Below, piece after piece: positions 1-64,000 of a DNA stretch of 64,000 nucleotides (positions within the stretch are counted from its first letter, which is position 1; every line of letters starts with the position of its first letter). Source of the DNA: a virus (taxonomy: Duplodnaviria; Heunggongvirae; Uroviricota; Caudoviricetes). The notes beneath the pieces were generated by a model. That model was not told the DNA's origin, made no database searches, and was given only the letters and a program-made list of their open reading frames with translations. The stretch spans positions 26,672 through 90,671 of IMG/VR virus record IMGVR_UViG_3300021168_000019. One strand, given 5' to 3'. The position numbers and the translations under genes were made by a program.

Positions 1-1539
1 GAATCTAGGAGTAGAGGATGTCGGCGCTCTTAGTGTAATAATTTCATTAAATGAGGCTTGCGTGCCACCGCTTATCGAGGCCGTATTAGAATACGTTGTT
101 CCAACGGAAGCTTGGTAGAATCCCGCTATTACTCCGTTCGTGGCACCAACCACGTTTCCTGTAGTTGTATAGCCAGAACTAGCACTAATGATACTTCCGG
201 GTTGAAACTCATTAGCTACCATGCCTACTACTAAATCTCCTACTGGAGCAAACATCTGTTCAGAGGATAATGAAGCAGATGTAGAAGTTACAAGCAGACT
301 TGCTCCCTCTAAAGGTTTAGAATCGACTCCTGAGAATTCTTGCACGTACATTGTTATTTGACCGGCACCTGTACAAGTATATGTGATTGTATCTGAGCCA
401 GCCGAAACGTTTCCAGCTACGGCAACTACCGCTGAAGCAAACGTTGAATTTGTGGAACTAACTACTTTGAATCCATTACTTGCACTATCAGTAAGTGATA
501 CGTATGGGCCGGGATATGGACTAGCGTTGCACACAGCCATTACTACCAGAGCATCACCGGCAGTTATACCTGTTAAAGTTAATGTCTTTGATGTAGCTGT
601 GGTCGTAGTCGATGATCCGGCACTTTGGACAAAGCAAGGCGCGGACCCCGCTCCTGTAGTAAAGTTTTCTCCTGTAAGATTTGCCCCGCTAACTGTTATG
701 CTGATAGTTGCTGGTGAGAAATTAATACATCCGCCTGCGGGTACTATTGTGTAGCTACCATTAGGTATACCTGATATGGTATAGGAAGTTGAACCTGTTA
801 CAGATGTAGTAGCTACTATTGTCGATCCAGATTTTACAGCAATGTTTGTAGGAGTAGCTGTACTGGGGATGCTACCGGAAACAGAGAACGTGGATGTTGT
901 GAAAGCCAATACAGGCAGGTTATACTGTGTGCTGCCGCCTGAAATAGTAAATGATGACGTATATGTTCCCGAAGTGGCGGCTGAAAAGTAAGAAGTTGCC
1001 AGCGCATCTGCACCATTGTTTTGACCACCTAGAGTAAATGGTGAGTTTGCTGTGAAAGTGTTAGAACTATGGAATCCATCAATTGCTGAAACTATCAATT
1101 CATTAGCACTTCCTACAGTTATACTTTTAGTTACTGTTCCTGCTGACGTTCCTGTAGTAGTAACTGAGGTATCAAAAGCTGTTACATTTGAGTATTCATC
1201 TACGGCTAGCTGGTTAAATGCGTTAGAAGGAGTTACTGTTATAGTAGTTGCAGCATTTGTATTTGCAAAGGCATACCAAGTAGACAGGAATGACCCTGAT
1301 ATATTAGTATTAGTTGCCATAGTCCAAGTATTAGAATGGTTATCTGATACAGTTGGAGTAGATGAACTTTCCGTGTGAAACGATAGAACTAGCAAATTCC
1401 CTGTAGTAACTGGTGTAATGTTAATTGTAGTTACACTACCGCCTGTGTGTACATTTTGTACGTGAGCCGCGTGTGCAACCGGGGCCATCAGTGCTGCAAA
1501 AAGTACCACCGACGATAGTAGTTTTTTAATGAGTCCCAT
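1..1539 (-). CDS. secreted Thr/Ser/Gly-rich tail-fibre/adhesin-like protein, partial (start at 1539, runs off window start)
   Basis: minus-strand ATG 1539-1537 preceded by GGAGGAG RBS (1549-1555); N-terminal signal-peptide-like MGLIKKLLSSVVLFAALMAPVAHA; open frame to window edge; plus-strand ORFs 383..754 and 1052..1378 are antisense artefacts. Confidence 0.5.
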   Translation of the reverse strand, partial: MGLIKKLLSSVVLFAALMAPVAHAAHVQNVHTGGSVTTINITPVTTGNLLVLSFHTESSSTPTVSDNHSNTWTMATNTNISGSFLSTWYAFANTNAATTITVTPSNAFNQLAVDEYSNVTAFDTSVTTTGTSAGTVTKSITVGSANELIVSAIDGFHSSNTFTANSPFTLGGQNNGADALATSYFSAATSGTYTSSFTISGGSTQYNLPVLAFTTSTFSVSGSIPSTATPTNIAVKSGSTIVATTSVTGSTSYTISGIPNGSYTIVPAGGCINFSPATISITVSGANLTGENFTTGAGSAPCFVQSAGSSTTTTATSKTLTLTGITAGDALVVMAVCNASPYPGPYVSLTDSASNGFKVVSSTNSTFASAVVAVAGNVSAGSDTITYTCTGAGQITMYVQEFSGVDSKPLEGASLLVTSTSASLSSEQMFAPVGDLVVGMVANEFQPGSIISASSGYTTTGNVVGATNGVIAGFYQASVGTTYSNTASISGGTQASFNEIITLRAPTSSTPRF

Positions 1540-3028
1540 GTATAGCTCCTCCTATGGTAGCTAACGTAGCATCAGCAGTTGCCGGTCCTGTAATTTCAAC
1601 GTAGTCCCCTGCCGCTAATGATCCGCCGCTCCCTGAGAGGGTCGCAGAGGTACCCGATGCTGAAAATACTGCCGTGCAAAGTGTTGTAGGGCTTCCGGTA
1701 GGTCCACCGGCCAATTTGGTAACAGTAAATGTTGTAGAACCAGTTGCGGCTACTAGTGCGCCCATGTACGATCCTGTGCAAGACGATGGGATAGTTATAG
1801 TTAGAGAGATTGGAATAAACAGCATAACTTGATTGTTAGCCGGAACGCCTACGAATGTAGAAGATATCTGTACTGCTCTTGGTGTGACACTTACTACTAC
1901 AGCGCCCGTTGTAGGACTCACTGTTATCGTACCATCTGAGTTCGTTACAGATGTAACACCACCGCCCGAAATTCCGCACGGTCCCCCTGCATCTACCATT
2001 GACCATGTACCGCCGCTTACGACAGGTTCATAGCAATCTCCACTAACTGGAGATGCTGGAAAAGGGATAAGAAGGGTATCAGCACCATTTTTCCAAATGT
2101 GCCAGTTTTTGTTAGTAGAGTCGTATATAATTTCACCGTTAGCCGCAGACGCTCCTCCAGCCGTTACGGGTAGCTTAAATTGGGTTGCGCCACTTGCATC
2201 GGGTGTTCCCGTAAATGCAGGACTTGCTTTTGGAGCTAATGATGCAACTGGTGTTCCACTATCTTGTGTAGTACCACTCGTATCAGAATACGTAACAACA
2301 TCGCCTGCTGTAGTACCAGACGTAGGTCCTGTAGTCAGTCCTGCGCCACTTCCTGCTAAAGCTTTACTGCTGGTAATTGTAGATGATGACCCCATAATGG
2401 CAGCTTGGCCGGATGTGCCACCTGATATTCCACTGCTAAAGGTATAATTGGGAATATTCAAGGTTCCACCGCTAAATGTAGCTGCTCCACTAGAACCAAT
2501 TGTGGTTAGAGTAATTTGACCTTGATACTGTGGAATGTTAAGAATGCTGCCGCTAAATGTAGCTGCTCCACTTGTGCCAGTTGTGGTTAGAGTAAATGAA
2601 GTTCCAACTGTAACAATAGAGAAGAAGGTTCTGTCATCAACGATACCGTTTGAGTTAATAGCACTAGACCCGGTTGTGACAATAGCGATAGGAAATTGAC
2701 TTGCACCAAATCCTGAAGTATTAGAGGCTGGAGTACAGCTACTAGCACCATTAAGGTATACATAATTAGTCGCGTTCGCCGCCATTGTCAGTGTTCCACC
2801 GGGATAGGTTACGAACGTTCCTAGAGAACAGTACACAGTTCCCGGCCCTATTTTCAAAACCAATCCAGTTCCGGCAGTTGGATAATAGCCGGGAGCCACG
2901 CCGTTCGTTGTAGTGGCATCGGCGTTAAACGGAGGAGTACCGGGAGCAGCTTGGGGCTGCTGCGCGATAAGGCCCATAGTACTCGCCATCAGGGCTAGAC
3001 TAAGAATGATATTCTTGATAAATTTCAT
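1526..3028 (-). CDS. secreted Thr/Ser/Gly-rich repeat protein (tail fibre or adhesin-like)
   Basis: 500 aa; N-terminal signal peptide MKFIKNIILSLALMASTMGLIAQQ; internal repeat ...GAATFSGSILNIPQY / GAATFSGGTLNIPNY; composition typical of fibre or Ig-like beta proteins. Confidence 0.5.
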   Translation of the reverse strand: MKFIKNIILSLALMASTMGLIAQQPQAAPGTPPFNADATTTNGVAPGYYPTAGTGLVLKIGPGTVYCSLGTFVTYPGGTLTMAANATNYVYLNGASSCTPASNTSGFGASQFPIAIVTTGSSAINSNGIVDDRTFFSIVTVGTSFTLTTTGTSGAATFSGSILNIPQYQGQITLTTIGSSGAATFSGGTLNIPNYTFSSGISGGTSGQAAIMGSSSTITSSKALAGSGAGLTTGPTSGTTAGDVVTYSDTSGTTQDSGTPVASLAPKASPAFTGTPDASGATQFKLPVTAGGASAANGEIIYDSTNKNWHIWKNGADTLLIPFPASPVSGDCYEPVVSGGTWSMVDAGGPCGISGGGVTSVTNSDGTITVSPTTGAVVVSVTPRAVQISSTFVGVPANNQVMLFIPISLTITIPSSCTGSYMGALVAATGSTTFTVTKLAGGPTGSPTTLCTAVFSASGTSATLSGSGGSLAAGDYVEITGPATADATLATIGGAIHGTH

Positions 3029-3036
3029 GTATCTCC

Positions 3037-3318
3037 TTAAACTGTTATCTTATTAGGCCCTGAAACTAGTTGGCCGTTTGCTTCGTATACTTGAATGATA
3101 TAGTAACTTCCCGCAGGGGTAATACTCGCGTTCGGCCAAAACAACGGAGTCCCAATTAAGTTACCGCTTGAATCTAATAGAAGCTTTGTAAAATTACTCT
3201 GAATTTGATCCCCCGAAGCCATTCCATCATCGCTCAAACGGATCAAAACGTACCCATTGACAACGGGATTTCCATCCGGTGTTTGAAAATTAGTGATTGG
3301 AAGTGGGCTTCTTGCCAT
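3037..3318 (-). CDS. small tail-fibre N-terminal-domain paralog
   Basis: 93 aa; clear similarity to N-terminus of 5564..6265 product (DGNPVVNGYVLIRLSDDG...LLLDSSGNLIG...GQLVSGPN vs AGNPLANGFLILELSQDG...ILLDSSGNVVT...GQLVWGPN). Confidence 0.5.
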   Translation of the reverse strand: MARSPLPITNFQTPDGNPVVNGYVLIRLSDDGMASGDQIQSNFTKLLLDSSGNLIGTPLFWPNASITPAGSYYIIQVYEANGQLVSGPNKITV

Positions 3319-4244
3319 TAGATCGCTCCCTTTGCTTGATGTCCTTGTTGTAGATTTTGACCTTTAACAGTGGATGCCCCGGTTACCTGTTCCCAATTAT
3401 TGAGCCAGATATTCAGTTGCGTATCAGTCAGGCCCTCAGCCGTACTTAATAGGTTGGTTACAAACTTCTGGCTAGCCATTTGCCATCTATTATCATCGGC
3501 AAACTGATACATAAACATTAGAAAACCCCAGTTATAAAGACGGGAGTACTCGTCTGGAATTGGTGACCATGTATCATCCAATCCGTCGATAATGGGCGGC
3601 TTCTGTTGAAGTTGAATGACAACTGGATATGCTTTATCAGGACAAGGCATTAGACGGAATGTTACATTATTATTACCTACGTCGAATTGGGCGGATATAC
3701 TATGTGGTCTAGCTGTTTGGGTTTCCAAAGCAAGGTCAAGGTGCGGAGTAATCTGCTTCCATACTAACGCGCATGTATTCTGATCTTGATCTTGAATAGA
3801 TGCGTTTTCAATCCAGTTTAGAGAATATGTTTGGCTGAGATTTGATGTTCCAATATGGCCCATATTGGTCCAGATAGCGGAGCCATCCGTAGTCGTTTGG
3901 CCTACAGTTACATTGAATGGAGTTGGAATGGTGCTTCCAGTTGTACCCGCTGTGGTTACTTGCTGAGAGAACCCATTTGAATCTACCAGTACATAACCAA
4001 GTGAAACCGATGTGGTCGCTCCCCAGTTGAATATGGTGTAATCCTGTTGACCGGGATTGGTAATAAATCCAGTTGCCACTCTATTCCAGCGCCATGCAAA
4101 AGGAGCGCCAATGATAGTTTGAAGAATGGTATTAGCGCTCGTGATAGCAGGCTCTAGAAAATTACCAAGTGCCAACGGGCGGCGGAATACAAAACGCTTT
4201 GCCCACTCAACGGTTTGAAGTACTGTTATTGAAGAATTTGCCAT
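3318..4244 (-). CDS. putative tail fibre/structural protein
   Basis: 308 aa ORF in fibre cluster; T/S/N-rich; start overlaps upstream gene stop. Confidence 0.4.
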   Translation of the reverse strand: MANSSITVLQTVEWAKRFVFRRPLALGNFLEPAITSANTILQTIIGAPFAWRWNRVATGFITNPGQQDYTIFNWGATTSVSLGYVLVDSNGFSQQVTTAGTTGSTIPTPFNVTVGQTTTDGSAIWTNMGHIGTSNLSQTYSLNWIENASIQDQDQNTCALVWKQITPHLDLALETQTARPHSISAQFDVGNNNVTFRLMPCPDKAYPVVIQLQQKPPIIDGLDDTWSPIPDEYSRLYNWGFLMFMYQFADDNRWQMASQKFVTNLLSTAEGLTDTQLNIWLNNWEQVTGASTVKGQNLQQGHQAKGAI

Positions 4245-4252
4245 TAGGTTCC

Positions 4253-5554
4253 TTATTTTTGTTTTCTGGTGTTACCTACGCTTACCCAAACTACAGGAAT
4301 GTGAGAAAGTACTATAAGGCTTGCAAATATAGTAATAGATAGTCCGTTCAAATTAACTTGACTGTTATCTGCTATGGTGCCATATATGTTTACACCTAAT
4401 CCATTGCTGCCGTTAACTTGGCTCAAGCTGAGTCCACCTGTACCCCATAAATCTGTTGAATTTCCTAGCACATAACTAGTAGACCAACTTCCTACTGTGA
4501 TAGATTTTGGTGTACCAATAGGTGTACCTGCCACAGTAAGTTGTATATCCAATGTACAGGATGTTCCTGATGCTATGCCAGTACTGAATGCTACTTCCAC
4601 TCCGTTGACTACTGATCCTACAGGTAGAGCGAACCCTGAATCAGTTCCCTCAAGGGTCTGTAGTTGATTGGGTGGAGTTGGAGTGCCGCCGCCCGGTAAT
4701 GTATACACGATGGCGAATCCCGCGTAACCTACTCCACCATAATACCCACCAATGCCTGCTAAAGTTGCTTCGATGCCTAGTTGAAAAAAGGCTGTATTTA
4801 AAATGGCTAGGTTCGTTCCTAGAGTACCTGTAACTTCTGCCGTGCTGTTCATAAGAAATGAACTAGGACTTCCTGCCCCTGAATAAAATAACTTTAATGA
4901 AATGAACGATCCAGAAACTGAAGTTGATAAGGCGTTAGCTACTCCATATATACCTACTACAGTTGCTCCGGCAGGTAAAGTAGGAATTGTAGCAAATGGA
5001 CTAGTAGTAGAAATTTGTGGATTAAAAGAACCTCCACCAAATCCGGCGCATCCTCTATCAAATACACTATATGCACATGGTTCATGTAGTTGATTAGAAG
5101 TAACAGTACCCCCTCCGGTCCAAGGCCCTTCACAGGCAGCGTATACCACGAATTGACCGGGACCGGGAGTAAAAGCACCGTCAATGTTCTGCGCGAATGA
5201 ATATGTGGTAGTAGGAGTTGCTGTGCCTGCGTCTGTTGTAGTAGAAATATTAGTGTGTGTGTAATTAGCTGAGAACGAAGTTGTACTTAATCCGCTTGAA
5301 AGAACCACAAGACTAACACCATTCAAAAATGTACTATTTACCATGTTCCCCATTATTACAGTCTGTCCTGCTACTAATGGGGTGAATTGTGTCGTGGTGA
5401 CAAAGGATACTACGTTTGAAGATATCGTAACTGATTGTACAATAACTGTACTGGTAGAGCCTATTCCAGAACCAGTTGCCTCAGTAGGATTCTGCCAAGG
5501 AACACCGGTTCCCGCACTTACAAGAGATGTAGGAGATTCTGTATAGGTTGCCAT
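4253..5554 (-). CDS. putative tail fibre protein (T/S/G-rich)
   Basis: 433 aa; extreme Thr/Ser/Gly composition, no signal peptide; in fibre gene cluster. Confidence 0.45.
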   Translation of the reverse strand: MATYTESPTSLVSAGTGVPWQNPTEATGSGIGSTSTVIVQSVTISSNVVSFVTTTQFTPLVAGQTVIMGNMVNSTFLNGVSLVVLSSGLSTTSFSANYTHTNISTTTDAGTATPTTTYSFAQNIDGAFTPGPGQFVVYAACEGPWTGGGTVTSNQLHEPCAYSVFDRGCAGFGGGSFNPQISTTSPFATIPTLPAGATVVGIYGVANALSTSVSGSFISLKLFYSGAGSPSSFLMNSTAEVTGTLGTNLAILNTAFFQLGIEATLAGIGGYYGGVGYAGFAIVYTLPGGGTPTPPNQLQTLEGTDSGFALPVGSVVNGVEVAFSTGIASGTSCTLDIQLTVAGTPIGTPKSITVGSWSTSYVLGNSTDLWGTGGLSLSQVNGSNGLGVNIYGTIADNSQVNLNGLSITIFASLIVLSHIPVVWVSVGNTRKQK

Positions 5555-5563
5555 TATTCATCC

Positions 5564-6265
5564 TTAGTTCAAAGCGGTTCCACTTAGTAGGAATCCAATG
5601 TTCGCTAGAGTTGCGTCTAGGCCGGATGGTGCAATGATTGTCAAAACATCTCCGGCAAAGAACGTAGCTCCCGCACTGGCGTATACTCCTACTGAAGAAC
5701 TAGGTGAGAAGGTTACCGTTGCGAACTGTACGCCATTTTGTTGTATAGAAAAAACTACGGTTCCTGTTGAATCGGTCCCGCAAGCCGCTGTACTTGGAAC
5801 CATATTAGCTGCAAATCTTACTGATCGTTCCAAGGCTAGTAGAAGTAACGTTTGAACTGTTGTGTATGTGCCTACAAAACAACCTATATCATAAGTTACA
5901 ACTGTAGGAACTGGAGATAACCCCCCACCGGGAGGCCAAGTGCCGATAGGAAACGGAGAAGGCGTACTGAATACTTGTACCGCGTTAGGTCCCCATACCA
6001 ATTGTCCCGCTGCTGTGTAAGCAGATGCAATATAGAATGTGTTGGACGGGGTAATTACATCATTAGGCCACACATACTGAGGCGGGGAAGTGACCACATT
6101 GCCACTAGAGTCTAGTAGGATTTTGATCTTTCTTCCCGCAGCAACCTCTGTAGAAGTATTTACTTGCCCGTCTTGTGATAGTTCCAAGATAAGAAAGCCA
6201 TTAGCCAACGGGTTTCCAGCGGCATCTTGATAGTTTCCGCCTGTAAGTTGAACCTTAGTGCTCAT
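5564..6265 (-). CDS. putative tail fibre protein
   Basis: 233 aa; N-terminal domain paralogous to 3037..3318 product. Confidence 0.45.
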   Translation of the reverse strand: MSTKVQLTGGNYQDAAGNPLANGFLILELSQDGQVNTSTEVAAGRKIKILLDSSGNVVTSPPQYVWPNDVITPSNTFYIASAYTAAGQLVWGPNAVQVFSTPSPFPIGTWPPGGGLSPVPTVVTYDIGCFVGTYTTVQTLLLLALERSVRFAANMVPSTAACGTDSTGTVVFSIQQNGVQFATVTFSPSSSVGVYASAGATFFAGDVLTIIAPSGLDATLANIGFLLSGTALN

Positions 6266-6717
6266 AATCCACCCCTTAGATACTTTGCCATTTTCTCTAA
6301 CAGGTCAGGATCATCATTGACCTTACCTATAACCAAATTGCATCGTGAACATAAGATGCCGCGATGGTTGGCAGTGCCATCGTGTTTATGATCTATGTGC
6401 CACTTGTTTTCAAATCCTTTTCCCCATGTACAGGTATCGGTTCCACAAATGGCACATTTATTGTCTTGAGCGGTTAGCAATGCTTCCCGTTCTTCTAAAG
6501 ATTCAATACCGTAACGGGAACGTAACTGGAAATGCGTTCTATTCCTGTAAAAAGTTCCGTTCTTATCTTCCAAGGCGTTCTTTTTTACTCGTTCGTTGTG
6601 GCACTTTCGGCACCTACGTCCATTCTTAATGCCGTTCTTAAACAACTGAATAGCATTCGCTTCGGTGAACTCGTGTCCGCGTTTACAGTGTGTTTTGTGA
6701 GCAGGTCCAGTACGCAT
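6262..6717 (-). CDS. HNH homing endonuclease
   Basis: 151 aa; N-terminal CKRGHEF zinc-binding module, HNH core WHIDHKHDG...NHRGILCSRCN; inserted between fibre genes. Confidence 0.7.
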   Translation of the reverse strand: MRTGPAHKTHCKRGHEFTEANAIQLFKNGIKNGRRCRKCHNERVKKNALEDKNGTFYRNRTHFQLRSRYGIESLEEREALLTAQDNKCAICGTDTCTWGKGFENKWHIDHKHDGTANHRGILCSRCNLVIGKVNDDPDLLEKMAKYLRGGL

Positions 6718-6730
6718 AAGTCCTTTGTTA

Positions 6731-8077
6731 TCACCAACCTGACCAGGGGCCGAAGGGTTGAGCCGGGTTCAAAGGATTTACTCCCCAACCCGTGTCCATT
6801 ACAAGGCTGGCAGGATAGAAGCCAAAGTCATCCATCTCACGGTCAGCCTGACGTACAGCCTTATCGAGTGATTCTAACCACCATTGTCTTTCTTGCTGAT
6901 ACTTAGCTCTCACACGAGGATCAGGGTTACGTCTAAAGCATTCTGCAAAGAAACCTTGCTTGAATGCCCATTCCCAGTCATCGGGAATTGGATTGAGATA
7001 TTGTGATAGGTTATAGAAGCGTGGAGCCTTCATTTGTCCTACTGCCTGAATCTGCCATACCACTCCGGTCTGAGGCGGGATAGGTAGAAGTCTAATACCC
7101 TGTCCTACAGGATTAATTGCCGTCCATACGGATGTACCATCTACTACCGTTGTCGCCAAGATGTTTGGGTTACGGAGAGTGGGGAACGTTGGGTTAGTAG
7201 GCCAAGCGGGTTGAGTTGCACCGCACGTACCGAATGTTGTCAAGCACCATAGGTTTCCATAAGGGTCCTTAATCGCCGTAATAGCATTCTGTGGGGTTAG
7301 TAAAGTTCCAATAGGATTAGTGTATACTACGTTCGGGCCGGGATTCTGTTGTCCGGTTGCTCCGGGTCCAGATACTACCGTCTCGCCTGCTGGATTTGCA
7401 GCCGTAGGCCCTAATGGGTGCTGTCCCCATGTTCCTGTATTCAACATTGAATTTGGAAGCCAGCTAATCTTACCGGGATACGAAGTCTGGTTATTTGTTA
7501 CCATCAAATCCTTCGTAACTTCTAGGTATGTTTTCTGCTTAGGCACAGATGTCTGATTAAGATTTACTGCCCATGCGGATTCTAACCAACCAAGGTTGAC
7601 AAGTCCGGGGATAAAGTAATCTTGCTGAAGACTGATAGTTGTAAACGCTGGAATGTTGTATCTATTCCATTTCCAGTTGTAGGGTTGCCCACCGGGACCA
7701 CCGTTAATCAACTGCTGCATTACGTCATTGGCAATCGACATAGCAGGTTGCATGGCAGACCCGCCCGTTGATAGAGCCGGAGCAACATCTCCTAGCGTAT
7801 TAGCATCATCTACAACATCTTGTAGTCTAATTGTGGAATTACCGTATACTGTGCACGCTGGAGTAACACTGGCAAATATAATTGCAAATCCTGTTATACC
7901 TACACCAGACGCCACTAGATACAGGTTATTAGCATCATATTTAGTAGATTGGAACCAAATTGCCCCGCCTGATGTAAGCTCGAATATTACGCTTCCGGGA
8001 ACGACTCCCAGATTGTGTGGCAAGGTAAAGTTACCGGGCGCGGTAGTTGTAAATGCTACTTGAACTTGTGTTAACAT
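6731..8077 (-). CDS. putative tail protein / receptor-binding protein
   Basis: 448 aa; N-terminal ~75 aa duplicated as the separate small gene 8087..8311. Confidence 0.45.
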   Translation of the reverse strand: MLTQVQVAFTTTAPGNFTLPHNLGVVPGSVIFELTSGGAIWFQSTKYDANNLYLVASGVGITGFAIIFASVTPACTVYGNSTIRLQDVVDDANTLGDVAPALSTGGSAMQPAMSIANDVMQQLINGGPGGQPYNWKWNRYNIPAFTTISLQQDYFIPGLVNLGWLESAWAVNLNQTSVPKQKTYLEVTKDLMVTNNQTSYPGKISWLPNSMLNTGTWGQHPLGPTAANPAGETVVSGPGATGQQNPGPNVVYTNPIGTLLTPQNAITAIKDPYGNLWCLTTFGTCGATQPAWPTNPTFPTLRNPNILATTVVDGTSVWTAINPVGQGIRLLPIPPQTGVVWQIQAVGQMKAPRFYNLSQYLNPIPDDWEWAFKQGFFAECFRRNPDPRVRAKYQQERQWWLESLDKAVRQADREMDDFGFYPASLVMDTGWGVNPLNPAQPFGPWSGW

Positions 8078-8086
8078 CTTATCTCC

Positions 8087-8311
8087 TTAACAACTGCTGC
8101 ATGTTGCGAACACTATTGCAACGCCTGTAATTCCTGTACCTGATGCTACTAAATAGAGATTCATGGAGTCGTATCGTGGATTTTGAAACCACACGACTCC
8201 ACCGTTTGTAAATTCAAAGATCACCGTGGTAGGGACCATTCCAAGGTTATGAGCCAAGGTAAAATTACCCGGTGCTGATGTTGTGAATGGAATGGTCACA
8301 TTTTCCTGCAT
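8087..8311 (-). CDS. small paralog of N-terminal domain of 6731..8077 product
   Basis: 74 aa; FTTSAPGNFTLAHNLGMVPTTVIFEFTNGGVVWFQ...NLYLVASGTGITG nearly colinear with N-terminus of neighbouring 448-aa protein. Confidence 0.45.
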   Translation of the reverse strand: MQENVTIPFTTSAPGNFTLAHNLGMVPTTVIFEFTNGGVVWFQNPRYDSMNLYLVASGTGITGVAIVFATCSSC

Positions 8312-8319
8312 GTGTCTCC

Positions 8320-8928
8320 TTATCGAAGTGTCGTACTCGCGGTTACTTCACGATAAAACGCACCGTTGTCCGAGAAGCGGAACTGTACCGAACCAGATGC
8401 CACATTACGCGTCTGGAAATTGATAGCAGTCTCGTATTCAACCACTGCCTTCAAGAAGTCCTGCTCACTGTTGTAGCTTTCCTTAACGGGAGGCTTCCAT
8501 GTCTTGGCGCAACGTAGACAGCGTACCCACATGTCGCCGTTGCAGAAGGTATGCTTCATAACTGCGTACTGCGAGTCTGTACCCTGTCCACCTACAATAG
8601 CGTGGAGTCCGTCACCACCTTTGCGGTGATTGCAGCGCTTCTGTGCCGCGTTATCCTGCTGTGCAAGTTGCTTCAAGGTAGCGCCGTTTGTGAGGCTACG
8701 CTGACGTTTAGTTTCGCGGCGTAGCTCACGTTCTGCAAGACGTTCCTGAAGGTCTTGAATGTTTGCTTGCTTCTCAAGAAGTTCAAGCTTTAGTCTCTGC
8801 TGTTCAAGCTTCGCGTTTTCTAGAGCGATGCTTTCTAGCTCTGTAGGCAGCGCTTTAGCGGCCAATTGATTTGTCTGGGGAGCAGACTGTTGATTCGCCC
8901 CCTCTACGATATCTCCAAGTTTACCCAT
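8320..8928 (-). CDS. coiled-coil protein with C-terminal Cys cluster (structural/assembly?)
   Basis: 202 aa; heptad-like ELLEKQANIQDLQERLAERELRRE; CNHRKG...CNGDMWVRCLRC. Confidence 0.3.
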   Translation of the reverse strand: MGKLGDIVEGANQQSAPQTNQLAAKALPTELESIALENAKLEQQRLKLELLEKQANIQDLQERLAERELRRETKRQRSLTNGATLKQLAQQDNAAQKRCNHRKGGDGLHAIVGGQGTDSQYAVMKHTFCNGDMWVRCLRCAKTWKPPVKESYNSEQDFLKAVVEYETAINFQTRNVASGSVQFRFSDNGAFYREVTASTTLR

Positions 8929-8937
8929 GAATCTCCT

Positions 8938-9597
8938 CTATTCACCTAAACTACTACCTGCGTTTCTGAATGCCTGTAGTGTTGAATTGTATCTGGCAAA
9001 AGCTTTGCCTTGACCGGGCCTTCCAAATACTTCGTTTGCTTTTTCCTCAGTCAGAATTCCTTTAAGAATGATCTGAAGCAAACATGTACGCCACCCTCTG
9101 CGACGTTCTGCTAGAGGCGCACCGTACTGGTCAAAGTTCATAATGGACAGTTCCGGCATTTGTCCGTATTGCGCCCAACATGCTATTTCCGGCTCGGCTA
9201 CACCAAGTTTTGTATACAATAGTGTAACTTTATCCGCATGTGGATGTTGTCTATAATGGCAGGATACTCCGGCCTGTCTAAGTTTAGTAATAAACTCAGC
9301 ATGTGACATTACCTTGCCGATTCTAGCTTCCACATCGGCATAGTCACCGGGTTGGAGCCATTGATACTGACTGGCGATGCCTTCATTGATTTCTTGGTTC
9401 TCAGCTAGTAGTTCTTTAGTCTGGGAACTTACAGGCGCGTCTTGATGTCTCTTGTTAGCGTAATCCGCGATCTGCGCGGCCAGTTCAGGGGTTACCTGAC
9501 GGCCAACTAGTTCCTTTTCATAAGACTCCCAAGGGGCAGTTTCGCTTAAACGCGTTCCCTGTGCCGCTTGTATTTCCTGCATTGTAGGCTGTGTCAT
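8938..9597 (-). CDS. hypothetical protein
   Basis: 219 aa ORF, RBS-like sequence upstream, no recognised motif. Confidence 0.35.
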   Translation of the reverse strand: MTQPTMQEIQAAQGTRLSETAPWESYEKELVGRQVTPELAAQIADYANKRHQDAPVSSQTKELLAENQEINEGIASQYQWLQPGDYADVEARIGKVMSHAEFITKLRQAGVSCHYRQHPHADKVTLLYTKLGVAEPEIACWAQYGQMPELSIMNFDQYGAPLAERRRGWRTCLLQIILKGILTEEKANEVFGRPGQGKAFARYNSTLQAFRNAGSSLGE

Positions 9598-9760
9598 TAG
9601 GCTCCTCTCCTAAAAACATGTCTCCCATCCAAACGAAGTCTATAACACTCATAAGGTGGGAGTCTCTTTACCCGGCTGTACACACCTGACAGAAAGAGAT
9701 GTAGTCGTATAGTTATTGAGTAACTTCGGGTAATCCACCCTATTTACGTTTACCCATACA

Positions 9761-9788
9761 ACAAAAAAGGTGCGGCCACAAGGGCCGC
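9761..9788 (-). terminator. rho-independent terminator (minus strand)
   Basis: GCGGCC-acaag-GGCCGC hairpin 9772-9788 flanked by A6 run 9763-9768 (U-tract on minus RNA), directly after stop of 9794..10114. Confidence 0.55.
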
Positions 9789-9793
9789 GATGG

Positions 9794-10114
9794 TTAATCA
9801 AAGAAATATTGGCTCTGGGTTGGCTTAGTAGCCGTGTCACGATAGGCTTTCAACGCTCGTATGGACACATCGATTATGGTGTCATAATCCTCTGGACTAC
9901 AGGGAGGTTGAAACCCGCCTTCTTCCCAGAGTCTCCGCAGGGCCAATGCAGCCTCTTGATTCTTGTCTGCATGACATAGTTCTTTAAATAGAGTATCATT
10001 ATACTCTTGTGTAATTCGGTGAGAACTACGAAGGGCTTTATTCACCCTCCGTAGTACTCGATTGTGGTTCTTGATAACAAGTTCTCGCTCGTTATCATCA
10101 TTCCATTCCGCCAT
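9794..10114 (-). CDS. hypothetical protein
   Basis: 106 aa ORF. Confidence 0.35.
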   Translation of the reverse strand: MAEWNDDNERELVIKNHNRVLRRVNKALRSSHRITQEYNDTLFKELCHADKNQEAALALRRLWEEGGFQPPCSPEDYDTIIDVSIRALKAYRDTATKPTQSQYFFD

Positions 10115-10139
10115 AATACCCTCCTCAAAGTATTACTGC

Positions 10140-11333
10140 TTAGGGCAGGACTTGAACGTTCACGGTAGCGTAAATCTTACCCAAAGGTAGGTTACCCGCA
10201 AATGTATTTCCTGTGGTTCCTGATGTGTTGTTAAACGCCGGGAACGATACTTCAACTTCAACTCCGCCCGGAGCAACGGCGGTAATTACACCGGACGTTG
10301 ATACGGTAGCAACTGCTGTGCTTGTACCTGAAGGCTGATAGGTATTCCCGGTCAGGGTCTTTGCGGGGTAAGCCACATAAGTCAGCAGGTTGGACAGAGG
10401 AACACCCGTAGCCGTAGCTGCGTGCGTTTCCGAAACAGCCGCCGTGTTAGCAAGAGTAAGTGTAGTGCTGCCGTTATTAGCAGTAGCTACGAACGTACCG
10501 TTGTTTGCAGGAGTTGTTACGAATCCTGTTACAGTGAATGTCTTACCTACGAGACTGCTTGCGGCTACGCCAATGGTTCCCGTATAAACTGCTACACCAC
10601 CGCTTGTGGTAGCTACTGATGTAAGAGTGAATACAGGTTCACTTGATTCCTGAGAAGTTGCAGATGCTGTAGCAGTTTCCGAGACAGCAAAGTTGTTCTC
10701 AAGAGTGATTGTGGTGCTGCCGTTGTTCGCTGTGCAAATGAATGTACCGTTATTCGAAGGGTTAGTTACGAATCCAGCAATAACAAATGTTTGACCAACA
10801 AGGCTGTTCGCCTTCACGCCGATAGTACCAGTGTATACGGCTGTTCCTTCTTCCGAAGTTGCAGTTCCCGCATGAGTTTCTGCCGTCGCACCTACGTTAG
10901 CCAGTGTAAGAGCAAGTGTGGTTGATGCCACACAAACGAATGTACCATTGTTGTTAGCACCGGTAAATCCTGCAACAGTAAATAGCAAACCTACAAAAGC
11001 GTTTGAACCGCCGCTTGTGATAGTACCAGCGTAAACAGCATCACCATTTACAGATGCCGCAACTGAAGTCAGAGTCAGTGACCCCGGTGAAGAGTTGGCG
11101 ACACTGGTAATTGCGAATACGGTGTCTGTGCTAGGATCATAAGCTGCACCTGAAGCATCCTGAATTTGTGGGTTCAACTGGAAAGTTGTCTGTCCGTTAG
11201 TTCCGCCCACTGAAAGGGTCACGTTGTTGTAACCGGGCTTAGTACTTGTTCCTAGATTGCCCTGCACTGCAATCTTAGCAGCTACACCAAGACCGGTAGT
11301 TTGTGCAGGATAAGATTCTTGAATATTAGCCAT
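10140..11333 (-). CDS. structural protein with three tandem ~90-aa Ig-like repeats (decoration or tail protein?)
   Basis: 397 aa; repeats ...TF(V/T)(I/V)AGFVTxPxNNGTF(I/V)xTANNGSTTxTLxN..AVSET..A.AT... x3. Confidence 0.4.
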   Translation of the reverse strand: MANIQESYPAQTTGLGVAAKIAVQGNLGTSTKPGYNNVTLSVGGTNGQTTFQLNPQIQDASGAAYDPSTDTVFAITSVANSSPGSLTLTSVAASVNGDAVYAGTITSGGSNAFVGLLFTVAGFTGANNNGTFVCVASTTLALTLANVGATAETHAGTATSEEGTAVYTGTIGVKANSLVGQTFVIAGFVTNPSNNGTFICTANNGSTTITLENNFAVSETATASATSQESSEPVFTLTSVATTSGGVAVYTGTIGVAASSLVGKTFTVTGFVTTPANNGTFVATANNGSTTLTLANTAAVSETHAATATGVPLSNLLTYVAYPAKTLTGNTYQPSGTSTAVATVSTSGVITAVAPGGVEVEVSFPAFNNTSGTTGNTFAGNLPLGKIYATVNVQVLP

Positions 11334-11345
11334 TATATCTCCTGA

Positions 11346-11885
11346 TTACCCCAACCAAGTAAAACGAACCTTGATATTGTAGGTTAATGCTGTTCCGCTA
11401 CCGGCAGCATAGCTTGTCGTAGCAACGACGATGTTTGTACCACCCTTTGCGTTTGCGTATAGAATACCTTGGTTGACAACGCCAGCCGCAGATACACTTC
11501 CAACAGATGCAAGAGTGTTTGTTACTGAAGTACCAAGGTCAATATCCGTAAATGTCACGGTTACCGCAGGCAGTGTAGCGCCTGTTGGGGTATTTGACGA
11601 TACTTCATAAATTTCAACGCTATATAGGCCACCTAGGCTGGCAGGAACGGCAAACGTTGACACGTTGGCTACGTTAGCTGACTGATTCAATAGAAATGCC
11701 TTTTGTAGCATTGAGGGGACTCCGGGTTGCCATCCATTTCCGGCACTTAGATACAGAACGTTATTGACTGTATCAATGGCGACGTTAGGGGCAATTGGAC
11801 TTCCACCCGCTGCCGTAGCACCTAATGAAAGGGGCGACCCTTGGAAAACTTGATTAAGCAGACTCATTTTTCTCCTTTTTACCAA
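11346..11885 (-). CDS. hypothetical virion protein
   Basis: 179 aa directly downstream of capsid candidate. Confidence 0.3.
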   Translation of the reverse strand: MVKRRKMSLLNQVFQGSPLSLGATAAGGSPIAPNVAIDTVNNVLYLSAGNGWQPGVPSMLQKAFLLNQSANVANVSTFAVPASLGGLYSVEIYEVSSNTPTGATLPAVTVTFTDIDLGTSVTNTLASVGSVSAAGVVNQGILYANAKGGTNIVVATTSYAAGSGTALTYNIKVRFTWLG

Positions 11886-11919
11886 AGAACAAGGGGCATA
11901 ATTAAATGCCCCTCATTGG

Positions 11920-12954
11920 TTAGCTAATGGCGCTAGCTGCATCAATCTCACGGATACGGATAGTGGTATCAGGTCCAAGAGATGTGGTGAAGTGAACACG
12001 ATAGCTTGTCCATCCGGGGATTAGACCTTCAGGATCAGCAACAGTTGGCTCTGCGTTCTGCACAATGTTGCACTTAATGTTCTGCCATTCACCGTCGCCG
12101 AAGCCGGTATCACCCTGCGCTCCAAGCTTGATGCTAAAGATACCGTCACGTCCGAAGATGTAGGTACGAAGCGCGGTTAGACCGGTTACGCCCTTGTAGT
12201 TCGAAGTGCTAGTAACTTGGTTAGTCTGGAAGAAACGAACACCGGTTGAAGGCAGTTCGATCATTTCTGTTAGGTCAACAGAGATTAGGTCTTCCATACG
12301 TGCTAGACCAACTGGGGTGTGCTTCAGGATGTCGATTGGGGAATCGTTGCTGTTATCAGCAAGCACGTCGCCAAGGGCGAACGGGTGGATTACACCGCAG
12401 AAAGACTTTGAAGCTTCATCGAACGGACGAACCGAACGACCAGCTAGGCTCTGAACAGAGTTACGAATCTGGTTAAGGCTCAGAGTGGTGAATGAAGTTG
12501 TTGAAGTTGCACCTAGAGATACCAGAACGCTAGAGTCAACAGCGTTTGCACCGTCAGCAGTTGCACGGACAAGAGCGCTTAGAGACTCACCAAGGCGATA
12601 TGCAAGTTCACGAGCAACGTTCTCTACAGTGTTGTCAATTGCCGTAGCAAGAGATAGACTTGAGAAGTTGGCGTAGTCGGCATATTCACCGATAGTTGCA
12701 GTAGTAGTCAGCACGTTAATGCTGATACCGCTACCTACTGTACCTTCAGTTGTCTGCGTAGTGTTTGCAGCGAACGGAACGTACATGAACATTTCGTACT
12801 GGTTACCACTCTTCATAGGAAGGTCCAGACGTTCTGAACATGCTACGAAGGGGGTTTGTGCCTTCAGGTTTTCACGGAACTTTTTGTCGTAGTAACGTAC
12901 CGTTGACTGAGGCAGATTTGACTGACTAATACTTGATGGACTGTATGCGGCCAT
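11920..12954 (-). CDS. major capsid protein candidate
   Basis: 344 aa; position after terminase-portal-scaffold; strong GGAGG-like RBS; no motif-level confirmation possible. Confidence 0.5.
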   Translation of the reverse strand: MAAYSPSSISQSNLPQSTVRYYDKKFRENLKAQTPFVACSERLDLPMKSGNQYEMFMYVPFAANTTQTTEGTVGSGISINVLTTTATIGEYADYANFSSLSLATAIDNTVENVARELAYRLGESLSALVRATADGANAVDSSVLVSLGATSTTSFTTLSLNQIRNSVQSLAGRSVRPFDEASKSFCGVIHPFALGDVLADNSNDSPIDILKHTPVGLARMEDLISVDLTEMIELPSTGVRFFQTNQVTSTSNYKGVTGLTALRTYIFGRDGIFSIKLGAQGDTGFGDGEWQNIKCNIVQNAEPTVADPEGLIPGWTSYRVHFTTSLGPDTTIRIREIDAASAIS

Positions 12955-13139
12955 GTTAGTCTTCCTTTTTTAGTGGAATTCCTACTATTCCTCCCAGAAT
13001 AGAAATCCATGTCCTTATGCGTCATCTACTCACATCAGTAATCCGACTGTGCTATTCGATGCCCTTTGTTAAGACTTCAACTAAGGTTGCCTCACGCTCA
13101 TTGGTGGCTCTACTGTAATCCGACAGCGAATGCCCTATC

Positions 13140-13589
13140 TTAAAACTGTGCTAGTGGACGGCTACTTTTATACATGCATAACGCATGTTTAGCCCATCCA
13201 TAGTAATTCGGGTCTACCCAACCAACTCTGTATCCTAAGTCGAAATACAGCTTTTGAGCGGGGTTATCCGATTGAACCTGAAGCCAGAAAATAGTGCTCT
13301 CAGGTTTTTGATTCATTCCAAATAATTCTTCAAACTTTGCAAATAGAAGCTTTGCAATTCCTTTACCACGATAGGCAGGATCAACGGCTACATTATTTAC
13401 ATAAGGTGTGTTGTGCTTCATCTTGCCGATTAGGAATCCGACAATTACGTCATCCTCAATAGCTACCCAAGCTTTGCCATCTGTAATACTATCTAGGACA
13501 AACTTCCTAGTAGCTGGCGCATCGAAGGATGCATCGTTAATCTGCATTACGCGGTCAAAATCTTTAGCTTCGAAGTCTCTGATTACCAT
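13140..13589 (-). CDS. GNAT family N-acetyltransferase
   Basis: 149 aa; GNAT motifs VAVDPAYRGKGIAKLL and QVQSDNPAQKLYFDLGY. Confidence 0.65.
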   Translation of the reverse strand: MVIRDFEAKDFDRVMQINDASFDAPATRKFVLDSITDGKAWVAIEDDVIVGFLIGKMKHNTPYVNNVAVDPAYRGKGIAKLLFAKFEELFGMNQKPESTIFWLQVQSDNPAQKLYFDLGYRVGWVDPNYYGWAKHALCMYKSSRPLAQF

Positions 13590-13590
13590 G

Positions 13591-14535
13591 TTAACCTCTC
13601 GGCTTTCTGGCTTCAGTTTCCAACTTCTCTACCTTCTTACCAAATTCACGGTCAGTAAGCAGACGGCGCTTGTACTCTTCTCCCGGCATGGCATTAATTG
13701 CTGCCAGTCCAGTTAGCACTCTCTTCTGTCCACCAACGGTAAGTTCATAAGTTATATCGCTTCCTGTTTTCACTAGTACACCGGAGTCAGATGCTTCTTC
13801 CCTAGTTAGGCCAGTGGGAATGCGAACTACCGGAACTACCGGAACAGGTTCAACCACAACGGGTTCTACCGGAACAACTACAGGTTCTACGGGAGCAACC
13901 GGCTCAGGCGGCAACGCTGCACCTTCAATAAGGATACCTTGCGCCTTAAGCGTATCGTATGCCTTTTGGAAGTTATCCTTGACAGGAGCAAGATTGTAGC
14001 GTACAATCCAACTAGCCAATGCTTCAAAGTTCTCTTGACACTTGTAATAGTCAGGATTCTCCGCGACGAATGCATTAGCTTCTACCTTGGCTCTTAGACT
14101 AATGTTGTCCTGCTGAATGGTCTGCATCGTTCTGCCGATTTGTGACAGCGGTGCGCCAAGCTGCGCTTCTACTAGAGCGGAAGCCGCTTCAGCAGAAGTT
14201 GTAGGATCGAGTAGTCTACGCGAAATATCGTACCGCTCGTCCTGTGTAAGTTCACGAGGATTGAATTCCAGAGGATCACTAAAGCGCTGTGCATTCTCGG
14301 GAACTACTTCATCCTCACCAATACCAAGACGGCCTTTCTTTGTCTCCTGACGTAGCTTACGAATTAGAAGTGTATTCTGCGTGCGTAGCTTGTCCACTAG
14401 CTCATCTTGAGTAGTGTACTTGATTACTTGTTTTCCACCAATAGGTCTGCCTTCTTCATCGGTAGGCTGATACGTATATGTCTTTTCGATTAGCTGTTCG
14501 CTCACGATTGTTTCCCTCCAGAAACATGAGGGCAA
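13591..14535 (-). CDS. scaffolding-like protein with Pro/Val repeat tract
   Basis: 314 aa; charged helical N-part; PVEPVVVPVEPVVVEPVPVVPVV encoded by tandem ~9-nt repeats 13822-13900; between portal and capsid. Confidence 0.4.
   Translation of the reverse strand: MPSCFWRETIVSEQLIEKTYTYQPTDEEGRPIGGKQVIKYTTQDELVDKLRTQNTLLIRKLRQETKKGRLGIGEDEVVPENAQRFSDPLEFNPRELTQDERYDISRRLLDPTTSAEAASALVEAQLGAPLSQIGRTMQTIQQDNISLRAKVEANAFVAENPDYYKCQENFEALASWIVRYNLAPVKDNFQKAYDTLKAQGILIEGAALPPEPVAPVEPVVVPVEPVVVEPVPVVPVVRIPTGLTREEASDSGVLVKTGSDITYELTVGGQKRVLTGLAAINAMPGEEYKRRLLTDREFGKKVEKLETEARKPRG
13822..13900. repeat. tandem short (9-18 nt) imperfect repeats inside scaffold-like gene
   Basis: ggaactaccggaactaccggaacagg...ggttctaccggaacaactacaggttctacggg periodicity. 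Confidence 0.6.
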
Positions 14536-14927
14536 ATTCCCCCATTTCGTTCTCTACCCATGTTGCAATTAAAACATAAGATTCTATATCTATCTTGCGG
14601 GTAGTTCAGTTCCCTTAATTTTCGGTAAATGTGTTTGCCTTTTCCAGACTCACGGCGTTCTATATTTCCATCGTTAAATATATGATCGATGGTGAAGAAG
14701 TATTTATTAGTTTCCCCACAACATGAGCACTTATTACCATAAGCCTGATATAGCTCATCCACAAGAGCACTCTGTATAGAAAAATCCCGTTCTTTGCGGC
14801 ATATTTTACAAGAGAAATAGTTATATAAAATATTACCGTCACTATCTTTGCGATGAAAATACTTAGTATCTTCTGTGAATACGTGACCGTTTTTACAATG
14901 AGTTCTGTTGAAATTGGGTTTTACCAA
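14502..14927 (-). CDS. HNH homing endonuclease
   Basis: 141 aa; HCKNGHVFTED zinc module; FTIDHIFNDGN...CFNCN. Confidence 0.65.
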   Translation of the reverse strand: MVKPNFNRTHCKNGHVFTEDTKYFHRKDSDGNILYNYFSCKICRKERDFSIQSALVDELYQAYGNKCSCCGETNKYFFTIDHIFNDGNIERRESGKGKHIYRKLRELNYPQDRYRILCFNCNMGRERNGGICPHVSGGKQS

Positions 14928-15280
14928 GGTTCCTCTTCCGTAATAGTTTCCTCACTAGTGTACTCACCAATGTCTATATTTTCTGCTGACTGTATCGGCT
15001 TGTCATTTGGGGCCGAATGGATGTACTCTTGAACTTCGTTGTTGATAGAGTTTACTACCCAAGTGTAAAACTGTGCTGCCGTTCTCGCTGCATTATGCCG
15101 CGCTAGAACTTCTTTCTCATTCTTCTGATCTGCGTTAATCATTTGAACTGCAAACTGATCTACGCCACTTCTGAAAATCTTCTGTAAAATCTTAAATCCC
15201 GGTTGGCTAACGAGAGCAGCTAGATATGCAACTTCCTCTCTTTCTAGCACAAGGTCAGGATTAAAACCAAACTCTTCCAT
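14921..15280 (-). CDS. hypothetical protein
   Basis: 119 aa between portal and HNH. Confidence 0.35.
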   Translation of the reverse strand: MEEFGFNPDLVLEREEVAYLAALVSQPGFKILQKIFRSGVDQFAVQMINADQKNEKEVLARHNAARTAAQFYTWVVNSINNEVQEYIHSAPNDKPIQSAENIDIGEYTSEETITEEEPW

Positions 15281-15481
15281 CGTCCCCTCCCAAGGATGAA
15301 GCTGGCGCTTTTGTAAGGGAAAAGCACCTGAAAACCCGGCTTTTGTGGGGTTCTTGAGATGACTCTAAGCGGTCACGTTTACACGTACACGCTTGGAAAA
15401 AGTACCCACCCATCTCGGCTTACGGACGTGATATACCCTCTCGTTTAATATGTCCCGGTTATCTGGCACATATCCATATTT

Positions 15482-17587
15482 TTATTGTACTTCAGGTTCG
15501 CCGCCGCCTAAACCTGCGTCAGTAGGAGAACCTTCGTTAGCTTCACCTTTTGCACTATTCAAAACTGCGCCTACAGTAAGTCTTTCTTGAATGCGTTGCT
15601 GAGTAGCTTCCGCCTGTAGCTTTGATTTCTGTTGTGCATTTTGTGCGCTAACTGCCTGTTGTGTTGCTAGTTTAGACTGTTGCTGTGCGGCCTGAGACTG
15701 TTGCTGTCTCTTCTGAATCATCTTAGGCGTCATAGGTTTGATGATGTCATCAATGTCCTTCCATTCTGAAGCTTCCATTTCCATCTTAATGATTCGCTTC
15801 CAATCAATATATTCTTCATTGATATCTGCTAGGAATTCAGATATGTTCGGATTCTCTAGAAGCTGAGTGATAAGAGTCATTGACTGACTCATAGTTCTCT
15901 TCGCAGCTAGTGACGCACCGGCTAGAGTTTCAAACTCAATCGCGCCGTCATGATATTCTTGCAAGTCTACTTCAAAGTCTTTACCGTGCTCTTCGCCTAG
16001 GATTCTATAAATCTCTGCGTCAGAGAAATATTCGAATACAAGCATGTCCAGAATGTACAGCCAAGGCTTGAAGACTTGCTCAATAAAGTTATCGAGTGGT
16101 CCATCAAGACGTGTAGCAGATGCTCCTGCTAGATTGGTAGCACCCGTTGCCGTGCGCCCCATTGACGATCTTGGGCCTGCTGATGAGCCTTGAATCAATT
16201 GACTATCGGCTCCTGAGCTACTTTCCGTAGCCTTTTCGGACTCCTGCAACGCGGACCAAATATCATTAGGAACTTTAGGACTTTCAAGTAACTTGTAAGC
16301 CTTATCAACTTCACCATCTACTGTCAGGATTTTACCCAATCCCGTGCGAATCATTTGAGTAGGCGCGTTTGAATCACGTCTACGCAAATAAATAGGATTG
16401 ACACCGAATGACAGGATTTTTAGAATTGCGTTGATAGTTCCCTGATCTACACGTTGATTCTGTCCAACAATCAGGCCAAGTCCCATTCCGTAAAATGCTC
16501 TTGGTCTATTCCACCAATTAGCTGAAAGGAAGGGGATAACTCCGAATTGATTGTCCTGTGCACAGATTTTCTTCTTACGCTGGACAACAATAATCTTTCT
16601 ACGCTTATCCCAGTACTCAAGAACTTCTAACTTCTTAAAGAGCACATCTGGGCTAACTTGAATGTTAATATCCTCTGAGTGATGTACGATACCTTTTACG
16701 TAAGTTGCTTGCTGACTTACAGATTCTCCAAGCTGACCGGCGTCTGTAGGAGGCATGAACCAACTCTTCAACTCAGATTCAGTAGGAAGTGTCCATCCCT
16801 CTTTATCAGGATGGTCATCAGGAAGAGTAGCAATACCTTTAATCAAATCTTGCAACTGATAAAAGTCCATGAAACGAACGTCAATTGCCCAATCTGCTCT
16901 ACGAATATCACCCACGCATGTATGAGGGTCTACCATTACTCTATCTACTGGACGGCTTTCGATGTAAGGTCTAGGCGCGTAGCGAGTAGAAATAGTGATA
17001 TCTGGCGCGTCTTCAGTAGGAATCATTGCGGTTCCCACCGCGCCTACTGGACCTGCTGAAAGTTTATGTACAGTTGCTTTTCTCTTCTTAGTAATAATCT
17101 TCTTGTACTTTATTCCCCACTTCCAAATACCTGTACCAAGATGGGCCATTTGTTCTAAGCCAATTTTAGTTTCCATCTTGAAGTCACATTGATCTAATAG
17201 AGTAGAAAACATGGCTGTCTTCGCGTCTATTACGTTCTGTGATGTTCCCGGACGGGGACGCAGGATCATTGGAGGGTCTTGGTAGAACAAACCCTTGTAT
17301 AATTGAGGAACAATACTATTTACTACCTTAGCGACTGTGAAACGCTGTACGTTAGGTTCTAGGATATATGTATTCTCGAACACTGACATTGGGCGCGGAC
17401 TTTGAAAAAGCAAATCCGCATCACGCCATAGTAGAGCATATTGCTTATTCTGAATAAATGCTTCGGCTTGACCGGCTGCACCTACTACAAGCGCAACTTC
17501 AGCGGCAGTATTTGTCAGATCACCTTGTGAATTGTAATCTGTGGGAATCAACTCCACTTTATTGTGCGCTTCATTTTCAAGCAACAT
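15482..17587 (-). CDS. portal protein candidate
   Basis: 701 aa; immediately downstream of terminase-like gene; Gln-rich C-terminus; size and position only. Confidence 0.5.
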   Translation of the reverse strand: MLLENEAHNKVELIPTDYNSQGDLTNTAAEVALVVGAAGQAEAFIQNKQYALLWRDADLLFQSPRPMSVFENTYILEPNVQRFTVAKVVNSIVPQLYKGLFYQDPPMILRPRPGTSQNVIDAKTAMFSTLLDQCDFKMETKIGLEQMAHLGTGIWKWGIKYKKIITKKRKATVHKLSAGPVGAVGTAMIPTEDAPDITISTRYAPRPYIESRPVDRVMVDPHTCVGDIRRADWAIDVRFMDFYQLQDLIKGIATLPDDHPDKEGWTLPTESELKSWFMPPTDAGQLGESVSQQATYVKGIVHHSEDINIQVSPDVLFKKLEVLEYWDKRRKIIVVQRKKKICAQDNQFGVIPFLSANWWNRPRAFYGMGLGLIVGQNQRVDQGTINAILKILSFGVNPIYLRRRDSNAPTQMIRTGLGKILTVDGEVDKAYKLLESPKVPNDIWSALQESEKATESSSGADSQLIQGSSAGPRSSMGRTATGATNLAGASATRLDGPLDNFIEQVFKPWLYILDMLVFEYFSDAEIYRILGEEHGKDFEVDLQEYHDGAIEFETLAGASLAAKRTMSQSMTLITQLLENPNISEFLADINEEYIDWKRIIKMEMEASEWKDIDDIIKPMTPKMIQKRQQQSQAAQQQSKLATQQAVSAQNAQQKSKLQAEATQQRIQERLTVGAVLNSAKGEANEGSPTDAGLGGGEPEVQ

Positions 17588-17595
17588 TGTAGCTC

Positions 17596-17826
17596 CTATA
17601 GGTCAATATCAACCCCTCTCATGATGATTTGTCTGCATAGATCGTAGTTTTCTACAGCACGACAGTACACGTCCAAAATGTACGTACTGAATACTACACT
17701 GTTGATGCTCTCTCCGGGAAAGTCCCTTTGAAAGCTGGCGATTACTGCTTTTCTAATCTCGTCACTCGTTCTTAAACGTGTACGCATGAAACCCTCCTCA
17801 GAACAAGTCAGATAAAGGGTCCACAT
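17596..17826 (-). CDS. hypothetical small protein
   Basis: 76 aa, overlaps terminase stop. Confidence 0.3.
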   Translation of the reverse strand: MWTLYLTCSEEGFMRTRLRTSDEIRKAVIASFQRDFPGESINSVVFSTYILDVYCRAVENYDLCRQIIMRGVDIDL

Positions 17827-19828
17827 AGGTATCAGCTATAGGAGAGGACGCTACCGATTGTTCTAACTGGTATGTTGTAGTCGGACTATCGCTCTGTTGT
17901 GCGTATTTTGCATACTTCCCTAAGCAGTACATTTGGTCATGCATGTCTTTAGATTTTTGATCGGCAACGAAGTTTGACTGATAAGAGTTAATTCGTTTAT
18001 CAACGTCTGCATAGCCAATGAATTGTTCCACAAGCAAGGATATGGCAGATACGATATCATCGTGCTTGTCGTCACTTGTTCCTGTGAACTTTTCCAATTC
18101 ATTGTATATCTCGTCCAGACCTTCACATGAGTTCAAGAAATATAAGCGTTCATCGCCAAGCAGTCTAAGGACTGGTTTAGCTTTCAATTGCTTTGATCTT
18201 AACTTTGAGCCTTTTCCTAACGAGATGAATTCAACCGGAACGGAAATCTTCATGTTATCCATTTCGCGGCGAAGTTCACGGGCCATCCATTTGACGCCTA
18301 CCGACTCTTCAATAGCTATGCTCTTCGGTTTCCACTTGTGAGCAACACCAGCTATTACCTTTGGTAGATCATATTCATTAAAGCGACCCCGCACCATATT
18401 GATGATATAGAATCTACCACCAAAAATGAGAGCAGTCATGATGACCGTGTAATCGGCCCATGATTTAATACTGTATGCAGTATCAACAGTCGTAACAATG
18501 ATTCCTTGTGGCGGAAACTGACTGTGCGGAATTGTACGTCGCATCAGTAGTTCTCTTGGAAATTTAACTCTGTTAATCTTTCTAGGGTTGTTTAGATACT
18601 TAATTGCAAAGTATCCAGTGTCCCCTTCCTCATCATCCAAGTCTGAGTCATCTACTTGCTTGCTTCTCAAAAACTCGTAACTAAGTCTCTCTGGGAACCA
18701 TAGCACCCAGTCCTTCTTAGTCATCTCCTCTTCAATCTTCCCGGCCTTAGTCGCTTCCTCAGTGGGCCACCAACATGCGCGTAGGTAAAGTTTGAATCCA
18801 AGATTTGCATTAAAACGTCCGCTATCTACAGAACCCTTGATAGACTCAAGAAGTCCTTCTTCCTTAGCGCGTTTCTCAATCTTCTTAATTGTCACACCGT
18901 AGTAATCACGTTCGTCGTACCATGTACCGATTACATCATAAAATCCGTTAGGATTCAATAGACCGTTATCAATACTGATTTGCTTGTTCGTGTCCTTGAT
19001 GCGGTTCTCTGTTTTTGTGTTTTCGTTAGTAACAACGTCATCAAGTTTTAATACGTTATAGTGACTACCTGACAAAGCCTGATCGATAGATGCGGCTCTG
19101 ACAGATGGTTCTTTTTGTTCTTCGGCGGCGGGAGTCTGAAATTCTAACTGGTTACCTTCAAGGGGAGACAGACAATGTTCAGGAAATAAGACTTGGAAAT
19201 AGCTGTCCGACCAATCGCCAGTTTGCTTATCCATGATTTGTCTTACGCCGTATTGTGCTTTCCCTTTTCCGTCTGTGCCGGTTTCTTGGTAAGTAAAATG
19301 CTTCTTCACTTCACCAACGAAGTCCTTTGCAAGTTGCAAAACTCCGGTCAGAATGGCGATTGTAATTGCGGGAAAACAAATTACCCACTGCACACAATCG
19401 GCCATGTTGAGAGAAGATTTAAATCCGCCTCTTGGAACTAATAACATTCTCTGTTTCAAATCTGTATATTGATCTGCGAAGTGGTCGAATGTTATGAATG
19501 TTGGGTCTTTCTGTACGAAGAATTCATTGCAGATATCTTCATGTGTATTTTCTGTAGTGGAGTTATAACTCTCTAGTAGGTGACATAGAAAATATAAGTT
19601 AGTCTGCGAAAGGAATCTATAACGGAGCATGGAGTTGACAGAATCTTCAGAATCATCCTTCGTCTTACTCAGCCAACTTTGAAGTACTTGCTTCTTTTGG
19701 GAATCCTTTAACTTCTGAAAACTCTTCTTAGCCTTTTCTAAGAATTCCTCATCGCTCAAATCTTTAAAATGATAATGTGGAAGATGTCTACACGTCTCGT
19801 ATAATTGTTTTAGATTTTCTAGACGCAT
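17798..19828 (-). CDS. terminase large subunit candidate
   Basis: 676 aa; Walker-A-like PRGGFKSS, acidic Walker-B-like VLKLDDVV, C-terminal nuclease-like IVTTVDTAYS...D; upstream of portal. Confidence 0.55.
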   Translation of the reverse strand: MRLENLKQLYETCRHLPHYHFKDLSDEEFLEKAKKSFQKLKDSQKKQVLQSWLSKTKDDSEDSVNSMLRYRFLSQTNLYFLCHLLESYNSTTENTHEDICNEFFVQKDPTFITFDHFADQYTDLKQRMLLVPRGGFKSSLNMADCVQWVICFPAITIAILTGVLQLAKDFVGEVKKHFTYQETGTDGKGKAQYGVRQIMDKQTGDWSDSYFQVLFPEHCLSPLEGNQLEFQTPAAEEQKEPSVRAASIDQALSGSHYNVLKLDDVVTNENTKTENRIKDTNKQISIDNGLLNPNGFYDVIGTWYDERDYYGVTIKKIEKRAKEEGLLESIKGSVDSGRFNANLGFKLYLRACWWPTEEATKAGKIEEEMTKKDWVLWFPERLSYEFLRSKQVDDSDLDDEEGDTGYFAIKYLNNPRKINRVKFPRELLMRRTIPHSQFPPQGIIVTTVDTAYSIKSWADYTVIMTALIFGGRFYIINMVRGRFNEYDLPKVIAGVAHKWKPKSIAIEESVGVKWMARELRREMDNMKISVPVEFISLGKGSKLRSKQLKAKPVLRLLGDERLYFLNSCEGLDEIYNELEKFTGTSDDKHDDIVSAISLLVEQFIGYADVDKRINSYQSNFVADQKSKDMHDQMYCLGKYAKYAQQSDSPTTTYQLEQSVASSPIADTYVDPLSDLF

Positions 19829-19845
19829 ACCCCTCCCAAGGTGCG

Positions 19846-20040
19846 TTACTTCCAGCTTTTCATAGTGTGAGCAAGATTCGCCATCTTTGCTACATGTTCA
19901 TTCTTACTATTCATCGCCGCTTGTAGCTTATCTGTAGGGATTGTTTCGCCTTCAGGTACGCCAAGTGCTCTGTGAAGTCCACCTTTATTAAGGTGCATCA
20001 CTACGCGATGATGTGAAAGTTTTACTGTTTCTTTTGCCAT
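19846..20040 (-). CDS. hypothetical small protein
   Basis: 64 aa. Confidence 0.3.
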   Translation of the reverse strand: MAKETVKLSHHRVVMHLNKGGLHRALGVPEGETIPTDKLQAAMNSKNEHVAKMANLAHTMKSWK

Positions 20041-20049
20041 TTCTACTCC

Positions 20050-20364
20050 TTACATACCGGGAGTTGGGGCGGCTGCTGGCGCTCCGGCCGCGGCTGGCGC
20101 TGCTCCACCTTGACCCGCATCTGCTTCCGCTTCACCGGGATTAGGTGTTCCCATGCTTTGCATCATGTGCTCTGCCATTGAATCCTGATCTGGCGTTACG
20201 TGTGTTTCCATAGGGTGATGATCTGGATGAGTGTGGTGATGTTCGTGAACATATCCGCCACTGTGAGCCTTCTTCGTCACGATATGACTAATCTCTTTCT
20301 TCGGTGCTTTTTCCTTACCACCAAGGGCTTCGGATGCGCCACGCATTGCGTCACTTGCTTTCAT
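20050..20364 (-). CDS. His-rich low-complexity protein (possible metal binding)
   Basis: 104 aa; HEHHHTHPDHHPMETH plus Ala/Pro-rich tail. Confidence 0.35.
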   Translation of the reverse strand: MKASDAMRGASEALGGKEKAPKKEISHIVTKKAHSGGYVHEHHHTHPDHHPMETHVTPDQDSMAEHMMQSMGTPNPGEAEADAGQGGAAPAAAGAPAAAPTPGM

Positions 20365-20866
20365 TATTTTCTCCTAGTTCCATTCGGTCTAGCTCGGCCC
20401 AATGGCTTCTTGCGACTTGTCGCATTCCCATACCCGGATCGAACTTAGGGTATAACGTTCGATATATCTGCTCTGATTTAACGAAATGATAAGGCATATC
20501 GCCGATTGCTCTTAGAAACATAAGGCCCGTTGTCGGCCCCCTACTGTGTCCAGAATTGCAGGCGATTAGTACCTTCTTTCCTTCATCCATTTTCTTTTTA
20601 ATGTAATCTAGTGCTTTGGTGATGCACTCGAATGGAATCATATTAGGGTCTTCCATATCGATGATGTTGATTGCAATATGATCGTCCTTCTCTACTGAAA
20701 GATAGTTCTTACCCTTGGGTGCTGCTAGTGTGGTATAGCCAAGTGTTTGTTGATGACCACCGGGTCCATATTTACACATTCTAGCTGCGGCCCAATCAGG
20801 CTTATCTTTGATCTTTTCATAATCTAAATCGTCACCCACATAAATATTAGTATAAATTTCTTCCAT
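20351..20866 (-). CDS. Cys-X5-Arg (dual-specificity/tyrosine) phosphatase-like protein
   Basis: P-loop VLIACNSGHSRG = CX5R; start placed at internal Met (MEEIYT) because the longer ORF start at 20902 would overlap the tRNA-Arg gene. Confidence 0.5.
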   Translation of the reverse strand: MEEIYTNIYVGDDLDYEKIKDKPDWAAARMCKYGPGGHQQTLGYTTLAAPKGKNYLSVEKDDHIAINIIDMEDPNMIPFECITKALDYIKKKMDEGKKVLIACNSGHSRGPTTGLMFLRAIGDMPYHFVKSEQIYRTLYPKFDPGMGMRQVARSHWAELDRMELGENNESK

Positions 20867-20869
20867 AAA

Positions 20870-20944
20870 TGGTATTCCCTTCAGGATTCGCACCTGAATC
20901 ACCGGTTTCGTAGACCGGAGTCCTATCTGTTGAACGAAAGGAAC
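20870..20944 (-). tRNA. tRNA-Arg(ACG)-like
   Basis: cloverleaf on minus strand: acceptor GTTCCTT/AGGGAAT (two G.U), D GTTC/GGAC, anticodon stem CCGGT/ACCGG loop CTACGAA, T-arm TCAGG-TGCGAAT-CCTGA, CCA encoded; T-loop has G at position 55 (atypical). Confidence 0.55.
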
Positions 20945-20945
20945 A

Positions 20946-21022
20946 TGGCTCCGCAGACAGGATTCGAACCTGTATCGTGGGCATTAACAGTGCCTCGTCT
21001 TGCCAAATTAGACGACCGCGAA
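20946..21022 (-). tRNA. tRNA-Asn(GTT)
   Basis: minus strand: acceptor TTCGCGG/CTGCGGA, D GTCT/AGAC, anticodon loop CTGTTAA, T-arm ACAGG-TTCGAAT-CCTGT, GCCA end. Confidence 0.8.
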
Positions 21023-21029
21023 ATAAAAC

Positions 21030-21254
21030 TTACTTAATACCTTCCATGATGATCTTAGGCTTTGCGGCTTCATTTGCTGCAACCTGCGCCTGAGCGTTAG
21101 CCTGACACATCTGGATAAAATTATTGAGAACAACGTTACTGAAGTCAGTAGCAAAGTCAATTGCCACATCTGGGAGGATCATTGAGATGCCACCTTTGTT
21201 CCATACTTGTGCGAACTTCTGTGCTTCTATTCTCTGTACTTGGAATACACTCAT
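21030..21254 (-). CDS. hypothetical small protein
   Basis: 74 aa. Confidence 0.3.
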   Translation of the reverse strand: MSVFQVQRIEAQKFAQVWNKGGISMILPDVAIDFATDFSNVVLNNFIQMCQANAQAQVAANEAAKPKIIMEGIK

Positions 21255-21559
21255 GACTTTCCCCCTAACCTATCCATCAAGTCCTGTACCTTAGCATCAA
21301 TTGGGTCAGGTTCGCTCGGTTCGCCTACTTGTGTAGACGGCTTGTATCCGAGACGCTTACCATAAAATGCAATCAATGCAAGCTTGCGAAGTTCCTTCTC
21401 TTCTTCGGTTTCTGCACAAAGATACATAAGGTTGTTCACAGCTTCGGTTTGATGATATGGGGTCGAGTTTATGTTTTCGATGATAGACTTCCAATAACTC
21501 TTGAGCATGTTAATGCCCGTGTAGAATTTAGGTGTATCATCACTTTTAGCGAATGGCAT
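21251..21559 (-). CDS. hypothetical protein
   Basis: 102 aa. Confidence 0.3.
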   Translation of the reverse strand: MPFAKSDDTPKFYTGINMLKSYWKSIIENINSTPYHQTEAVNNLMYLCAETEEEKELRKLALIAFYGKRLGYKPSTQVGEPSEPDPIDAKVQDLMDRLGGKS

Positions 21560-21577
21560 AGTCTCTCCTACTAGGCA

Positions 21578-21994
21578 TTACGTATAAATGATTTCGCAAG
21601 GTTTTGCTGAGGTAGGAGTCCAGAATCGTGCGCGTGTTCTGCGCCCGTATACTGATATAATACCACAAAGTATATGTCCTTCTATTAGACAACATGAATA
21701 ATCATCGGGACTCATGACTGCATCCCATTCAGGGTGCGAGTGAATGAATCCTACAATTCTTAGACCGGCTTCGTCAGCTTTTGCTTGAACTTTAGTATAT
21801 TCTTCAGTAGACCATTGAACTGTGTTCTCTGTTTGAAGATAATAATTCTTAGTGTACACGAATGAGTGCACTTCAACTGTTTCAGGAGATGTTACTTCTC
21901 CAATCAGGTATGCGAGTATTTCTAGGGGGCTTTCGCGTGATAGCTTTCGAAAGTGATTAAGCGCCCCTCTTTTCAGTCGGACTTGACTAAACAT
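21578..21994 (-). CDS. JAB/MPN (JAMM) metalloprotease-domain protein
   Basis: 138 aa; exact JAMM motif HSHPEWDAVMSPDD (HxHx7Sx2D) plus upstream E. Confidence 0.6.
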   Translation of the reverse strand: MFSQVRLKRGALNHFRKLSRESPLEILAYLIGEVTSPETVEVHSFVYTKNYYLQTENTVQWSTEEYTKVQAKADEAGLRIVGFIHSHPEWDAVMSPDDYSCCLIEGHILCGIISVYGRRTRARFWTPTSAKPCEIIYT

Positions 21995-22362
21995 TGGTCA
22001 CCATCTAAATAGACAATGGCCTTCTTTAGAATTGATATATTATCGTAAGATAGGCCCAAAAGTTTGTTACAACTACTGCAAATTATACCACGTATACATT
22101 TGCCACAGCTTCTCTTACCGGGACAGCAACCATGATTATGATCTACACAAGCAGCGTGTCGTCCTTTCCCAAAAGTCATAGACTTTTCACAAATTTTACA
22201 CTTACCTTCTTGATCTACTACTTTTTCAAGAAACTCCTCAAATGTTATACCATATCTATATTTAATCTGATATTCATATCTTTGAGTCTTATATCTTTTC
22301 TGATATTCCTTGAACTGAGCTTTATGACTTTGATAGTATGCTTGTCTCTCTTCTTTAGTCAT
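21973..22362 (-). CDS. HNH endonuclease
   Basis: 129 aa; ACVDHNHGCCPGKRSCGKCIRGIICSSCN. Confidence 0.65.
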   Translation of the reverse strand: MTKEERQAYYQSHKAQFKEYQKRYKTQRYEYQIKYRYGITFEEFLEKVVDQEGKCKICEKSMTFGKGRHAACVDHNHGCCPGKRSCGKCIRGIICSSCNKLLGLSYDNISILKKAIVYLDGDQCLVKSD

Positions 22363-22467
22363 TCTCGGCCCTTGGCAGGGACTCGTTCTAAGAAGTCCCT
22401 GCCCTAAAATGGGGTCTTTGCCCCATAGCCACGCTGTCAGGAATCTAACGATTCGGTGGCCTAAACT

Positions 22468-23013
22468 CTAACCAATAAACCAACCCGTTCCATCACAGTA
22501 AACTGGAACTTTATGAGTGCTGCTACCTACGTATGCACTGGCGAATGTCGCAACAGTTGCATCGCTTACGAAAGCACGAGCGCCTTCAAGTCCGGTGGGG
22601 GAGGGAAGAGGCGTACCCGCTACGCTATAAATAACGCTAGGCAACGTATATGGAGTTTCAACAGGACCGCTAAAAGGATTAGTTCCTGTACCTAAAGATG
22701 TAATATTTCCTGTAAAAGAACTAGATGAAGCAGACGTTACATTCAGGGGGTTACTCACTGTAACCTTACCAGCAGATGTAACACCGTCATCAATAGATGA
22801 ATTACCAATTACGGCACCTGCTGTAAACTTTGGAACGAAGCCCGTAGTACCTGATCCAGAAATATCACCAGCACCAATGATCGGTTGCCAGCCACTTCCG
22901 GCTGAGTAGTACAATTCGGCATTTGTAACGTCGATGCCAAATGTAGGTGATTGTGCCGTACCGGGTGCGTTCACACCACTTGGCGGTCCTTGAAATACAC
23001 TATCAAATGCCAT
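22468..23013 (-). CDS. T/S/G-rich structural-like protein
   Basis: 181 aa; composition like fibre proteins. Confidence 0.35.
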   Translation of the reverse strand: MAFDSVFQGPPSGVNAPGTAQSPTFGIDVTNAELYYSAGSGWQPIIGAGDISGSGTTGFVPKFTAGAVIGNSSIDDGVTSAGKVTVSNPLNVTSASSSSFTGNITSLGTGTNPFSGPVETPYTLPSVIYSVAGTPLPSPTGLEGARAFVSDATVATFASAYVGSSTHKVPVYCDGTGWFIG

Positions 23014-23021
23014 TATTGCTC

Positions 23022-23288
23022 CTAAACTGCTGCGTATGAAAGAACATCACTAGCTGTACCAATATAATAAAATTGATTAGTATTGCCTACTCCGATAACA
23101 AAAGTAACGGATGTGCCTTTTTCTAGTGCATATCCATTGGCGGAACTAACTGTACTAGACGTTCCAATGTAAACAATACCGGTATTCGTAGACTTGGCAG
23201 TAAACGTAACCTGTTGTTGCGTTGGAATATTAGGCATCTGTGTCGATGTTGCTGCAACTGTTTCTTGTCCTAAATTTGCCTGTGCCAT
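23022..23288 (-). CDS. hypothetical small structural-like protein
   Basis: 88 aa. Confidence 0.3.
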   Translation of the reverse strand: MAQANLGQETVAATSTQMPNIPTQQQVTFTAKSTNTGIVYIGTSSTVSSANGYALEKGTSVTFVIGVGNTNQFYYIGTASDVLSYAAV

Positions 23289-23298
23289 TGTGTCTCCA

Positions 23299-23332
23299 AA
23301 TAATAAGGGCTAGACCCTTGCAGCCTAGCCCC
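23299..23332 (-). terminator. candidate rho-independent terminator (minus strand)
   Basis: GGGCTAG-11nt-CTAGCCC hairpin 23308-23332 with AATAATAA on plus 23300-23307 (U-rich on minus RNA). Confidence 0.4.
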
Positions 23333-23599
23333 GGTTCCTCTCGGTGTATGTATAATATAAGGAGACAGGACGCTAGACCGTGGCCTAACGTGGAGGAGCC
23401 TGTCCCCTGTGCTTTATCTTATCTATACCTCTAGTATACACCCATTTTCCTATAAGTCAAGCTTATTTCCCAGATGTTGTTGATTTTAAAGAAGAAAGAT
23501 TTTTCTTTCTCAGCATGTCTGTTTCCTTCTTTCGTTCCTGTCTGATTTTCATTTCTTCTTGACGCTCGATAATCCTCTCTTTGTCTGAATAAATAGCCA

Positions 23600-23989
23600 T
23601 TACTCCTCGAATTGTTTTTGAAAATACCAAGTACGTGTTATTTCATTTTCCTTCAAATACTTAATTGCTGATTTCAATCTGTATATGTTGTCTTTAAAAT
23701 GTCCTAATCCCATGTTACAATTGCCGCAAAGTATACCCCGTACATGCTCAAGTTGATGACAATGATCTATGGACGGTAGTCTTCCTTCAGAACTGTCAGT
23801 TGACAATATATCATTACAAATGGCGCATCGTCCATCCTGTTCTTTAATAATTTTATCATACTCCTTGACAGTTAATCCATATTTATTTACATATGGACGC
23901 AATTTAGTACAACGATCACATATACATTTACGTCCACTTGAAGCTGGTAGTTCAGTGTCACAATATGGGCAAATATTCTCATAATTCAT
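23600..23989 (-). CDS. HNH endonuclease
   Basis: 129 aa; DGRCAICN...SIDHCHQLEHVRGILCGNCN. Confidence 0.65.
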   Translation of the reverse strand: MNYENICPYCDTELPASSGRKCICDRCTKLRPYVNKYGLTVKEYDKIIKEQDGRCAICNDILSTDSSEGRLPSIDHCHQLEHVRGILCGNCNMGLGHFKDNIYRLKSAIKYLKENEITRTWYFQKQFEE

Positions 23990-24427
23990 ATACTACTCCG
24001 TCTGAAAGGTACACGAAGGGCTTCCCTCGTCCAAAGGTCGGGTAACCATCAAGGGCTATGTAAACACCCTCTACAGGCTAACTTTAACCGTTTTGGCAGG
24101 CTATTGGCACTTATAGGCCATGCAATAGAGCTAAATCCCCGTCTTTCAACAAGATACACTGAGATACCTGTTGATTTTAAATGATTTAGACAGCTTGTGA
24201 AGGTTTTTCATTTAGTCTTGGAACTATCGACAGGACGTAGGCCGCGCTCATGCGCTGTTATGGTTACCCTTCGCCAATGTAGCATCTATTAGCTACCCGT
24301 TGCCTGAAAACTGGTTGTTTATTCCCAGAACCTATCTTACTGTTTCTATTACCTTTCTATGATTCCGTCCATAGAAGACGCAGCGGCCCGTTAATTAAGG
24401 AATACGCAGTGCCGCGAAGCTACCGTT

Positions 24428-24850
24428 TTATCTATACTCTGTACTAAGTTTATCAGCTTCTTTATTCATTTCTCTGGGTACCCAATCAAAAGAAACATTA
24501 ACATAGCGACTTCTGATGCTAGTTAGCGCATTCTTGGCCTTCTCATAAGCAGGATAGTATAAACTACTACTCTTGCCTTTGAATTTACCAGACATAATGT
24601 TTATCACGAGTTGGGAATCTCCTCTTACAAAGAGCCGATCACCTTTATTTAAAACTAGGTCTGCCCACGCTAATCCTTTATACACGGCGTAGAATTCTGC
24701 ATAGTTGTTACTAAGCAATTCTGCTACCAATGGGCCGGATTCGCTGTAAACCAGTGTTCCTTCTCTTTTAATTACAACACCATAGCCCCCAAACGGTCCG
24801 GGGTTGGTCGGTCCGCAGCTTCCGTCAAAGTACAATGAATAATCAGACAC
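24428..24850 (-). CDS. ribonuclease H (type 1)
   Basis: 140 aa; YFDGSCGPTNPG, NNYAEFYAV, GDSQLVIN, WVPREMNKEADKL = DEDD RNase HI motifs. Confidence 0.75.
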   Translation of the reverse strand: MSDYSLYFDGSCGPTNPGPFGGYGVVIKREGTLVYSESGPLVAELLSNNYAEFYAVYKGLAWADLVLNKGDRLFVRGDSQLVINIMSGKFKGKSSSLYYPAYEKAKNALTSIRSRYVNVSFDWVPREMNKEADKLSTEYR

Positions 24851-24876
24851 AGAGACTCCTTAGTTCAAACTCTATT

Positions 24877-24905
24877 ACCAGAGTACCACAAGTCTACAGC
24901 GATGT
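24877..24905 (-). promoter_or_regulatory. sigma70-like promoter (minus strand) for RNase H and downstream operon
   Basis: minus strand TTGACA (plus 24900-24905) -17 nt- TGG-TACTCT (plus 24877-24885). Confidence 0.5.
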
Positions 24906-24936
24906 CAAGCTTTTTTAGAAAATAAATTCAATTATG

Positions 24937-24968
24937 TTGTTGACAAGCGGAGAAATGTGTGCTATAAT
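24937..24968 (+). promoter_or_regulatory. sigma70-like promoter with extended -10
   Basis: TTGACA 24937-24942, TGcTATAAT 24960-24968 (spacer ~20 nt to TTGACA, so extended -10 probably dominant); precedes HNH/polymerase operon. Confidence 0.5.
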
Positions 24969-24975
24969 AGGTATT

Positions 24976-25518
24976 ATGAATCAGAAACTTTGTATCAATT
25001 GTAATAAGATGAAGGATTTGGAAGACTTTGGAATTCGCCGGGCCGAGAAAGATGGACTTCATTACTATTGTAAGAAGTGCCATAAAGAGAAATCGGCTCA
25101 ATACCGTAAAGATAACCCAGATTCTACTAGACAATGTGTATCTAATTATCGCAAGCAGAATCCAGAAAAAGTAAAAGACTCACAACTTCGTACAAAATAC
25201 GGCATATCTCTTGACAAAAGAAACGAAATGATAGATAATCAAGGAGGTAAATGCCTCTTATGTGACGTTGAGTTCTCTGAAAAATGGGATGAGCGTCCGG
25301 GAGTAGACCACGACCATACTTGCTGTCCGGGATCGAGTACATGTGGTAAATGTATTAGAGGAATTCTTTGCCTTAGATGCAACGCTTGGTTAGGGAGATT
25401 TGAAGATAAGCCTGAGATGTTTATCAAGGCTTTGGACTATTTGAGGAATAATGATCATAGACGAAAGGGAATTGAAGCCGTTTGTAGCCAATCCGCCGAT
25501 GAATGTGTTGCGGATTAG
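24976..25518 (+). CDS. HNH homing endonuclease
   Basis: start MNQKL after AGG RBS; CKKCHKEK zinc module; VDHDHTCCPGSSTCGKCIRGILCLRCN. Confidence 0.65.
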   Translation: MNQKLCINCNKMKDLEDFGIRRAEKDGLHYYCKKCHKEKSAQYRKDNPDSTRQCVSNYRKQNPEKVKDSQLRTKYGISLDKRNEMIDNQGGKCLLCDVEFSEKWDERPGVDHDHTCCPGSSTCGKCIRGILCLRCNAWLGRFEDKPEMFIKALDYLRNNDHRRKGIEAVCSQSADECVAD

Positions 25519-28225
25519 TCAAGAATCTGAAGATAAATTACTATCTTTCTTAGATAACACATTTGATTTCGGATTTGACGTTGAAACTACCCCTGTTTCT
25601 GATTTTTATTGGAGACGACTTCGTACAATACAGTTTGGAAACTCAAAAGAACAGTATGTAATTGATCTTCTAGACTACTGTGACAGAGATAGCGAGTTAC
25701 TACATAATTGTCAAGGTGAGTACGGTAAACATCTCTGGAAAGCTCCAAAATTACAAGCACTTTTAGAAAAACTTAAAAAGTATTTGATTTCATCAGATTG
25801 GACCAAAACCGGCGTAAACGTTGGATTTGAGTACGAGTGTCTGTATTGGTTACTAGGGATACGTTCATCTGGTTACTACGATTGCATGTTAGCAGAAAAA
25901 TGCATATACGCAGGCATGGGAGGAAGTGCTTCATTAAAGAATTATGAATACTTTAGTATGTCCTCTATGTTCGAACGCTATTTTGGAATAACCATTGACA
26001 AAGCACTACAGACATCATTTAATTTAGATGACGATCTTTCTGATGCTCAATTCGAATACGCCGCACTTGATACGCGTACTCCATTGGCTATAAAGGCTGT
26101 TCAAAATCTTATAGCAAGTGGAGAGACTATTGAATCTCTAAAAGCCAAGGGAAAGCCGAAGCTGGCAGATTATCTATACTATTTGGACCGGATTATTCTA
26201 GGCGATAATCTTCATGAAGTCATTCAGATTGAAAACGAAGCACTCGGCGCTTTTATTGACATGCATGTGCACGGCGAACGTCTAGACCGTGAAAAGTGGC
26301 TTGCGCGTGTACAGAAGGCCAAGGATAAACTAGTAGCTGTTATTAAAGAGTTGGACAAGATTTTCCTCCCGTGGGTAGGTTCAAAGTTAGATGCCGTAGA
26401 CGATGACACGATTGCCGCACTTGAGATACAGTGGAAGTCGTTGCGTGATAATCCTACTGAGGCCGAGATTGAGCTAAAGCTTGCTATTTCACAGGCTAAC
26501 AGAGAGATTAAAAAGCTAATTAAACAGAACCTCGACATTGGAGAACTGCAACTTGCGCGTGCTGAAGCCGAAATTAAACTCAATCAGCTACAAGATGTAA
26601 GACTAGAGCAGAAAGAAATCATCAAGAAGAAGCATGGCGACCTGAGTAAAAAACGCACAAAGATTAGAAATCTTGCTGCCGACTGTGAAGGTGAAGCTCT
26701 TATTAACTATGGGTCAGATGCACAATTGATGCACTGTCTCAGAGAGAACATTAAGAAGCTTGAAAAGCTAGAAGGCATGGATGACGAGATTCTTGAGAAG
26801 TATGAATCTATTCCTGTCATGAAGCTTATCCGCGAGTACCACGGGTTATCGAAAGATGTGGGAACTTACGGCGATCAATGGGCGACTCAATGGACAACTC
26901 ACCCCTGTAAAGAGGAAGGATGGCTTCACCCCGGCGACGGTAGACTCCACTGCGAGTTCAACCAATATGATGCCGGTACTGGGCGAAGCAGTAGCTCTAA
27001 GCCAAATGCACAAAACCTTCCCCAAGATAAGGAAGTGCGTGGATCGTTCATTGCGGACCCGCCGAACGAGGACATTCGGATTAGTGATTGTTGCGAGGCT
27101 GATACGTATGAAGACGAATGGAACGGTGTAACTTACAATCTTATTTGCTCCAAATGTGAAAAACAATGTACTACACACGCTGAAGAATACGTACTCGTTA
27201 CGGCTGATATGTCCGGTGCCGAGTTGCGTATCATTGCCGATGACGCGAACGATGAGGTATGGATCGGTGCTTTCCGCAGAGGCGAAGACGTTCACTCAGT
27301 AGGAACAGAACTTTTGTACGATGAGAAGTGGCACAAGGCTCAGTATAAAGGACAGGAGTTAAAGAACAAGAAGGGAGAATTAGTACCATATTGGTGCGAG
27401 TATTATAAGCTTCATACTGAGGAAACCGTCAAGAAGAATCCATTGTGCACGGTTGGTGAACCAATGCGCCGAAAGTGCGAGTGTCCTGAGCATAAGCAGA
27501 TGCGTGATAATAACAAGGCCACTAACTTCCTATTGGCGTATGGTGGAGGGCCGGGTGCTCTTGCCGCCGCTATCAAACAGGCTCAGAAGATTGCTAAAGA
27601 ATTAATGGCGCTTCATGAGCATAAGAATCCTCGAATCTGGGCTTATCTGGAGAAATCTGGAAAAGATGCAGCGAGGGACTTCAGGGCATTTGATTTATTC
27701 GGCAGACGTAGATTGTTACCTGAGCCGACAAACGCCCGTGCAAGAGATAACTGCAAGGAGTGGAACGAAAAGCAGCTTAGACTTACTCCTGAAGATGCTG
27801 AGAAGAATGTTGCCATCTTTACGCAAGTGAAGGGCCGCAAGCCTACTCAAAGTGAGATGTTCGATTTAACTCACAGACAGCCTACTCAGGATGAGGTTAG
27901 CCGTAGTTACTTCCAAATGACAAGTCGTGTTTCTCGTCAAGGAAAGAATACGCGCATTCAGGCAACTAATGCAAGTATTGCTAAGAAAGCGATGGGATGC
28001 GGGTATTGTCCCAATGGAAAGCTGTTCTTGTGGCACACACTTCCACTCTACCGCGCGAAGCTAATTAAGTTCGTGCATGACGAATTGGTCGTACAATGTC
28101 CTAAGCAGCATGGTGAGAAGGTAGCCGCTCTCATTGGTGATGCTTTTAAGAGAGCAGCGGCTATTAAGATGAAACGTGTCGTGATGGAATTCGATTATTC
28201 AATCGCAAGTTATTGGAAGAAATAA
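25451..28225 (+). CDS. family A DNA polymerase with 3'-5' exonuclease domain
   Basis: 924 aa; ExoI FDVETT, ExoIII YAALDT, motif A DMSGAELR, motif B RDNNKATNFLLAYGG, motif C VHDELVVQ. Confidence 0.85.
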   Translation: MIIDERELKPFVANPPMNVLRISQESEDKLLSFLDNTFDFGFDVETTPVSDFYWRRLRTIQFGNSKEQYVIDLLDYCDRDSELLHNCQGEYGKHLWKAPKLQALLEKLKKYLISSDWTKTGVNVGFEYECLYWLLGIRSSGYYDCMLAEKCIYAGMGGSASLKNYEYFSMSSMFERYFGITIDKALQTSFNLDDDLSDAQFEYAALDTRTPLAIKAVQNLIASGETIESLKAKGKPKLADYLYYLDRIILGDNLHEVIQIENEALGAFIDMHVHGERLDREKWLARVQKAKDKLVAVIKELDKIFLPWVGSKLDAVDDDTIAALEIQWKSLRDNPTEAEIELKLAISQANREIKKLIKQNLDIGELQLARAEAEIKLNQLQDVRLEQKEIIKKKHGDLSKKRTKIRNLAADCEGEALINYGSDAQLMHCLRENIKKLEKLEGMDDEILEKYESIPVMKLIREYHGLSKDVGTYGDQWATQWTTHPCKEEGWLHPGDGRLHCEFNQYDAGTGRSSSSKPNAQNLPQDKEVRGSFIADPPNEDIRISDCCEADTYEDEWNGVTYNLICSKCEKQCTTHAEEYVLVTADMSGAELRIIADDANDEVWIGAFRRGEDVHSVGTELLYDEKWHKAQYKGQELKNKKGELVPYWCEYYKLHTEETVKKNPLCTVGEPMRRKCECPEHKQMRDNNKATNFLLAYGGGPGALAAAIKQAQKIAKELMALHEHKNPRIWAYLEKSGKDAARDFRAFDLFGRRRLLPEPTNARARDNCKEWNEKQLRLTPEDAEKNVAIFTQVKGRKPTQSEMFDLTHRQPTQDEVSRSYFQMTSRVSRQGKNTRIQATNASIAKKAMGCGYCPNGKLFLWHTLPLYRAKLIKFVHDELVVQCPKQHGEKVAALIGDAFKRAAAIKMKRVVMEFDYSIASYWKK

Positions 28226-28596
28226 TGAGAGAGACTAAAACATTCGTACCATTCCCGCCGTACAACTATCGAATCTACGTTATCTTTACTGACGATTTGA
28301 TAGCTACGGCGGATAAACTGGCAAAGCAGGGCCACTTGACAAAAACCCACGGAGTAGACGATACTACAGATGGCTTCCACGTTCGGATGCCGAATCAGTC
28401 GTTCAGCTACATCGTCCTGAAATTTGATGCAAACATTAACCAGATTACGCACGAGTCGTACCACTCGGTTACCAATATGTTCAGGTGGATCAGCGCGAAG
28501 CACGAAGAGGAACTATTTGCGTACCATCTGGGATATCTGGTCGAAATGGTCGTAGCGGACCAAGAAAAAGCGAACTTGACAAAGAAGAAAAAGTAG
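28213..28596 (+). CDS. HExxH motif protein (possible small metallopeptidase)
   Basis: 127 aa; ITHESYH. Confidence 0.3.
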   Translation: MEEIMRETKTFVPFPPYNYRIYVIFTDDLIATADKLAKQGHLTKTHGVDDTTDGFHVRMPNQSFSYIVLKFDANINQITHESYHSVTNMFRWISAKHEEELFAYHLGYLVEMVVADQEKANLTKKKK

Positions 28597-28615
28597 GATA
28601 CAATGGGGATATTAG

Positions 28616-29092
28616 ATGAAACTAGATGAGATAGAAATGGTTGATCTAGGTAGGTGGCATTCCGCCCATCTAGCATTTACAGATGAAGGACCGTGGAAGA
28701 TAGGGGCCAAGACTAGGCAGTTTAATGTCTATTCAAGGAGCAATCGCTCGTTGCTTGGATACATTAAATGGTGGAACGGCTGGAGAAAGTACGTTTTCAT
28801 GCCCCTAAATTCCGTTTTTGATGACAAGTGCATGATCCAGATAGCTACATTTCTCAAACAAGCTACGGATATACACATGGCCCGTTTGCCAAACAAACAG
28901 CGGGTTAAAGATATGCAGAAAGCTAGGCGAGAACGTAGAATCCAACAGTTGGCCTTGACAAAGCAACAAAAGAGTGGTAATATAGATTCTGTTGGTTCTT
29001 GTGTACCAGAGTTTCACAAAACACAAGTGGTGGAGGGCAGTCAGGAAACTCTGACGCCCCTAGAAATCGAACTTGGGACCATAAAGGTCTAG
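28616..29092 (+). CDS. hypothetical protein
   Basis: 158 aa. Confidence 0.35.
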   Translation: MKLDEIEMVDLGRWHSAHLAFTDEGPWKIGAKTRQFNVYSRSNRSLLGYIKWWNGWRKYVFMPLNSVFDDKCMIQIATFLKQATDIHMARLPNKQRVKDMQKARRERRIQQLALTKQQKSGNIDSVGSCVPEFHKTQVVEGSQETLTPLEIELGTIKV

Positions 29093-29103
29093 AGAGGAGA
29101 AAT

Positions 29104-29340
29104 ATGGCAGGATTTTTTAGTAACCTATTGGGCGCGGCTAAGGCCGATGGTTCCGCGTTCGTAAAGCTAGCAGAAGCCGATTCTTCAGAGCTAGAAGCGA
29201 AGGGCCGGATCGTTGCGCTTGATGCGGCACATTCAGTAAAGACTGAAGTGGTAGACTTTCTCGAAAAGGAAGTTGACCGCGTTCACGCAACTGCTGATGC
29301 ACTTAACGCACGTTTTAAGTCAGTTCTGGGAAAGCTTTAA
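29104..29340 (+). CDS. hypothetical small protein
   Basis: start at internal Met after GAGGAG RBS (29092-29097). Confidence 0.35.
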   Translation: MAGFFSNLLGAAKADGSAFVKLAEADSSELEAKGRIVALDAAHSVKTEVVDFLEKEVDRVHATADALNARFKSVLGKL

Positions 29341-29406
29341 CAAGTACGCACGTATGAAGCGCAGCCGCGCTATCGGACGCGGGTTCGATTCCCGCCATCT
29401 CCACCA
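29341..29406 (+). ncRNA. ssrA: tmRNA (ssrA) acceptor piece of a circularly permuted two-piece tmRNA
   Basis: GGACGCGGGTTCGATTCCCGCCATCTCCACCA 29375-29406 matches canonical tmRNA 3' end (T-arm plus acceptor 3' strand plus CCA); partner 5' strand GGGGATG lies 92 nt downstream. Confidence 0.8.
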
Positions 29407-29497
29407 ATTTTTGTATCAAGCGGTTAGCCGTATGTAAGAACTAAATACGGACTAATGAAGGTAGAGTTGGTTCTTCTGTAGACTCTGCTCTAAAAAT

Positions 29498-29800
29498 GGG
29501 GATGCCAAGGTTTCGACGGTAGATGTTGAATGTTGTTAGCAGACGTGCAGGTAGACGACTAACCTTAACAGCGTAACCTAATAAATGGCGCAACCATTTA
29601 TGACGAGATGATTAACGGACTTCAGGTGGCAACATCTGAGCGCGTTAGTGGCCTCGTGATGGCCTAGTAATAGGACCGGGGTCTGACCCACCTAGCAACA
29701 GAAAGGGTCATAAGACTGAGGCAGAGGGAATACTATCAAACCCAGTATGAGTCGCTACCCTTCAATGGGTGGGACGAGCAAGAGTACGAAACTCGGTAGT
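29498..29800 (+). ncRNA. ssrA: tmRNA coding piece (5' acceptor strand GGGGATG, D-analog TTCGACGG, tag ORF, pseudoknots); 3' boundary approximate
   Basis: GGGGATGCCAAGGTTTCGACGG 29498-29519 resembles canonical tmRNA 5' end; GGGGATG pairs with CATCTCC (one G.U); candidate tag frames end in TAATAA or TAGTAATAG stop clusters; ~470 nt without any ORF. Confidence 0.65.
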
Positions 29801-29866
29801 TGACTGTGTTAAGAGGCAGGGGAATTTCTGTCAATACGATCAGAAAACCTAGAAATTTGAGGCAAC

Positions 29867-30253
29867 ATGGCAAAGCCGTTTATTCACGCGATGTCGTCAG
29901 TTCGCAAATGGGGAGGAGTTCCAGAGGATTATCTTCCTGTTCATGATCTACTGGACTCCTCCAAGGGGCAGATTGCAGATAGCCGCCATCGAGCATTGAC
30001 GCATAATGCATGGTTCCTATCGACAATTCTTGAAAAGGTATTTGGTCACAACATTACTAACAGCGATGGGCGGCTCGTATCAGTACGTGATATTGGTGAG
30101 CAGCATGTTCTAGAAGACTTCGGCGGCAGATATATTCCATCTGCCCAAGATTATCTTCAAGAAATTGAAATAAAGGATTGGATGGTAAAAGGCGCAGGCG
30201 CACCGCCATCTTTCGCAAAACTTGTGCCGAAAACAGTGAGGAGAGAAATATGA
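29867..30253 (+). CDS. hypothetical protein
   Basis: 128 aa; TGAGG RBS. Confidence 0.4.
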   Translation: MAKPFIHAMSSVRKWGGVPEDYLPVHDLLDSSKGQIADSRHRALTHNAWFLSTILEKVFGHNITNSDGRLVSVRDIGEQHVLEDFGGRYIPSAQDYLQEIEIKDWMVKGAGAPPSFAKLVPKTVRREI

Positions 30254-30756
30254 GCGTTTTGTCAGAGATTAAAACTATCAAGGCAGAAATCGAAAAGCTA
30301 CGTAAAGAAGCCAAGGAGAAGGTAGAAGCTATCTTCAAGACGGCTGTGCTAGAACTATTCACTGAGTATCCTAATCTGAAGCGTCTAAGCTGGACGCAGT
30401 ATACCCCTTACTTCAACGATGGCGACCCGTGCACGTTCCGGTCATCGCATGACTCTCCGGCCATTTATTTCACTAGCCCTGCTCCTGATGAGGAAGAAGT
30501 TGAAGACGACGACTATGACCGCTACGAAGAGGAATGGAATACTTGGAGTTACTACGATTGGTCCAAGGATTATAAAACCAAGACTCTCAAGGCTTCTTTG
30601 ACTGAAGACCAACTTGCTCAGTTGAAGACTGGCGAAGCTGTACAGGAATTTCTACATAACTTTGACGATGAGGATATGGAAAATCTCTTTGGTGATGGCT
30701 ATAAGGTAATTATCACCGCAAAGGGAATTGAAGTGGACGATTTCGACCACGAGTAA
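30250..30756 (+). CDS. hypothetical protein with acidic C-terminal region
   Basis: start at internal Met after GGAGAG; DEEEVEDDDYDRYEEEW. Confidence 0.4.
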   Translation: MSVLSEIKTIKAEIEKLRKEAKEKVEAIFKTAVLELFTEYPNLKRLSWTQYTPYFNDGDPCTFRSSHDSPAIYFTSPAPDEEEVEDDDYDRYEEEWNTWSYYDWSKDYKTKTLKASLTEDQLAQLKTGEAVQEFLHNFDDEDMENLFGDGYKVIITAKGIEVDDFDHE

Positions 30757-30761
30757 ATAAC

Positions 30762-30838
30762 GTGTCGGTAGCATAAATGGCAATGCGCAGGACTGTGACT
30801 CCTTGCATGATGTTGGTTCGAATCCAACCCTTCACTCC
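30762..30838 (+). tRNA. tRNA-His(GTG)-like, possibly degenerate
   Basis: D GCAT/ATGC, anticodon stem CAGGA/TCCTG loop CTGTGAC, T-arm GTTGG-TTCGAAT-CCAAC, CCA; acceptor GTGTCGG/CCTTCAC has two adjacent mismatches. Confidence 0.4.
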
Positions 30839-30924
30839 ATGTCAGACTGGAAAAACAACTGAGGCAAAGAACCTGTTCAGCGGATAACAGAGCCAAGGTA
30901 GTCCGGTCAGTCCGCATAACTTTT

Positions 30925-31012
30925 CGGTGTGTAAAACGGTAGCAGGGAGCCGTCCCGCTTTGGAAGCGGGAGCTTAAGAGCACTGCAAGTTCGAATCTTG
31001 CCACGCCGACCA
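30925..31012 (+). tRNA. atypical type-II-like tRNA (anticodon loop TTTGGAA, reads as UGG)
   Basis: acceptor CGGTGTG/CACGCCG (7 bp with G.U), canonical T-arm GCAAG-TTCGAAT-CTTGC, ACCA end, anticodon stem CCCGC/GCGGG, extra variable hairpin; irregular D-region. Confidence 0.35.
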
Positions 31013-31026
31013 TTTTTAGGAGAAGT

Positions 31027-31209
31027 ATGCCGATATATACGTACCAATGCCCCCGATGCGGGGAGACAGTTGACAAACTCCGCAAGATGAGCGATACTAA
31101 TCCTGTACATTGCACTTGCACGGATACTGAAGATTCAGCGTTCGCCGTGGAGATGCAACAAGTGCCAGCCGTGCCGTCGCCTATGCAATGGGGCTGCAAG
31201 AGGTTCTAA
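31027..31209 (+). CDS. FmdB-like zinc-ribbon protein
   Basis: 60 aa; MPIYTYQCPRCG...HCTC; AGGAGAAG RBS. Confidence 0.5.
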   Translation: MPIYTYQCPRCGETVDKLRKMSDTNPVHCTCTDTEDSAFAVEMQQVPAVPSPMQWGCKRF

Positions 31210-31481
31210 TGGATAATGCATTTGCTAATACATTTGCCGTCGAAACCTTTATCGGCATGAACGATCATCCGTCGATTACGTTTCACTTCGACACGATGAA
31301 CTTCCATGACCCGGATACTAAGTGGTTCTTGGACGAACTGTACTTTGATGGATGCAGAGTGGACTGTGTTCCGATGTCGTTCTATCAGGACATTATCGAT
31401 TTCTGCCAGCACAAGATAAAACAGATTCCACATTTTGACGCAGTAGACGGTGAATTAGAGTGGAATGATGGAAATGGATGA
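31209..31481 (+). CDS. hypothetical protein
   Basis: TAATG overlap with upstream gene. Confidence 0.35.
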   Translation: MDNAFANTFAVETFIGMNDHPSITFHFDTMNFHDPDTKWFLDELYFDGCRVDCVPMSFYQDIIDFCQHKIKQIPHFDAVDGELEWNDGNG

Positions 31482-31580
31482 ACCCCTGATGGCGAAAGCC
31501 GTGTTATCGAAAGATAGCTTGTTGCCGAAAGGCTAGACCGACAAGGGCATCCAAACAACATGATCTAAGGGGTTAGGATC

Positions 31581-32435
31581 ATGCGAAAGGAAGATATGAA
31601 AAGTGTAATGAAGGCGATTGCTGCGGCAATCATAGCAGTTGGACTTATGTCAACAGTTGGATGTACTGTAGCGTCCCCTGATGCTGGTCATCAAGCGGTA
31701 TGGGTGGAAAAGCCAATGCTATTTGGGCATGGCGGAGTTGACCAAACTCCCGTTTCAGCAGGACAAGAATACGGAGCATTTACTAGCAATGCCATTGATG
31801 TAACTATGCAGCCACAACGCATCGACATGGAATTTGATGACATGATGACTAAATCAGGAGTACCTGTTAGTTTTCACGTATTGTTTGTGTTCCGAGTAAC
31901 GGATGCTGTCAGACTCGTTCAAGGATATGGCGTAGATGAAAAGACTGGCGAAGCAAAGGGCGCATGGAATCGTGTAATGGATTCGCAGATTAATCAACTT
32001 GTGCGCGACTCTGTGAAGGCGTATGATATGCAGGATATCGCTATCAGTCAGTCAGCAGTGGATGCTGTGTCAAAGCAAATCAGTACAGGTTCATTTAACA
32101 TTGCCAAGTCTACTGGACTCCCAATCGAATTGCTTTCAGTCAACGTGGGACGTATCCTTCCACCTGATGCTATTAAGCACCAACGTATTGAGACGGCAGC
32201 ACAAGAGCAGCGTGTAATCACCGAGCAGCAGAAGAAGCTTGCTGAAGATGCACGTAAGGCAGCAGAGGAAAGCCGCGCAGCAGCAGACAAGGCTTACCTT
32301 GAAAAGATGCAACTTTCTCCTCAGCAGTACGTTGAGTTGGAACGTATCAAGATGCTGGATAACATTTGCGGAAAGTCAGCATGTACATTCATCCAAGGCA
32401 CGGGAGCGGTTCCTACTCTGGATGTGAAGAAGTAA
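31581..32435 (+). CDS. SPFH/band-7 domain lipoprotein
   Basis: 284 aa; signal peptide with lipobox LMSTVGC; SPFH-like core followed by Ala/Glu-rich coiled coil. Confidence 0.45.
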   Translation: MRKEDMKSVMKAIAAAIIAVGLMSTVGCTVASPDAGHQAVWVEKPMLFGHGGVDQTPVSAGQEYGAFTSNAIDVTMQPQRIDMEFDDMMTKSGVPVSFHVLFVFRVTDAVRLVQGYGVDEKTGEAKGAWNRVMDSQINQLVRDSVKAYDMQDIAISQSAVDAVSKQISTGSFNIAKSTGLPIELLSVNVGRILPPDAIKHQRIETAAQEQRVITEQQKKLAEDARKAAEESRAAADKAYLEKMQLSPQQYVELERIKMLDNICGKSACTFIQGTGAVPTLDVKK

Positions 32436-32615
32436 ATTGCCGGGGCGCATAGTGTGCTAGGAAGTCTCATAAGCTTTCCCTAACTAGGTGCGATACCTAG
32501 CTTCGGCACCAAGGCACAGATACTCTGTTTCAACCGAGGAGTAACTGGTATCCCTATCGGTTGGCACTTCCGAAAGGACGGTAGTACCAACCGGAAAAGG
32601 TACAGGGGCGAACTT

Positions 32616-32690
32616 GCCGGGTTAGCTCAATGGTAGAGCAACTCTTTTACACGGAGAAGGCTACAGGTTCGAGTCCTGTACGCGGCACCA
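32616..32690 (+). tRNA. tRNA-Val(TAC)
   Basis: acceptor GCCGGGT/ACGCGGC (one G.G mismatch), D GCTC-AATGGTA-GAGC, anticodon loop TTTACAC, T-arm ACAGG-TTCGAGT-CCTGT, CCA. Confidence 0.7.
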
Positions 32691-32865
32691 AGCTGTGAAA
32701 TGTTTCACTTGCTTTTAGTAGCACATTGTCAACTAGTAAAAAGCAGGGGTTTGATAACTTCCGTAAAATGTTATCGCGTCGTGGCGCAAACACGCAACTT
32801 ACCGTTAAAAAGCAAACGGGTGACTTTTTGGCCCCAGTTTTCAATAGTAAAACGGGGACTATTTT

Positions 32866-32953
32866 GGGTGTATGGCTGAGAGGCTAAAAGCACCTGACTG
32901 TAAATCAGGCCCTCTTCGGAGGTACGGTAGTTCAAATCTATCTGCACCCACCA
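32866..32953 (+). tRNA. tRNA-Tyr(GTA), type II
   Basis: acceptor GGGTGTA/TGCACCC, anticodon stem CCTGA/TCAGG loop CTGTAAA, long variable arm CCCTCTTCGGAGG, T-arm GGTAG-TTCAAAT-CTATC, ACCA. Confidence 0.75.
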
Positions 32954-32969
32954 AACTTTTAAAGGAACA

Positions 32970-33425
32970 ATGACAATTAAACCCGGACAAATAGCGGCAA
33001 CAAAGAAAAAATCAGAACAACTTAGAATGTCATTTTGTAAAGCTTCTGCTAAGTTGAGAAATAAGTTGTTCTTTTCTATGCTACAGCAATTGAATCGGGA
33101 TATATGTTACAGGTGTGGCACTAGAATACTCAATGAAGACGACTTTAGTGTAGATCATAAGGAACCGTGGTTAGACGCTAGTGCAACTCTGTTCTGGGAT
33201 TTAGACAACATCGCTTTTTCACATCGAAGTTGCAACAGCGCTGCTAGTAGAGTTCCACATAAGATAATCTGCCCAGTTGGTAAAAATTGGTGTAATGTAT
33301 GCAAAGATTTTTTAGATAGTGATAATTTTGGAAACAACAGAACTACATTATCTGGCAAGCAGAGGTACTGCAAAAGTTGTAGAAAGAAGCGTAAAATATC
33401 ATTGTCGTGTATCTCAATTGGATAG
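32970..33425 (+). CDS. HNH endonuclease
   Basis: 151 aa; DFSVDHKEPW...FSHRSCNSAAS, inside tRNA cluster. Confidence 0.6.
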   Translation: MTIKPGQIAATKKKSEQLRMSFCKASAKLRNKLFFSMLQQLNRDICYRCGTRILNEDDFSVDHKEPWLDASATLFWDLDNIAFSHRSCNSAASRVPHKIICPVGKNWCNVCKDFLDSDNFGNNRTTLSGKQRYCKSCRKKRKISLSCISIG

Positions 33426-33487
33426 AGGACTTTCCTTATAAGAGAGCGGTTAGATGTTCGATGCATCTCACGACAGCCAAAGTTTTA

Positions 33488-33575
33488 CCCCGGATGACGT
33501 AATTTAGAAGCCGTAGTGGTCTTAGAAGCCACTGTCCGTAAGGGCGTGGGGGTGCAAGTCCCTCTCCGGGGACCA
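33488..33575 (+). tRNA. tRNA-Leu(TAG)-like, atypical
   Basis: perfect acceptor CCCCGGA/TCCGGGG, anticodon stem GTGGT/GCCAC loop CTTAGAA, long variable arm; D-loop lacks GG and T-loop is TGCAAGT (G at 55). Confidence 0.5.
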
Positions 33576-33577
33576 AT

Positions 33578-33664
33578 GCCGTTATGGTGGAATTGGCAGA
33601 CACAGCGGACTTAAAATCCGCCGCCCGTAAGGGCATGGGGGTTCAAGTCCCTCTCGCGGCACCA
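33578..33664 (+). tRNA. tRNA-Leu(TAA), type II
   Basis: D GTG-GAATTGGCAGA-CAC, anticodon stem GCGGA/TCCGC loop CTTAAAA, variable arm CGCCCGTAAGGGCAT, T-arm GGGGG-TTCAAGT-CCCTC; 3 nt after preceding tRNA. Confidence 0.75.
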
Positions 33665-33800
33665 AGTTAGGGATGCGCCCATCGTAAGGGCATGGAAATG
33701 CTGGCGGCTAAAAGAGGGTCCGATTCCCCTGTTTCTGTTACGAGCATCCCTATTGACAAACAGACCCTACAGTGGTAGTATAGCTGTAGGGTTTTATTTT

Positions 33801-33891
33801 GGAAGGTTGACAGAGCGGTAATGTGCCTGTTTGCTAAACAGAGGCTATCCTGAAAGGGATACGTAGGTTCGATTCTCTACACCTTCCGCCA
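33801..33891 (+). tRNA. tRNA-Ser(GCT), type II
   Basis: perfect acceptor GGAAGGT/ACCTTCC, D ACA-GAGCGGTAA-TGT, anticodon loop TTGCTAA, variable arm TATCC-TGAAA-GGATA; T-loop appears 8 nt (TTCGATTC). Confidence 0.6.
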
Positions 33892-33906
33892 ATTTGAAAG
33901 GAAGCT

Positions 33907-34137
33907 ATGAAAGACTTGTGCAAAGAGTGTACCTGTGACTCACATCATATTAAACTCTTTTTAGTATTTTGCTTTGACTTGACAGATAATCGTGTAGAGT
34001 TAGTTGCTATTTGTCGCACAAGTGAATTGGCAGAGAAATACAAAACAGGTTACAAAAAACTAACAACTCGCACTTGGATAGAAGAACGTTTGACAGACCA
34101 CGCTCTAGGTGCGATTATGTTAGGTAAGAAGTTTTAG
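33907..34137 (+). CDS. hypothetical small protein
   Basis: 76 aa between Ser tRNAs. Confidence 0.3.
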   Translation: MKDLCKECTCDSHHIKLFLVFCFDLTDNRVELVAICRTSELAEKYKTGYKKLTTRTWIEERLTDHALGAIMLGKKF

Positions 34138-34231
34138 GGTGAGTGGCAGAGTGGTTGAATGCACCGGTCTTGAAAACCGGAGAGCCGGTTAAGACCCGGC
34201 TCCGTGGGTTCGAATCCTACCTCACCCGCCA
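34137..34231 (+). tRNA. tRNA-Ser(TGA), type II
   Basis: perfect acceptor GGGTGAG/CTCACCC, anticodon stem CCGGT/ACCGG loop CTTGAAA, long variable arm, T-arm GTGGG-TTCGAAT-CCTAC, GCCA. Confidence 0.8.
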
Positions 34232-34242
34232 GAAAGGATAAC

Positions 34243-34647
34243 ATGGGTTACTACACTAACTACACGCTCACACAGGTAAAGAATTCTATCCCTGATAGTT
34301 GGTTCGCCGGTTATATCAAGGCGCACAAAGATGACATGTACGGCGTAGATGAAGATGGTGATACTACTGATGCCTGCAAATGGTATGAGCACGATGTTGC
34401 TATGCAAGCCTTCAGTAAGGCTTTTCCTACAACTGTTTTCAAACTGCACGGTGAGGGAGAGGAAAGCGGTGACCTATGGGAGAAGTATTACTACGGAGGT
34501 AAACTTCTTTTCAACGCTACAGTAAAGATGACCTTTGACCAACCTGACCTTAGTACGATTCCACGTGTCACCATTGAAGAGGCTCCCGTAACTCTTAAGG
34601 CAGAACCTCCTGAAGTAACTGGTAGAAAGTTTAAGAAAGGTTTGTAA
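34243..34647 (+). CDS. hypothetical protein with C-terminal TGRKFK tail
   Basis: start at Met 14 of track ORF (avoids tRNA overlap); ends ...PEVTGRKFKKGL. Confidence 0.45.
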   Translation: MGYYTNYTLTQVKNSIPDSWFAGYIKAHKDDMYGVDEDGDTTDACKWYEHDVAMQAFSKAFPTTVFKLHGEGEESGDLWEKYYYGGKLLFNATVKMTFDQPDLSTIPRVTIEEAPVTLKAEPPEVTGRKFKKGL

Positions 34648-35276
34648 TGAGTATCTTTTTCACAGCAGATGAGCATCACGGTCACGAGAACATCATCCGT
34701 TTCTGTAAGCGTCCTTTTAGTGGCATCGAAGAGATGACAGAGAAGCTTGTCACTAACCATAACGAAGTAGTCAAGCCGGGGGACCATGTATTCCATCTCG
34801 GAGATATGTTCTGGAGAACCTTTGGGCTGGACCCGGCGCTAAAGCTGATGGCCCGTTTGAACGGAAGACACTTCTACATTTATGGCAACCATTGTGAACT
34901 ATTCCGACACAAGGAACTGCGCGATTGTTTTGAATGGTGCAAGGACGTGGATAACTTGAAGGTTCAAGGCTATCCTAATATCTGGCTATCACATTATGCC
35001 CATCGGGTATGGAACGGCTCACACCGAGGCGCGTACCATGTGTACGGTCATACTCATAATGTTCTCCCCGAGGGCGATTACCTTTCGACTGATGTAGGAG
35101 TTGACGCCCAAAATTTTTACCCAATTAGCCTTGAAGATTTAGATAAGAAGCTTAAGGCGCGGAAGGGAAGATTCGACGGCGGTCAGTGGGTTTGTGAGTG
35201 TGGTAACAAATTCTTAGCAACCAATACTTCACCTACAGTTTGCGCGAAGTGTACAAAGGAGATGAGATTAGTATGA
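34647..35276 (+). CDS. calcineurin-like metallophosphoesterase (Ser/Thr phosphatase-like) with C-terminal zinc ribbon
   Basis: motifs ADEHHGH, HLGDMF, YGNHC, GHTH; CECGNKF...CAKC. Confidence 0.65.
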   Translation: MSIFFTADEHHGHENIIRFCKRPFSGIEEMTEKLVTNHNEVVKPGDHVFHLGDMFWRTFGLDPALKLMARLNGRHFYIYGNHCELFRHKELRDCFEWCKDVDNLKVQGYPNIWLSHYAHRVWNGSHRGAYHVYGHTHNVLPEGDYLSTDVGVDAQNFYPISLEDLDKKLKARKGRFDGGQWVCECGNKFLATNTSPTVCAKCTKEMRLV

Positions 35277-35602
35277 ACGCACCAAAGATGCCAGTAACGG
35301 AACCAAAGCCTAAAAACCCTAACAGTCTGTTCCTTACAGCGCAAGAGGCGAGGGATATTCTTTACAGCGAGAATGAAGCGTTTGAAGTTGAAGTAGATGA
35401 AATCATTAGCACCGGAAGATGGTCAGTCCATCATAGGTTAGTTGTCTACAACCTTCAAACATCTAAGTACTATATGTGTACTTATTCTAAAGGCGCAACC
35501 GAGAACCAAGACGAGCAACCTTGGGAATATGATAAAGAAGTAGAGTTTGTGCAAGTGGAACCTTATGCGACAACCATCATCAAGTATCAGATAAAGCTAT
35601 GA
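35273..35602 (+). CDS. hypothetical protein
   Basis: ORF, start at Met after GAGATGAG. Confidence 0.3.
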   Translation: MNAPKMPVTEPKPKNPNSLFLTAQEARDILYSENEAFEVEVDEIISTGRWSVHHRLVVYNLQTSKYYMCTYSKGATENQDEQPWEYDKEVEFVQVEPYATTIIKYQIKL

Positions 35603-35796
35603 GCGAAGCACTGGCGCACGTAGTTGACGCATACGGGGATTACATGGCGACCATTAAGGTTCCTATCGTGTTTGACGGGCCGACGCCAGATGTCCCCCGC
35701 CTAGTCGAATGTAACGGTTGGTTTGCGTACTTGCACGAAACTAACCCATTGACTTATAGCTGGATTGAACCGCCTACAAAAGTGGAGAAGATATGA
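35599..35796 (+). CDS. hypothetical small protein
   Basis: 65 aa, ATGA overlap. Confidence 0.3.
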   Translation: MSEALAHVVDAYGDYMATIKVPIVFDGPTPDVPRLVECNGWFAYLHETNPLTYSWIEPPTKVEKI

Positions 35797-36014
35797 CATA
35801 CGAAGGTACGCCGATTCAAGCAAAGATTTTCTGGGGACCGTCGATAACCGACCCCGTGCATTTAATCGACATTGCGCTGCCAGATGGCGCAGCAATGACT
35901 GGAACTAGATGGCAGAGATTTCTTATCAAGCTTTTAGCGAAGTCTATTCTAAAGAGACGTAAGAAAGCTATGAAGAATCTAGGCGATAAATACAACAAAG
36001 TAGTTATAGGATAA
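35793..36014 (+). CDS. hypothetical small protein
   Basis: 73 aa. Confidence 0.3.
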   Translation: MTYEGTPIQAKIFWGPSITDPVHLIDIALPDGAAMTGTRWQRFLIKLLAKSILKRRKKAMKNLGDKYNKVVIG

Positions 36015-36016
36015 AC

Positions 36017-36682
36017 ATGAAGATTGTAGCCCTATCAGACACCCACGGACAGCACCGAGACGTTACCGTTCCTGACGGTGACGTTCTTATGTTTGCAGGC
36101 GACCTGATGGGTTCTGGATACAAGCATTCTGAGGTAAAGGATTTTGCAGAGTGGTTCTCGAATCAGCCACACAAGTACAAAATTCTGGTAGCAGGTAATC
36201 ATGACCGGATGTTTGAAACTAACCTAGACTACTGTCTGTCAAAGTTTTCCAATGTTGTCTACCTTCAGGATAGCGGGACTGAAATCAATGGTGTAAAGTT
36301 CTGGGGCAGTCCGTGGCAACCTTGGTTTTACAACTGGGCATTTAATGTCCCGAGAGGACCAGAGATAGCAAAGTATTGGGCGAAAATCCCCGGAGATACG
36401 GACGTATTGATTACGCACGGGCCTCCTTATGGCATTCTAGACCAAGCTATTCCTGATGAAGTTAGGGGAGAGTGGAGCAGTGATATCATCGTCCATCCGT
36501 CTGAGCATCTCGGCTGTGAGGAACTGGGCAAACAGTTTGGTAGGATTATGCCAAAAGTTCACATCTTCGGACATATTCATGGCAGCTACGGAACTTACAA
36601 TGATGGGATTAGATTCTACAATGTATCCATCTGTGACGAGCAGTACAACCCTGTAAACCCGGTGACGGTAATCGAGGTATAA
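36017..36682 (+). CDS. calcineurin-like metallophosphoesterase
   Basis: motifs LSDTHGQH, FAGDLMG, VAGNHD, ITHGPP, GHIHGSYG. Confidence 0.65.
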   Translation: MKIVALSDTHGQHRDVTVPDGDVLMFAGDLMGSGYKHSEVKDFAEWFSNQPHKYKILVAGNHDRMFETNLDYCLSKFSNVVYLQDSGTEINGVKFWGSPWQPWFYNWAFNVPRGPEIAKYWAKIPGDTDVLITHGPPYGILDQAIPDEVRGEWSSDIIVHPSEHLGCEELGKQFGRIMPKVHIFGHIHGSYGTYNDGIRFYNVSICDEQYNPVNPVTVIEV

Positions 36683-36939
36683 TGGTAACAACTACACAAC
36701 ACGTTCTTAAGAATATTGCTCGTATGTCTAACTTCAACGTTGACATTCAGTGTAAGGTTACCCTTGGTATTAACTGCTACCGTGCTATCTGTACTGCTTG
36801 TAATGATAGTATACCTATCAGCCAAGATGTTTCCCTTAGAAGTGAGTTTGATGATAACTTCATAAAGTTCTGTAAAGAACATAGGCACGATATAGAAGCA
36901 AGAGTGGTAGAGGAAGTTACGGGGCGAAAGTTCAGATGA
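36682..36939 (+). CDS. small Cys-rich protein with C-terminal TGRKF tail
   Basis: CKVTLGINCYRAICTACND; ends EEVTGRKFR. Confidence 0.45.
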   Translation: MVTTTQHVLKNIARMSNFNVDIQCKVTLGINCYRAICTACNDSIPISQDVSLRSEFDDNFIKFCKEHRHDIEARVVEEVTGRKFR

Positions 36940-37733
36940 ATGTCAGTAATGCTGAAAGGGATAAAATTCGAGCACGCATACAAATGTTACTAGGTGGCGT
37001 GGAGTATCCTCACGGCATTATGGCTATGGAGATTAGTTATATTGCCGGATTGAGCGGTTCTTACCAAGACCTAGCTATCTATCAGGCGGCTTTGGGACAG
37101 TTAATCGCTAAGGGAGCCGATCCGATACTGCAAGACTTATTAAAAAAGCAGATTCAAGAGATGGCCGCAAAGCTTCAGCAGGAAGAAGTAGAGGCTGTCA
37201 ACGCTAATAAAGCTTGGGCCGACAAGTATGGGGACTTGCATTATGTTCAGAAGAATGGTAAGGTAAAGGCAGTATGGGAAGAAGACAAACCGGTCCCGTT
37301 GCCCGAACCTGAGTGTAAACTGTGCGTCGATGGTAAGATTAGCTCAACTCTTAGTAAACATTCAGGAGCATGGTATCCCTGTGAATGTCCCTTGGGGGAT
37401 AAGTGGGCGAAGAATACGGGGTATATGGGACCGCCCGTTGGACAGGTAACAAAAGCAGGCGCACAGCAGACAGTAGGAAAGTATTACGGTAAGAAGTTTG
37501 TAGAAGATTTGAAAAAGAATACTCAGAATTTTGCAGTATCTACTACCACTACTACTCAGAATATTGCCGCTTATGAACAATACACGGGAACTTTTACTGT
37601 ACCAATAGAGGCTGCAATTAACGAAGTAAAAATGAAATGGAAAGACGCGCCCACGCAGACTACATGGAAACCAGAAGTTTTGGTTAAGGAAGTAGAAGAA
37701 CCAACTGGCAGGAAGTTTAAGGAGAAACTATGA
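36936..37733 (+). CDS. hypothetical protein with C-terminal TGRKFKEKL tail
   Basis: 265 aa; ends EEPTGRKFKEKL; ATGA overlaps. Confidence 0.45.
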   Translation: MNVSNAERDKIRARIQMLLGGVEYPHGIMAMEISYIAGLSGSYQDLAIYQAALGQLIAKGADPILQDLLKKQIQEMAAKLQQEEVEAVNANKAWADKYGDLHYVQKNGKVKAVWEEDKPVPLPEPECKLCVDGKISSTLSKHSGAWYPCECPLGDKWAKNTGYMGPPVGQVTKAGAQQTVGKYYGKKFVEDLKKNTQNFAVSTTTTTQNIAAYEQYTGTFTVPIEAAINEVKMKWKDAPTQTTWKPEVLVKEVEEPTGRKFKEKL

Positions 37734-38467
37734 GACGGACTAAACCGGTATCTCATCCAATGTTTCAAGCCAAACAAAAAGAACTTAAGGAGAAGGAAAT
37801 GCTTAACGAAAAGAAGAGACTAGAACCGCCCACGGAATACACACTTGAAAGTCATCCAACGAATAGCCTGAACATCAACCCCAGTGTAGTGACGGACACG
37901 AAGGACTGGACTAAACTTTGGAAGAAGTCTGAGTTAGTTTCTAACCCACCGACTGGGCATTACTATACTACCGGGGTTCCGTATGTCCCCCCAGTCCACC
38001 AACCCTTTACCCTGACGTGGAATGGTCAGCATTATGTCCCTGACTTCGTGCCTGCTGATATCCGAGTGACTGCCTACCACGCCAAGGATTACATGGAACT
38101 TAAAAAAGCTTTTAGGGAACTTCAGACGAAGGCCGATATGTCAACCTCATTAACCCAAGCTTTGGACGGAACTATCAAGTACCTACGGCAACTTAACCTA
38201 GACATTTATGACCGTGTGGACTACCTCCATGAGAAACTGGATGCATATAAGCATGTGTGGTCAGCTAGGGAATACCTTAAGGTAGTAGAACCGGACAACA
38301 CGGAAGCATACAGGCTCCTTACTGACACAATGTTAAATATTAGATGGGAGGCACAAGACTGGCCGATGATTAAAGAGAGGTACGCGCGTATTAATATGAA
38401 GGGTATTGATTTGTCTGTACGTGGAAAAAGCGACCACGAGGATTCACCAGAGGAACATTCCATATAG
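37730..38467 (+). CDS. hypothetical protein
   Basis: 245 aa. Confidence 0.4.
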   Translation: MRRTKPVSHPMFQAKQKELKEKEMLNEKKRLEPPTEYTLESHPTNSLNINPSVVTDTKDWTKLWKKSELVSNPPTGHYYTTGVPYVPPVHQPFTLTWNGQHYVPDFVPADIRVTAYHAKDYMELKKAFRELQTKADMSTSLTQALDGTIKYLRQLNLDIYDRVDYLHEKLDAYKHVWSAREYLKVVEPDNTEAYRLLTDTMLNIRWEAQDWPMIKERYARINMKGIDLSVRGKSDHEDSPEEHSI

Positions 38468-38487
38468 CCATTAACCTATTTGGCTTA

Positions 38488-38518
38488 GCCTCCTGCTACG
38501 GCGGGGGGCTTTTCTGTT
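38488..38518 (+). terminator. candidate rho-independent terminator
   Basis: GCCTCC-loop-GGGGGC hairpin followed by CTTTTCTGTT. Confidence 0.45.
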
Positions 38519-38586
38519 ATACAAACATATAACCTCCTTAACAACTTCCCTGACACTACCTATTCTGTACGTCCCTCTGAAAACAA

Positions 38587-38637
38587 TAGGGTCCCCTTTA
38601 TGTCCTTAAGCCTATTAGGTTTAGGGTCCCCTTTTCT
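38587..38637. repeat. direct repeat TAGGGTCCCCTTT x2 in 700-nt non-coding region
   Basis: 38587-38601 and 38622-38637. Confidence 0.6.
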
Positions 38638-39087
38638 ATACGTGTTGGCCGGGTCCGTGTCCAACGCGCCACGCGCTATACGGGAATCCCCCCGGCCACC
38701 CCGGAAGAGAGGGTTGGTTTGGTCATAGTACTGATCCTAAAAGACTTACAGCAACTAATCTATTGTGGGCAAGAATCTTGACAATACTTCTATCAGATTC
38801 CCTGTTAGCCTGTAATCGTGTTTGTCCCTAACTGCCTGATAATAGGAGGGTTACCCTCCGGTATACACAATACACGCTAATGTTGAATTTCTCCTAAGCT
38901 GCTTAGGTGTACTTGAACGATCATTCAACTATCAGCCTAGCTAATCGAATGCTGACAGCAAACTACAGCGTATCCTATACGTAAGGTAAATCACTTTACT
39001 AGTCTATAGGGTTAATCTTTAGGCTATTATTAGCTCATGTTCGGGCCACTTAGAAGTGTTGTATCAGTTCATGGGTGAAAGTTGAAA

Positions 39088-39104
39088 GGGTATTACCAAA
39101 GTGA
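39088..39104 (+). promoter_or_regulatory. conserved element AAAGTGATGTTGTATTC (copy 1) embedded in promoter-like sequence
   Basis: identical 17-mer at 44919-44935; TTGTAT-N18-TATTCT downstream; ~55 nt upstream of ATG 39160. Confidence 0.45.
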
Positions 39105-39159
39105 TGTTGTATTCACTGGCCGAATTAACGTATTCTGTACATGCAATCAAGGAGAGTAT

Positions 39160-39393
39160 ATGAATTATCACATGATCGAATCTGAAATCAACGATATGAT
39201 GGCTGCTCGGATGTGTACCGGGTTGCACCAAAATCGTATAGTGTGCGGTTTCACTGTCAACCTGTATCGTGACGGATACTTTGTCGTAGGGTGTGACATG
39301 CTTACAACAGAGTCCGGGATGCGCGTATCTGAGTTTATATATGAGCGCAAATATGAACGTGTAAATCGCTTTACTAACCTTGTAGTTCGATAA
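39160..39393 (+). CDS. hypothetical small protein
   Basis: start MNYHMIE after AAGGAGAG RBS. Confidence 0.4.
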   Translation: MNYHMIESEINDMMAARMCTGLHQNRIVCGFTVNLYRDGYFVVGCDMLTTESGMRVSEFIYERKYERVNRFTNLVVR

Positions 39394-39504
39394 ACACAAC
39401 GGGCCGGTATCCACTCCGGCCCAAACCTAGGAAAAAACTATGCTCTCTATTCTGATTGCATTTCCACTCATTGTCCTAACAGGATACGCATTCGGGGGCA
39501 GGCG

Positions 39505-39897
39505 ATGACAACCAATCAACGCAAGCATGTTACCCAAATGTCTAGGCGGGAGATTACGCGCGTCCTAGAGCATATCCAAGGGTTAACACTATCCGGGTTT
39601 GACAATCCCCATGTGCGTGAGCGTAAGAGCAAGTGGGATGTGTCCGATGCGGATATCAGGCAGGCGATACGCTCGGGTGAGCTAATCGAATGCCATGCGA
39701 ACAATTACCCGGATATCCGCTTTGTGATGCGCAACGATAGCGGTTTACGCTCAATTTGCGTATGCTCGAATGTCTCAGGGGAAATCATTACAGTTTGGGT
39801 TAATACTGTTAATGATAATCATTCCACTCTCAGGTTAGCGGAGTATCAATGGAAAGCTGACTTGACAAACGTATTCGATGCGCTCGGGGGCAAGTAG
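39505..39897 (+). CDS. hypothetical protein
   Basis: 130 aa. Confidence 0.35.
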   Translation: MTTNQRKHVTQMSRREITRVLEHIQGLTLSGFDNPHVRERKSKWDVSDADIRQAIRSGELIECHANNYPDIRFVMRNDSGLRSICVCSNVSGEIITVWVNTVNDNHSTLRLAEYQWKADLTNVFDALGGK

Positions 39898-40130
39898 TGA
39901 CTTTAGTTATATTGCTAGTTGCTTGGATTGCCTGTAGTGTATTTCTAGGCTGTATCGGAGGGATAAACGCATGGGGAGCACGATAGCACAAGTAATCGGA
40001 TATGTGATTTGCTTCAGCTTTGGTTACATTGCTTTCAAGGGATGCAAGTGAAGCGCTTAACCGTTGGTCCGTTTTGGCTTGAACGGATTATAACCTTTTA
40101 CGTAGAACTAACCGATGTACTGAGAGGGTT

Positions 40131-40556
40131 TTGACCGTGGCAAAGCGCAAAGCAATTACCGGGACTCTAACCCCCGTCCAGTTCGAACGTTTGACAGTGA
40201 TCCAACAAACCCGCCGTTCATTCTCTCGGGGTGCACGTCTAGCGGGGGTTATTGGGCTTGTAATCGGGGGATTCGTACCCGTGGCAACCTATACCGTTGT
40301 ACACTTCGAAGTTGCTGCAATCCCCGCGTTATGGGTTTTGGTAGCAGGCGGATTAGTCTACAGCGCGATGACGGTATTCATGTGGGCCAAATCCGCATTC
40401 GGGTCAACCGTCAAGGCTATCGGGTTTTGCATACTGCTTGAGGGTATTCTTACTTTCGCTCATTCTATTGTACTTTCGTTGTCTGCTCTGGCCGTGCTGG
40501 TATTCATTAACGCTGTAAGCGCTGCTTGCTCTTTGCAAGTCAGAAAGGAAGCCTAA
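40131..40556 (+). CDS. integral membrane protein (about 4 TM helices)
   Basis: 141 aa; hydrophobic segments LAGVIGLVIGGFVPVATYTVV, IPALWVLVAGGLVYSAMTVFMW, AIGFCILLEGILTFAHSIVL, ALAVLVFINAVSAA. Confidence 0.45.
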   Translation: MTVAKRKAITGTLTPVQFERLTVIQQTRRSFSRGARLAGVIGLVIGGFVPVATYTVVHFEVAAIPALWVLVAGGLVYSAMTVFMWAKSAFGSTVKAIGFCILLEGILTFAHSIVLSLSALAVLVFINAVSAACSLQVRKEA

Positions 40557-40729
40557 TGCCGAATACGTTCGAATATGCGCTGTATTCTAATGTCCCGGTA
40601 ACCTTGTGCATTATCGGGGATATCCTGAGCGCAACGGCCATAGTCAACGGATTGCATACATGCAAGGATGAATTCATTCTGACTGAGGAAGCATTAGACG
40701 CTAACGGAAATCCAATAGAGGAATGGTAA
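40557..40729 (+). CDS. hypothetical small protein
   Basis: 57 aa after GGAAG. Confidence 0.3.
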
Positions 40730-40791
40730 CTTTCGTACCGTTGCACTATCCTTGCAATTCGCCTAAGATGTTTACAGGTTTAGGAGGGTTT

Positions 40792-42327
40792 ATGGGTTTT
40801 ATCGATCAGTTTAAAGCAGCGCATCGGGTTTCTACTCCGCTGCTCTCAATCCGCACATTCGACGCGAAAAGCACGATTGACCGCATCAAGGGTATTTGGA
40901 CGAATGCTAACAAGGAATTGCCCCCGGTTATGTACTGGGATTGCATCAAAGGGTTTACGGTATCGGCCAAAGATGAAAAGAGCAAAACCGTTCTAACCGA
41001 TGCTATGCAAAAGTCTAGCAGTATGCCTGAGTTAACGGCATCACTGAAAGAAACCCTCCGGGTATGCAACTTTCTAGCAGAGGATTGCATAATCTTTGTG
41101 TCGAATGCTCACATGCAATTGGATGGCCCTGATAGGGTTGAAATCATCCAAGCTATTTGGAACTTGCGCGACTATTTCAAGGCAAAAGGTTGCATGCTGC
41201 TCTTGATGACTTCCAACGGGGCAATAATGCCCGTAGAACTTGCGTCCGATGTGCTTACCCTTGACGAACCATTGCCAACGAAAGCTGAACTGGCCGTAAT
41301 CGTATCTGATACGTTTAAGAATGGCAAAGCGGAAAAGAATCTGACCGATGCTATTACAGCCGATGCTACCAAAGCGTTAATCGGGTTGCCAGCATTTCCA
41401 GCGGAGCAAGCAACTGCTATGTGTCTGGAGAATGGCAAGCTTGACATGTCCGGGTTGTGGGAGCGTAAACGGCAGGCTATCAATGCTACGCGGGGATTGC
41501 AAGTATTACAGACGGATGCGAACCTTGACAACATCGGCGGATTGGAACAATTCAAAACGTTTTTAGAGCAAGTGATGACGGGCAATAACCCCCCGAACGT
41601 TATTCTATTGTGGGATGAAATCGAAAAGAGTTTCGCGGGGATGGGAACAGACACGTCCGGGACAACTACCAAAATGGGGGGCAATGTTCTTTCATGGTCA
41701 AATGATACCGGTATGGCGGGAATCATCGGCGTAGGTGTACCGGGGGCAGGAAAGAGTGAAGTAGTCAAGGCAGTTGCGAACAAGTACGGAAAGCTTTGCA
41801 TCGCGTTCAATCTGGCCGATATGGAAAGCGGACTAGTAGGCAGTTCGAACGAATATTTGCGCAACGCTCAGGCAGTCATTGATTCGATATCGGATAAAAA
41901 GGTTCTATCAATCGCAACGTGCAATAGCATCGAATCCCTGCCCCCGGAGATTAAGCGTAGATTCGCAAACAAAGGTATATTCTTCTTTGATGCACCTACG
42001 GAAGTAGAACGCGCGTCCATTTGGGATGTCTACCGTAATAAGTATTCCATCCCCGCATCGGACCCTACACCGAACGATAAGGGTTGGACTGGAGCGGAAA
42101 TCCGCAATTGCGCTTTGAACGCATACGAACTGAAAATTACGCTCAGGCAGGCTGCAAATTACATTGTACCGGTTACCGTTTCCGATGCTGGCAAAATTGC
42201 AACGTTGCGTAATGCTTGCTCGGGGAAGTACTTGTCAGCATCACATCCCGGAGTCTACCAGTACATGGGGGAAGAAACGGAAACCCCATCTATCCCTGAA
42301 ACGGTAACCGGGCGAAAGATGCGGTAA
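40792..42327 (+). CDS. AAA+-like ATPase with C-terminal TGRKMR tail
   Basis: start MGFIDQF after AGGAGGG; ILLWDEIEKS (Walker B-like), GVPGAGKSE (P-loop), SIATCN...RRF sensor/Arg-finger-like; ends ETVTGRKMR. Confidence 0.45.
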   Translation: MGFIDQFKAAHRVSTPLLSIRTFDAKSTIDRIKGIWTNANKELPPVMYWDCIKGFTVSAKDEKSKTVLTDAMQKSSSMPELTASLKETLRVCNFLAEDCIIFVSNAHMQLDGPDRVEIIQAIWNLRDYFKAKGCMLLLMTSNGAIMPVELASDVLTLDEPLPTKAELAVIVSDTFKNGKAEKNLTDAITADATKALIGLPAFPAEQATAMCLENGKLDMSGLWERKRQAINATRGLQVLQTDANLDNIGGLEQFKTFLEQVMTGNNPPNVILLWDEIEKSFAGMGTDTSGTTTKMGGNVLSWSNDTGMAGIIGVGVPGAGKSEVVKAVANKYGKLCIAFNLADMESGLVGSSNEYLRNAQAVIDSISDKKVLSIATCNSIESLPPEIKRRFANKGIFFFDAPTEVERASIWDVYRNKYSIPASDPTPNDKGWTGAEIRNCALNAYELKITLRQAANYIVPVTVSDAGKIATLRNACSGKYLSASHPGVYQYMGEETETPSIPETVTGRKMR

Positions 42328-42398
42328 CTAAAGTAATGGGGGTGGGGATTGTAACCTGCCCCCGTTCTATGCTAATCTTTTAGCAGATTGGGGGAGCA

Positions 42399-42839
42399 AT
42401 GAGCGAATACAGTACGAATAAGACGATTTTCAAGGATGCAAGCTTGCTTGTAGCTGCATTGGTTGAAATGGGGTTTCCGCTTGAGGAAATCGAACAGAAC
42501 ACCGATGCAAAGCAACTTCTTGACTATCACGGCAGAGCAACCCATTACACCGATGCAGCGGGGGATAAAGCAGAAATCGTAATCCGTCGTCAATCAGTTA
42601 ACCGTCATCTCTCTAGTGGCGCATCGAACGATATCGGTTTCAAACGTCAACCCGATGGGACCTACGCGGGGATTATTTCAGCGTATGACTCCAACTTCGC
42701 TAACACTGCTTGGATGGGAAGATTGACCGCTGCATACACTCGCAAAGCAATCATCCAGAAAGCAACTAAGCAAGGTTTGCGCGTGCTCGGGTCCGTCAAG
42801 GTTAATGGTAAGACGCAATTCCAAATCGCAAAAGCTTAG
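42399..42839 (+). CDS. hypothetical protein (DUF1257-like from memory)
   Basis: 146 aa. Confidence 0.3.
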   Translation: MSEYSTNKTIFKDASLLVAALVEMGFPLEEIEQNTDAKQLLDYHGRATHYTDAAGDKAEIVIRRQSVNRHLSSGASNDIGFKRQPDGTYAGIISAYDSNFANTAWMGRLTAAYTRKAIIQKATKQGLRVLGSVKVNGKTQFQIAKA

Positions 42840-42847
42840 GGGGGATT

Positions 42848-43039
42848 ATGCAAGTTATCAAGATTTCAGTAGATGACAATACCGGGGAATTCGATGTTGA
42901 TTTAACCGGATTCCACGGGCAGGGATGCGCAGCAATCATAGACGCATTCGGCGAATTAGGGGAAATCACATCCCGGACACATAAACCCGAATACCGCGAA
43001 AAGACGGTTACACAAAGAGTAGTCAAAGCGGGGGCATAA
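42848..43039 (+). CDS. small protein (DUF2997-like from memory)
   Basis: 63 aa; SVDDNTGEFDVDL...GQGCAAII...EYREK. Confidence 0.3.
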   Translation: MQVIKISVDDNTGEFDVDLTGFHGQGCAAIIDAFGELGEITSRTHKPEYREKTVTQRVVKAGA

Positions 43040-43377
43040 TGGAAAACGCTAACCGGTTTACAGTCAGTATCGATGACACAACGGGGGAGTATCAATTCCT
43101 CTTGTCTAATCTTTCTGCCTGCCTGCTAGATGAGACAAGCAACGTTAGACGGGCAAGTCATGTAGAACCTGTAAACCGGTTAGCACGTCTATGCTTCTAT
43201 CTTGCCCGTAGAACGTTCGGAGATACGGGCAGGGTTGCAAACCTTACTCGGAGATATCCGGGACTCTGGAGAGTCAATCTTGCCCCGATAGATGGCCCTG
43301 TATTACCGGGGGTGTATTCGATACGCTCGGAAGCGATACAGGCAGAGGTATCCTATCTAGAGGAAAACTTCCTATAA
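43039..43377 (+). CDS. hypothetical protein, N-terminus paralogous to 42848..43039
   Basis: SIDDTTGEYQFLLSNLSAC aligns with SVDDNTGEFDVDLTGFHGQGC. Confidence 0.35.
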   Translation: MENANRFTVSIDDTTGEYQFLLSNLSACLLDETSNVRRASHVEPVNRLARLCFYLARRTFGDTGRVANLTRRYPGLWRVNLAPIDGPVLPGVYSIRSEAIQAEVSYLEENFL

Positions 43378-43450
43378 CTTTAGTACTGTTGTGTAGGGAT
43401 GGATTCTCGCCTAAACTGTATATGGATTTCAATTCGACCAAGGAGTTAGC

Positions 43451-44371
43451 ATGGCAAACAACCAAAGCATTACAGAGAATGCGGTATTCTTTCGGGTCAA
43501 CTTTGGCCTAATGGGGAATTCTACGCAAGTATCTAACAGGGAAGTACTGAAAACGGATGCTAACACAAAGTTGCTTAAGATTCAAAAGACGCTGCTCGAA
43601 TCCCCCGAACTTGAAGCAATCAAAACGGCGGATGGCAAGCTAAGAGCAAGGGTTGCAAAGCTTTGCCTGCCCTACGTTGACATGGGGATTATGCTTGCCC
43701 TGAATTCTGACTTGCCCGAACTGGAAAGCATCCTGAAAGATTATCAAGAGACGCGCAACGGACTGGTAGATACTTACGTCTCATTCTATCCCCAACGGGT
43801 TGAGGAAGCGAAAGTCAAGACTCAAGAACTAGCAGCGGAGTTAAACATTCCGTTCGATGTGCTTTGGAATAGCGCTTCTTACCCGGATGTGTTTAACGTT
43901 CGGAAGAAGTTTCGCTTTGACTGGCAATATTTGTCTTTTATGACTCCTGAGAGTCTCAAGCTTCAGGGCATGTACGAACAAGAGCAAGCCAAAGCAGCGG
44001 AAAAGATGTCTCAAGCAGCGGATGAGATTACGCTTTTGATGCGCTCAACACTGGCCGAACTGGTAAACCATCTGAAGGAGTCACTTGAGCCTAATGCGGA
44101 TGGGAAGCCAAAGCGCTTGTTTGCATCGGCTGTCACCAACATCCAAGACTTTGTGAAGTCATTCCCCACCCGGAACATCACGAACGATACCGAACTAGAC
44201 AAACTAATTGCAGAGATTAGTACACTTATCACCCCGGAGTTACACGTTGATACCATCAAGAAGGATGAGTCATTCAAGGCTAGCATCCTTGCGGGGGTTT
44301 CTGCATTCGGTCAATCCCTAAACGCATTGGTTGAGGAAGTACCGGGCAGGAAGTTTAAAGAAGCGCTTTAA
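43451..44371 (+). CDS. hypothetical protein with C-terminal PGRKFKEAL tail
   Basis: 306 aa; ends EEVPGRKFKEAL. Confidence 0.45.
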   Translation: MANNQSITENAVFFRVNFGLMGNSTQVSNREVLKTDANTKLLKIQKTLLESPELEAIKTADGKLRARVAKLCLPYVDMGIMLALNSDLPELESILKDYQETRNGLVDTYVSFYPQRVEEAKVKTQELAAELNIPFDVLWNSASYPDVFNVRKKFRFDWQYLSFMTPESLKLQGMYEQEQAKAAEKMSQAADEITLLMRSTLAELVNHLKESLEPNADGKPKRLFASAVTNIQDFVKSFPTRNITNDTELDKLIAEISTLITPELHVDTIKKDESFKASILAGVSAFGQSLNALVEEVPGRKFKEAL

Positions 44372-44396
44372 CCCTCAGTCAACACCCCCAACCCCT

Positions 44397-44428
44397 AAAC
44401 CCCCGGATTCTTCCGGGGGTTTCACTTT
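44397..44428 (+). terminator. rho-independent terminator
   Basis: CCCCCGG-attctt-CCGGGGG hairpin followed by TTTCACTTT. Confidence 0.65.
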
Positions 44429-44787
44429 GCCCTGAGCTACCGGAAATCCCCCAGACCAACTGCTAGTTACAATTCGCATCATTCTACAAAGTCACCGCAT
44501 CTAAGCCGCGTTATCGCTCTCTCAGGTTTCAACTACAAGAACGACGATGCTTTAGTAACGCTGGTATGTACTCGCGCGGATAAGAGATATGCACGTACAC
44601 ATCCCAGTCAAGATATCGAAGAATGGGGCAAGTACTTTAAGCCTAAGAATATCTATGCTATCAACCGCAATGAAGCAATGCGGCGGGATGTGGCAAAGTA
44701 TCATCCGGGGGCATATTTCTTTAAAGGTGAAGCGGTTGAACAGATGGTTGGTTTGGCTCGTGCGGGGGTTGTCGGCATGTACCTATC

Positions 44788-44815
44788 TTGATATGATGTG
44801 CACGTTTGATACTAT
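44788..44815 (+). promoter_or_regulatory. sigma70-like promoter
   Basis: TTGATA -16- TACTAT. Confidence 0.35.
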
Positions 44816-44816
44816 C

Positions 44817-44987
44817 ATGAAAGATAGAAATCTGCAAACCTTTTTTGACGTTGCTCACTCTGGTACAGTTATTGCTGTGAATTGCATGTTCTATTATATT
44901 TCGACGCAAGTAGTTACTAAAGTGATGTTGTATTCGTTTTTCAACCGTGGTACTCTGTATTTGAAAGTGAGGAACAAATGGAACTGA
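44817..44987 (+). CDS. possible small leaderless ORF (56 aa)
   Basis: ATG 2 nt after -10 hexamer; only the last 56 codons of track ORF 44589..44987 look plausible; overlaps regulatory element. Confidence 0.2.
   Translation: MKDRNLQTFFDVAHSGTVIAVNCMFYYISTQVVTKVMLYSFFNRGTLYLKVRNKWN
44919..44935 (+). promoter_or_regulatory. conserved element AAAGTGATGTTGTATTC (copy 2) with TTGTAT-N17-TGG-TACTCT promoter-like arrangement
   Basis: identical to 39088-39104; ~45 nt upstream of ATG 44978. Confidence 0.45.
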
Positions 44988-45250
44988 ACGAAGCAATCGA
45001 AGTAGGCTCGACAATGGCCGATGCAACGGAAGCCCTGTATAGTATGGAGTCCGACGCACGGGAAATCGCTGACCGCATTCTTGCCCTTGCAAAGCGCATG
45101 GAAGAAAAAGGACTTCCCGCGATTCTCTTGCTTCCCGCGATGAGTGACATTTGCACCGTGGGCAAGGCATTCGGCAGCGCAGGGGATTTCGGTTTGGCTG
45201 CTACCCTTGCATCACTTCAAGATATCATCGAAGTGAAAGTCAAGAACTAA
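44978..45250 (+). CDS. hypothetical protein
   Basis: 90 aa; GAGGAA RBS. Confidence 0.4.
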   Translation: MELNEAIEVGSTMADATEALYSMESDAREIADRILALAKRMEEKGLPAILLLPAMSDICTVGKAFGSAGDFGLAATLASLQDIIEVKVKN

Positions 45251-45372
45251 AGTAACGTTGACATACCGGTAGCACAATAGTATAGTTGGTACAAGTAAGC
45301 AAACAAGGAACCGAACAAGGAGAATGTATGCTAACAGGCAGGGAAAGCCTGCCCCTTAACTGCTAACGGAAA

Positions 45373-45464
45373 TGGGTTAAGGAGAATGCTAGTAGACGCG
45401 ATATAGTGGCCCGATTAAAGACGGCAGCACTTGATTGTCCTACTTACTAGCATTCTCCTTAACC
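45373..45464. repeat. 21-bp perfect inverted repeat (GGGTTAAGGAGAATGCTAGTA / TACTAGCATTCTCCTTAACCC) with 50-nt spacer
   Basis: arms 45373-45393 and 45444-45464; lies in 5' leader of gene starting 45478. Confidence 0.7.
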
Positions 45465-45477
45465 CATTGGAGAGATA

Positions 45478-45647
45478 TGGAAATCACGCGAACAGTACGC
45501 AATGGACAGTCAGTGAACATGCATAGGTGTGAGCTATGCTGGCCGCTAGTATCCACGATTGACAACGGTTTTAAACTGGTAGCCTTGCCCGTGGTACACG
45601 CCAAGGGTTGCCCATTCGGAAAGGAAACGCATGGCAAGGAGATTTAA
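45478..45647 (+). CDS. hypothetical small Cys-containing protein
   Basis: start MEITRT after GGAGAG RBS. Confidence 0.35.
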
Positions 45648-45957
45648 TTCAACTGTGAGAGAGATTCCCCCCGACCCTCCAGTACTGGCCGAAGTCAACG
45701 CGTCGAAGCCTTGGACTGAGGGAACCATACGGGGCAAAGTGGTAATCCTCAAGAAGTCTGCTCTATTGCCCGACTATCAGCTTATGGACAGGCGATTCAA
45801 ACCTACTGATGGTTTTGGTACTTCACTTGGTACGCGCGGCAGTGCCGTATATGGTACGCTGTACATAGACGGCGAAGTTTGTCGATTTGAGCGCAGTGAC
45901 ATCGAAGGACTAGCAGTTAACCCCGAATTGCCCGTTGTACATTACGGGAAGAACTGA
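45631..45957 (+). CDS. hypothetical protein
   Basis: 108 aa. Confidence 0.35.
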   Translation: MARRFNSTVREIPPDPPVLAEVNASKPWTEGTIRGKVVILKKSALLPDYQLMDRRFKPTDGFGTSLGTRGSAVYGTLYIDGEVCRFERSDIEGLAVNPELPVVHYGKN

Positions 45958-45964
45958 GGAGCAC

Positions 45965-46213
45965 ATGAAAGTTACCATTGATATTAGTTCCGAGGAAGCG
46001 GAAAACATATTATTTGCCTTGACATTACGCTCGAAGCAGAGTAAGCTTAGTAGTGTAAGGCAGGATGAGACTGTGGAACTTGGAAAGAGTCTCGATGGTA
46101 CCTTTGCTCAGGCTTTTGGATGGGATAAGTCAATCGACCGCATGAATCTTATGCGCCGTCCTATTAAAAACGTTTCTATCAAATGCTACGATTTGTCACC
46201 ACACGAGGGATGA
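45965..46213 (+). CDS. hypothetical protein
   Basis: start MKVTID after GAGGAG. Confidence 0.35.
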   Translation: MKVTIDISSEEAENILFALTLRSKQSKLSSVRQDETVELGKSLDGTFAQAFGWDKSIDRMNLMRRPIKNVSIKCYDLSPHEG

Positions 46214-46410
46214 TGCGATTTAAAGGTTACTGGCGAAAGGTTTCGCCCAATTCGCCCGAATTCATTCTATTTGACGAGAGTCACTACCGGGAAGCTGGCG
46301 TAGGATACTCACCGTCAATCGGTATGCCAGTTCTTGAGGCTTATCAACTTGTCAACAAATGGAATATGGCCGAAGCTACCCGGAACCGGTTTCGCTATTG
46401 GTTGCAATAG
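46210..46410 (+). CDS. hypothetical small protein
   Basis: ATGATG start after CACGAGGG. Confidence 0.3.
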   Translation: MMRFKGYWRKVSPNSPEFILFDESHYREAGVGYSPSIGMPVLEAYQLVNKWNMAEATRNRFRYWLQ

Positions 46411-46417
46411 GAGACGT

Positions 46418-46621
46418 ATGGAAACCCGAACTGTTAAAATGTGTCTATCGGCTTGTTGTGGCAATGGAGCAGAGGTTCAGCGTTCACTGACCAAAGAGCA
46501 GTACGACTATCTCAAGTCACTGGCCGAACAGTTGAGCGAGAATGACGGCCACTCAACCCCGTTTACTGTACCGTTTTTCTACGTGGCAGATTGGGAGGAA
46601 TGTGAAGTATGGACCCGATAG
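46418..46621 (+). CDS. hypothetical small Cys-rich protein
   Basis: AGGAGA RBS; CLSACCGNG. Confidence 0.35.
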   Translation: METRTVKMCLSACCGNGAEVQRSLTKEQYDYLKSLAEQLSENDGHSTPFTVPFFYVADWEECEVWTR

Positions 46622-46822
46622 CGGCACTCTGTATAATCGTTGTGGTAATTCTCGCCATTGCTGACAGGTTCGCAATCGAAACTGACAACGGAAACGACAT
46701 AGGAGAGGGATGGTAATGAAAGCTTTCAAATACGTTTCAGAGATTATGATGTCCATCTGTATCCTTGCTTGTGTCATGAGCATCCCGGTTAACTTGACGT
46801 ACACAGCCATTTTTAGTATATT

Positions 46823-47542
46823 ATGGGAATCAAGGAAACTCACCCGAGTTATGGTACCATCTCTATCAGTCATGTTTCTGGACAAGTTCCACTGTTCAAC
46901 AGTGACATCCAGCACAATCATTTTGTAGAGATTACCGTCCAAGAGGCTACTAAGTATATCGACGGTGACCGCGAGATGGTGATGGGTCACGGTAAGTCAT
47001 TAGTTCGTGTATGGCTGAGTGCCGCACAATTCGCCGAACTCATCACAACACCGAACAGGGGGAGCGGTACGCCGTGCACCATTCGACACGCGCAAGGTGA
47101 CCCTCAGTGGGATACGCGATTCGGTGACCGTCCAGAGGCACCAAAGCCTCAACCGTTCGCGGACAGGTTCAAGGATGAGGGTAAACGCCGCGCTCAGTTG
47201 ATGAATGAGCACATGCGTTACGCCAAGTCTCTTGTGGACAAGTTGGTTGACGGAACTGAGAAGCCGACAAAGGCGAACCTCAAGGACGTGGCCCAACGAC
47301 TCGCTCAATCAATGCAGGAGATTCAAAGCAATCTGCCCTACGTGATGGAGTGCATGGAAGAGGCAACCGAGAAGCGTATGCAGAACGCGGTAACAGAGTT
47401 TGAAAGCTATGTTGGTACTCGTCTTAGAACGATGGGACTTGAGCATTTACAGGCTACTGCTCCGAAACTGCCAAGCCCTACGTATGATACTCTAGCACTG
47501 CCTGAGCCGATAGTAGATGCGGACGCATGGACGGAGGACTAA
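46823..47542 (+). CDS. hypothetical protein
   Basis: 239 aa; overlaps a possible 70-aa hydrophobic ORF (46716..46928), true start uncertain. Confidence 0.35.
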   Translation: MGIKETHPSYGTISISHVSGQVPLFNSDIQHNHFVEITVQEATKYIDGDREMVMGHGKSLVRVWLSAAQFAELITTPNRGSGTPCTIRHAQGDPQWDTRFGDRPEAPKPQPFADRFKDEGKRRAQLMNEHMRYAKSLVDKLVDGTEKPTKANLKDVAQRLAQSMQEIQSNLPYVMECMEEATEKRMQNAVTEFESYVGTRLRTMGLEHLQATAPKLPSPTYDTLALPEPIVDADAWTED

Positions 47543-47739
47543 TGTTTAGGATATTCACATTTAAAGGATTCAAACGTGCTGCGTTTCTAATTTTTACATT
47601 TACAGGACTCATATCAGTCATAACTGTAACTGTTAATTGGATATTAACAAAGTTTCCCTATATTGTTCTGCATCCGGGAATAATCTTATGGCCGGTCGCT
47701 TTCATCTTCTTAACGCTGTGGGTGATGTTGAGTGAGTAG
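47542..47739 (+). CDS. small membrane protein (2 TM)
   Basis: MFRIFTFKGFKRAAFLIFTFTGLISVITV...PGIILWPVAFIFLTLWVM. Confidence 0.35.
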   Translation: MFRIFTFKGFKRAAFLIFTFTGLISVITVTVNWILTKFPYIVLHPGIILWPVAFIFLTLWVMLSE

Positions 47740-47768
47740 TTGACAACCGAAACAAGCTGTGGTACTAT
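47740..47768 (+). promoter_or_regulatory. sigma70-like promoter with extended -10
   Basis: TTGACA -17- TGG-TACTAT. Confidence 0.55.
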
Positions 47769-47800
47769 CATGAAGTCGCCCAATGGGCAGAAAGGTACAA

Positions 47801-48169
47801 ATGTCTCATAAGAAGCACAACGTTCAAGCTTTCAGTGATTCCGATATCGTTATTCGCGCGGTTGAACCGGAGATTCCTGCCGAGGAACCAACTGAGGAAA
47901 TCAAGGAATCTGCTCCAACAGTTGATGGGTACGTGTTTGCTACCAAGCCCATCCCTACGACTGGCCGCAAGGAAAGGCTTAACTATCCGATTGGTAAACT
48001 GGAAGCTGGCAGCACTGTTAGCTTTCTGGTCCCTGCTGCTCCTGACAAGGTGAAGCAAGTCACGGTAAGCATTCGCCAGTATGCTTACAGGCATGAGTTT
48101 AACGTGGTACTTCGCGCGGAAGAGGGTGGTGTTCGCGTGTGGAGAGCCAAGGAAAAGCCGATAGTTTAA
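47801..48169 (+). CDS. hypothetical protein
   Basis: start MSHKKHN after GAAAGG. Confidence 0.35.
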   Translation: MSHKKHNVQAFSDSDIVIRAVEPEIPAEEPTEEIKESAPTVDGYVFATKPIPTTGRKERLNYPIGKLEAGSTVSFLVPAAPDKVKQVTVSIRQYAYRHEFNVVLRAEEGGVRVWRAKEKPIV

Positions 48170-48355
48170 CACGACGTATGGCCGACAAAGCCTACGAGAA
48201 GCACAAGACGTGGCCGGAGTGCTCGAAAGCTGAAGCCCGATGTTTATCGTAAACGCTACACTGTAGCATAACCGGTCCCAATACGTAATTGGGTGGTGGG
48301 CTGTAGCAATCCCGCGTTGCCAGTCGCGTAATACTGGCATGATCTAAGGAGAGAT

Positions 48356-48766
48356 ATGGAAAACGTTTATGGATTCACAACCGTCCCTAGTGACGAATAC
48401 TTTGACCGGGTGCTTGCTGAGGCAACTCCTGAAACCAATTTTGTAATTTCAACTGAGCGCAACACTGTAACCGGTGACGGTAGTGACACAATCGTGCTCC
48501 ATGTCCGCAAGCGTATATTCATTCTGGCCTTGGCTATCCCTGATGATACGCTTGTTGGTACTCCGCTGGCCGATTTGCTGGATGCAGCGGCAGAGGATTT
48601 CATCCAGAGTGACCGCGATGCGTCTGAGGAGGGTAACGACTGGGCGCAAGCTATCATTGTTACTAATGATGTGGAGCGTTCTCTGGAGTCTCTTCGCCAT
48701 GAGATTCGGCGCATTGACAACGTGCTGAATGGCCGTGTGGTTCGTGTCACGGTAGAAAGTTACTAA
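48356..48766 (+). CDS. hypothetical protein
   Basis: 136 aa; AAGGAGAG RBS. Confidence 0.4.
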   Translation: MENVYGFTTVPSDEYFDRVLAEATPETNFVISTERNTVTGDGSDTIVLHVRKRIFILALAIPDDTLVGTPLADLLDAAAEDFIQSDRDASEEGNDWAQAIIVTNDVERSLESLRHEIRRIDNVLNGRVVRVTVESY

Positions 48767-48770
48767 ACTT

Positions 48771-48846
48771 GCATACGTGGTATAATGGTCATTATCTCTG
48801 CCTCTTAAGCAGAAGGATGTTCGTTCAAATCGAGCCGTATGCACCA
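48771..48846 (+). tRNA. tRNA-Lys(CTT)
   Basis: perfect acceptor GCATACG/CGTATGC, anticodon stem TCTGC/GCAGA loop CTCTTAA, T-arm GTTCG-TTCAAAT-CGAGC, ACCA. Confidence 0.75.
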
Positions 48847-48847
48847 T

Positions 48848-48923
48848 GCACGTTTCGTATAGTGGCTATTATACCGGGCTTTTAACCCGATTGACGTTGG
48901 TTCGAATCCAGCAACGTGCACCA
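48848..48923 (+). tRNA. tRNA-Lys(TTT)-like
   Basis: acceptor GCACGTT/AACGTGC, D GTAT/ATAC, anticodon loop CTTTTAA, T-arm GTTGG-TTCGAAT-CCAGC, ACCA; D/anticodon junction 1 nt short. Confidence 0.6.
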
Positions 48924-48933
48924 AAGGAGAATT

Positions 48934-49164
48934 ATGAAATACCTTATTGCAGGATTAGCGCTTGTTTTGGGAATAATCGTATTAGTTGTAGTCATTGGAC
49001 TACTTCTAGCATTCCCCGTGATGTGGCTTGTAAACTTTCTGTTTGCACCTAGCGCGTTGCTTGTAGTCTTTGGCACTGTCAAGCTTGGCTTTTGGCAGGC
49101 ATACGGGTTGTTGGTACTTGCAGGATTGTTGTTCAAAAGTTCCAGCACAACTGGTAGCAAGTAA
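48934..49164 (+). CDS. small membrane protein (2 TM)
   Basis: start MKYLIAG after AAAGGAGAA; hydrophobic helices. Confidence 0.4.
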   Translation: MKYLIAGLALVLGIIVLVVVIGLLLAFPVMWLVNFLFAPSALLVVFGTVKLGFWQAYGLLVLAGLLFKSSSTTGSK

Positions 49165-49173
49165 CCCCCTATC

Positions 49174-49250
49174 CCCCGGTTAGCTCAACCGGCTAGAGCG
49201 TTCGCTTGATAAGCGAGAGGTTGGTGGTTCAAACCCATCACTGGGGACCA
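49174..49250 (+). tRNA. tRNA-Ile(GAT)
   Basis: acceptor CCCCGGT/ACTGGGG, D GCTC-AACCGGCTA-GAGC, anticodon stem TTCGC/GCGAG loop TTGATAA, T-arm GGTGG-TTCAAAC-CCATC, ACCA. Confidence 0.75.
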
Positions 49251-49259
49251 AAGGAAACT

Positions 49260-49781
49260 ATGCAGCATTTAACTCAAGACGAAATAAAGCAACTGCTCCG
49301 ACAGGTACAGAAGCCGCGCCAAAGGTTGATGCTTAAGGTTGGATTCTTGCATGGACTGCGCGTGTCGGAGCTAATCGGACTGACTAAAGAGGACATCCGT
49401 GACGGCTATGTGAAGTGTCAAAGGCTGAAAGGGTCACTTAAGACCATACAGCCATACGTATCGAGTACGGACCCGGAGCTAGACGAAGCAACCGAACTGA
49501 AAGCGTTATTTGGTACTCTCAAGAGCGGTGAGCGGTTGTTTCCTATGACCCGTTTTGGAGTCTACAAGCTGATGGAACGGGCCGGAGAAAAAGCTGGCCT
49601 ACCTAAGCACAAGGTTCACCCGCACGTCTTAAAGCATTCTTGCGCGATGGCTACAATCAAGGTAGCAGGAATCGAAATGGTACGGCAGTATTTGGGCCAC
49701 AAGACAATCAGTTCAACCGGAGAGTACTTGCGCGAATCTGATGAGACGGCGAGTAAAGCAGTAGCAGGCGCGTTCTCTTGA
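49260..49781 (+). CDS. minimal tyrosine recombinase (catalytic domain only; integrase or invertase)
   Basis: 173 aa from MQHLTQDE after AAGGAA; box I GLRVSELIGL, box II HPHVLKHSCAMATI (K where the HxxR Arg is expected), LGHKTISSTGEYLR with Tyr. Confidence 0.6.
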   Translation: MQHLTQDEIKQLLRQVQKPRQRLMLKVGFLHGLRVSELIGLTKEDIRDGYVKCQRLKGSLKTIQPYVSSTDPELDEATELKALFGTLKSGERLFPMTRFGVYKLMERAGEKAGLPKHKVHPHVLKHSCAMATIKVAGIEMVRQYLGHKTISSTGEYLRESDETASKAVAGAFS

Positions 49782-49806
49782 CATTCAAAACTGACCGTGG
49801 TACTAT
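49778..49806 (+). promoter_or_regulatory. sigma70-like promoter with extended -10
   Basis: TTGACA -17- TGG-TACTAT. Confidence 0.55.
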
Positions 49807-49814
49807 GGAGGAAT

Positions 49815-50210
49815 ATGACAAAGCTGACGAAGAAATCATCGCACAAGCGCATCATCGCTACATGGCTGGAAGCGCTTAGAAGTGGTGAGTACAAGCAAAC
49901 GAAGGGAGCACTCCACACAAAGAAAGGCAAGAAAGAGGGATTCTGTTGCCTTGGAGTACTCTGTGACTTGGCCGTTAAAGCCAAGGTTATCCCTGAGCCG
50001 TTAACTCTCGAAATAGGTGGGATACAGGAATTTAGATATGAAGGTTACAGTGGTAACCTTCCTGAAGAGGTAATGAAATGGGCAGGACTTGAAGATAGTA
50101 GCGGCAGTTACGAGGGCGATAGTCTCGCTGACCTAAACGACAATGGTAAGAAGTTTACAACTATTGCCAAGATTATCGAGTCCCGGCCTGAAGGGTTGTT
50201 TAGGGAGTAA
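49815..50210 (+). CDS. hypothetical protein, tandem paralog A (CCLGVLCDLAVKA motif)
   Basis: GGAGGAA RBS. Confidence 0.4.
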   Translation: MTKLTKKSSHKRIIATWLEALRSGEYKQTKGALHTKKGKKEGFCCLGVLCDLAVKAKVIPEPLTLEIGGIQEFRYEGYSGNLPEEVMKWAGLEDSSGSYEGDSLADLNDNGKKFTTIAKIIESRPEGLFRE

Positions 50211-50212
50211 CA

Positions 50213-50629
50213 ATGGAACTGACTAAAGCAACCAAGGCTTCCGATGTGCGAAAGGCATGGACGGAAGCCTTGGATAGTGGGAACTACAAGCAGGGTACTA
50301 TCTTTCTTAGGCAGTCTGGTACATTCGGCGAAGAGTTTTGCTGCTTCGGCGTACTATGTGACCTAGCTGTCAAGGCGGGTGTAATTCCTGAACCGTTAAC
50401 TGTTGCTTCAGACGATGCCGACGCGCCTAGTTTTACCAAGACGGCGTATCAGTACGGGCCGGGGCGAACACAAAACTTTCACCTTCCCGACCCCGTAAAA
50501 GAATGGGCTGGATTTGGTACTGAACGCGGTCAATTCTTTGTAGCTGATTTGGAAGAACTAAACGATACTGGCAAATCGTTTAAGCAAATTGCCAAGATAA
50601 TTTCTGAGGAGAGGGAAGCGTTCGAGTAA
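50213..50629 (+). CDS. hypothetical protein, tandem paralog B
   Basis: WTEALDSGNYKQG...FCCFGVLCDLAVKAGVIPEPLT colinear with preceding gene product. Confidence 0.4.
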   Translation: MELTKATKASDVRKAWTEALDSGNYKQGTIFLRQSGTFGEEFCCFGVLCDLAVKAGVIPEPLTVASDDADAPSFTKTAYQYGPGRTQNFHLPDPVKEWAGFGTERGQFFVADLEELNDTGKSFKQIAKIISEEREAFE

Positions 50630-50636
50630 GGAGCGA

Positions 50637-51047
50637 ATGCTTAAAAGAATAGCACTACTGGTACTCATGGGGGCAAGTTTACTACATGCTGCCCCCATCA
50701 AGGCGTCATTCTATGCAAACTTCTTTGAAGGGCGCAAGATGGCAAATGGTAGTATCTATCATGCAAGGACTATTACAGCGGCAAGTCTCACGTATCCGTT
50801 GAATAGTATTGTGAATGTAGTAAACCTTGAAACGGGTAAGGTACTTCACGTCCGCATTACTGACCGTGGGCCGTACTCGCACAAGTACAGTTTGGACCTT
50901 AGCATTGCAGCAGCAAGAGCGTTAGGGATTACTCGACGCGCCGGGTGGGGATGGGTCGAAGTGATGCGCGATGACATCCTCACCCAACCGGACAACTCAT
51001 TGGAAGGATTGGAGATACCACTTGAACCTGTTCTGGACTTTGAATGA
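50637..51047 (+). CDS. secreted RlpA-like double-psi beta-barrel protein
   Basis: signal peptide MLKRIALLVLMGASLLHA; HVRITDRGPY...DLSIAAARALG. Confidence 0.55.
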   Translation: MLKRIALLVLMGASLLHAAPIKASFYANFFEGRKMANGSIYHARTITAASLTYPLNSIVNVVNLETGKVLHVRITDRGPYSHKYSLDLSIAAARALGITRRAGWGWVEVMRDDILTQPDNSLEGLEIPLEPVLDFE

Positions 51048-51075
51048 TGAATGGCATTCACGGCGGTTAGTCCTC

Positions 51076-51104
51076 TTGACAGCCGCCATCTTTTGTGCTA
51101 TAAT
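51076..51104 (+). promoter_or_regulatory. sigma70 consensus promoter with extended -10 (leaderless transcript likely)
   Basis: TTGACA -17- TGcTATAAT; ATG 51111 is ~7 nt after -10. Confidence 0.55.
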
Positions 51105-51110
51105 GATCCT

Positions 51111-51383
51111 ATGAAGAATAAAAAAAGCATCAAGCCATTCCGTAAGCCGGTCCTAGCAGTATCTACCGCAGCATTCACTCATTTAACCGAGTCCAATGCG
51201 CTCCGAGGAGGAGAGGGCGCTTTCAAGATTCGGGTACCGATTTACAACAATCCGTATAATGACAATCCCCTGAAGTCTGCGTGGATTCGTGGATACAAAC
51301 GGGCAGAGCGGCAGTTCTTCGAAAGCGTAAAGAATTCTCAACGCGTCCAAGCAACTATTGGATTTGAGGAAGTAGAAGCATAA
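51111..51383 (+). CDS. hypothetical basic protein
   Basis: start MKNKKSIKPF at predicted transcription start. Confidence 0.35.
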   Translation: MKNKKSIKPFRKPVLAVSTAAFTHLTESNALRGGEGAFKIRVPIYNNPYNDNPLKSAWIRGYKRAERQFFESVKNSQRVQATIGFEEVEA

Positions 51384-51390
51384 GGAAAAA

Positions 51391-51615
51391 GTGAAGAAGA
51401 AACTGGCAGTTAAGGAACCCGTGCGGTACTTACCATTGCCTACTGGAGTCACTGTAGGGGGACTGGTACGGTACTACGATGAAGGGTGGCGCACTGGTTA
51501 CCTTATGGAGACAGACAAGAACGAAGCAGGCATTCGTCCTTGTGGGCCGATTAGAAAACGCCTGACATGGGTCAACATTAGTGACCTAGAAGCATTAACA
51601 AAAGGAGAAAAATGA
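51391..51615 (+). CDS. hypothetical small protein
   Basis: 74 aa. Confidence 0.3.
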   Translation: MKKKLAVKEPVRYLPLPTGVTVGGLVRYYDEGWRTGYLMETDKNEAGIRPCGPIRKRLTWVNISDLEALTKGEK

Positions 51616-51851
51616 AGAACCTTTTTGCAAAACTTAGCATCGTAGCTATTCTCATGTTCGCAGCTATGACCGCTAGCGGTAGTCCCGGTGCAACCGTTCC
51701 GTGTCCAACGATGCCAACGTTTGCTCCAGTATTTTCAACCACGCTCAACTCACAACTCTGTATGCCGATTCCTGATGGCTACGGTGGCTATTGGTGGTGC
51801 TGCTTCGGTAGTAGCTGCCTGAAGGCTTACCGCTACAACAAAGTATTCTAA
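51612..51851 (+). CDS. small secreted Cys-rich protein
   Basis: signal peptide MKNLFAKLSIVAILMFAAMTASG; 6 Cys. Confidence 0.4.
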   Translation: MKNLFAKLSIVAILMFAAMTASGSPGATVPCPTMPTFAPVFSTTLNSQLCMPIPDGYGGYWWCCFGSSCLKAYRYNKVF

Positions 51852-51895
51852 TCCGGGGCAGGACTGCCCCAACCCCTTTACTAACTGGAGAAAGA

Positions 51896-52369
51896 ATGAA
51901 GATTTTCAATTGCATTATGACGTTTGTGTTAGCTCTTGGCATGGTGGCAACTGCCGCCGCGCAAACCGTGACGTTCACTACCCAAGTTCCTACATCGTGT
52001 GGAGTCCTGCAATACACCATCGGTGCAGCGGACTCTCAGTATGTTTCCTGCAACCAACGGGTATTGACAGACAAAGGTTCGGTAGGGTATAATCCGATTT
52101 GGGGTCAGAGATTGAATCCTCCTTACGCCGGATACAACCTTGTTACTTTGCCCGGTTATGGGAGTGCAAAGGTGACATCATTTGTCCGTACCGATACGCA
52201 TACTCAGGTTAATGGCCGAGAAGTCTACCTAGACACTCTGACATTCATCGCTTTGGACGGTAGTTACTTTGGGTCCGCATCGGTCTTTACGGATGTATGG
52301 TGGTTCAATCCTAACAAGAAGCAATGGGATGTACTGCCCGGAAGTGTGTTTCACATTACATTAGGATGA
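51896..52369 (+). CDS. secreted protein
   Basis: signal peptide MKIFNCIMTFVLALGMVATAAAQ; GGAG RBS. Confidence 0.4.
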   Translation: MKIFNCIMTFVLALGMVATAAAQTVTFTTQVPTSCGVLQYTIGAADSQYVSCNQRVLTDKGSVGYNPIWGQRLNPPYAGYNLVTLPGYGSAKVTSFVRTDTHTQVNGREVYLDTLTFIALDGSYFGSASVFTDVWWFNPNKKQWDVLPGSVFHITLG

Positions 52370-52381
52370 CCTAGGGTAAGG

Positions 52382-53527
52382 GTGGGTCAAGGGGGTGGGA
52401 AACTGCCCCCCATTTTTAAGGAAGAAATGGACAACGAGTTAGATCAGTTTATAAAGAAGTTCGGAAAGTTTACTGAGAGCTATTGGTTTTATGATAAGAC
52501 CATTGAGTTAAGGTATGACCCAAAGGATCACGTATACCTGTTAGTTACCCCTGACGGCCTAGAAGTTCAAGATGGCGTGACGACGATCTGCCACATCATG
52601 GACAAGAGCAACATCCTCATTCCGTGGGGGTGTAAAATGATGGGGCAGAAGCTTAAAGCTAGTCTTGAGCCGCATCTTGAACCTGATAGAGTAAATGGTA
52701 CTAGTAATGAATACATCATTTATGAGAGTGACTTTGACGAACTGCTAAGACTATCAAAGTCTGCCCACAAAGATAAGCTAGAAGACGCCGGAGAGGTAGG
52801 ACACAAGGCGCACGATTGGATCGAAACGCACATTAAGAGTTGCATCGCTCATAAAGATGACGATACAACTTACGCTATAGATGTTCCAAGAGGAGACGAG
52901 CGGGTAACAAACTGTACCGTTGCATCCCTTCACTGGATGGCGAACCACAACGTTAGGTGGCTTGGTACTGAGCGTAAAGTATACAGTAGAACGTTTAAAT
53001 ATGCTGGTACTATGGATGGACTGGCGTTCGTTGACTCATGTAACGATCCGAAGTGTTGCCGACAGCCGTTCAAGGATCACCTAGCTATCATTGACTGGAA
53101 GACTAGTAACTACCTGTACGTGGAATACCTGCTACAAACCGCCGCATACAAGCAAGCTTACCAAGAGGAAACTGGTGGAAGTATTGAGGACATCTTCATT
53201 ATCAGACTTGGTAAAGAAGATGGAGAGTTTGAGGCTTGGCACGTAGAGCAAGATTTATCTGAAGCCGCATGGAGCGCTTTTGTACGGGCGTTAGAATTAA
53301 GCCGATCAATGGTTGAAGTCAACCGATTAGTAGACGAAGCCAAGGACGAACGTAAAGCGATCAAGAAAGCTGAAAAGAAAGCGGAGAAAGAAGCACAGCT
53401 AGCAATCAAATGTGCATACGCTGATAAGTACAAGGGAGTGCGTTCTCCTACTTGTAACAACGGGAAACCATGTGTTTCCTGTTTAAATAAATACCAAGAA
53501 GTTCAACTTGGTAAGGAAACAAAGTGA
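52382..53527 (+). CDS. PD-(D/E)XK nuclease (RecB/Cas4-like exonuclease)
   Basis: GLAFVD, IIDWKTS (D/ExK), QTAAYKQAY (QxxxY), Cys cluster CNDPKCC. Confidence 0.55.
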   Translation: MGQGGGKLPPIFKEEMDNELDQFIKKFGKFTESYWFYDKTIELRYDPKDHVYLLVTPDGLEVQDGVTTICHIMDKSNILIPWGCKMMGQKLKASLEPHLEPDRVNGTSNEYIIYESDFDELLRLSKSAHKDKLEDAGEVGHKAHDWIETHIKSCIAHKDDDTTYAIDVPRGDERVTNCTVASLHWMANHNVRWLGTERKVYSRTFKYAGTMDGLAFVDSCNDPKCCRQPFKDHLAIIDWKTSNYLYVEYLLQTAAYKQAYQEETGGSIEDIFIIRLGKEDGEFEAWHVEQDLSEAAWSAFVRALELSRSMVEVNRLVDEAKDERKAIKKAEKKAEKEAQLAIKCAYADKYKGVRSPTCNNGKPCVSCLNKYQEVQLGKETK

Positions 53528-54075
53528 AAATTGATTTAATTGGTTGTAAATTTGGAAGATTTGTGGTACAATATGAGGTAGAAAGGGCTAATAAGCACAG
53601 AAGATGGCATTGTCTCTGTGAATGCGGGACTGAAAAAGATGTATTACAGAGCAGTCTCATTACCGGACGAACACAAAGCTGCGGATGTTTAGGAGCAGAG
53701 AGAAGCCGCAAAAGGATGCAACTAAGGCACGATAGTGGTCAGTCAAGGAAGGTAAATTCTGGCCGCAATGATTTTCTTCGAAGCTATAAGCAGAATGCTA
53801 AAGTTAGAAATTTGAACTTCGATTTAACAGATTCTCAATTTGATGTTCTAATTACTGGGAATTGTGTTTACTGCGGTGAGCCACCTTCGGAACGTATAGC
53901 AAGTAACAATGTTATAATTGTAAATGGAATTGACAGATTGAATTCTACTAAAGGTTATACAACTGATAATTGTGCATCATGTTGTAAGTATTGTAATCTC
54001 ATGAAGTTAGAGATGAGTCCCAAAGAATTCGTGGATCACTGCACAAAAGTATATAGGAGACAGAGCATAGTATGA
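53524..54075 (+). CDS. HNH endonuclease
   Basis: 183 aa; CVYCGEPP...NGIDRLNSTKGYTTDNCASCCKYCN. Confidence 0.6.
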   Translation: MKIDLIGCKFGRFVVQYEVERANKHRRWHCLCECGTEKDVLQSSLITGRTQSCGCLGAERSRKRMQLRHDSGQSRKVNSGRNDFLRSYKQNAKVRNLNFDLTDSQFDVLITGNCVYCGEPPSERIASNNVIIVNGIDRLNSTKGYTTDNCASCCKYCNLMKLEMSPKEFVDHCTKVYRRQSIV

Positions 54076-54926
54076 GCACAGCACTTACAGTATTAAACAA
54101 CAACTCGATTCAAGAGGGTGGACTTGGGATCGATTTTAGCAGCAAGTTTCTACAAGCTAAACCGGCTAACCTCATCATCGTGCAGCCAAATAACCAAACC
54201 GAAGGAGCCATTAAGGGTAACCTACGTATCAATGAGACGGGCGATCAGTACGAGGAAATGTGGGCCACGTTCCTAGCTCTGCCCACTGAGCAGCGCCAGT
54301 ATCACATCGGTGACCCCGGCGAACTAAACCGCACTCCTGAAAACCTGATGTGCTTCAGTAGTGATATGGTACAGCCACACGCTAAGGCACGTCAACCACA
54401 AGCTATCAACTGCGCGAACTGCCCCCGACAGGACTGGGGTCCGTGGCGTGAGTACAAGGAGAAGAATGACGGCAGAACGAGCAAGGCCCTTATTCCCCCT
54501 TGTGACGCGCATTACAGGGCATTGCTGATTGACGACAAGTACAAGCTACCCTTGAGTATGTACCTCCGCTCTAAGGCTAAGGAGCCGTTTGAGCAGGGCA
54601 TGGAGAACTTCACCCGCGTTCTGCTAAAGGCTCAGGCAGAAGGACATCGGCCAAATATCTTTGACATCAAGTTCCGTATCCGTACCAAGCTTGTAGTTCA
54701 AGGAAAGTTTCAATTCTATGTACCAGTTTTTGACAGTTTCAAGTTTATCGAGCCGGAAGAAAGAGAGCAATTTGGTGCAGTCTATTTGAACTATGTTGCA
54801 TCTAAACAGAGGAAGGAACAAGATGCCGCTGTAGCCGCCGCTGAGGCCGAAGTCTCTACCTCACAGGCGTCAGTTGACAATTCGGTCACAGAGGGTGAAT
54901 ATGTAGATGGGGACATCATAATCTAG
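54072..54926 (+). CDS. hypothetical protein (possible recombination partner of upstream exonuclease)
   Basis: 284 aa; CANCPRQDW...CDAHY; position only. Confidence 0.3.
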   Translation: MSTALTVLNNNSIQEGGLGIDFSSKFLQAKPANLIIVQPNNQTEGAIKGNLRINETGDQYEEMWATFLALPTEQRQYHIGDPGELNRTPENLMCFSSDMVQPHAKARQPQAINCANCPRQDWGPWREYKEKNDGRTSKALIPPCDAHYRALLIDDKYKLPLSMYLRSKAKEPFEQGMENFTRVLLKAQAEGHRPNIFDIKFRIRTKLVVQGKFQFYVPVFDSFKFIEPEEREQFGAVYLNYVASKQRKEQDAAVAAAEAEVSTSQASVDNSVTEGEYVDGDIII

Positions 54927-54934
54927 GAGGAAAC

Positions 54935-55198
54935 ATGGCAAAGACGACTAAGACGATGAAGACGGCCACGGGAGTTAGACTTTTCGTGGCAGAACCGGAA
55001 ACCGATAGGACTTGGAAAATTGCTCTTGAACAGGATTCCGAGGGCGTAACAGTGAAAGCCGTTAGTAGCGGTGACAACTGGTATCTCTTGAAGCTGAAGA
55101 ACGATGGTACACTTTACCGTCATACCTATATCGATAAGGAATCTGGATTCAACCTTGACTCACAAGGACGTATTACTGAATCGGAAGAGGAGTATTGA
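54935..55198 (+). CDS. hypothetical small protein
   Basis: 87 aa; GGAGGAAAC RBS. Confidence 0.35.
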   Translation: MAKTTKTMKTATGVRLFVAEPETDRTWKIALEQDSEGVTVKAVSSGDNWYLLKLKNDGTLYRHTYIDKESGFNLDSQGRITESEEEY

Positions 55199-55572
55199 TG
55201 CACACACTACTGCTTGGACTCGTACTGGCTATCGGCATGGGGGATAAGGTTCCCCCGGCACCAACCGTCACTGTTGTACCCACCACCTTTTCTACTGCAT
55301 ACTTTGAAGAAGTTGACAAGGCCAACACAATCTTCGATAAGTATATGAAAACTAGTTGCAGGGATGCCGGTTACGCCGAGGTTGACAGCGCCATGAAAAA
55401 CGAGTATTATACTCTTAAGGGCATGGCAAAGACGATTCAGACGAACGAGCCGGATGAAATTAAGCAGGACCATGAGTTTGAAACGTTTGTGGGATTGCAG
55501 GTTCTTCTGAAGTCCTCAGTTGATGACCATCAAAAGTGTGAAGCAGAACTGGAACATAGTCCTACTACATAG
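55195..55572 (+). CDS. hypothetical protein with N-terminal hydrophobic segment
   Basis: 125 aa. Confidence 0.3.
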   Translation: MMHTLLLGLVLAIGMGDKVPPAPTVTVVPTTFSTAYFEEVDKANTIFDKYMKTSCRDAGYAEVDSAMKNEYYTLKGMAKTIQTNEPDEIKQDHEFETFVGLQVLLKSSVDDHQKCEAELEHSPTT

Positions 55573-55580
55573 GAGATACG

Positions 55581-56597
55581 ATGAAATTGTCAGAGTACAT
55601 CGATACCGCGAAGTTACAGCGACATGTTAGCAATGGGCTAGTAACTGCTCGTAGGCACAATACCCTCCCCCTGACTATTTACTGCTACGGCAAGACGGCA
55701 GTCTTTAATCGCGTTTGGGATGATGTGACTACTAAGACTCGTGGATTAATTGTCGATGACTCTGGCGAAATCATTGCCCGTCCTTATGAGAAGTTCTTTT
55801 CTATCGACCAACTGCCGACTCTTGTAGATGTACATGAGATTGATACTCAGTTTGGACCGCCAGTTATCACCGAGAAGGTTAACGGATGTCTTGGAATCTT
55901 CTGGAAGTATGGAATCCATTGGGGCATTGCATCCAAAGGTTCGTTCCATTCACCGCACGCAGAGTTTGCTACGAAGTGGATGGAGCAGCATATTGAAGAG
56001 CATGGGCCGCTTGTATTTCCTGAAGGTTACACGCCAGTCTTTGAAATAGTTTGCCAAGAAGTACAGCCTCATGTTATCAAGTACGCGAAAGATGGCTTAG
56101 TTCTGCTGTCGTTTGTGAAGGTTGAAACTGGCGAAGAGGGTGACCGGGCTGAGGTTGTAAACTACTACGGTAATCTTAACAGTTTGGACAGAGCTTTTAG
56201 CTTTAATGGTACGCTAGACGAAGCTTTGAGTATGGACCGTGAGCATTATGAGGGACTGGTTGCAACGTATAACATCCCCGGACAGGCACCGTTCAAGTTG
56301 AAGATTAAGTTTCCTACATTCCTTAAGAACCGCAAGGCATTCTACGAGGAGCAGCGTTTGAAGGGCAATGACGGCGGCAAGGAAGCGTACAACCGCATTC
56401 ATAGTAAGGCCGCTGAGATAGTCAAGGAAGCACTGATAGTCTGTACCGAGCAAAAGGAATTCGCAATGTTCTTTCAGAAGCCGGAGAACGTATTCTATGC
56501 GCCAGCCTGCTTCGCTATGTTGAACTACGACGAAGACAAAGAGCGCCAGAAGAGAGCAATCTGGCGACTGGTCGATAAGGAGAAGAATGCCAGTTAA
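55581..56597 (+). CDS. Rnl1-family (T4 RNA ligase 1-like) RNA ligase
   Basis: TRGLIVDDSGEIIARPYEKFFSIDQ matches Rnl1 RGIMFE..GE.PVRIASRPMEKFFNLNE from memory; motif I ITEKVNG (KxNG). Confidence 0.55.
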   Translation: MKLSEYIDTAKLQRHVSNGLVTARRHNTLPLTIYCYGKTAVFNRVWDDVTTKTRGLIVDDSGEIIARPYEKFFSIDQLPTLVDVHEIDTQFGPPVITEKVNGCLGIFWKYGIHWGIASKGSFHSPHAEFATKWMEQHIEEHGPLVFPEGYTPVFEIVCQEVQPHVIKYAKDGLVLLSFVKVETGEEGDRAEVVNYYGNLNSLDRAFSFNGTLDEALSMDREHYEGLVATYNIPGQAPFKLKIKFPTFLKNRKAFYEEQRLKGNDGGKEAYNRIHSKAAEIVKEALIVCTEQKEFAMFFQKPENVFYAPACFAMLNYDEDKERQKRAIWRLVDKEKNAS

Positions 56598-56790
56598 ATA
56601 TCAAGTAGGTGATGTAGTAATGGTCAGTTCTATAGTCGTTCCTGACTACAGAGAAGCCTGTAAAGTACTCGCCGTAACTGAGAACTTTGAGGCTCTTAAA
56701 CTTCGCACTGTAAAATGGCATTTTCCATTTGGATTTACAACTTTCTGGATGGATAATAACTCTTTCTACATTAAAGGAAAAGTATGCTGA
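56587..56790 (+). CDS. hypothetical small protein
   Basis: 67 aa. Confidence 0.3.
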   Translation: MPVKYQVGDVVMVSSIVVPDYREACKVLAVTENFEALKLRTVKWHFPFGFTTFWMDNNSFYIKGKVC

Positions 56791-57233
56791 CACCGGAAGA
56801 GAAGGAAAAGCGGAAGGCTGACAGGTTAGGGAAGGATTACATCTATCCGTGGATAGGATTCGACCTTGACAAAACCTTGGCAGTCTATGACGAATTCAAA
56901 GGTGAGGACCATATCGGCGCACCTATTCCCAAGACGGTCGAACTTGTTAAACAGTATCTTGCACAAGGAACTATTGTAAAGATATTTACGGCACGGGCGT
57001 CTGAGCCTAATCCGACTAAACTGGTACGAGCGCTGGCGGCTATCGCCAAATGGAGCCAAGAAGTATTTGGTACTTCACTTCCTGTCACTTGCATAAAGGA
57101 CTACGGTTGTGTTAGAATATACGACGACAGGGCTGTACAGATTCAGGAGAACACCGGGGAATTGATGACCGATGTAACTTACATACAGGGATTCCAACAC
57201 GGTCAACTTCACAAGCACATTGAGGAGGTTTAA
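56784..57233 (+). CDS. HAD-superfamily phosphatase (polynucleotide 3'-phosphatase-like)
   Basis: DxDxT motif IGFDLDKTLAV; KIFTARA; 149 aa. Confidence 0.5.
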   Translation: MLTPEEKEKRKADRLGKDYIYPWIGFDLDKTLAVYDEFKGEDHIGAPIPKTVELVKQYLAQGTIVKIFTARASEPNPTKLVRALAAIAKWSQEVFGTSLPVTCIKDYGCVRIYDDRAVQIQENTGELMTDVTYIQGFQHGQLHKHIEEV

Positions 57234-57638
57234 TTGAAGGCATATCTAGCAGCACAGTATGCTCGTAGGGACGAGCTAAGAGAACACAAGGCGGTCCTTG
57301 AACCGCTAGGGATCGAGGTTACTTCGCGCTGGCTTGACGAGCAAGAGCCTCTTAACAGTCAAATGGGAGAGAAGACGGACGATTGGTACGTTGAAACTGC
57401 CACCATCGATCTAGAAGATGTGGACAGGGCCGAGGCGGTAATCTTCTTCAGTGAGAATCCCCGCGTAGGCATTCCGAGGGGCGGCAGGCACGTAGAGTTT
57501 GGCTACGCACTTGGTACTAGTAAACCTATTTATGTAATTGGGCCAAAGGAAAATGTGTTCCATTACATTGACAGAGTGTATCACTTTGAGACGTTGGAAC
57601 AGTTTATTGAATCATATAAGAAGTATTCAGGAGACTAA
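57234..57638 (+). CDS. nucleoside 2-deoxyribosyltransferase-like protein
   Basis: TTG start after GAGGAGG; GRHVEFGYALG; weak call. Confidence 0.3.
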   Translation: MKAYLAAQYARRDELREHKAVLEPLGIEVTSRWLDEQEPLNSQMGEKTDDWYVETATIDLEDVDRAEAVIFFSENPRVGIPRGGRHVEFGYALGTSKPIYVIGPKENVFHYIDRVYHFETLEQFIESYKKYSGD

Positions 57639-58315
57639 TGGAAGTATTTGAGAATGTCCCGGCTATCATCGGACAACAGGTAGCCGGGGAAGCTGCTAAG
57701 GTTAGAAAGGAACTAGAGCAGTTAATTAGTAAAGTAAACACATCGGCTTACGACATCGGAGAACTACTTCATAAGATCAAGAAGAACGGGTACTATGATG
57801 GGTTCGTAACTTTCCAAGAATATGTAAAGACACTTCAGATCAAGCCGAGAAAGGCGCAGTATCTAAGACGGATCGCAGAGGTAATGGACATCATGGAAGT
57901 TCCCCGCGAGAAGTATGAACCGCTAGGGATCGCAAAGCTTAGGGAGATTACCAGTCTAGACGTAAATGGTACTTGGACGAACCCGGACACGCAAGTAGAA
58001 ATCTCACTGAAGACTTTCATTACAGCCTTTATTGAGAAGGGTGAAGAGATGAACCTAGAGGATATCAAGCTTCATGTTCAGACTCTTAAAGGTTTGGCCG
58101 ATGAAGATGCTATGGGATGGGTCAATCTGTACATGAAGAAGATGGCAATCGAACAGGTAGTCCGTCCAGCATTGGACATGGCAAAGATGATGATCGGTTC
58201 AGTAGGCAAGGACGATGAGGGCGTTTCAAAGGATGCATCTGACGGAGCGGCTGCTGAAGTTGTATTCGTTTCGTTCCTTAATGACCCGGCGAACACGGTA
58301 TTAGCAGGAGGATAA
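57638..58315 (+). CDS. hypothetical protein
   Basis: 225 aa. Confidence 0.4.
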   Translation: MEVFENVPAIIGQQVAGEAAKVRKELEQLISKVNTSAYDIGELLHKIKKNGYYDGFVTFQEYVKTLQIKPRKAQYLRRIAEVMDIMEVPREKYEPLGIAKLREITSLDVNGTWTNPDTQVEISLKTFITAFIEKGEEMNLEDIKLHVQTLKGLADEDAMGWVNLYMKKMAIEQVVRPALDMAKMMIGSVGKDDEGVSKDASDGAAAEVVFVSFLNDPANTVLAGG

Positions 58316-58606
58316 ATGGCTCAGGAATTGATTGCAGCGTCTATTGATTATATTGACCCGGCTGATTGTGGCTCGACAGTAGGCTACAAACTGCTTACTA
58401 GTACTACGTACTCGTCTGGGAAGAGTTTACCAAGCTTTTACGGCGAAATTGACCTTACAGATTGTAGTAGAAAGATTTGCTGGCAATTCAATAACAATGA
58501 GCACGCTCTTGAGAAAATCAACCATGCAATCACTATGCTGACAAACTTCAAGAAGGAGTTTGTAAAAGCACAGAAGAAGTATCCTAATAAGGAGAAAGAT
58601 GAATAA
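58316..58606 (+). CDS. hypothetical protein
   Basis: 96 aa. Confidence 0.35.
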   Translation: MAQELIAASIDYIDPADCGSTVGYKLLTSTTYSSGKSLPSFYGEIDLTDCSRKICWQFNNNEHALEKINHAITMLTNFKKEFVKAQKKYPNKEKDE

Positions 58607-58641
58607 GATTATCCTCAATATCCAGTGGTTTTTGGTAAACT

Positions 58642-58902
58642 ATGCTAGCTATCTACCAGCGTTGTTTTACTAGGGATGGGTGGAAGTGCCGCCATTGTAA
58701 TAACCGGAACGGACTTCACCCCCACCACATCGTATATCGTTCGCACCAAGGGGAGGATGCTCTCAACAACCTGATAACTCTCTGTAACTGCTGCCACATT
58801 GAGGGTATTCATGGGGGCCGGTTACTTATGACTGTCCTTGACAAGACCACGGATGACGTGGTAGTATCATTTCAGAGGTTAAAAGGATGGAAACCTTCCT
58901 AA
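58642..58902 (+). CDS. HNH endonuclease (small)
   Basis: CRHCNNRNGLHPHHIVYRSHQGEDALNNLITLCNCCH. Confidence 0.65.
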   Translation: MLAIYQRCFTRDGWKCRHCNNRNGLHPHHIVYRSHQGEDALNNLITLCNCCHIEGIHGGRLLMTVLDKTTDDVVVSFQRLKGWKPS

Positions 58903-58905
58903 CGT

Positions 58906-59448
58906 TTGTATTGGTACTTGGAGCGGTTGGCTATGGATGCACCTACTTGGGCAGAATTCTTGAAATGGCCAGACGCGCCCCGAGTCGTAAATCCAGACCC
59001 GAAGCCATTGACTTTGATTGCCCATCCACAACAGGCAGAAAGTTTAAGCCAAGAATTTAATAAGTTGGGACTTATGACGTGCAACCACTGCCAAGATACG
59101 GGACTAGTTCATGACTCTTATTTTGGCATTACTAGTATGCCGTGCACTTATTGCAATGTATCTAATATCAAATCAAAACCTGTGATGATAAAGAAGGATA
59201 AATGCCAGCACAATGATTGGCGGTCTTTTATAATTGACGGTAATTACAAGATTGAATGCGATAGTTGTGACTATTGGTGGGTAGGAGACGACTGGGATGA
59301 AGTATGGGAATCGTTCAACTCTGGGGAACCCTGTGAGCACATGGAAGATGTGACGCCTACACCGAGCCTGAAGCTTACACAATACATTGGACGTGGAATT
59401 AGAGTCATAGAAGAGCCTAGTGGTCGGAAGTTTAAGGAAGCACTATAA
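58906..59448 (+). CDS. Cys-rich protein with C-terminal SGRKFKEAL tail
   Basis: 180 aa; CNHCQD...CTYCN...CDSCDYWW; ends EEPSGRKFKEAL. Confidence 0.45.
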   Translation: MYWYLERLAMDAPTWAEFLKWPDAPRVVNPDPKPLTLIAHPQQAESLSQEFNKLGLMTCNHCQDTGLVHDSYFGITSMPCTYCNVSNIKSKPVMIKKDKCQHNDWRSFIIDGNYKIECDSCDYWWVGDDWDEVWESFNSGEPCEHMEDVTPTPSLKLTQYIGRGIRVIEEPSGRKFKEAL

Positions 59449-59457
59449 AAGGAAGGA

Positions 59458-61101
59458 ATGCTAAGACCATACCAAACAAAAGCCACTAACAATATCGACG
59501 TAGGACTAGCTGCCGGGATCAATCGGCAGCTTTTAGTTATGGCTACAGGAACAGGAAAGACTGAAGTCTTCGCCCATCTTCCTGAAACATTGAAGCGTAG
59601 ACTACCGGGGCAGATGATGGTACTCTTGCACCGTGACGAGCTAGCTCAACAGGCTCTTAATAAACTGCGTCTACGCAATCCTAGTCTAAACATTCAACAA
59701 GAAGCCGGAAAGATTACCTGTGATCCTACGCTGTCCGATGTGATCGTAACGAGCGTGCAAACCCTTGGCCGGAAGAATACCGAGCGTGTGAAGAAGTTCA
59801 ACTGGGGCCGAATTGACAAGCATGTGACAGATGAAGCCCACCGTAGTATAGCAGAAAGTTACATGAATGTCTACAACGCTGGCGGGTATCTGCATCCCGA
59901 CAGCAAGCGGCTATTACTTGGAGTAACCGCTACACCCCAACGCGGGGACGGACAAGGACTAGGATCATTATACCAGAAGATTGTATTTACGTATACGTTA
60001 CGAGAAGCTATCGAGGATGGTTACCTTGTAGACGTGCGCGGAATCAGAGTAAACACGGAGGTTTCACTTGACAAAATTAAAACAACTAATGGTGATTTTA
60101 ACGAAAATGATCTGGCTAAAGAGGTTGACAATCATCTTCGTAATAATCTTGTTGCATCTGCTTATATACAAAATTGTAAGGGACGCCAAGCCATCGGATT
60201 TGGAGTCAACATCGCACATTCGCGTAACCTTGCAGATACATTTAAGGCTAGGGGAATCAACGCCGAAGCCGTCTGGGGAGACGACAAAGACAGAGCCGAT
60301 AAAATCAACCGATTCAGAGACGGTAAAATAGATGTACTCTTTAATGCACAGCTTCTAACAGAAGGATTCGATCTAGCAACTATTGAATGTGTAATTCTAG
60401 CAGCACCTACTAAGAGTGGAGTAGTATTCTCTCAGAGAGTTGGGCGCGGTACCAGACTCAATCCGCCGCTAAAGAAAGACTGCATTGTACTTGATGTTGT
60501 GGACAGCACAACCCGCCACAACCTTATTACACTGCCGACACTACTTGGACTACCCAAGGGCCTAGATATGAGGGGCCGGAGCCTGCTAGGGACCGCCAAG
60601 GCGATTGAGGACATCCTAGAGAAGTACCCGCATCTGGACTTTACAACGCTTGAGTATGCTGATAAGATTGAAGCATTCGTACAAGATGTAAACCTTTTTG
60701 AAGTAAAGTATCCGAAGGAAGTAGAGGCGAACAGTCAGTTGACGTGGCACCCGTCTTACGAGGGCGGTTACGTTCTACTCTTGCCGGAGAAAGATGAGAT
60801 TCGGATTGAGCAGGACCTTCTTGACAAGTGGCAAATTCGTGGTAAGATAAAAGGAAAGACGTATAAGGGAGAACGCGATTCAATGAGTGACGCCTTCTCT
60901 GCCGCCGACGATCTTGTTAGAAAGACTTCACCAGAAGTACTGAAGCTAGTGAATAGAGAAGCACACTGGCATAGGGACCCACCAACCGAAGGGCAGTTAA
61001 AGGCATTACGATACTACTACAAGGGAAAACAAATCCCGGACAACCTGACTAAAGGTGAAGCTAGTAGTCTAATAGGAGCGGCCAAGGCCGGAAGGAGCTA
61101 A
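59458..61101 (+). CDS. SF2 DEAH-box DNA helicase
   Basis: motif I MATGTGKTEV, II TDEAHRS, VI QRVGRGTR. Confidence 0.8.
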   Translation: MLRPYQTKATNNIDVGLAAGINRQLLVMATGTGKTEVFAHLPETLKRRLPGQMMVLLHRDELAQQALNKLRLRNPSLNIQQEAGKITCDPTLSDVIVTSVQTLGRKNTERVKKFNWGRIDKHVTDEAHRSIAESYMNVYNAGGYLHPDSKRLLLGVTATPQRGDGQGLGSLYQKIVFTYTLREAIEDGYLVDVRGIRVNTEVSLDKIKTTNGDFNENDLAKEVDNHLRNNLVASAYIQNCKGRQAIGFGVNIAHSRNLADTFKARGINAEAVWGDDKDRADKINRFRDGKIDVLFNAQLLTEGFDLATIECVILAAPTKSGVVFSQRVGRGTRLNPPLKKDCIVLDVVDSTTRHNLITLPTLLGLPKGLDMRGRSLLGTAKAIEDILEKYPHLDFTTLEYADKIEAFVQDVNLFEVKYPKEVEANSQLTWHPSYEGGYVLLLPEKDEIRIEQDLLDKWQIRGKIKGKTYKGERDSMSDAFSAADDLVRKTSPEVLKLVNREAHWHRDPPTEGQLKALRYYYKGKQIPDNLTKGEASSLIGAAKAGRS

Positions 61102-61437
61102 ATGGAGTTGACTGAAGAGCAGTTTCAAATACTTAAAGCGATGTGTGCCTCTAACGTTTATTTTATCGTTGTTCCTGATATCTTGGAAACCGATACAGAC
61201 CAGATAAAAGTCAACCATGCGGCCCATGTAAAGATGCTTTCTACATTTGTAACTCTTGGGTTTGCAGAAAACATCACGGACAAATTCCTTGATACCATTA
61301 AGGAAGTTCAAGAGGAGCAGCGAAAGGCTATTGAAGCTGGCGAGGCAGATGCTACTATGATGCGCGGATTCTCTGCTTACTGCCTAACCGAAGCTGCTAT
61401 TAGTATGTTCTCCGCGCCGGAAGGAATGATAAATTAA
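61102..61437 (+). CDS. hypothetical protein
   Basis: 111 aa. Confidence 0.35.
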   Translation: MELTEEQFQILKAMCASNVYFIVVPDILETDTDQIKVNHAAHVKMLSTFVTLGFAENITDKFLDTIKEVQEEQRKAIEAGEADATMMRGFSAYCLTEAAISMFSAPEGMIN

Positions 61438-61691
61438 TGAGCCTATTTGATAAACCACAATCGCTACCTCAGTTTATGGACCCAAAGAATAGCCGTAGCT
61501 ATGAGACTTTGCTCAGTTTTGTTACCTATTGTGAGCAGAATCCCGAGCAAAGGTTCTGGCAGGCATTGCGGAACTGGAGTGGATATCACTACATTCTTAC
61601 CAGTGATGTTCCATTGTACAAAGTCAACAATGAGACTCCACTACGAGATACATTTTATTTGGAAGGAAAAAGGCATGACGAAGAAAGCTAA
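61437..61691 (+). CDS. hypothetical small protein
   Basis: 84 aa. Confidence 0.3.
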   Translation: MSLFDKPQSLPQFMDPKNSRSYETLLSFVTYCEQNPEQRFWQALRNWSGYHYILTSDVPLYKVNNETPLRDTFYLEGKRHDEES

Positions 61692-62886
61692 CCATCAAGT
61701 GAATATAGTTCGTATCACCGAGATTAAGGAACATACTAACGCTGATACGTTGGTTATTATTCCTATCGGCGGCTATCAGGTTGTGTCCAAGAAAGGCCAA
61801 TTCAACATCGGTGACCTTGGCGTTTACCTTCAGCCTGACAGTGTTGTTCCTCAGACGGAGCCTTTCAAGTTCATTTGGGGTCCGTACTATGAAAGCTTGC
61901 TAGCCAATCCAGATTACGAGCAATTCAACAGTCCAGTAATTGTACCAGAGAAAAGACGTAGAATTACTGTCCGTAAGTTTCGTAAGGAATGGTCAGAGGG
62001 CTTGTTATTACCTATTAGTGACTTTACATTGAATGAACTTATCATTGACCCTCATGGAAAGTGTGCACCGTTCCTGCCCAAAGAAGGTGATGATGTATCG
62101 GACATTCTTGGTATTACCCATTATGACCCGGATACGGAGAGCACGAGGGGTGAGAACTCTGCGGCTCCTCGTAAGGCAAAACGCTATCCCCGTTCGTTCC
62201 ACGGATGGGTCAAGTTTATTTGGCGCAGAGTCAAGCAAGTATTCGGTCTGGGAGCAGTCACGGACGGCGTAGCTGACAACGTAGGGCTAGGAATTCCTAC
62301 CTACGATGTGGACGCACTGAAGAACTATCCCGACACGTTTGAAGAGGGTGAGCAGGTAATTGTCACTGAGAAGATTCACGGCAGTAACGCCCGGTTTATT
62401 TTCCTTGACGGCGTGATGTATGCGGGCTCACGTAACCTCTGGAAAGCACCCGGTTCGACTTGCATTTTCCGCCGTGCTGTGAGAGAATTGCCTTGGATTG
62501 AAGAATGGTGCAGAGCGCATGAGGGTCACGTTCTCTGGGGCGAGGTAACTCCCACCCAAGGCGGATTCGAATACGGTAGCAAGAACGTACAGTTCTTTGT
62601 ATTCGATGTTCGTGACCCTAACGGGAATTGGCTAGACGAGTCTACGCCCGAGGGTTTGGAGATTCTGACCCATCTTCAGGATAGGACTGTTCCCGTGTTG
62701 TATAAGGGACCTTTCAACCTACAAGTTATTAAGCAGTTGTTAGTTGACGGACCCTCTACTATTAAAAATGCTAAGAACATTCGTGAAGGTGTGGTTGTCA
62801 AAACTGCAACAGAGCGCGGTAGAAATAGCAGACGCGCACAGATGAAAATCGTATCGAATGCGTATTTGGAGAAGGAGACGAAGTGA
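61676..62886 (+). CDS. Rnl2-like RNA ligase fused to N-terminal tRNA-binding OB-fold domain
   Basis: start MTKKANHQ after AAGGAAAAAGG; N-terminus VNIVRITEIKEHTNADTLVII..GGYQVVSKKGQFNIGDLGVYLQPDSVVP resembles Myf/EMAP-type tRNA-binding domains; motif I VTEKIHGSN matches Rnl2 KIHG. Confidence 0.5.
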
Positions 62887-63221
62887 GCGTATACATTGAG
62901 AACTTTGGAGATAACGCGGACATCATCCGGGAGTATACGGCACCCGCTGATGCCCTTGACGGAGCTACCGTGCACCTTGCATGGTATGGATACGGAAGTT
63001 ATTGCGGTTCGTCCTTGGTCGTGTTTGAGAAGGACGGGCAGCTTTATGAAGTCAACGGGAGCCATTGTTCCTGCTACGGACTAGAGGGCCAATGGGACGT
63101 TGAGGAGACTTCGTGGGAAGCACTTTCTGCGCGTAGGTATTGGAGCGATGAGTGTGACGGTAGTCAAGCGGCCCATGAAGCGCTTACGCAACTTGTGGCG
63201 GAACATGTCACTTCACATTAG
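62883..63221 (+). CDS. hypothetical protein
   Basis: 112 aa. Confidence 0.35.
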   Translation: MSVYIENFGDNADIIREYTAPADALDGATVHLAWYGYGSYCGSSLVVFEKDGQLYEVNGSHCSCYGLEGQWDVEETSWEALSARRYWSDECDGSQAAHEALTQLVAEHVTSH

Positions 63222-63305
63222 TACCTTACAAGGTGATTATGATGTGCTGGACGGCAACAAATGGCTGACTGGGTTTAACCGATTGTGGAAAGCGAGGTTA
63301 TACGT

Positions 63306-63854
63306 ATGGATGTTGAAAATATGCCACAAACGGTACCGATGAGCGAACGGGAGTGGTTTGTCCTGTTCGCCATCTGTGTTGCCGGGAAAAGTGCCAAGCA
63401 GACGCAGGCGAAGCTTAACGAATACTTGAATTTCGGATTTAGTTCACCTTTTGACACTGTTAGACTTGACATTGCCAACAATTCATTGCTACCTTATTTG
63501 AAAGCTGTCAAGATGGGACAGTACAAACGTATCGAGAAAGCTTTCAGGGAAGTTGTCAAGCTTGATGTCACTAAAGACTTGACAGTTGAAAAGCTTGAAG
63601 CTATCCCCGGTATCGGTCCTAAGACTGCCCGGTTCATTGTCCTATATACTGACCCGGATTCTCAATGTGTTCCCTTAGATACCCACATTCTAAAGTATCT
63701 AAGATCAAAGGGATTCGATGCACATAAGAGCACACCGCCAGCCGGGAAGAAATACAGATGGTTTGAGGAACAATTCAAAGCTTGTGCGATAGCGGCGGGT
63801 AAGACAGTTCGTGAATTAGACACGGAGGTATGGCAACGTTATGCGAAGCGTTGA
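63306..63854 (+). CDS. HhH-GPD superfamily (endonuclease III-like) protein
   Basis: helix-hairpin-helix LEAIPGIGPKTARFIV followed by PLDTHILKYL. Confidence 0.45.
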   Translation: MDVENMPQTVPMSEREWFVLFAICVAGKSAKQTQAKLNEYLNFGFSSPFDTVRLDIANNSLLPYLKAVKMGQYKRIEKAFREVVKLDVTKDLTVEKLEAIPGIGPKTARFIVLYTDPDSQCVPLDTHILKYLRSKGFDAHKSTPPAGKKYRWFEEQFKACAIAAGKTVRELDTEVWQRYAKR

Positions 63855-64000
63855 GCACCGGGCCGTATTAGGCCGATTGTATACCGGGTGGGGAGTAGTA
63901 GCAAACGGTAAGTTTTACCCGTTTCATAAAGAATTAGCTGAAGAAGTTGCACAAGAATTATTTCTCTTAAATGAATTCATCTATTATCCACTATCCGAAA
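63841..64000 (+). CDS. hypothetical protein, 5' partial (continues beyond window)
   Basis: ATG 63841 overlapping upstream stop; open to window end. Confidence 0.3.
   Translation, partial: MRSVEHRAVLGRLYTGWGVVANGKFYPFHKELAEEVAQELFLLNEFIYYPLSE

Follow-up and report, generated by a model that had tools for sequence, protein, structure and literature searches.

Genomic setting of the tmRNA gene

The window, by which we mean the whole 64-kb stretch of phage DNA analysed here (64,000 nt), contains a gap without ORFs at 29341-29866. This gap measures 526 nt, one more than the 525 nt given in a preliminary description of the DNA, which had proposed that it holds a circularly permuted, two-piece tmRNA (ssrA) gene. 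ARAGORN called a permuted tmRNA (tmRNA*) at 29314-29758, with a tag ending ...GLVMA before three stops, and placed it first in the tRNA array of the phage. A search of the whole window against 4227 Rfam families returned RF04321 (tmRNA_permuted) at 74 bits (E = 2.5e-12), in an alignment that begins at 29344, and the sub-region scored 78 bits; the curated threshold (GA) of this model is 47 bits. The permuted tmRNA signal is far above chance, which confirms the original observation, and standard annotation tools find the gene at once. Judged from its sequence, the locus is a real, conserved ssrA gene of the phage, circularly permuted and in two pieces.

Upstream of the gene lie an ORF ending at 29340, homologous to gp134 of the Tunturiibacter phage Tunturi_3, which in that phage also sits just upstream of the tmRNA, and the DNA polymerase gene (25451-28225), whose product is 51% identical to that of Tunturi_3. 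Pfam matches among the ORFs flanking the tmRNA gene were confined to DUF6915, SPFH and HNH. The 145-nt spacer 3' of the gene returned no Rfam match and has a fold that is not unusual; Rfam likewise returned no riboswitch in the window. No ArfB-like ORF was found within the window, and no SmpB-like ORF was recovered from it by tblastn with an approximate E. coli SmpB query (best E = 1.4). Three short ORFs overlap the tmRNA gene, at 29273-29437 (+), 29441-29593 (-) and 29736-29873 (-); these cannot be conserved, since the segment between the two tmRNA pieces varies in length among relatives.

Architecture of the two pieces

All elements of the gene lie on the plus strand, and the T arm, acceptor strands, CCA and 5' end are where the preliminary description had located them. 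The acceptor piece comes first and spans about 64 nt (29343-29406), comprising the 3' strands of P2, the T arm, the acceptor 3' strand and an encoded CCA. Its P2 strands, GCACG (29348-52), GC (29359-60) and GCT/ATCG (29369-75), pair with 29544-48, 29539-40 and 29517-23 of the coding piece, respectively. The T arm (GCGGG/TTCGATT/CCCGC, 29379-29395) has a 5-bp stem that is fully paired in 21 sequences and is followed by the acceptor 3' strand CATCTCC (29396-29402) and by ACCA (29403-29406), that is, the discriminator A and the encoded CCA. The acceptor 5' strand GGGGATG (29498-29504) opens the coding piece, and its complementarity to CATCTCC is complete, as had been claimed, with G3 (29500) opposite U29400 in an invariant G3:U70 pair.

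The intervening segment between the pieces measures 91 nt (29407-29497), close to the 92 nt or so first estimated, and would be removed by tRNA-type 3' and 5' processing. In the window it folds as two hairpins (z = -1.95), and among homologues its length ranges from 10 to 154 nt. Many relatives retain the first bases 3' of the CCA (AWTTWTGTA-like). A probe for this trailer, GTCCACCAAGWTTWGTA, matched 42 stretches of the viral collection, nearly all of which were due to chance or to tRNAs; L004 and L005 were the only homologue contigs recovered.

The outer ends of the mature RNA can be placed from relatives in which tRNA genes abut the tmRNA. In L006 a tRNA (13775-13846) ends directly 5' of the acceptor-piece start AGTA..., in Stenotrophomonas phage Marzo a tRNA-Leu ends at the corresponding point, and in L004, L006 and L051 the second pseudoknot, PK2, is followed after 9-11 nt by the start of a tRNA gene. 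We infer from these neighbors that the mature pieces span about 29343-29406 and about 29498-29720, narrower limits than the 29314-29758 of ARAGORN. The same abutting genes, together with the tRNA-type ends, suggest that a precursor is cleaved into two base-paired RNAs. A helix joining the 3' tail of the coding piece to the 5' tail of the acceptor piece was sought by eye, and nothing consistent was seen.

The coding piece spans about 215-225 nt (29498-29721, with an approximate 3' end), and its 5' end coincides with the start of the acceptor stem at an RNase P-type site. The acceptor 5' strand is followed by a D-loop analogue, CCAAGGTTTCGA (29505-29516), whose GG changes together with the type of T loop among clade members, by the 5' strand of P2a (29517-29523) and by the distal P2 strand (GC at 29539-40 and CGTGC at 29544-48), the central pair of which shows compensatory C-G, U-A and A-U changes. 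The first pseudoknot, PK1 (29549-29574), consists of S1, pairing AGGTAG (29549-54) with CTA(A)CCT (29559-65), and S2, pairing ACG (29555-57) with CGT (29572-74), and covaries in eight sequences. An A-rich, single-stranded resume context, AACCTAATAAAT (29575-29586), with U at -5 and A at -4, leads into the tag frame (29587-29673), which runs for 26 codons from GGC to GCC before TAG TAA TAG. The stop codons fall in a helix-5-like hairpin read from the sequence, CCTA GTAA TAGG (29663-29674), and equivalents built from other sequences were recognized by eye in L004 (CCTAA GAAA TTAGG) and L006 (CTAACC GAAG GGTTAG). Last comes PK2, an H-type pseudoknot (29679-29710) with S1 formed by GGGT (29679-82) and ACCT (29690-93) and S2 by TGACCC (29684-89) and GGGTCA (29705-10); the complementarity of S2 is kept across relatives, and loop 3 carries a conserved AACAGAA.

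Homologues and phage relatives

About 60 related loci were fetched from viral and metagenome collections using the polymerase as anchor. These were screened with Rfam, ARAGORN and a detector of acceptor pairing, which looked for TCC-ACCA at the end of an acceptor 3' strand and, no more than 300 nt away, a GGG... 5' strand complementary to it throughout; the detector and Rfam were used because ARAGORN alone missed most homologues. About 23 distinct permuted tmRNA homologues were obtained, all with the permuted gene order: 22 are syntenic, downstream of the polymerase, and 21 of these were taken into the analysis, while the copy in Tunturi_4 lies elsewhere. At six distinct polymerase-anchored loci no permuted tmRNA was found within 4 kb. 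The gene is thus common, not universal, in this phage group. A scan of the viral collection for the motif running from PK1 to the resume codon returned only homologue contigs already found, and at the nucleotide level the window matched the cultured-phage collection only in the T arm/acceptor end, over 33-35 nt that are identical in Stenotrophomonas myophages.

Tunturi_3 is a cultured podovirus with an Acidobacteriota host. Gene-by-gene comparison showed the window to be collinear with it across the structural and replication modules, with amino acid identities of 87% for the major head protein, 69% for the portal and 54% for the terminase, and this collinearity marks the window as a Tunturi-3-like soil phage. 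Tunturi_3 carries a tmRNA at the same position (63 bits) that is unannotated in GenBank; its description omits the gene because only tRNAscan-SE was run (PMC11924767). A further tmRNA, at 79 bits, is present in Tunturi_4, a siphovirus of a different Tunturiibacter species. Two RNA ligases are common to the window and Tunturi_3, which also encodes an RNA 2'-phosphotransferase, and both Tunturi_3 and Tunturi_4 encode an RF-1-domain (ArfB-like) protein, the gene for which ends 5 nt before the tmRNA in Tunturi_4. This gene context of tRNA array, RNA ligases and ArfB-like factor fits a phage that expects RNA damage.

Covariation of the RNA structure

For the structure test, the intervening sequence was removed and the 21 genes were aligned and folded. 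Mean column identity among the homologues is 50%, so they are not assembly duplicates of one sequence. The consensus comprises 26 pairs in five helices, namely the acceptor stem, the T stem and three P2 segments. Standard pairing was found in 95.6% of 543 cells, compared with 72% after column shuffling and 33-42% with slid partners, both-sided changes occur in 21 of the 26 pairs, and none of 500 shuffles reached any of the five measures. The T stem is 100% paired, with all five pairs covarying, and the P2 segments are 86-98% paired, with compensatory changes in 13 of 14 pairs. G1-C, G2-C and the encoded CCA are invariant, as is G3:U in 21 of 21 genes. The 100% pairing of the acceptor stem arises partly by construction, because only genes with 7/7 acceptor pairs could pass the detector; it placed no such demand on the T stem, P2, PK1 or PK2.

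Both pseudoknots are conserved in the same manner. Among eight genes of the same layout, including that of Marzo, PK1 is paired in 95.8% of cells and no shuffle of 500 reached its score, with S2 occurring as ACG/CGU, CCG/CGG, GCG/CGC and CUG/CAG. The S2 helix of PK2 is represented by seven different sequences among relatives, complementary in all, and reaches at least 6 bp in 13 of 15 genes, compared with 14% of shuffles. The features of a tRNA-Ala-like domain (a 7-bp acceptor stem, G3:U70, discriminator A, CCA and T arm) are all present, together with the long P2 and the order PK1, resume context, frame and stop hairpin that a tmRNA requires. The acceptor/T-arm and helix-2 pairing between the pieces, which had been put forward as a decisive check on the two-piece structure, therefore forms and covaries across the 21 homologues.

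These data bear directly on whether the locus might be a decaying or non-functional relic, be it an ssrA remnant left when an element excised imprecisely or an attP-type duplicate, used for integration, of the 3' end of a host tmRNA. Pieces of the ssrA 3' end are frequent in temperate elements and accounted for many of the T-arm blastn matches; moreover, an integrase-like protein is encoded by both Tunturi_3 and the window. However, both halves of the gene are present, with all helices kept by compensatory change in 21 lineages, and the acceptor 3' strand changes in step with its downstream partner, 10-154 nt away, a dependence that an att site would not call for. The tag ORF is also under purifying selection, and no integrated relative was found in 185,579 species-representative genomes. 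The relic reading is effectively refuted by the covariation, and we consider it hardly tenable.

Tag peptide

ARAGORN reads the tag as (Ala)-GATIYDEMINGLQVATSERVSGLVMA, 26 codons resuming at GGC 29587 and ending at TAG TAA TAG. The preliminary description had left several frames in play; of these, the frame ending ...GLVMA followed by TAG TAA TAG stands, and positional homology, peptide homology and synonymous-only changes in relatives support it as the tag frame. The short frame ADVQVDD (29539-29562) is ruled out, as it overlaps the P2 3' strand and PK1. In most of 21 homologues the resume codon is preceded by ...AAYAAMU directly before its G, and the window reads AAUAAAU before GGC; L006 and L007 depart from this context. 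In E. coli tmRNA the frame is reportedly set by U-5 and A-4, positions that the U and A of this context match.

Tags homologous to that of the window occur in four relatives, L003 (GKSVYDKMVAALSVETQEVASELVMA), L075 (ANSTYDKMVAGLLAETSDVQSTELVMA), L005 (ATSIYDKMIAAIPVSKDGVVRSNDLVLA) and L051 (AETSIYDKMIAGVSTSVEVNSNDLVLA). Within the conserved blocks, L005 and L051 differ by five synonymous codon changes and no non-synonymous ones, which argues that the tag peptide itself is under selection. The corresponding tag frame of Tunturi_3 lies +1 out of register with the conserved resume context. No match was found between the tag peptides and the ORFs of the window.

A conserved tag also bears on the idea of a tag-less decoy that blocks host trans-translation, for which there is phage precedent in the CDS-less tmRNA of mycobacteriophage DS6A (PMC11915505). 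The gene in the window, by comparison, has a full mRNA-like domain, with PK1, resume context, 26-codon frame, stop-codon hairpin and PK2, and its frame is conserved at the peptide level; a decoy is accordingly very improbable.

The tags of the clade are long, at 12-39 aa and mostly 25-39 aa, compared with a modal length of 10 aa in the tmRNA database (PMC11915505) and a range of 8-35 aa quoted by a review (PMC8012679). Their C-termini are nonpolar and variable, including LVMA, LVLA, YMLA, MLAA, LLAA, LVAA, VAVA, YASA and VEVA, with further tags ending LVNVS and FVKV. The window's own LVMA is nonpolar with a terminal Ala, Met replacing the penultimate Ala of a typical (L/V)AA; it is a hydrophobic end that looks degron-like, not a canonical LAA. 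Among relatives the ends run from LAA, VAA and MAA to VKV and NVS.

Possibly the tmRNA works but its tag has been repurposed: instead of delivering products to ClpXP, it might address them to another protease or adaptor, or spare them from degradation, or the phage RNA might displace the host tmRNA by competition and leave the phage in control of what becomes of truncated proteins. A length of 26 aa and the variety of ends (LVMA, LVLA, FVKV, LVNVS, VAVA, YASA and LAA) would suit such a role, as would the N-terminal blocks such as xIYDKMIA, which are conserved under purifying selection and suggest recognition by something besides a reader of the C-terminus. Set against this, several members of the clade end in canonical LAA, VAA or AAA, two (L073 and L078) have short, ordinary tags, and nonpolar C-termini in general can still be degrons; the middle of the tag, moreover, is acidic in some members and strongly basic in others, which gives no indication of one partner common to all. 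We regard a repurposed tag as unlikely, though well short of negligible, and favor a tag used in ordinary trans-translation.

Relationship to known permuted tmRNAs

Beyond RF04321, which the proposed check against permuted models thus returned as a significant match, the type-specific Rfam models that had been suggested for this locus gave scores far under their thresholds. The alpha_tmRNA model RF01849 scored 10 bits (E = 0.71; threshold 50), and the beta_tmRNA model RF01850 gave a local match of 10.5 bits at model positions 243-304 (GA 84); on the full region, any beta match ranked under a 50-bit partial match to RF00023. The cyano_tmRNA model RF01851 matched the 5' acceptor/D-loop region only, at 8.5 bits (threshold 70). 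The local beta match spans the tag end, the stop hairpin and PK2, in the order of the beta consensus, so that a post-tag pseudoknot aligning to this part of the model is common to the window and the beta type. We class the gene as a divergent, phage-borne relative of the beta-type permuted form: its homology to bona fide beta-type phage genes can be detected, yet it is not a scoring member of the family.

The nearest known systems are those of the Stenotrophomonas phages Marzo, Moby and Mendera (Menderavirus) and DLP_6, which have the same permuted gene order; Marzo and DLP_6 carry bona fide beta-type genes (95-104 bits against the threshold of 84). The T arm/acceptor end is identical to that of the window over 33-35 nt and the motif GTATGAAGC is common to the acceptor pieces; Marzo also shares the PK1 layout GGTAGnCGACTnACCTnAnCAGCGnAA, with 75% identity over 83 nt (E = 3e-8). 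The tags, in contrast, are of 13-14 aa and end in IAA, whereas that of the window has 26 aa and ends in LVMA; the carrier phages are unrelated to the window phage, and its inferred host belongs to another phylum.

The permuted form had been described as known mainly from alphaproteobacteria and a few other lineages, which overstates its rarity: 53 of 133 unique tmRNAs of cultured phages had already been called two-piece (PMC9004378), and the window's gene thus adds to a known class. Marine phages such as Melnitz, the pelagimyophages and cyanophages resemble the window in carrying a permuted ssrA whose form need not match that of the host; the OM43 phage Melnitz has an alpha-type gene although its host is of another class (Buchholz et al. 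2022, PMC9004378). These tmRNAs have likewise been proposed to maintain translation during infection (PMC9004378). They are of alpha or cyano type and are sometimes linked to a glutamine riboswitch, whereas the window's gene is beta-like, from soil, and without a riboswitch match. The tmRNA of Caulobacter and other alphaproteobacteria follows the same two-piece principle, with the precursor of a permuted gene cut in two (PMC11915505); the window differs from it, as the 10 bits with RF01849 indicate.

A looser analogy is offered by the one-piece bacterial tmRNA of Mollicutes, which has no sequence similarity to the window but whose tags (about 25-30 aa, with an end other than LAA) are, like the window's, long and non-LAA. 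The long ssrA tags of Mycoplasma are reportedly recognized by Lon, an example in which a different protease accompanies the change in tag length and sequence.

Host and the permuted form

The relation to Tunturi_3 points to a probable Acidobacteriota host for the window phage. An alignment scan with the polymerase across 185,579 species-representative bacterial genomes found no relative that was integrated or binned into a MAG. Acidobacteriota are represented in the tmRNA database by 1589 standard and five 'permuted (beta)' genes from 2144 genomes, and with this ratio the permuted form is not that of the host; the five permuted entries may, as a conjecture, be phage contigs binned into MAGs. 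The permuted form had been read as a pointer to the host clade, a claim that fails here: the window is collinear with a phage of Acidobacteriota, a phylum with standard tmRNA, and phages of Stenotrophomonas carry beta-type permuted genes as well. An alphaproteobacterial affinity or host was rejected on the same grounds and on the 10 bits of the alpha model. Whether a phage tmRNA is permuted or standard does not reliably indicate its host.

Proposed function and significance

With the gene anatomy, its conservation, its covariation and peptide-level selection on the tag established here, we consider that the locus very probably encodes a functional two-piece tmRNA that carries out ordinary trans-translation for the phage. 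For processing, charging, SmpB dependence and the benefit to infection, established tmRNA biology (PMC8012679) suggests the following course. The gene would be transcribed as a single precursor, from which tRNA-processing enzymes would release two RNAs, the acceptor piece ending in its encoded CCA and the coding piece starting at the RNase P-type site, with the 91-nt intervening segment discarded. The pieces would anneal via the acceptor stem and P2 into an alanine-accepting tRNA-like domain, and the host alanyl-tRNA synthetase would charge the 3' end with alanine through G3:U70. During infection, host SmpB and EF-Tu would then deliver the RNA to ribosomes that had stalled on mRNAs broken or lacking a stop codon. 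Translation would resume at GGC 29587, adding Ala and the 26-residue tag ending in LVMA, and termination at TAG TAA TAG would free the ribosome. The likely benefit is sustained translation capacity while RNAs are being cleaved in the infected cell.

A more far-reaching possibility is that Tunturi-like soil phages maintain a diverged two-piece tmRNA lineage of their own, with peptide-selected tags that are not simple ClpXP degrons, as part of an anti-defence rescue kit with the ArfB-like factor and the RNA ligases. We think this distinctly improbable; if true, ribosomes would be kept running under attack by anticodon nucleases and mRNA interferases, and tagged products would be sent to a fate chosen by the phage.

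The basic picture of phage two-piece tmRNAs is unchanged by these results. What is new here is modest: a diverged beta-like gene in a lineage of soil phages that probably infect Acidobacteriota, unusually long, peptide-conserved tags with variable, non-AA ends, and, within this phage group, a link of the tmRNA to genes for ArfB-like factors and RNA repair. Two cultured Acidobacteriota phages, Tunturi_3 and Tunturi_4, each carry a tmRNA that had escaped annotation. The analysis also suggests that a beta-like permuted gene circulates among phages of Acidobacteriota and Xanthomonadales, hosts whose own tmRNAs are one-piece, and provides a covariation-backed case against using the form of a phage tmRNA as a host marker. 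Finally, long tags beside an adjacent ArfB-like gene may make these phages a tractable system in which to study the benefit of phage-borne ribosome rescue.

Permuted tmRNA genes in cultured Acidobacteriota phages and other contigs

Tunturi_3 (PP885686), a cultured podovirus collinear with the window, carries a permuted tmRNA gene at 9213–9500 of the fetched locus L007 (record coordinates about 88100–88400), which is without annotation in GenBank and absent from the text of the paper describing the phage (PMC11924767). Its long tag frame contains ...SRKVRVAQFATMLAA and is homologous to the tags of two related loci, L072 and L061. This frame lies +1 relative to the conserved AUAGUx resume context—the A-rich single-stranded stretch directly preceding the first codon of the tag—and reading in the frame dictated by that context yields merely NAGKQNRQQN*. 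Within the same polymerase-anchored clade, the loci L073 and L078 encode short, canonical-looking tags (ANEETLAMEAAA and ANTNVLAMSAAAGA, respectively); thus, long tags are frequent in this lineage, not obligatory.

The siphovirus Tunturi_4 (PP885687; locus L109) likewise encodes an unannotated permuted tmRNA (871–~1330), scoring 79 bits against RF04321, the Rfam permuted tmRNA model, with an intervening sequence of 154 nt and a 33-aa tag with C-terminal YAVAA. It begins 5 nt after the stop codon of gp53 (519–866), an ArfB-like protein annotated as a peptide chain release factor with an RF-1 domain, and therefore two ribosome-rescue factors adjoin in a cultured Acidobacteriota siphovirus.

A further permuted tmRNA-like pair occurs on the minus strand near position 922 of L033 (IMGVR_UViG_3300050134_000028), a contig that entered the set through a chance pattern match: CAGGTCC-ACCA is followed 81 nt downstream by GGGCCTGTCCCGGTTTCGA. 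A tRNA-like 3' end with encoded CCA is common to this contig and the loci L017, L018, and L032.

T-loop and D-loop analogue variation

In the clade alignment, seven genes (L004, L005, L073, L085, L102, L061, and L067) have a non-canonical T loop: TAGCATA in five, and GGCGGCA and GGCAGAA in one each. The GG of the D-loop analogue is lost in all seven, giving AGATTCGAC or CAGTTTCGAC, and is kept in 15 of 15 genes with a TTCGAnn T loop. From the aligned sequences, this looks like co-variation of a tRNA-type T-loop/D-loop tertiary contact.

Genomic surroundings of the window tmRNA

Downstream of the window tmRNA, a non-coding stretch of about 145 nt (29722–29866) precedes a DUF6915 protein gene (29867–30253; E = 2e-39); in most relatives, only about 10–25 nt separate the tmRNA end from the next gene or tRNA. 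The first 20 nt of this stretch (ATAAGAYTGARGCAGAGGG) are common to locus L003 only; the stretch has no match in Rfam, and its fold is not unusual (z = -0.5).

The window contains 13 tRNA genes in three clusters (20870–21022, 30762–34231, and 48771–49250). After the tmRNA, it is about 1 kb to the start of the main array, which comprises tRNAs for His, Val, Tyr, Ile, Leu, Leu, Ser, and Ser and is split by an HNH endonuclease ORF (32970–33425); an SPFH/Band 7 protein gene (31581–32435) also lies inside the tRNA region. In relatives, tRNA-His is directly 3' of the tmRNA.

Finally, two window ORFs are homologous to the two RNA ligases of Tunturi_3: 55560–56594 to gp74 (37% identity) and 61441–62883 to gp64 (46% identity). 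This homology suggests an RNA-repair capacity, which would suit a phage confronted by RNA-cleaving host defences.

What the first reader, a model, noticed from the sequence alone, without database searches (positions are those of the whole stretch)
30762..34231. Dense tRNA cluster interleaved with an HNH gene, containing several structurally aberrant tRNAs
Eight tRNA-like genes lie in 3.5 kb: His-like, a type-II-like UGG, Val, Tyr, Leu-UAG, Leu-UAA, Ser-GCU and Ser-UGA. Elsewhere there are Arg/Asn (20870-21022) and Lys/Lys/Ile (48771-49250). Several deviate from canonical structure. tRNA-His has two acceptor mismatches. Leu(UAG) has G55 in the T-loop and no GG in the D-loop. Ser(GCU) has an 8-nt T-loop. 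The 30925 element has an irregular D region. Arg(ACG) has G55. These may be pseudo-tRNAs, nuclease decoys or sources of tRNA-derived fragments rather than decoders. Leu(UAG) and Leu(UAA) are a tandem duplication 3 nt apart.
Basis: seen in the sequence. Interest (0 to 1): 0.55.

Follow-up and report, generated by a model that had tools for sequence, protein, structure and literature searches.

The report
Phage tRNA island with variant tRNAs
A soil phage carries a cluster of ten tRNA genes, several with odd shapes; comparison with related phages shows that most of the oddities are conserved, compensated designs rather than decay, including a proline tRNA with an extra arm and a swapped contact at the tRNA elbow.

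Summary
Window 30762-34231 contains ten tRNA(-like) genes, not eight. All ten encode CCA, and an HNH gene sits among them. The reported deviations are real. The reading as pseudo-tRNAs or decoys is mostly not supported.

- **UGG element (30925-31012).** It belongs to a family seen here only on viral contigs: proline-like tRNAs with a long variable arm, A37 and a 4-nt acceptor/D connector. Across 8 alleles, 191 of 192 pair cells are paired and 13 of 24 pairs show compensatory changes.
- **G55 with no GG.** In Leu(UAG) and Arg(ACG) this is an A18/G55 swap of the G18/U55 elbow contact. It recurs in viral-contig tRNAs of about 12 amino-acid identities (Fisher p = 3e-25 against a matched U55 control).
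- **Two haplotypes.** They co-circulate in at least 9 independent assemblies. Coding sequences are 94-100% identical, yet same-anticodon tRNA genes are only 67-85% identical with stems preserved. The HNH gene is present in one haplotype only.
- **Codon match.** Anticodons fit A-ending codons the phage uses heavily.

Best reading: functional, structurally variant decoders in a recombining, endonuclease-invaded island, possibly shaped by tRNA-targeting host defences. His, Ser(GCU) and the CAU element remain unresolved.

The parts
29314..29758 (+). Permuted (two-piece) tmRNA gene. It lies directly upstream of the island, outside the finding's coordinates.
   Evidence: ARAGORN calls a tmRNA* with tag ...SGLVMA***. 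Rfam RF04321 scores 74 bits. The sequence is identical in both haplotypes. A counterpart exists in Tunturi_3, L005/L006 and L260.
30762..30839 (+). tRNA-His(GUG), haplotype-A allele. It has U4.U69 and C5.U68 mismatches, a C27.U43 mismatch, no G-1 (position -1 is C) and U73, and it encodes CCA.
   Evidence: (46.3 bits). It is 67% identical to the haplotype-B allele.
30925..31012 (+). Long-variable-arm tRNA-Pro(UGG)-like gene (Pro-V family). Layout: 7-bp acceptor with C1-G72, connector UAAA, a 4-bp D stem abutting the anticodon stem with no nucleotide 26, anticodon loop UUUGGAA (A37), a 3-bp variable stem, canonical T arm, A73 and CCA.
   Evidence: ARAGORN -ps90. Rfam local hit of 26 bits. Eight alleles with 13 of 24 covarying pairs. 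The family model scores it at 108.7 bits, against 34-51 bits for canonical tRNA-Pro.
32439..32511 (+). CAU-anticodon tRNA-like element of 73 nt. It has connector CGC, a D arm reduced to a 3-4-bp stem with a UGUG tetraloop, T loop UGCGAUA, A73 and CCA. It can be drawn as 7/5 or 8/4.
   Evidence: ARAGORN -ps92 only. There is no Rfam hit at E<=10. It is conserved in haplotype B with changes that keep pairing. A canonical Met(CAU) sits at the syntenic position in L265.
32512..32615 (+). Spacer of about 100 nt present only in haplotype A.
   Evidence: Absent from L057 and L138. It forms a modest hairpin with z = -2.15.
32616..32690 (+). tRNA-Val(UAC). It is near-canonical, with one G5.G68 mismatch.
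   Evidence: (64.6 bits). It is 72% identical to the B allele, with 4 compensatory pair changes by my hand count.
32866..32953 (+). tRNA-Tyr(GUA), a canonical class II tRNA.
   Evidence: (57.8 bits). The B allele is 94 nt, irregular, and scores only 28.2 bits.
32970..33425 (+). Free-standing HNH endonuclease gene. It is present only in haplotype A, and its last 23 nt overlap tRNA-Ile(UAU).
   Evidence: Pfam PF01844 at 28.8 bits and PHROG HNH at 1.7e-20. It is absent between Tyr and Ile in L057 and L138.
   Evidence: 47.4 bits. It is 97% identical between haplotypes.
33488..33575 (+). tRNA-Leu(UAG), haplotype-A allele. It has C1-G72, an A18-G19 D loop (UAAUUUAGAAGC) and T loop UGCAAGU (G55). 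All stems are perfect.
   Evidence: (18.9 bits). I count 8 compensatory pair changes against the B allele. A homolog of the same lineage in L265 has GG with U55.
33578..33664 (+). tRNA-Leu(UAA), a paralog of Leu(UAG) lying 2 nt downstream. It has a U6.C67 mismatch.
   Evidence: (48.6 bits). It is 90% identical to the haplotype-B Leu(UAG) gene.
33665..33760 (+). Possible decayed third Leu copy. It carries the variable-arm motif CCCATCGTAAGGGCATGG and a degenerate T arm.
   Evidence: Alignment to the Leu genes. The fold is not significant, z = -1.7. It is identical in both haplotypes and is not called as a tRNA at -ps85.
33801..33891 (+). tRNA-Ser(GCU) with one extra nucleotide in the T arm, drawn either as an 8-nt loop or as a bulged U.
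   Evidence: (31.6 bits). It is 100% identical in both haplotypes. The T-arm sequence gives no match in IMG/VR.
34137..34231 (+). tRNA-Ser(UGA), canonical.
   Evidence: (61 bits).
20870..20944 (-). tRNA-Arg(ACG), a second A18/G55 tRNA. Its D loop is AACAGAUA and its T loop is UGCGAAU.
   Evidence: (50.2 bits). It is identical in 5 further contigs, and one variant carries anticodon GCG.

Best explanation
The region is the main tRNA island of an uncultivated soil phage, and most of its odd-looking members are working tRNAs with conserved alternative architectures.

**Context.** The phage has 45.5% G+C. Its closest cultured relative is the Acidobacteriota phage Tunturi_3. The island holds ten genes, sits next to a two-piece tmRNA gene, and five more tRNA genes lie elsewhere in the window.

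**Function.** The tRNAs act mainly as decoders that supplement the host pool. They cover A-ending and other codons the AT-richer phage uses heavily: CUA, UUA, GUA, AUA, UCA and CCA.

**The variant architectures.**
- One is a tRNA-Pro(UGG) family seen here only on viral contigs, with an inserted variable arm, a 4-nt acceptor/D connector, no nucleotide 26, and A37 in place of G37.
- The other is a set of tRNAs in which the G18.U55 elbow contact is replaced by A18.G55, while G19-C56 is kept.

**Turnover.** The island is a recombination hotspot. Related phages carry different alleles of the same-anticodon genes, and these alleles assort independently. A free-standing HNH homing endonuclease has invaded one haplotype between Tyr and Ile.

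**Shown versus inferred.**
- Shown: the genes, their structures, the covariation, the haplotypes and the codon usage.
- Inferred: that they are aminoacylated and used in translation.
- More speculative: that the variant architectures and the allele turnover are driven by escape from tRNA-targeting host defences.
For: - **Pro-V family.** Across 8 alleles from 8 contigs, 191 of 192 pair cells are paired, 13 of 24 pairs show compensatory double changes, and only 5 of 40 unpaired columns vary. A family covariance model scores members at 108-117 bits, canonical tRNA-Pro at 34-51 bits, and the best non-Pro tRNA at 41 bits. The proline determinants G72 (6 of 8 alleles), A73, G35 and G36 are kept (identity set from PMC9976931).
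- **A18/G55.** With the same T-arm sequence, 92 of 94 unique U55 tRNAs have GG in the D loop, while 35 of 39 G55 tRNAs have AG and no GG (Fisher p = 3e-25). The G55 tRNAs span about 12 amino-acid identities, and 31 of 39 encode CCA. Within the window's own Leu(UAG) lineage, the L265 homolog and the B allele have GG with U55.
- **Allele comparison.** Coding sequences and the tmRNA are 94-100% identical between haplotypes. The His, Pro, CAU, Val, Tyr and Leu(UAG) genes are 67-85% identical. By my hand count from the structures, double compensatory changes number 8 in Leu(UAG), 6 in Leu(UAA) and 4 in Val.
- **Allele assortment.** Affinities to L260 and L265 differ gene by gene.
- **Persistence.** The haplotype-A sequences are identical in at least 6 further independent assemblies. 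Arg(ACG) is identical in 5 more, and one variant changes only the wobble base, ACG to GCG.
- **tRNA hallmarks.** All members encode CCA, and discriminators fit identity except in His.
- **Codon usage.** CTA is 20% of Leu (26% in the structural block), GTA 40% of Val, TTA 13%, ATA 17%, TCA 21% and CCA 24%. GC3 is 43%. The contigs retrieved with the island's Band_7 lipoprotein have a median of 58% G+C and no such island.
- **Context.** The window encodes two RNA ligases (PF09511 and PF09414). The HNH gene is present in one haplotype only.
- **Precedents.** Phage tRNAs are proposed to be insensitive to host tRNases (PMC10264068), and a homing endonuclease sits in a phage tRNA cluster that counters a tRNA-cleaving defence (PMC13096335, PMC2330249).
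Against: - There is no expression, processing or aminoacylation data. The host is unknown, so the codon argument rests on relatives' G+C content rather than host codon usage.
- His (haplotype A) has two adjacent acceptor mismatches, U73 and no G-1. These features would defeat a standard bacterial HisRS.
- Ser(GCU) and the CAU element show no informative variation, or too little, to demonstrate selection.
- Covariation shows selection on fold, not on translation. A structured decoy or another tRNA-like RNA would also covary.
- Some phages carry Pro-V next to canonical Pro(UGG), Pro(CGG) and Pro(GGG) genes. This argues that Pro-V does something a normal tRNA-Pro does not.
- A37 removes the m1G37 site that normally protects tRNA-Pro from +1 frameshifting and aids prolylation (PMC9976931).
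- The only other known bacterial tRNAs with deviant elbows, the Staphylococcus non-proteinogenic tRNA-Gly species, are not used mainly for translation (PMC4574755).
Confidence: 0.6

Rival explanations
1. The variants are structured but non-translational tRNA-like RNAs. They would act as decoys or sponges for tRNA-targeting nucleases or modification enzymes, as regulators, or as sources of fragments. Selection would then keep the fold and the anticodon loop, but the RNAs would not deliver amino acids.
For: - Covariation proves only a selected fold.
- Pro-V coexists with canonical Pro tRNAs of the same anticodon in L261, L262, L264 and L266. That suggests a non-redundant role.
- The anticodon loop is invariant across alleles, including the unusual A37.
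- The two RNA ligases indicate conflict over tRNA integrity.
- Irregular Acidobacteria-associated tRNAs were charged but not used in translation in E. coli (PMC5389517).
Against: - A decoy does not need a conserved proline-type acceptor end, A73 and an encoded CCA, yet all are invariant or covary.
- In the window, Pro-V is the only Pro tRNA seen, while CCN codons are common.
- A18/G55 tRNAs span about 12 identities with matching discriminators. That looks like a general design for decoders.
- The Arg variant that differs only at the wobble base points to tuning of decoding.
Confidence: 0.17
2. The low-scoring members are decaying pseudo-tRNAs left over from duplication and relaxed selection in a fast-evolving island.
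For: - His-A has two mismatches and a wrong discriminator.
- Ser(GCU) has an extra T-arm nucleotide found nowhere else in IMG/VR.
- The CAU element is invisible to Rfam's tRNA model.
- A probable true remnant of a third Leu copy lies at 33665-33760.
- Each haplotype has its own low scorers. In B these are Tyr at 28.2 bits and His at 26.4 bits.
Against: - For Pro-V, Leu(UAG) and Arg(ACG), decay is excluded by compensatory changes, a tertiary-pair swap and recurrence in many phages.
- The sequences are identical across at least 6 assemblies.
- CCA is retained in every member.
- The genuine remnant at 33665-33760 shows what decay looks like here. It has lost its acceptor stem and T loop, and no tRNA is called there.
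Confidence: 0.13
3. Pro-V is a recoding or mistranslating tRNA. Its class-II-like variable arm and A73 would let LeuRS (or SerRS) charge it, so that CCN codons are read as Leu or Ser. This would parallel allo-tRNAs of Acidobacteria.
For: - It has a long variable arm and A73, and LeuRS and SerRS do not read the anticodon (established knowledge).
- Allo-tRNAs with non-Ser anticodons insert Ser in E. coli (PMC5389517, PMC7609411).
- Pro-V coexists with canonical Pro tRNAs.
Against: - The acceptor stem, T arm and anticodon are those of tRNA-Pro.
- The variable stem is only 3 bp, and the discriminator is A73 rather than the G73 of Ser tRNAs.
- The structure is 7/5, not 8/4 or 9/3.
- Proteome-wide replacement of Pro by Leu would be harmful, and no compensating depletion of Pro codons is seen.
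Confidence: 0.05
4. The oddities are artefacts of metagenome assembly, such as chimeras or sequencing errors in repeats.
For: The window is metagenomic, and tRNA genes are short repeats that are prone to mis-assembly.
Against: - Identical sequences appear in ENA, JGI and Logan assemblies from different samples.
- Two clean haplotypes are each seen at least twice.
Confidence: 0.01

Closest known systems
Phage tRNA gene clusters with embedded free-standing homing endonucleases (T4 segB in its tRNA region, PMC2330249 and PMC13096335; from memory, the T5 tRNA region also holds HNH-type endonucleases)
   Same: - A dense tRNA array is interrupted by small ORFs and a homing-type endonuclease gene.
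- The endonuclease is present in one genome and absent at the same spot in a close relative.
- The neighbouring tRNA alleles are diverged.
- There is a link to tRNA-targeting defence.
   Different: - The enzyme here is HNH, not GIY-YIG.
- Its cleavage site and activity are untested.
- Allele replacement extends to tRNA genes 2 kb from the endonuclease, while the intervening coding sequences stay 98-99% identical.
Canonical bacterial tRNA-Pro(UGG)
   Same: - The acceptor stem is CGGNGNG/...CCG with C1-G72 and A73.
- The anticodon loop UUUGG-A is shared except at position 37.
- The T arm GCAAG-UUCGAAU-CUUGC is identical to many phage tRNA-Pro genes.
- Canonical tRNA-Pro is the nearest class in the family model.
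   Different: - The variable region is 13-14 nt with a 3-bp stem, instead of 5 nt.
- The acceptor/D connector is 4 nt (UAAA) instead of 2.
- There is no nucleotide 26.
- Position 37 is A, not G, so there is no m1G37 site.
- In all eight alleles the UAAA connector, the absence of nucleotide 26 and A37 are invariant, and the variable arm is present though its sequence and length vary.
Allo-tRNAs and irregular tRNA polycistrons of Acidobacteria and soil metatranscriptomes (Mukai et al. 2017, PMC5389517; review PMC7609411)
   Same: - The ecological setting is the same: acidobacterial, forest and peat soil.
- A long variable arm occurs on tRNAs with non-Ser, non-Leu, non-Tyr anticodons.
- There are extra nucleotides between the acceptor and D stems.
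- That paper also reports phage tRNA-His without G-1 and with A73 or U73.
   Different: - Allo-tRNAs are defined by an 8/4 or 9/3 acceptor/T configuration and a long D stem with a tetraloop.
- Pro-V is 7/5, with a covarying 49-65 pair and a 10-nt D loop containing GGG.
- Only the CAU element could be drawn as 8/4 with a D tetraloop, and it lacks the long variable arm.
Non-proteinogenic tRNA-Gly of Staphylococcus (PMC4574755)
   Same: These are bacterial-type tRNAs that depart from the G18-G19 / U55-C56 elbow consensus.
   Different: - Those tRNAs lose all four elbow nucleotides (U18U19 or C18U19) and serve cell-wall synthesis.
- The phage class keeps G19-C56 and swaps only the 18/55 contact to A18/G55.
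- The phage class occurs across about 12 identities.
Phage tRNAs proposed or shown to resist host tRNA nucleases (PMC10264068, PMC11555353, PMC11464382)
   Same: Phage copies of tRNAs differ from the host's in ways thought to preserve function while removing nuclease recognition.
   Different: - The described cases involve anticodon-loop changes.
- Here the changes are in the elbow, variable arm and connector, and resistance is untested.

Membership tests
tRNA (Rfam RF00005, canonical cloverleaf) | Score at or above the curated gathering threshold of 29 bits | tested here: inconclusive
   - Met by His (46.3), Val (64.6), Tyr (57.8), Ile-UAU (47.4), Leu-UAA (48.6), Ser-GCU (31.6), Ser-UGA (61) and Arg (50.2).
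- Not met by Pro-V (26, local hit only) or Leu-UAG (18.9).
- The CAU element has no hit at E<=10.
tRNA (canonical cloverleaf) | 7-bp acceptor stem, 5-bp T stem, U33, a 7-nt anticodon loop, a discriminator and 3' CCA | tested here: met
   ARAGORN structures show these features for all ten island members. Exceptions are two mismatches in His, one each in Val and Leu-UAA, an extra T-arm nucleotide in Ser-GCU, and an ambiguous 7/5 versus 8/4 drawing for the CAU element.
tRNA (canonical tertiary elbow) | G18-G19 in the D loop and U54-U55-C56 in the T loop | tested here: not met
   - Leu(UAG) and Arg(ACG) have A18-G19 and U54-G55-C56.
- The CAU element has no 18/19 equivalents.
- The swap is a covariation, not a loss.
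tRNA-Pro (bacterial identity set: G72, A73, G35, G36, G37; PMC9976931) | C1-G72, A73, G35 and G36 | tested here: met
   In Pro-V, A73, G35 and G36 are invariant in all 8 alleles. C1-G72 is present in 6, including the window, and A1-U72 in 2.
tRNA-Pro (bacterial identity set) | G37 (m1G37) and a short (class I) variable region | tested here: not met
   A37 is invariant, and the variable arm is 13-14 nt.
tRNA-Pro | Charged with proline by ProRS | not testable with these tools
   This needs an aminoacylation assay.
Allo-tRNA (Mukai 2017) | 12-bp acceptor branch in an 8/4 or 9/3 configuration | tested here: not met
   - Pro-V is 7/5. Its outermost T-stem pair (alignment columns 61 and 77) is G-C in 7 alleles and A-U in 1, and position 8 (U) cannot pair with the base following the T stem.
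- The CAU element is ambiguous, because C8 or C49 can pair with G65.
Allo-tRNA (Mukai 2017) | Long variable arm together with a long D stem and tetraloop | tested here: not met
   - Pro-V has the long variable arm but a 10-nt D loop.
- The CAU element has a D tetraloop (UGUG) but a 5-6-nt variable region.
Class II tRNA (Leu/Ser/Tyr type) | Variable arm longer than 10 nt with a stem; anticodon for Leu, Ser or Tyr | tested here: inconclusive
   The arm criterion is met: a 3-bp stem whose middle pair shows three pair types (C-G, A-U, G-C). The anticodon is Pro.
Free-standing HNH homing endonuclease | HNH catalytic domain | tested here: met
   PF01844 at 28.8 bits against a cutoff of 21.4, and PHROG HNH families down to 1.7e-20.
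Free-standing HNH homing endonuclease | Presence/absence polymorphism at the same site between close relatives | tested here: met
   The gene is present in the window and in L137, L139, L141, L142 and L144. It is absent in L057/L140 and L138, where Tyr and Ile are 5 nt apart.
Free-standing HNH homing endonuclease | Site-specific cleavage of the endonuclease-less allele, with co-conversion | not testable with these tools
   This needs a cleavage assay or co-infection crosses.
Permuted tmRNA (RF04321) | Score above gathering threshold, and a tag reading frame ending in stop codons | tested here: met
   74 bits against 47. The ARAGORN tag ends ...LVMA followed by TAG TAA TAG.

The most novel reading that the evidence does not exclude
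Phages maintain alternative tRNA architectures that cellular genomes, as far as I could search, do not use. One is a class-II-like tRNA-Pro family with A37 (UGG and CGG members). The other is an A18.G55 elbow used across many amino-acid identities. Under this reading they are fully functional decoders whose altered elbow, variable arm or position 37 makes them invisible to host tRNA-targeting immune nucleases or independent of host modification enzymes (TrmD, TruB, TrmH). Their genes would then be exchanged between phages as anti-defence cassettes, helped by homing endonucleases.
Probability: 0.25. Interest if true: 0.85.

Novelty: new variant of a known kind. Interest (0 to 1): 0.62.

Why it matters
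- **Annotation.** Standard tools miss or under-score these genes. ARAGORN at default settings and Rfam's threshold both miss the Pro-V gene here, and the Tunturi_3 record annotates neither its tRNAs nor its tmRNA. Phage tRNA repertoires are therefore undercounted, and conserved variants risk being written off as pseudogenes.
- **tRNA structure.** U55 and G18 are treated as universal in the reviews I could search (PMC7912444, PMC4810234). A clean natural A18/G55 covariation across about 12 identities gives a testable alternative elbow. The same holds for a conserved class-II-like tRNA-Pro lacking the m1G37 site. Both bear on RNase P, TruB, TrmD, EF-Tu and ribosome recognition.
- **Phage-host conflict.** Many newly described defences cleave tRNAs at sites beyond the anticodon, including the variable loop, anticodon arm and 3' tail. 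Hypervariable same-anticodon tRNA alleles in otherwise near-identical phages, next to a homing endonuclease and RNA ligases, are what an arms race over tRNA integrity would leave behind. This makes the idea directly testable.

Tried and rejected
- **Nucleotide search of the island against 50,697 phage records.** Only short tRNA-core matches came back, with no close relative.
- **Relatives found through the island's Band_7 lipoprotein.** Four IMG/VR loci and 79 of 80 metagenome loci (55-72% aa identity) have no tRNA island. They were useful only as a G+C contrast.
- **ARAGORN at -ps90 or -ps85.** These settings are too permissive, giving calls inside coding sequence without CCA. I therefore relied on -ps92, where only two extra calls appear in the window, both in island gaps.
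- **Search of 185,579 species genomes for the Pro-V 5' motif.** It returned two hits, both non-tRNA chance matches.
- **Exact-protein look-up of the 60-aa ORF 31027-31209.** It is not on record.
- **Folding of the four spacers.** None is convincingly structured, with z from +0.5 to -2.2. The promoter and terminator scan shows no enrichment.
- **Ser(GCU) T-arm pattern in IMG/VR.** No match was found, so there is no comparative test of the extra nucleotide.
- **His as an 8/4 tRNA or with G-1.** I first considered this and rejected it. Neither register pairs, and position -1 is C in haplotype A and U in haplotype B.
- **The CAU element as a third A18/G55 case.** I first counted it as one and withdrew that. 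Its AG/GG difference lies in a short D stem closed by a UGUG tetraloop, not at positions 18-19.
- **Streptomyces phage tRNAs that resemble Leu(UAG)-A.** They proved canonical, with GG and U55.
- **Literature.** Searches for G55/A18 in phage tRNAs and for long-variable-arm tRNA-Pro found nothing relevant. The supplement of Mukai et al. with the irregular tRNA sequences is not held, so identity with their polycistrons could not be checked.

Full report
**1. What is in the sequence**

ARAGORN at default settings finds eight tRNA genes between 30762 and 34231, all on the + strand. They are His(gtg), Val(tac), Tyr(gta), Ile(tat), Leu(tag), Leu(taa), Ser(gct) and Ser(tga). Five more lie elsewhere: Arg(acg) and Asn(gtt) at 20870-21022 on the - strand, and Lys(ctt), Lys(ttt) and Ile(gat) at 48771-49250.

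It is called tRNA-Pro(tgg) at -ps90. At -ps92 exactly two extra calls appear in the whole 64-kb window. Both are on the + strand and both lie in gaps of the island: the Pro element, and a 73-nt CAU-anticodon element at 32439-32511. Ten shuffled windows gave 0.3 calls each on average.

The island therefore holds ten tRNA(-like) genes. Every one of the ten is followed by an encoded CCA.

| tRNA | Rfam tRNA score (bits; gathering score 29) |
|---|---|
| Val | 64.6 |
| Ser-UGA | 61 |
| Tyr | 57.8 |
| Arg | 50.2 |
| Leu-UAA | 48.6 |
| Ile-UAU | 47.4 |
| His | 46.3 |
| Ser-GCU | 31.6 |
| Pro element | 26 (local hit only) |
| Leu-UAG | 18.9 |
| CAU element | no hit at E<=10 |

- His has U4.U69 and C5.U68 mismatches. 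It also has no G-1 and has U73.
- Leu(UAG) has T loop UGCAAGU and no GG in the D loop.
- Arg(ACG) has T loop UGCGAAU.
- Ser(GCU) has one surplus nucleotide in the T arm.
- The Pro element has an irregular D region.

The two Leu genes are 2 nt apart, not 3. ORF 32970-33425 is an HNH endonuclease (Pfam PF01844 at 28.8 bits against a cutoff of 21.4; PHROG 1.7e-20). Its last 23 nt run into tRNA-Ile(UAU).

**2. Where the window comes from**

No phage record is similar at the nucleotide level. The DNA polymerase at 25451-28225 is 50.8% identical to that of Tunturiibacter phage Tunturi_3, a 97.6-kb podovirus of Acidobacteriota from tundra soil (PMC11924767).

The window has 45.5% G+C and GC3 of 43%. 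Tunturi_3 has 51%. The contigs retrieved with the island's Band_7 lipoprotein have a median of 58%.

Just upstream of the island, at 29314-29758, lies a permuted (two-piece) tmRNA gene (RF04321, 74 bits). Tunturi_3 has one too, though its record does not annotate it. The window also encodes two RNA ligases, PF09511 at 55581-56597 and PF09414 at 61501-62886.

**3. Two haplotypes and hypervariable tRNA genes**

A metagenome scan with the lipoprotein 31581-32435 returned 80 loci. Only one, L057, carries the island. Exact look-up of the 76-aa ORF 33907-34137 added nine contigs from ENA, JGI and Logan samples. Together they define two haplotypes.
- **Type A** comprises the window and L137, L139, L141, L142, L143 and L144. 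The tRNA sequences are identical throughout, and the HNH gene is present.
- **Type B** comprises L057 (the same contig as L140) and L138. It lacks the HNH gene, so Tyr and Ile are 5 nt apart. It also lacks about 100 nt at 32512-32615.

| Feature, type A versus type B | Identity |
|---|---|
| Coding sequences | 94-100% |
| tmRNA | 100% |
| Several spacers | 97-100% |
| tRNA-His | 67% |
| tRNA-Pro element | 85% |
| CAU element | 79% |
| tRNA-Val | 72% |
| tRNA-Tyr | 72% |
| tRNA-Leu(UAG) | 70% |
| tRNA-Ile(UAU) | 97% |
| tRNA-Ser(GCU) | 100% |
| tRNA-Ser(UGA) | 100% |

The window's Leu(UAA) is 90% identical to type B's Leu(UAG) gene. A paralog has therefore switched anticodon.

The diverged alleles keep their stems. 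Counting by hand from the structures, pairs changed on both sides number 8 in Leu(UAG) (3 in the acceptor, 3 in the anticodon stem, 2 in the D stem, none broken), 6 in Leu(UAA) and 4 in Val.

Each haplotype has its own low scorers. In type B, Leu(UAG) is canonical at 56.6 bits, while Tyr (28.2) and His (26.4) fall below threshold.

Two further viral contigs of 89 and 99 kb, L260 and L265, have 46% G+C and share the order tmRNA, His, Pro element..., Leu(UAG), Ser(UGA). Allele affinities differ gene by gene.
- The L265 His is closest to type B (0.81).
- The L265 Tyr (0.81) and Leu(UAG) (0.76) are closest to type A.
- Type B's Leu(UAG) is closest to that of L260 (0.80).

The alleles therefore assort independently. 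They look like cassettes exchanged by recombination, not like products of local hypermutation or decay.

**4. The UGG element is a member of a conserved family seen here only on viral contigs**

Its T arm and 3' acceptor strand (GCAAGTTCGAATCTTGCC.C.CCGACCA) occur in 40 IMG/VR loci. Most of the other 39 are canonical tRNA-Pro genes, and two (L017, L024) are truncated at the 5' end. One, L011, is a true homolog. A scan with the conserved 5' motif TAAAWCGGTAGNNGGGAGCCG found nine viral loci. In one genome for each of 185,579 bacterial and archaeal species it found only two chance matches, neither tRNA-like.

There are eight distinct alleles: the window, L057, L011, L260, L261, L263, L265 and L267. 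On a hand-corrected alignment, 191 of 192 pair cells are standard pairs. Thirteen of 24 pairs show compensatory double changes, spread over all five stems. The middle pair of the variable stem is C-G, A-U or G-C. Only 5 of 40 unpaired columns vary.

Invariant features are:
- the 4-nt connector UAAA
- the D loop UAGNNGGGAG
- the absence of nucleotide 26
- the anticodon loop UUUGGAA (anticodon UGG, with A37)
- the CACU tract after the variable stem
- A73 and CCA

C1-G72 is present in six alleles and A1-U72 in two.

A covariance model of the family gives a clear ranking.

| Class | Score (bits) |
|---|---|
| Family members | 108-117 |
| Second long-arm type with anticodon CGG, also A37 | 65-71 |
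| Canonical tRNA-Pro | 34-51 |
| Best non-Pro tRNA | 41 |

The element is thus a derivative of tRNA-Pro. It retains the bacterial ProRS determinants G72, A73, G35 and G36 (identity set from PMC9976931). It lacks G37 and has gained a variable arm.

It is not an allo-tRNA in the sense of Mukai et al. (PMC5389517). It is 7/5, not 8/4 or 9/3, and its D loop is long.

In L261, L262, L264 and L266 the long-arm Pro(UGG) and Pro(CGG) genes sit beside canonical Pro tRNAs (GGG, UGG and CGG in L261/L262; CGG in L264/L266). The long-arm form is therefore probably not a mere substitute. In the window it is the only Pro tRNA seen.

A separate long-arm Pro(UGG) type with G37 occurs in ten large contigs of another sample. 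Long-arm Lys(UUU) and Thr(UGU) genes also turned up.

**5. "G55 and no GG" is a tertiary covariation**

Leu(UAG)-A and Arg(ACG) have AG where G18-G19 should be (UAAUUUAGAAGC and AACAGAUA), together with U54-G55-C56. Type B's Leu(UAG) has GG with U55. So does the L265 homolog of the A lineage, which has the same CCCCGGA acceptor.

A scan of IMG/VR for the Leu T arm with G55 (GGGGGTGCAAGTCCCYC) gave 99 loci.
- Thirty-nine unique tRNAs were called at the hit.
- They span about 12 identities: Leu (five anticodons), Met/CAU, Thr, Lys, Tyr, Gly, Val, Arg, Pro, Asn and Trp.
- Thirty-one of them end in CCA.
- Thirty-five have AG and no GG in the D loop as drawn. By eye, 38 of 39 have AG at positions 18-19.

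The matched control used the same T arm with U55. There, 92 of 94 unique tRNAs have GG. Fisher's exact test gives p = 3e-25.

In an unselected set of 148 unique tRNAs from other fetched viral loci:
- 133 are GG with U55.
- Nine lack GG but keep U55. Most of these have U56, which suggests an A19-U56 version of the G19-C56 pair.
- Two have G55, one of which lacks GG: the tRNA-Ala of L011, the contig that also carries a Pro-V allele.

The G18.U55 contact is therefore replaced as a unit by A18.G55 in a minority of phage tRNAs, while G19-C56 is kept. Whether A18.G55 is geometrically equivalent is an inference I could not test. Two reviews of the T loop and elbow do not mention such variants, and my literature searches found none. 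The nearest bacterial precedent is the non-proteinogenic tRNA-Gly of Staphylococcus. Those tRNAs lose all four elbow nucleotides and serve cell-wall synthesis (PMC4574755), so they are a different case.

Arg(ACG) is identical in five more contigs. One variant (L275) differs only at the wobble base, ACG to GCG.

**6. The members that remain unexplained**

- **His (type A).** It has two adjacent acceptor mismatches, U73 and no G-1. Type B and most relatives have C73 but also lack an encoded G-1; only L265 has G at -1. Phage tRNA-His without G-1 and with A73 or U73 has been reported (PMC5389517).
- **Ser(GCU).** It has one surplus T-arm nucleotide. I favour a bulged U, which keeps G53-C61 and a 7-nt loop, over an 8-nt loop, but nothing tests this. 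The gene is identical in both haplotypes, and the T-arm sequence is absent from IMG/VR.
- **The CAU element.** It has a 3-nt connector, a D arm reduced to a short stem with a UGUG tetraloop, and a T loop that differs between haplotypes (UGCGAUA versus CUCGUUU). It can be drawn as 7/5 or 8/4. L265 has a canonical-looking Met(CAU) at the same position. I first counted this element as a third A18/G55 case and withdrew that.
- **Region 33665-33760.** It looks like a genuine remnant of a third Leu copy. It shows what decay looks like in this island.

**7. Function**

The anticodon set fits the phage's codon usage.

| Codon | Share of its amino acid |
|---|---|
| CTA | 20% of Leu (26% in the structural block) |
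| TTA | 13% of Leu |
| GTA | 40% of Val |
| ATA | 17% of Ile |
| TCA | 21% of Ser |
| AGT | 24% of Ser |
| CCA | 24% of Pro |

Such codons are expected to be rare in a host of about 57-60% G+C. That host figure is from memory and the host is not identified, so the argument is indirect.

Four lines of evidence make functional decoders the best reading, with confidence of about 0.6: the retained CCA ends, discriminators that fit identity, stem covariation, and the elbow swap.

Why the architectures differ is open. Published work shows that phage tRNAs can replace host tRNAs cut by defence nucleases. It also shows that such nucleases attack the anticodon loop, the variable loop, the anticodon arm and the 3' tail (PMC10264068, PMC11555353, PMC11464382, PMC13096335, PMC12445682, PMC12851939). 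In addition, a homing endonuclease in the T4/T6 tRNA cluster drives preferential inheritance and amplification of tRNA genes (PMC2330249, PMC13096335).

The hypervariable alleles, the HNH insertion and the two RNA ligases fit that picture. The link is nonetheless inferred, not shown. Covariation alone cannot exclude a structured decoy.

**8. Verdict**

The pseudo-tRNA or decoy reading is disfavoured for the best-documented oddities and remains open for three members.

A phage tRNA cluster with a homing endonuclease is a known kind of feature. What appears new, as far as I could search, is:
- the long-arm A37 tRNA-Pro family
- the A18/G55 elbow class
- allele-level hypervariability confined to the tRNA genes

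Noticed in passing
window 29314-29758 (+); L002 38172-38396 (-); L005 9376-9757; L260 11292-11890 (-): A permuted (two-piece) tmRNA gene lies just upstream of the tRNA island (RF04321, 74 bits; tag ends ...SGLVMA followed by three stop codons). It is 100% identical in both haplotypes. Related phages, including the cultured Tunturi_3, carry one as well, although the Tunturi_3 record and paper do not mention it.
   Followed up: partly
window 55581-56597 (+) and 61501-62886 (+): The window encodes two RNA ligase genes, one T4 Rnl1-type (PF09511) and one with PF09414 plus an OB fold. Tunturi_3 likewise has two RNA ligases, an RNA 2'-phosphotransferase and a kinase. This suggests a capacity for tRNA repair.
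   Followed up: partly
L275 979-1053 compared with window 20870-20944 (-): One natural variant of the A18/G55 tRNA-Arg differs from the window only at the wobble base. Its anticodon is GCG instead of ACG.
   Followed up: no
L261 2399-2488 (-), L262 4677-4766 (+), L264 1079-1168 (-), L266 3139-3228 (-): A second long-variable-arm proline type has anticodon CGG and also A37. It is 90 nt long and sits next to the UGG type. Canonical Pro tRNAs lie on the same contigs: GGG, UGG and CGG in L261/L262, and CGG in L264/L266.
   Followed up: partly
L047-L056 (IMG/VR sample 3300045988), e.g. L047 3755-3848: Ten large viral contigs (108-178 kb) carry a different long-variable-arm tRNA-Pro(UGG). It has G37, a variable region of about 20 nt, and no encoded CCA.
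   Followed up: no
L181, L196, L204 (Lys UUU, 88-90 nt); L207 (Thr UGU, 86 nt): These viral-contig tRNAs have class I identities (Lys, Thr) yet carry long variable arms, a 3-nt acceptor/D connector (Lys) and the A18/G55 elbow.
   Followed up: no
L028 (Arg, Trp), L050/L055 (Glu), L053 (Asn), L011 (Arg UCU): Several phage tRNAs lack GG in the D loop and have T loops of the form UUUNAAU (U56). This suggests an A19-U56 version of the G19-C56 elbow pair.
   Followed up: no
window 33665-33760 (+): This region is a probable decayed third copy of the Leu tRNA. It keeps the variable-arm motif, has a degenerate T arm, and is enclosed by a 7-bp GGGATGC/GCATCCC stem. It is identical in both haplotypes.
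   Followed up: partly
window 33753-33781 and 34090-34118 (+): Promoter-like sites lie 20 nt upstream of Ser(GCU) and Ser(UGA). They read TTGACA, then a 17-nt spacer with TG before the second hexamer, then TAGTAT or GATTAT. The scan as a whole shows no enrichment over shuffles.
   Followed up: no
window 49260-49781 (+): A short (173-aa) phage-integrase-family ORF starts 10 nt after tRNA-Ile(GAU).
   Followed up: no
L002 37750-37824 (-) and 37994-38051 (-): Tunturi_3 has a tRNA with an 8-nt anticodon loop, which ARAGORN reads as anticodon 'gaaa' (54.6 bits in Rfam). A partial tRNA hit lies next to its tmRNA. The paper lists one of the phage's tRNAs as 'unknown'.
   Followed up: no
L259 1013-1086 (Streptomyces phage Kenrey): This gene is annotated as tRNA-Leu(gag), but it is only 74 nt long with a 4-nt variable region. 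It is a Leu anticodon on a class I-shaped tRNA.
   Followed up: no

Follow-up and report, generated by a model that had tools for sequence, protein, structure and literature searches.

A shared C-terminal peptide of unrelated phage proteins, a putative docking motif linked to an uncharacterised AAA+ ATPase module

Otherwise dissimilar proteins end in the same short peptide in a 64 kb stretch of DNA from an uncultured soil phage (the window, meaning the whole of the DNA that was analysed). The tail, [T/S/P]-G-R-K-[F/M]-[K/R] followed by zero or three residues, forms the C-terminus of all six open reading frames (ORFs) for which a preliminary description had reported it, and these ORFs and their C-termini are as described there. 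Comparison across related loci suggests that the tail is an old feature of a so far uncharacterised four-gene module. We lean, with modest confidence, towards the reading that it is a portable short linear docking motif, which would connect all its bearers to a single partner encoded by the element itself. No description of the tail was found in the literature searched.

The carriers are all encoded on the + strand. The product of 34243..34647 (core G-R-K-F-K at 34621..34635) is a small domain of the PHROG 6306 family with a C-terminal extension of ~29 residues that ends ...PPEVTGRKFKKGL. In this family 120 homologues stop at about 105 aa (...FDEFDESKLK), and the tail-bearing extension is present only in the window protein and its closest relative (P0202); the family appears to have acquired the tail as an appended C-terminal extension. 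The 85-aa Cys-rich protein at 36682..36939 (core 36922..36936) ends ...EEVTGRKFR*, and its orthologues (85–313 aa; L001, L003, L004, L006 and L007) all have a terminal tail. The 265-aa product of 36936..37733 (core 37707..37721), ending ...EEPTGRKFKEKL*, comprises a conserved N-terminal domain, a CxxCxDG...PCxC zinc motif, a variable linker and the tail; its homologues (about 30–96% identity, 164–360 aa) end in GR[KR]F[RK] plus 0–9 residues in 20 of 20 cases, and the linker that precedes their tails is hypervariable. A tandem AAA+ ATPase (40792..42327; Pfam AAA; core 42310..42324) ends ...ETVTGRKMR*, and a DUF3150-family protein (43451..44371; core 44345..44359) ends ...LVEEVPGRKFKEAL*. The last of the six, listed here as 59074..59448 (core 59422..59436), is Cys-rich (CNHCQDTG...PCTYC) and ends ...EEPSGRKFKEAL*; its ORF is open from 58906, with possible starts at TTG 58906, ATG 58933 (the start called in an identical contig) and ATG 59074. 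The preliminary description thus had the tails right, but the start that it gave for 58906..59448 is uncertain and the motif reaches further upstream, where a stretch of the form hydrophobic-E-E-[V/P]-[T/P/S] precedes the core in the window. The tail carriers are genes of the early/replication block, outside the structural block.

A six-frame scan of the 64 kb gave exactly seven matches to G-R-K-[FM]-[KR], all on the + strand and all with a stop codon 5–8 codons on (counting from the codon for Gly). The seventh lies in a candidate carrier at 58887..59060 (57 aa; N-terminal hydrophobic helix; end ...PSTTGRKFKPRI*; core 59034..59048), which runs out of frame across the 5′ part of the 58906 ORF; codon-usage scoring favours neither frame, and the candidate has no gene call in the identical contig. 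An eighth tail candidate lies just beyond the window end. No internal copies of the motif were detected in 19,383 residues (109 non-overlapping ORFs, a crude set), and residue shuffling gives a chance expectation per genome of 0.0015 C-terminal and 0.03 total occurrences. With their tails removed, the window carriers show no mutual BLASTP similarity at E<1e-4 and fall into separate clusters, in agreement with the earlier statement that they are otherwise dissimilar.

Selection acts on the peptide and not on a DNA repeat, because the codons vary freely. The 27 motif instances collected from eight genomes use four of four Gly codons, six of six Arg codons, both Lys codons and both Phe codons, with Lys codons at 21 AAG to 6 AAA (the genome has 68% AAG), and the copies in the window differ by synonymous codons that include AGR/CGN switches for Arg. 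The same argument had been made beforehand from the window codons, and it holds across this wider set. It is extremely improbable that the motif is a by-product of a nucleotide element at gene ends (a terminator, promoter, recombination site or translational coupling) or a domain shared by paralogues. The position of the motif at gene ends, and the overlap of several tailed genes with the next start codon, would fit such an element; however, the synonymous codons are free, the distance to the next gene is variable (anything from an overlap to a gap of ~600 nt), and the peptide is conserved where the DNA of orthologues cannot be aligned, while a paralogous domain is at odds with carriers that lack similarity outside the tail. 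As far as sequence analysis goes, a DNA-level repeat or regulatory element was rejected on the codon data.

The ATPase is predicted to contain two stacked AAA-type domains per chain, of the type II classical clade and similar to Cdc48, p97 and NVL. Its AlphaFold2 model has a pLDDT of 93.6, falling to 51–65 over the last ~22 residues, and the top 50 PDB matches in a Foldseek search are Cdc48/p97/Rix7/NVL proteins, with E-values down to 1e-13 and TM-scores of only 0.3–0.5. The Walker A motif GVPGAGKS (invariant G315, G318 and K321) is confined to the D2 domain, D1 being degenerate and without a P-loop, and an invariant D275-E276 pair sits N-terminal to Walker A, not after it as in the canonical order. 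The double-psi barrel N-terminal cofactor domain is absent from the model, in which the chain opens with the first AAA-like domain. A tail of the strict pattern (a G[RK][RK]-hydrophobic end) is present in 81 of 120 ATPase homologues, and R-x-hydrophobic-x variants are found on the ATPases of nearly all of 169 loci. The ATPase tail is slightly but systematically distinct, with M, V or I for the F of the others and with no extension.

The DUF3150-family carrier, with terminal residues ...EEVPGRKFKEAL*, is modelled as a small β-sheet and a long helical bundle (pLDDT 93.4, dropping to ~50 over the last ~12 residues). It has no Pfam match itself; its homologues have precomputed PF11348 matches, for the L013 orthologue the score is 23 bits (cut-off 24.9), and Foldseek matches the model to a viral DUF3150 protein (E=1e-12, TM-score 0.69). 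On these homologues and this fold it belongs to DUF3150 (PF11348). Most of 80 homologues carry the tail, the canonical 290-aa DUF3150 proteins end RPRRKIVMD*, and 3 to more than 15 residues often follow the motif. Neither AlphaFold2 model docks the tail in cis; in both it is free and disordered.

Together with a DUF1257(-like) and a DUF2997(-like) protein, the ATPase and the DUF3150 protein form the four-gene module. All four members are present at 150 of the 169 loci, which are related phage and Acidobacteriota loci taken with ~10 kb on each side of the ATPase and with ORFs called crudely. In the window the two remaining members, both on the + strand and without a tail, are encoded at 42399..42839 (DUF1257; Pfam PF06868, E=5e-8) and 42848..43039 (DUF2997; Pfam PF11211; acidic N-terminal half and an invariant G..C). 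Both proteins are constant companions of the ATPase across loci, including a divergent 'MPC...' variant related to DUF1257 (hhalign probability 75%) and a divergent DUF2997 variant (95.7%). DUF1257 proteins are net basic (median +4) and DUF2997 proteins only mildly acidic. Gene order within the module differs among loci. The module occurs on phages and on integrated elements, where its neighbours include a primase, SSB and a recombination directionality factor, and also RadC, SNF2 and restriction-modification genes. PADLOC defence models gave generic AAA similarity to IetA only (E=6e-6 to 6e-15) and no matches for the three non-ATPase proteins of the module. The module was unrecognised in the preliminary description.

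The tail is not specific to the window phage. Its ancestral bearers are the ATPase and the DUF3150 protein of the module, on which it occurs at almost all loci in the form R-x-hydrophobic-x with a short extension. In the distant modules L089 and L090 they end KKVRRIRE* and RPRRKIVMD*, respectively, and the general form of the tail combines an invariant Arg with a hydrophobic residue at +2 and a short lineage-specific extension after it. The ATPase had been presented as one bearer among several; it does carry the tail, but as one of two ancestral bearers, and since the four-gene module always travels with the tail it is therefore not merely one more of them. Neither a clamp, nor a capsid-targeting receptor, nor a proteasome-like protease travels with the motif, although a clamp-like hub, such a receptor and a protease had all been proposed as the partner, and the polymerase, another proposal, is a family A enzyme that lies outside the conserved module.

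C-terminal cargo peptides are known in encapsulins, whose shell is HK97-like. On this precedent the tail could be a signal that directs its bearers to the capsid, or to some other compartment of the phage, so that they are delivered or sequestered, and a large podovirus (PMC11924767) is the one relative in culture. We regard this as very improbable, as all carriers lie in the early/replication block and none in the structural block, the module of both ancestral carriers is also found in integrated elements, and a hexameric ATPase of 511 aa would be improbable as cargo.

In the lineage of the window (phages of ~90–100 kb whose hosts are probably Acidobacteriota), at least five further protein families appear from sequence comparison to have gained the tail: among them three Cys-rich/zinc-finger proteins, one small domain of wide distribution and perhaps a peptide anchored in the membrane. 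Relatives with 57–78% ATPase identity have 4–7 tailed ORFs each within 10 kb of the ATPase, and the tail is kept in orthologues down to roughly 35–40% identity. Its flavour drifts in concert within a genome: GRK[I/V]R is common to six proteins in L126, RKFR[DN]E ends five non-ATPase carriers in L095 whose ATPase ends GRKMRD, and in L143 three of three tails are of the I-type with a basic extension. Tail similarity between families is 0.381 within a genome versus 0.238 between genomes (0 of 2,000 permutations reach the observed value), and tails of the ATPase and the DUF3150 protein co-vary at 0.282 versus 0.176 (0 of 5,000 permutations); the permutations shuffle across lineages, so what they reveal is a flavour typical of a lineage and common to its unrelated proteins, and not strict phylogenetic co-evolution. 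Within one Bryobacteraceae metagenome-assembled genome the module copies L025, L039, L059 and L066 differ in tail flavour, which speaks for an element-encoded receptor.

The same variation bears on the reading that the tail binds a host hub, such as the ClpX N-domain (as a tether like the SspB XB peptide or a degron like MuA/C-motif 2), the β-clamp, SSB or RNA polymerase, whereby the phage ATPase and its companions would be delivered to, or hijack, a host machine. We treat this as a minor possibility. With its basic and hydrophobic residues close to the C-terminus, the tail resembles ClpX C-motif 2 and the XB peptide (PMC3983244), GRVVRFDEE is the tail of some ATPases, the carriers belong to the early region, and the relative L006 has its own β-clamp two genes downstream of DUF3150. 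However, tails that differ among module copies in one host genome and among phages of the same host phylum are not what a conserved site on the host would lead one to expect; the motif is often trailed by 3 to more than 15 residues, the clamp motif is unmatched and the fit to C-motif 2 is loose. L006 is the only one of the relatives examined for a clamp gene to have one, and the window has none.

The tail recurs on unrelated bearers above chance, lies in a disordered segment, is under selection as a peptide, is retained in orthologues and has been gained by further families, as is characteristic of short linear motifs. The earlier suggestion that it behaves like a docking peptide for one partner is borne out in so far as the linkers are disordered or hypervariable, orthologues retain the tail, it can be appended and it drifts in concert. 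In the docking model that we favour, the motif, which in the window lineage reads hydrophobic-E-E-[V/P]-[T/S/P]-G-R-K-[F/M]-[R/K], would sit at the end of a flexible linker, and through it the ATPase and the DUF3150 protein would dock on one and the same site of a module-encoded partner. The likeliest partner would be the tail-less DUF1257 and DUF2997 proteins as candidate receptors, with the ATPase ring as the alternative. The extra early tailed proteins would join this hub, whether to act as adaptors or regulators of the ATPase or to serve as its substrates, and the ATPase may have a remodelling role. The DUF1257 and DUF2997 sequences give no sign of a receptor function; for the ATPase as receptor, it is awkward that it bears the tail of its presumed clients.

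The resemblance of the ATPase to Cdc48/p97-type unfoldases, together with unstructured ends of the kind that pore engagement requires, would also suit a tail that serves as a substrate tag and is fed directly into the pore of this phage enzyme, so that the DUF3150 protein and the extra carriers are unfolded or disassembled and the enzyme's own, slightly distinct tail (M/V/I in place of F; no extension) acts as an autoinhibitory pseudo-substrate. This is unlikely: engagement by a pore rarely requires a specific sequence of 5–10 residues that changes in step with the tail of the enzyme itself, the two constant tail-less small proteins are left unaccounted for, and a Pfam search of the window revealed no protease partner. 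Concerted evolution would follow naturally if the tails paired mutually as an antiparallel β-zipper, the tailed proteins co-assembling without a separate receptor. Basic residues alternate with hydrophobic ones in the tails, which have acidic flanks (EE..GRKF.., RKFRFDEE), and R-x-hydrophobic-x-hydrophobic-acidic is a β-strand alternation with self-complementary charges; yet the ATPase tail of the window lineage stops after the fifth residue (GRKMR*) and lacks the acidic half, self-association is unsupported by the computations here, and we find such pairing quite improbable.

Docking by a terminal peptide has several precedents to which the tail can be compared. The XB peptide of SspB is RGGRPALRVVK-COOH and ClpX C-motif 2 is R/H-x-K/R-K-hydrophobic (PMC3983244). 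The R-K-hydrophobic-[RK] tails are basic-basic-hydrophobic but out of register with that consensus. In both cases a short basic-hydrophobic peptide, placed at a C-terminus or where a flexible linker ends, recruits varied proteins, adaptor and substrates, to one AAA+ unfoldase. In the present system, by contrast, the consensus is G-R-K-F-R/K with an invariant Arg and a hydrophobic residue at +2, the motif is borne by the ATPase itself, and this ATPase is a tandem classical-clade protein without a zinc-binding N-domain and with no protease partner seen.

Clamp-binding motifs include the bacterial QL[SD]LF and QxxLxF, and the C-terminal tails of T4 gp43, gp33 and gp55 bind gp45. There too, unrelated proteins use a short, often C-terminal peptide to dock on a multivalent hub (the 'toolbelt' model), but the sequences are unrelated and the present motif accompanies the AAA module rather than replication genes; the β-clamp-binding motif was rejected for tails that have neither Gln nor the Leu-x-Phe pattern. 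The MIT domain of Vps4 binds C-terminal MIM motifs of ESCRT-III, and the C-terminal tail of p97 binds PUB/PUL cofactors. These are classical-clade AAA+ proteins that pick clients or cofactors by short terminal peptides, the docking tail of p97 itself being flexible. In the phage ATPase, however, the N-terminal half is a degenerate AAA domain and not an MIT domain or double-psi barrel, and the carriers, unlike ESCRT-III proteins, are not mutual paralogues.

HbYX/GQYL C-terminal motifs dock proteasome activators, which include PAN, Rpt and Cdc48 as well as the mycobacterial Mpa and the non-ATPase Bpa. The motif itself (hydrophobic-Tyr-X as the last three residues, or GQYL) was rejected, as no tail has Tyr there, and Pfam searches detected no proteasome-, HslV- or ClpP-like genes in the window. 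The phage tail differs from it in lacking a penultimate Tyr, and it need not form the extreme C-terminus, given its variable extensions. The arrangement is nevertheless alike: an AAA+ unfoldase has its flexible C-terminal motif in common with an unrelated helical protein that is no ATPase, because both dock on one ring, and the ATPase and the helical-bundle DUF3150 protein, with their common tail, form the parallel here.

The motif G-R-K-[F/M]-[K/R] has seven matches in a six-frame scan of the 64 kb window, all on the plus strand; the ORFs that contain them have 57–534 codons, and the Gly codon lies 5–8 codons before the stop. The six ORFs named in the preliminary description (34243..34647, 36682..36939, 36936..37733, 40792..42327, 43451..44371 and 58906..59448, the last an open frame of uncertain start that takes in 59074..59448) all exist, with the C-termini as described. 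The seventh match is a 57-codon ORF (58887..59060, ending in PSTTGRKFKPRI) that overlaps the 5' part of the 58906..59448 ORF out of frame; codon-usage scoring of the two frames is ambiguous, and the shorter ORF is uncalled in an identical contig. No internal copy of the motif was detected in 19,383 residues (a crude set of 109 non-overlapping ORFs), and residue shuffling within proteins gives expectations per genome of 0.0015 for C-terminal matches and 0.03 in total. In the aligned instances the motif extends upstream as a hydrophobic residue, E, E, V/P and T/P/S, followed by G-R-K-F/M-R/K; after this core comes the stop or, in most cases, a three-residue extension with Leu or Ile last. Examples of the 15-residue tails are LVEEVPGRKFKEAL and SIPETVTGRKMR.

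The core codons of 27 instances, from the window and seven related phages, comprise all four Gly, all six Arg, both Lys and both Phe codons, and the Lys codons (21 AAG and 6 AAA) are in line with the genome-wide AAG share of 68%. Since all synonymous codons are in use, selection acts on the peptide, and the earlier proposal to this effect is borne out by free synonymous variation; origin as a repeat at the DNA or nucleotide level is ruled out, as far as sequence analysis can do so. The carriers are otherwise as dissimilar as had been suggested, falling into separate BLASTP clusters once the last 14 residues are trimmed.

An additional bearer lies past window position 64000, where a contig of the same phage (L170, 99.97% identity) encodes a 114-residue protein (10718..11062) ending in QPEATRKFKGEI (PEATRKFKGEI), with Thr replacing Gly; a weaker candidate near position 14523 of that contig ends in RRVGRKVQKGIR. 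Among the tRNA genes of the window, a 76-residue ORF (33907..34137, plus strand) ends in AIMLGKKF, which looks like a truncated, degenerate tail with Lys replacing the invariant Arg.

The source phage is uncultured and has a genome of about 98.6 kb. The window holds a structural block on the minus strand, a family A DNA polymerase, 13 tRNA genes and a long early/replication block on the plus strand. A megablast search found no close relative among GenBank phages, with tRNA genes as the sole matches. Among isolates, a homologue of the window ATPase (42% identity) was found only in Tunturiibacter phage Tunturi_3, a podovirus of Acidobacteriota with a 97.6 kb genome, and neither the ATPase nor the C-terminal motif is mentioned in the paper describing it (PMC11924767). 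The tails in Tunturi_3 are degenerate (GRIIR, VRKIRLDNE and DRKFHLEGEEF, each at a C-terminus), and its bearers include gp103 (ATPase), gp96 (DUF3150) and gp131. Scanning a single genome for each bacterial species gave 533 ATPase relatives, of which the best 80 are nearly all from Acidobacteriota metagenome-assembled genomes (MAGs); the phage host is therefore probably an acidobacterium.

Other features of the genome were recorded alongside. Beside its tRNA cluster the phage seems to carry a tmRNA gene of its own: Rfam detected a permuted (two-piece) tmRNA at 29344..29587 on the plus strand (74 bits, with the gathering score at 47; E = 2.5e-12), and ARAGORN likewise predicts a permuted tmRNA at 29314..29758. 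A stand-alone Prok-JAB/JAMM metalloprotease of 138 residues with the motif HSHPEWDAVMSPDD is encoded at 21581..21994 on the minus strand. Pfam searches over the window revealed three genes of the Endonuclease VII type and two of the HNH type at scattered positions, such as 32970..33425, 53524..54075 and 58642..58902; the last of these ORFs, HNH-like by sequence, falls in an uncalled gap of the identical contig, where its DNA is present. A 284-residue protein with no family match (54072..54926, plus strand) has an acidic end, TEGEYVDGDIII, and its counterpart in Tunturi_3, gp75, ends in DAEYVDTEITL. Single-strand-binding proteins carry acidic C-terminal tips, and by analogy this acidic end may act as another docking tail of this phage.

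Two of the carriers belong to a conserved four-gene module. The ATPase (40792..42327) is followed by a DUF1257 protein (42399..42839) and then a DUF2997 protein (42848..43039), and the approximately 300-residue product of 43451..44371 is a DUF3150 member; a 112-residue protein is encoded at 43039..43377. Among the 120 best ATPase homologues (44–100% identity), 81 have a G[RK][RK]-hydrophobic tail within the last 22 residues, and most of the others have recognizable variants such as GRVVRFDEE and KRVFREMTA. Most of 80 DUF3150 homologues have P-[G/S]-R-K-[F/I]-[R/K] near the end, and the canonical 290-residue DUF3150 proteins end in RPRRKIVMD. The same four genes also form a group on quite dissimilar elements, for example at two distant loci (L089 and L090) beside RadC, SNF2 helicase and restriction-modification genes, with tails KKVRRIRE on the ATPase and RPRRKIVMD on DUF3150. 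The RadC gene of L089, also of the JAB family, lies downstream of DUF3150. In distant modules the tail keeps an invariant Arg with a hydrophobic residue two positions on (+2), in many cases a second one at +4, and acidic residues after that (RAISFEDE, RTISVED). The C-terminus of DUF2997 is basic, and this protein was considered as a third bearer and rejected, as the motif is not consistently present.

All four genes, in variable order, are present in 150 of 169 loci, a count that takes in divergent small-protein variants tied to the two Pfam families by profile comparison (probabilities of 95.7% for DUF2997, 74.9% for DUF1257 and 0.2% for the negative control); most loci with an incomplete module are cut by contig ends. 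An apparent ATPase–DUF1257 fusion at one locus (L073) was an artefact, an out-of-frame ORF in GC-rich DNA. The ATPase and DUF3150 are, on this distribution, judged to be the ancestral bearers, and the tail to have accompanied the module since before the divergence of all sampled elements. The module occurs in several hundred places, comprising 361 phage contigs and a bacterial set for which the figure is that of the 533 ATPase relatives. Several of the latter are on contigs of megabase size, and multiple copies occur in some assemblies, with four or more modules each in one Acidobacteriota MAG (L013, L016, L020, L027) and one Bryobacteraceae MAG (L025, L039, L059, L066). In an acidobacterial chromosome the module adjoins genes for a recombination directionality factor, an archaeo-eukaryotic (AEP) primase, a radical SAM protein and an SSB. 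On this evidence, integrated elements in Acidobacteriota commonly carry the module.

In integrated acidobacterial modules the two ancestral bearers are usually the only ones, and in phage contigs of approximately 90–100 kb the number within 10 kb of the ATPase rises to six (loci span about 10 kb on either side of the ATPase, with mechanical ORF calling). Four phage contigs with 57–78% ATPase identity (L001, L003, L004 and L005) each encode four to seven tailed ORFs within this distance, in the form (T/S/P)GRKF[RK] plus 0–4 residues; in three more distant loci (L006, L007 and L008) the form is GR-x-hydrophobic-[RK] followed by acidic residues. Clustering resolved the recurrent bearers into orthologous families, namely the ATPase, the protein of approximately 300–370 residues downstream of it, a Cys-rich protein, a protein of approximately 250–280 residues and a small protein, besides which there are many single, lineage-specific bearers.

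Two families illustrate how the tail spreads. The protein at 34243..34647 belongs to a widespread domain family of approximately 105 residues, 120 homologues of which end in FDEFDESKLK; an extra stretch of approximately 29 residues bearing the tail is present only in the window protein and its nearest relative, and the orthologue of another related phage lacks it. In the family of 36936..37733, GR[KR]F[RK] is kept in 20 of 20 homologues, to roughly 30% identity, behind a low-complexity linker of a few dozen to roughly 200 residues that is unrelated between homologues. A zinc-finger pattern, CxxCxDG/DTG...PCxC, is common to the bearers at 36936..37733 and 59074..59448, is kept in homologues of the former, and is reminiscent of the CxxCxGxG of the DnaJ zinc finger.

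The AlphaFold2 model of the ATPase (98-sequence alignment, pLDDT of 93.6) comprises two AAA-like domains, the first without a P-loop and the second containing Walker A, and has no separate N-terminal cofactor domain. Its best PDB matches are Cdc48, p97, Rix7 and NVL, with TM scores of just 0.3–0.5. An invariant, Walker-B-like acidic pair (D275-E276, in VILLWDEIEK) lies N-terminal to Walker A (GVPGAGKS, 310–322). In canonical AAA domains the acidic Walker B pair follows Walker A, and this AAA core may be permuted, or atypical in some other way. The DUF3150 model (pLDDT of 93.4) has a small sheet and a long helical bundle, and no informative solved relative of it was found. The pLDDT is 51–65 over the last ~22 residues of the ATPase and drops to ~50 over the last ~12 of DUF3150; the tail is thus predicted to be a free end in both, undocked on its own chain. 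Of the two small proteins, DUF1257 is basic in net charge and DUF2997 is acidic in its N-terminal half. Compared with PDB sequences, a profile built from 32 DUF1257 proteins gave a marginal match over 112 columns (E = 8e-4) to the chaperone domain at the C-terminus of trigger factor from Thermotoga maritima, a relation that is unproven because no other trigger factor in the PDB was matched. The DUF2997 profile had no matches to PDB sequences.

Within a locus, the tails of the ATPase and DUF3150 resemble each other (RKMQV with RKMNL; RKFN with RKFDL; RKIRVKG... with RAIRLRKK...). Their identity at positions +1 to +4 is 0.282 within loci and 0.176 in shuffled pairings (0 of 5,000 shuffles as high), and tail similarity between families is 0.381 within and 0.238 between genomes (0 of 2,000 permutations as high, with tails shuffled among genomes inside each family); both tests are uncorrected for phylogeny. 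In individual loci, GRKIR is found on five proteins with GRKVR on the ATPase (L126), RKFR[DN]E ends five non-ATPase carriers and GRKMRD the ATPase (L095), Lys occupies the last basic position of all three bearers (L100), and three tails (GRAIK..., GRKIR..., GRAIR...) are all I-type with a basic extension (L143). These patterns establish that unrelated proteins of one genome follow a common lineage-specific drift, as expected if they bind at one site. The observations agree with a portable docking motif, with a putative flexible leash, purifying selection, gain by unrelated proteins and concerted drift.

As the tail has travelled with the module since before the sampled divergence, a module component would be the simplest receptor. 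Two components are tailed and two are tail-less, which favours the DUF1257/DUF2997 pair as the candidate platform on which all tails dock, with the ATPase ring as the other candidate. The extra bearers of the window, namely three Cys-rich proteins and, perhaps, a peptide anchored in the membrane, would then be adaptors, regulators or substrates delivered to the ATPase. Docking on a host hub, notably the ClpX N-domain, is possible, the motif being loosely like both ClpX C-motif 2 and the XB peptide of SspB (PMC3983244), but the way in which the tail varies from element to element in related hosts, and the residues extending past the motif, make this a poor fit. Module copies of one Bryobacteraceae MAG differ in flavour (DUF3150 tails RKFRF and RKLRL), which is easier to explain by an element-encoded receptor than by a host protein. 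Less likely roles for the free, drifting ends are as a direct pore tag for the phage ATPase, in tail-to-tail pairing of the carriers, or as a capsid-targeting signal.

The module can tentatively be read as an uncharacterized, self-contained remodelling hub, a possibility that we rate below even chances. It would comprise a Cdc48-like AAA+ ATPase, DUF1257 and DUF2997 as receptor/adaptor and DUF3150 as cofactor, wired by a portable C-terminal tag ('R-x-hydrophobic-R/K') and carried by phages and integrated elements, chiefly of Acidobacteriota. One lytic lineage would re-use the tag as an address label, placing it on new zinc-finger and membrane proteins. By way of these proteins, selected targets of host or phage origin would reach the unfoldase in early infection.

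PADLOC defence-system models showed generic AAA similarity to the module and nothing more, NCBIfam has no names for its proteins, and the literature searched contained nothing on the function of DUF3150, DUF1257 or DUF2997, or on the peptide strings. As far as we can tell, neither the motif nor its module, nor the way the motif has expanded in one phage lineage, has been described before. The motif ties three domains of unknown function to an unusual AAA+ ATPase and provides a handle on the module: the tail can serve as bait in a hunt for the receptor, it predicts which uncharacterized early proteins act together, and its lineage-specific flavours amount to naturally occurring specificity variants. 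An unfoldase hub with interchangeable adaptors, if that is what the module is, would represent a new mode of host takeover or anti-defence; it would also be a tagging system, compact and portable, that might find use in engineering. The principle of shared terminal docking motifs is already known, such peptides organizing cellular hubs that include sliding clamps, proteasomes, p97 and ClpX. To our knowledge, the clamp-binding tails of T4 are the only well-described phage case, and the hub proposed here would be a viral counterpart of the p97–cofactor or ClpX–adaptor networks.
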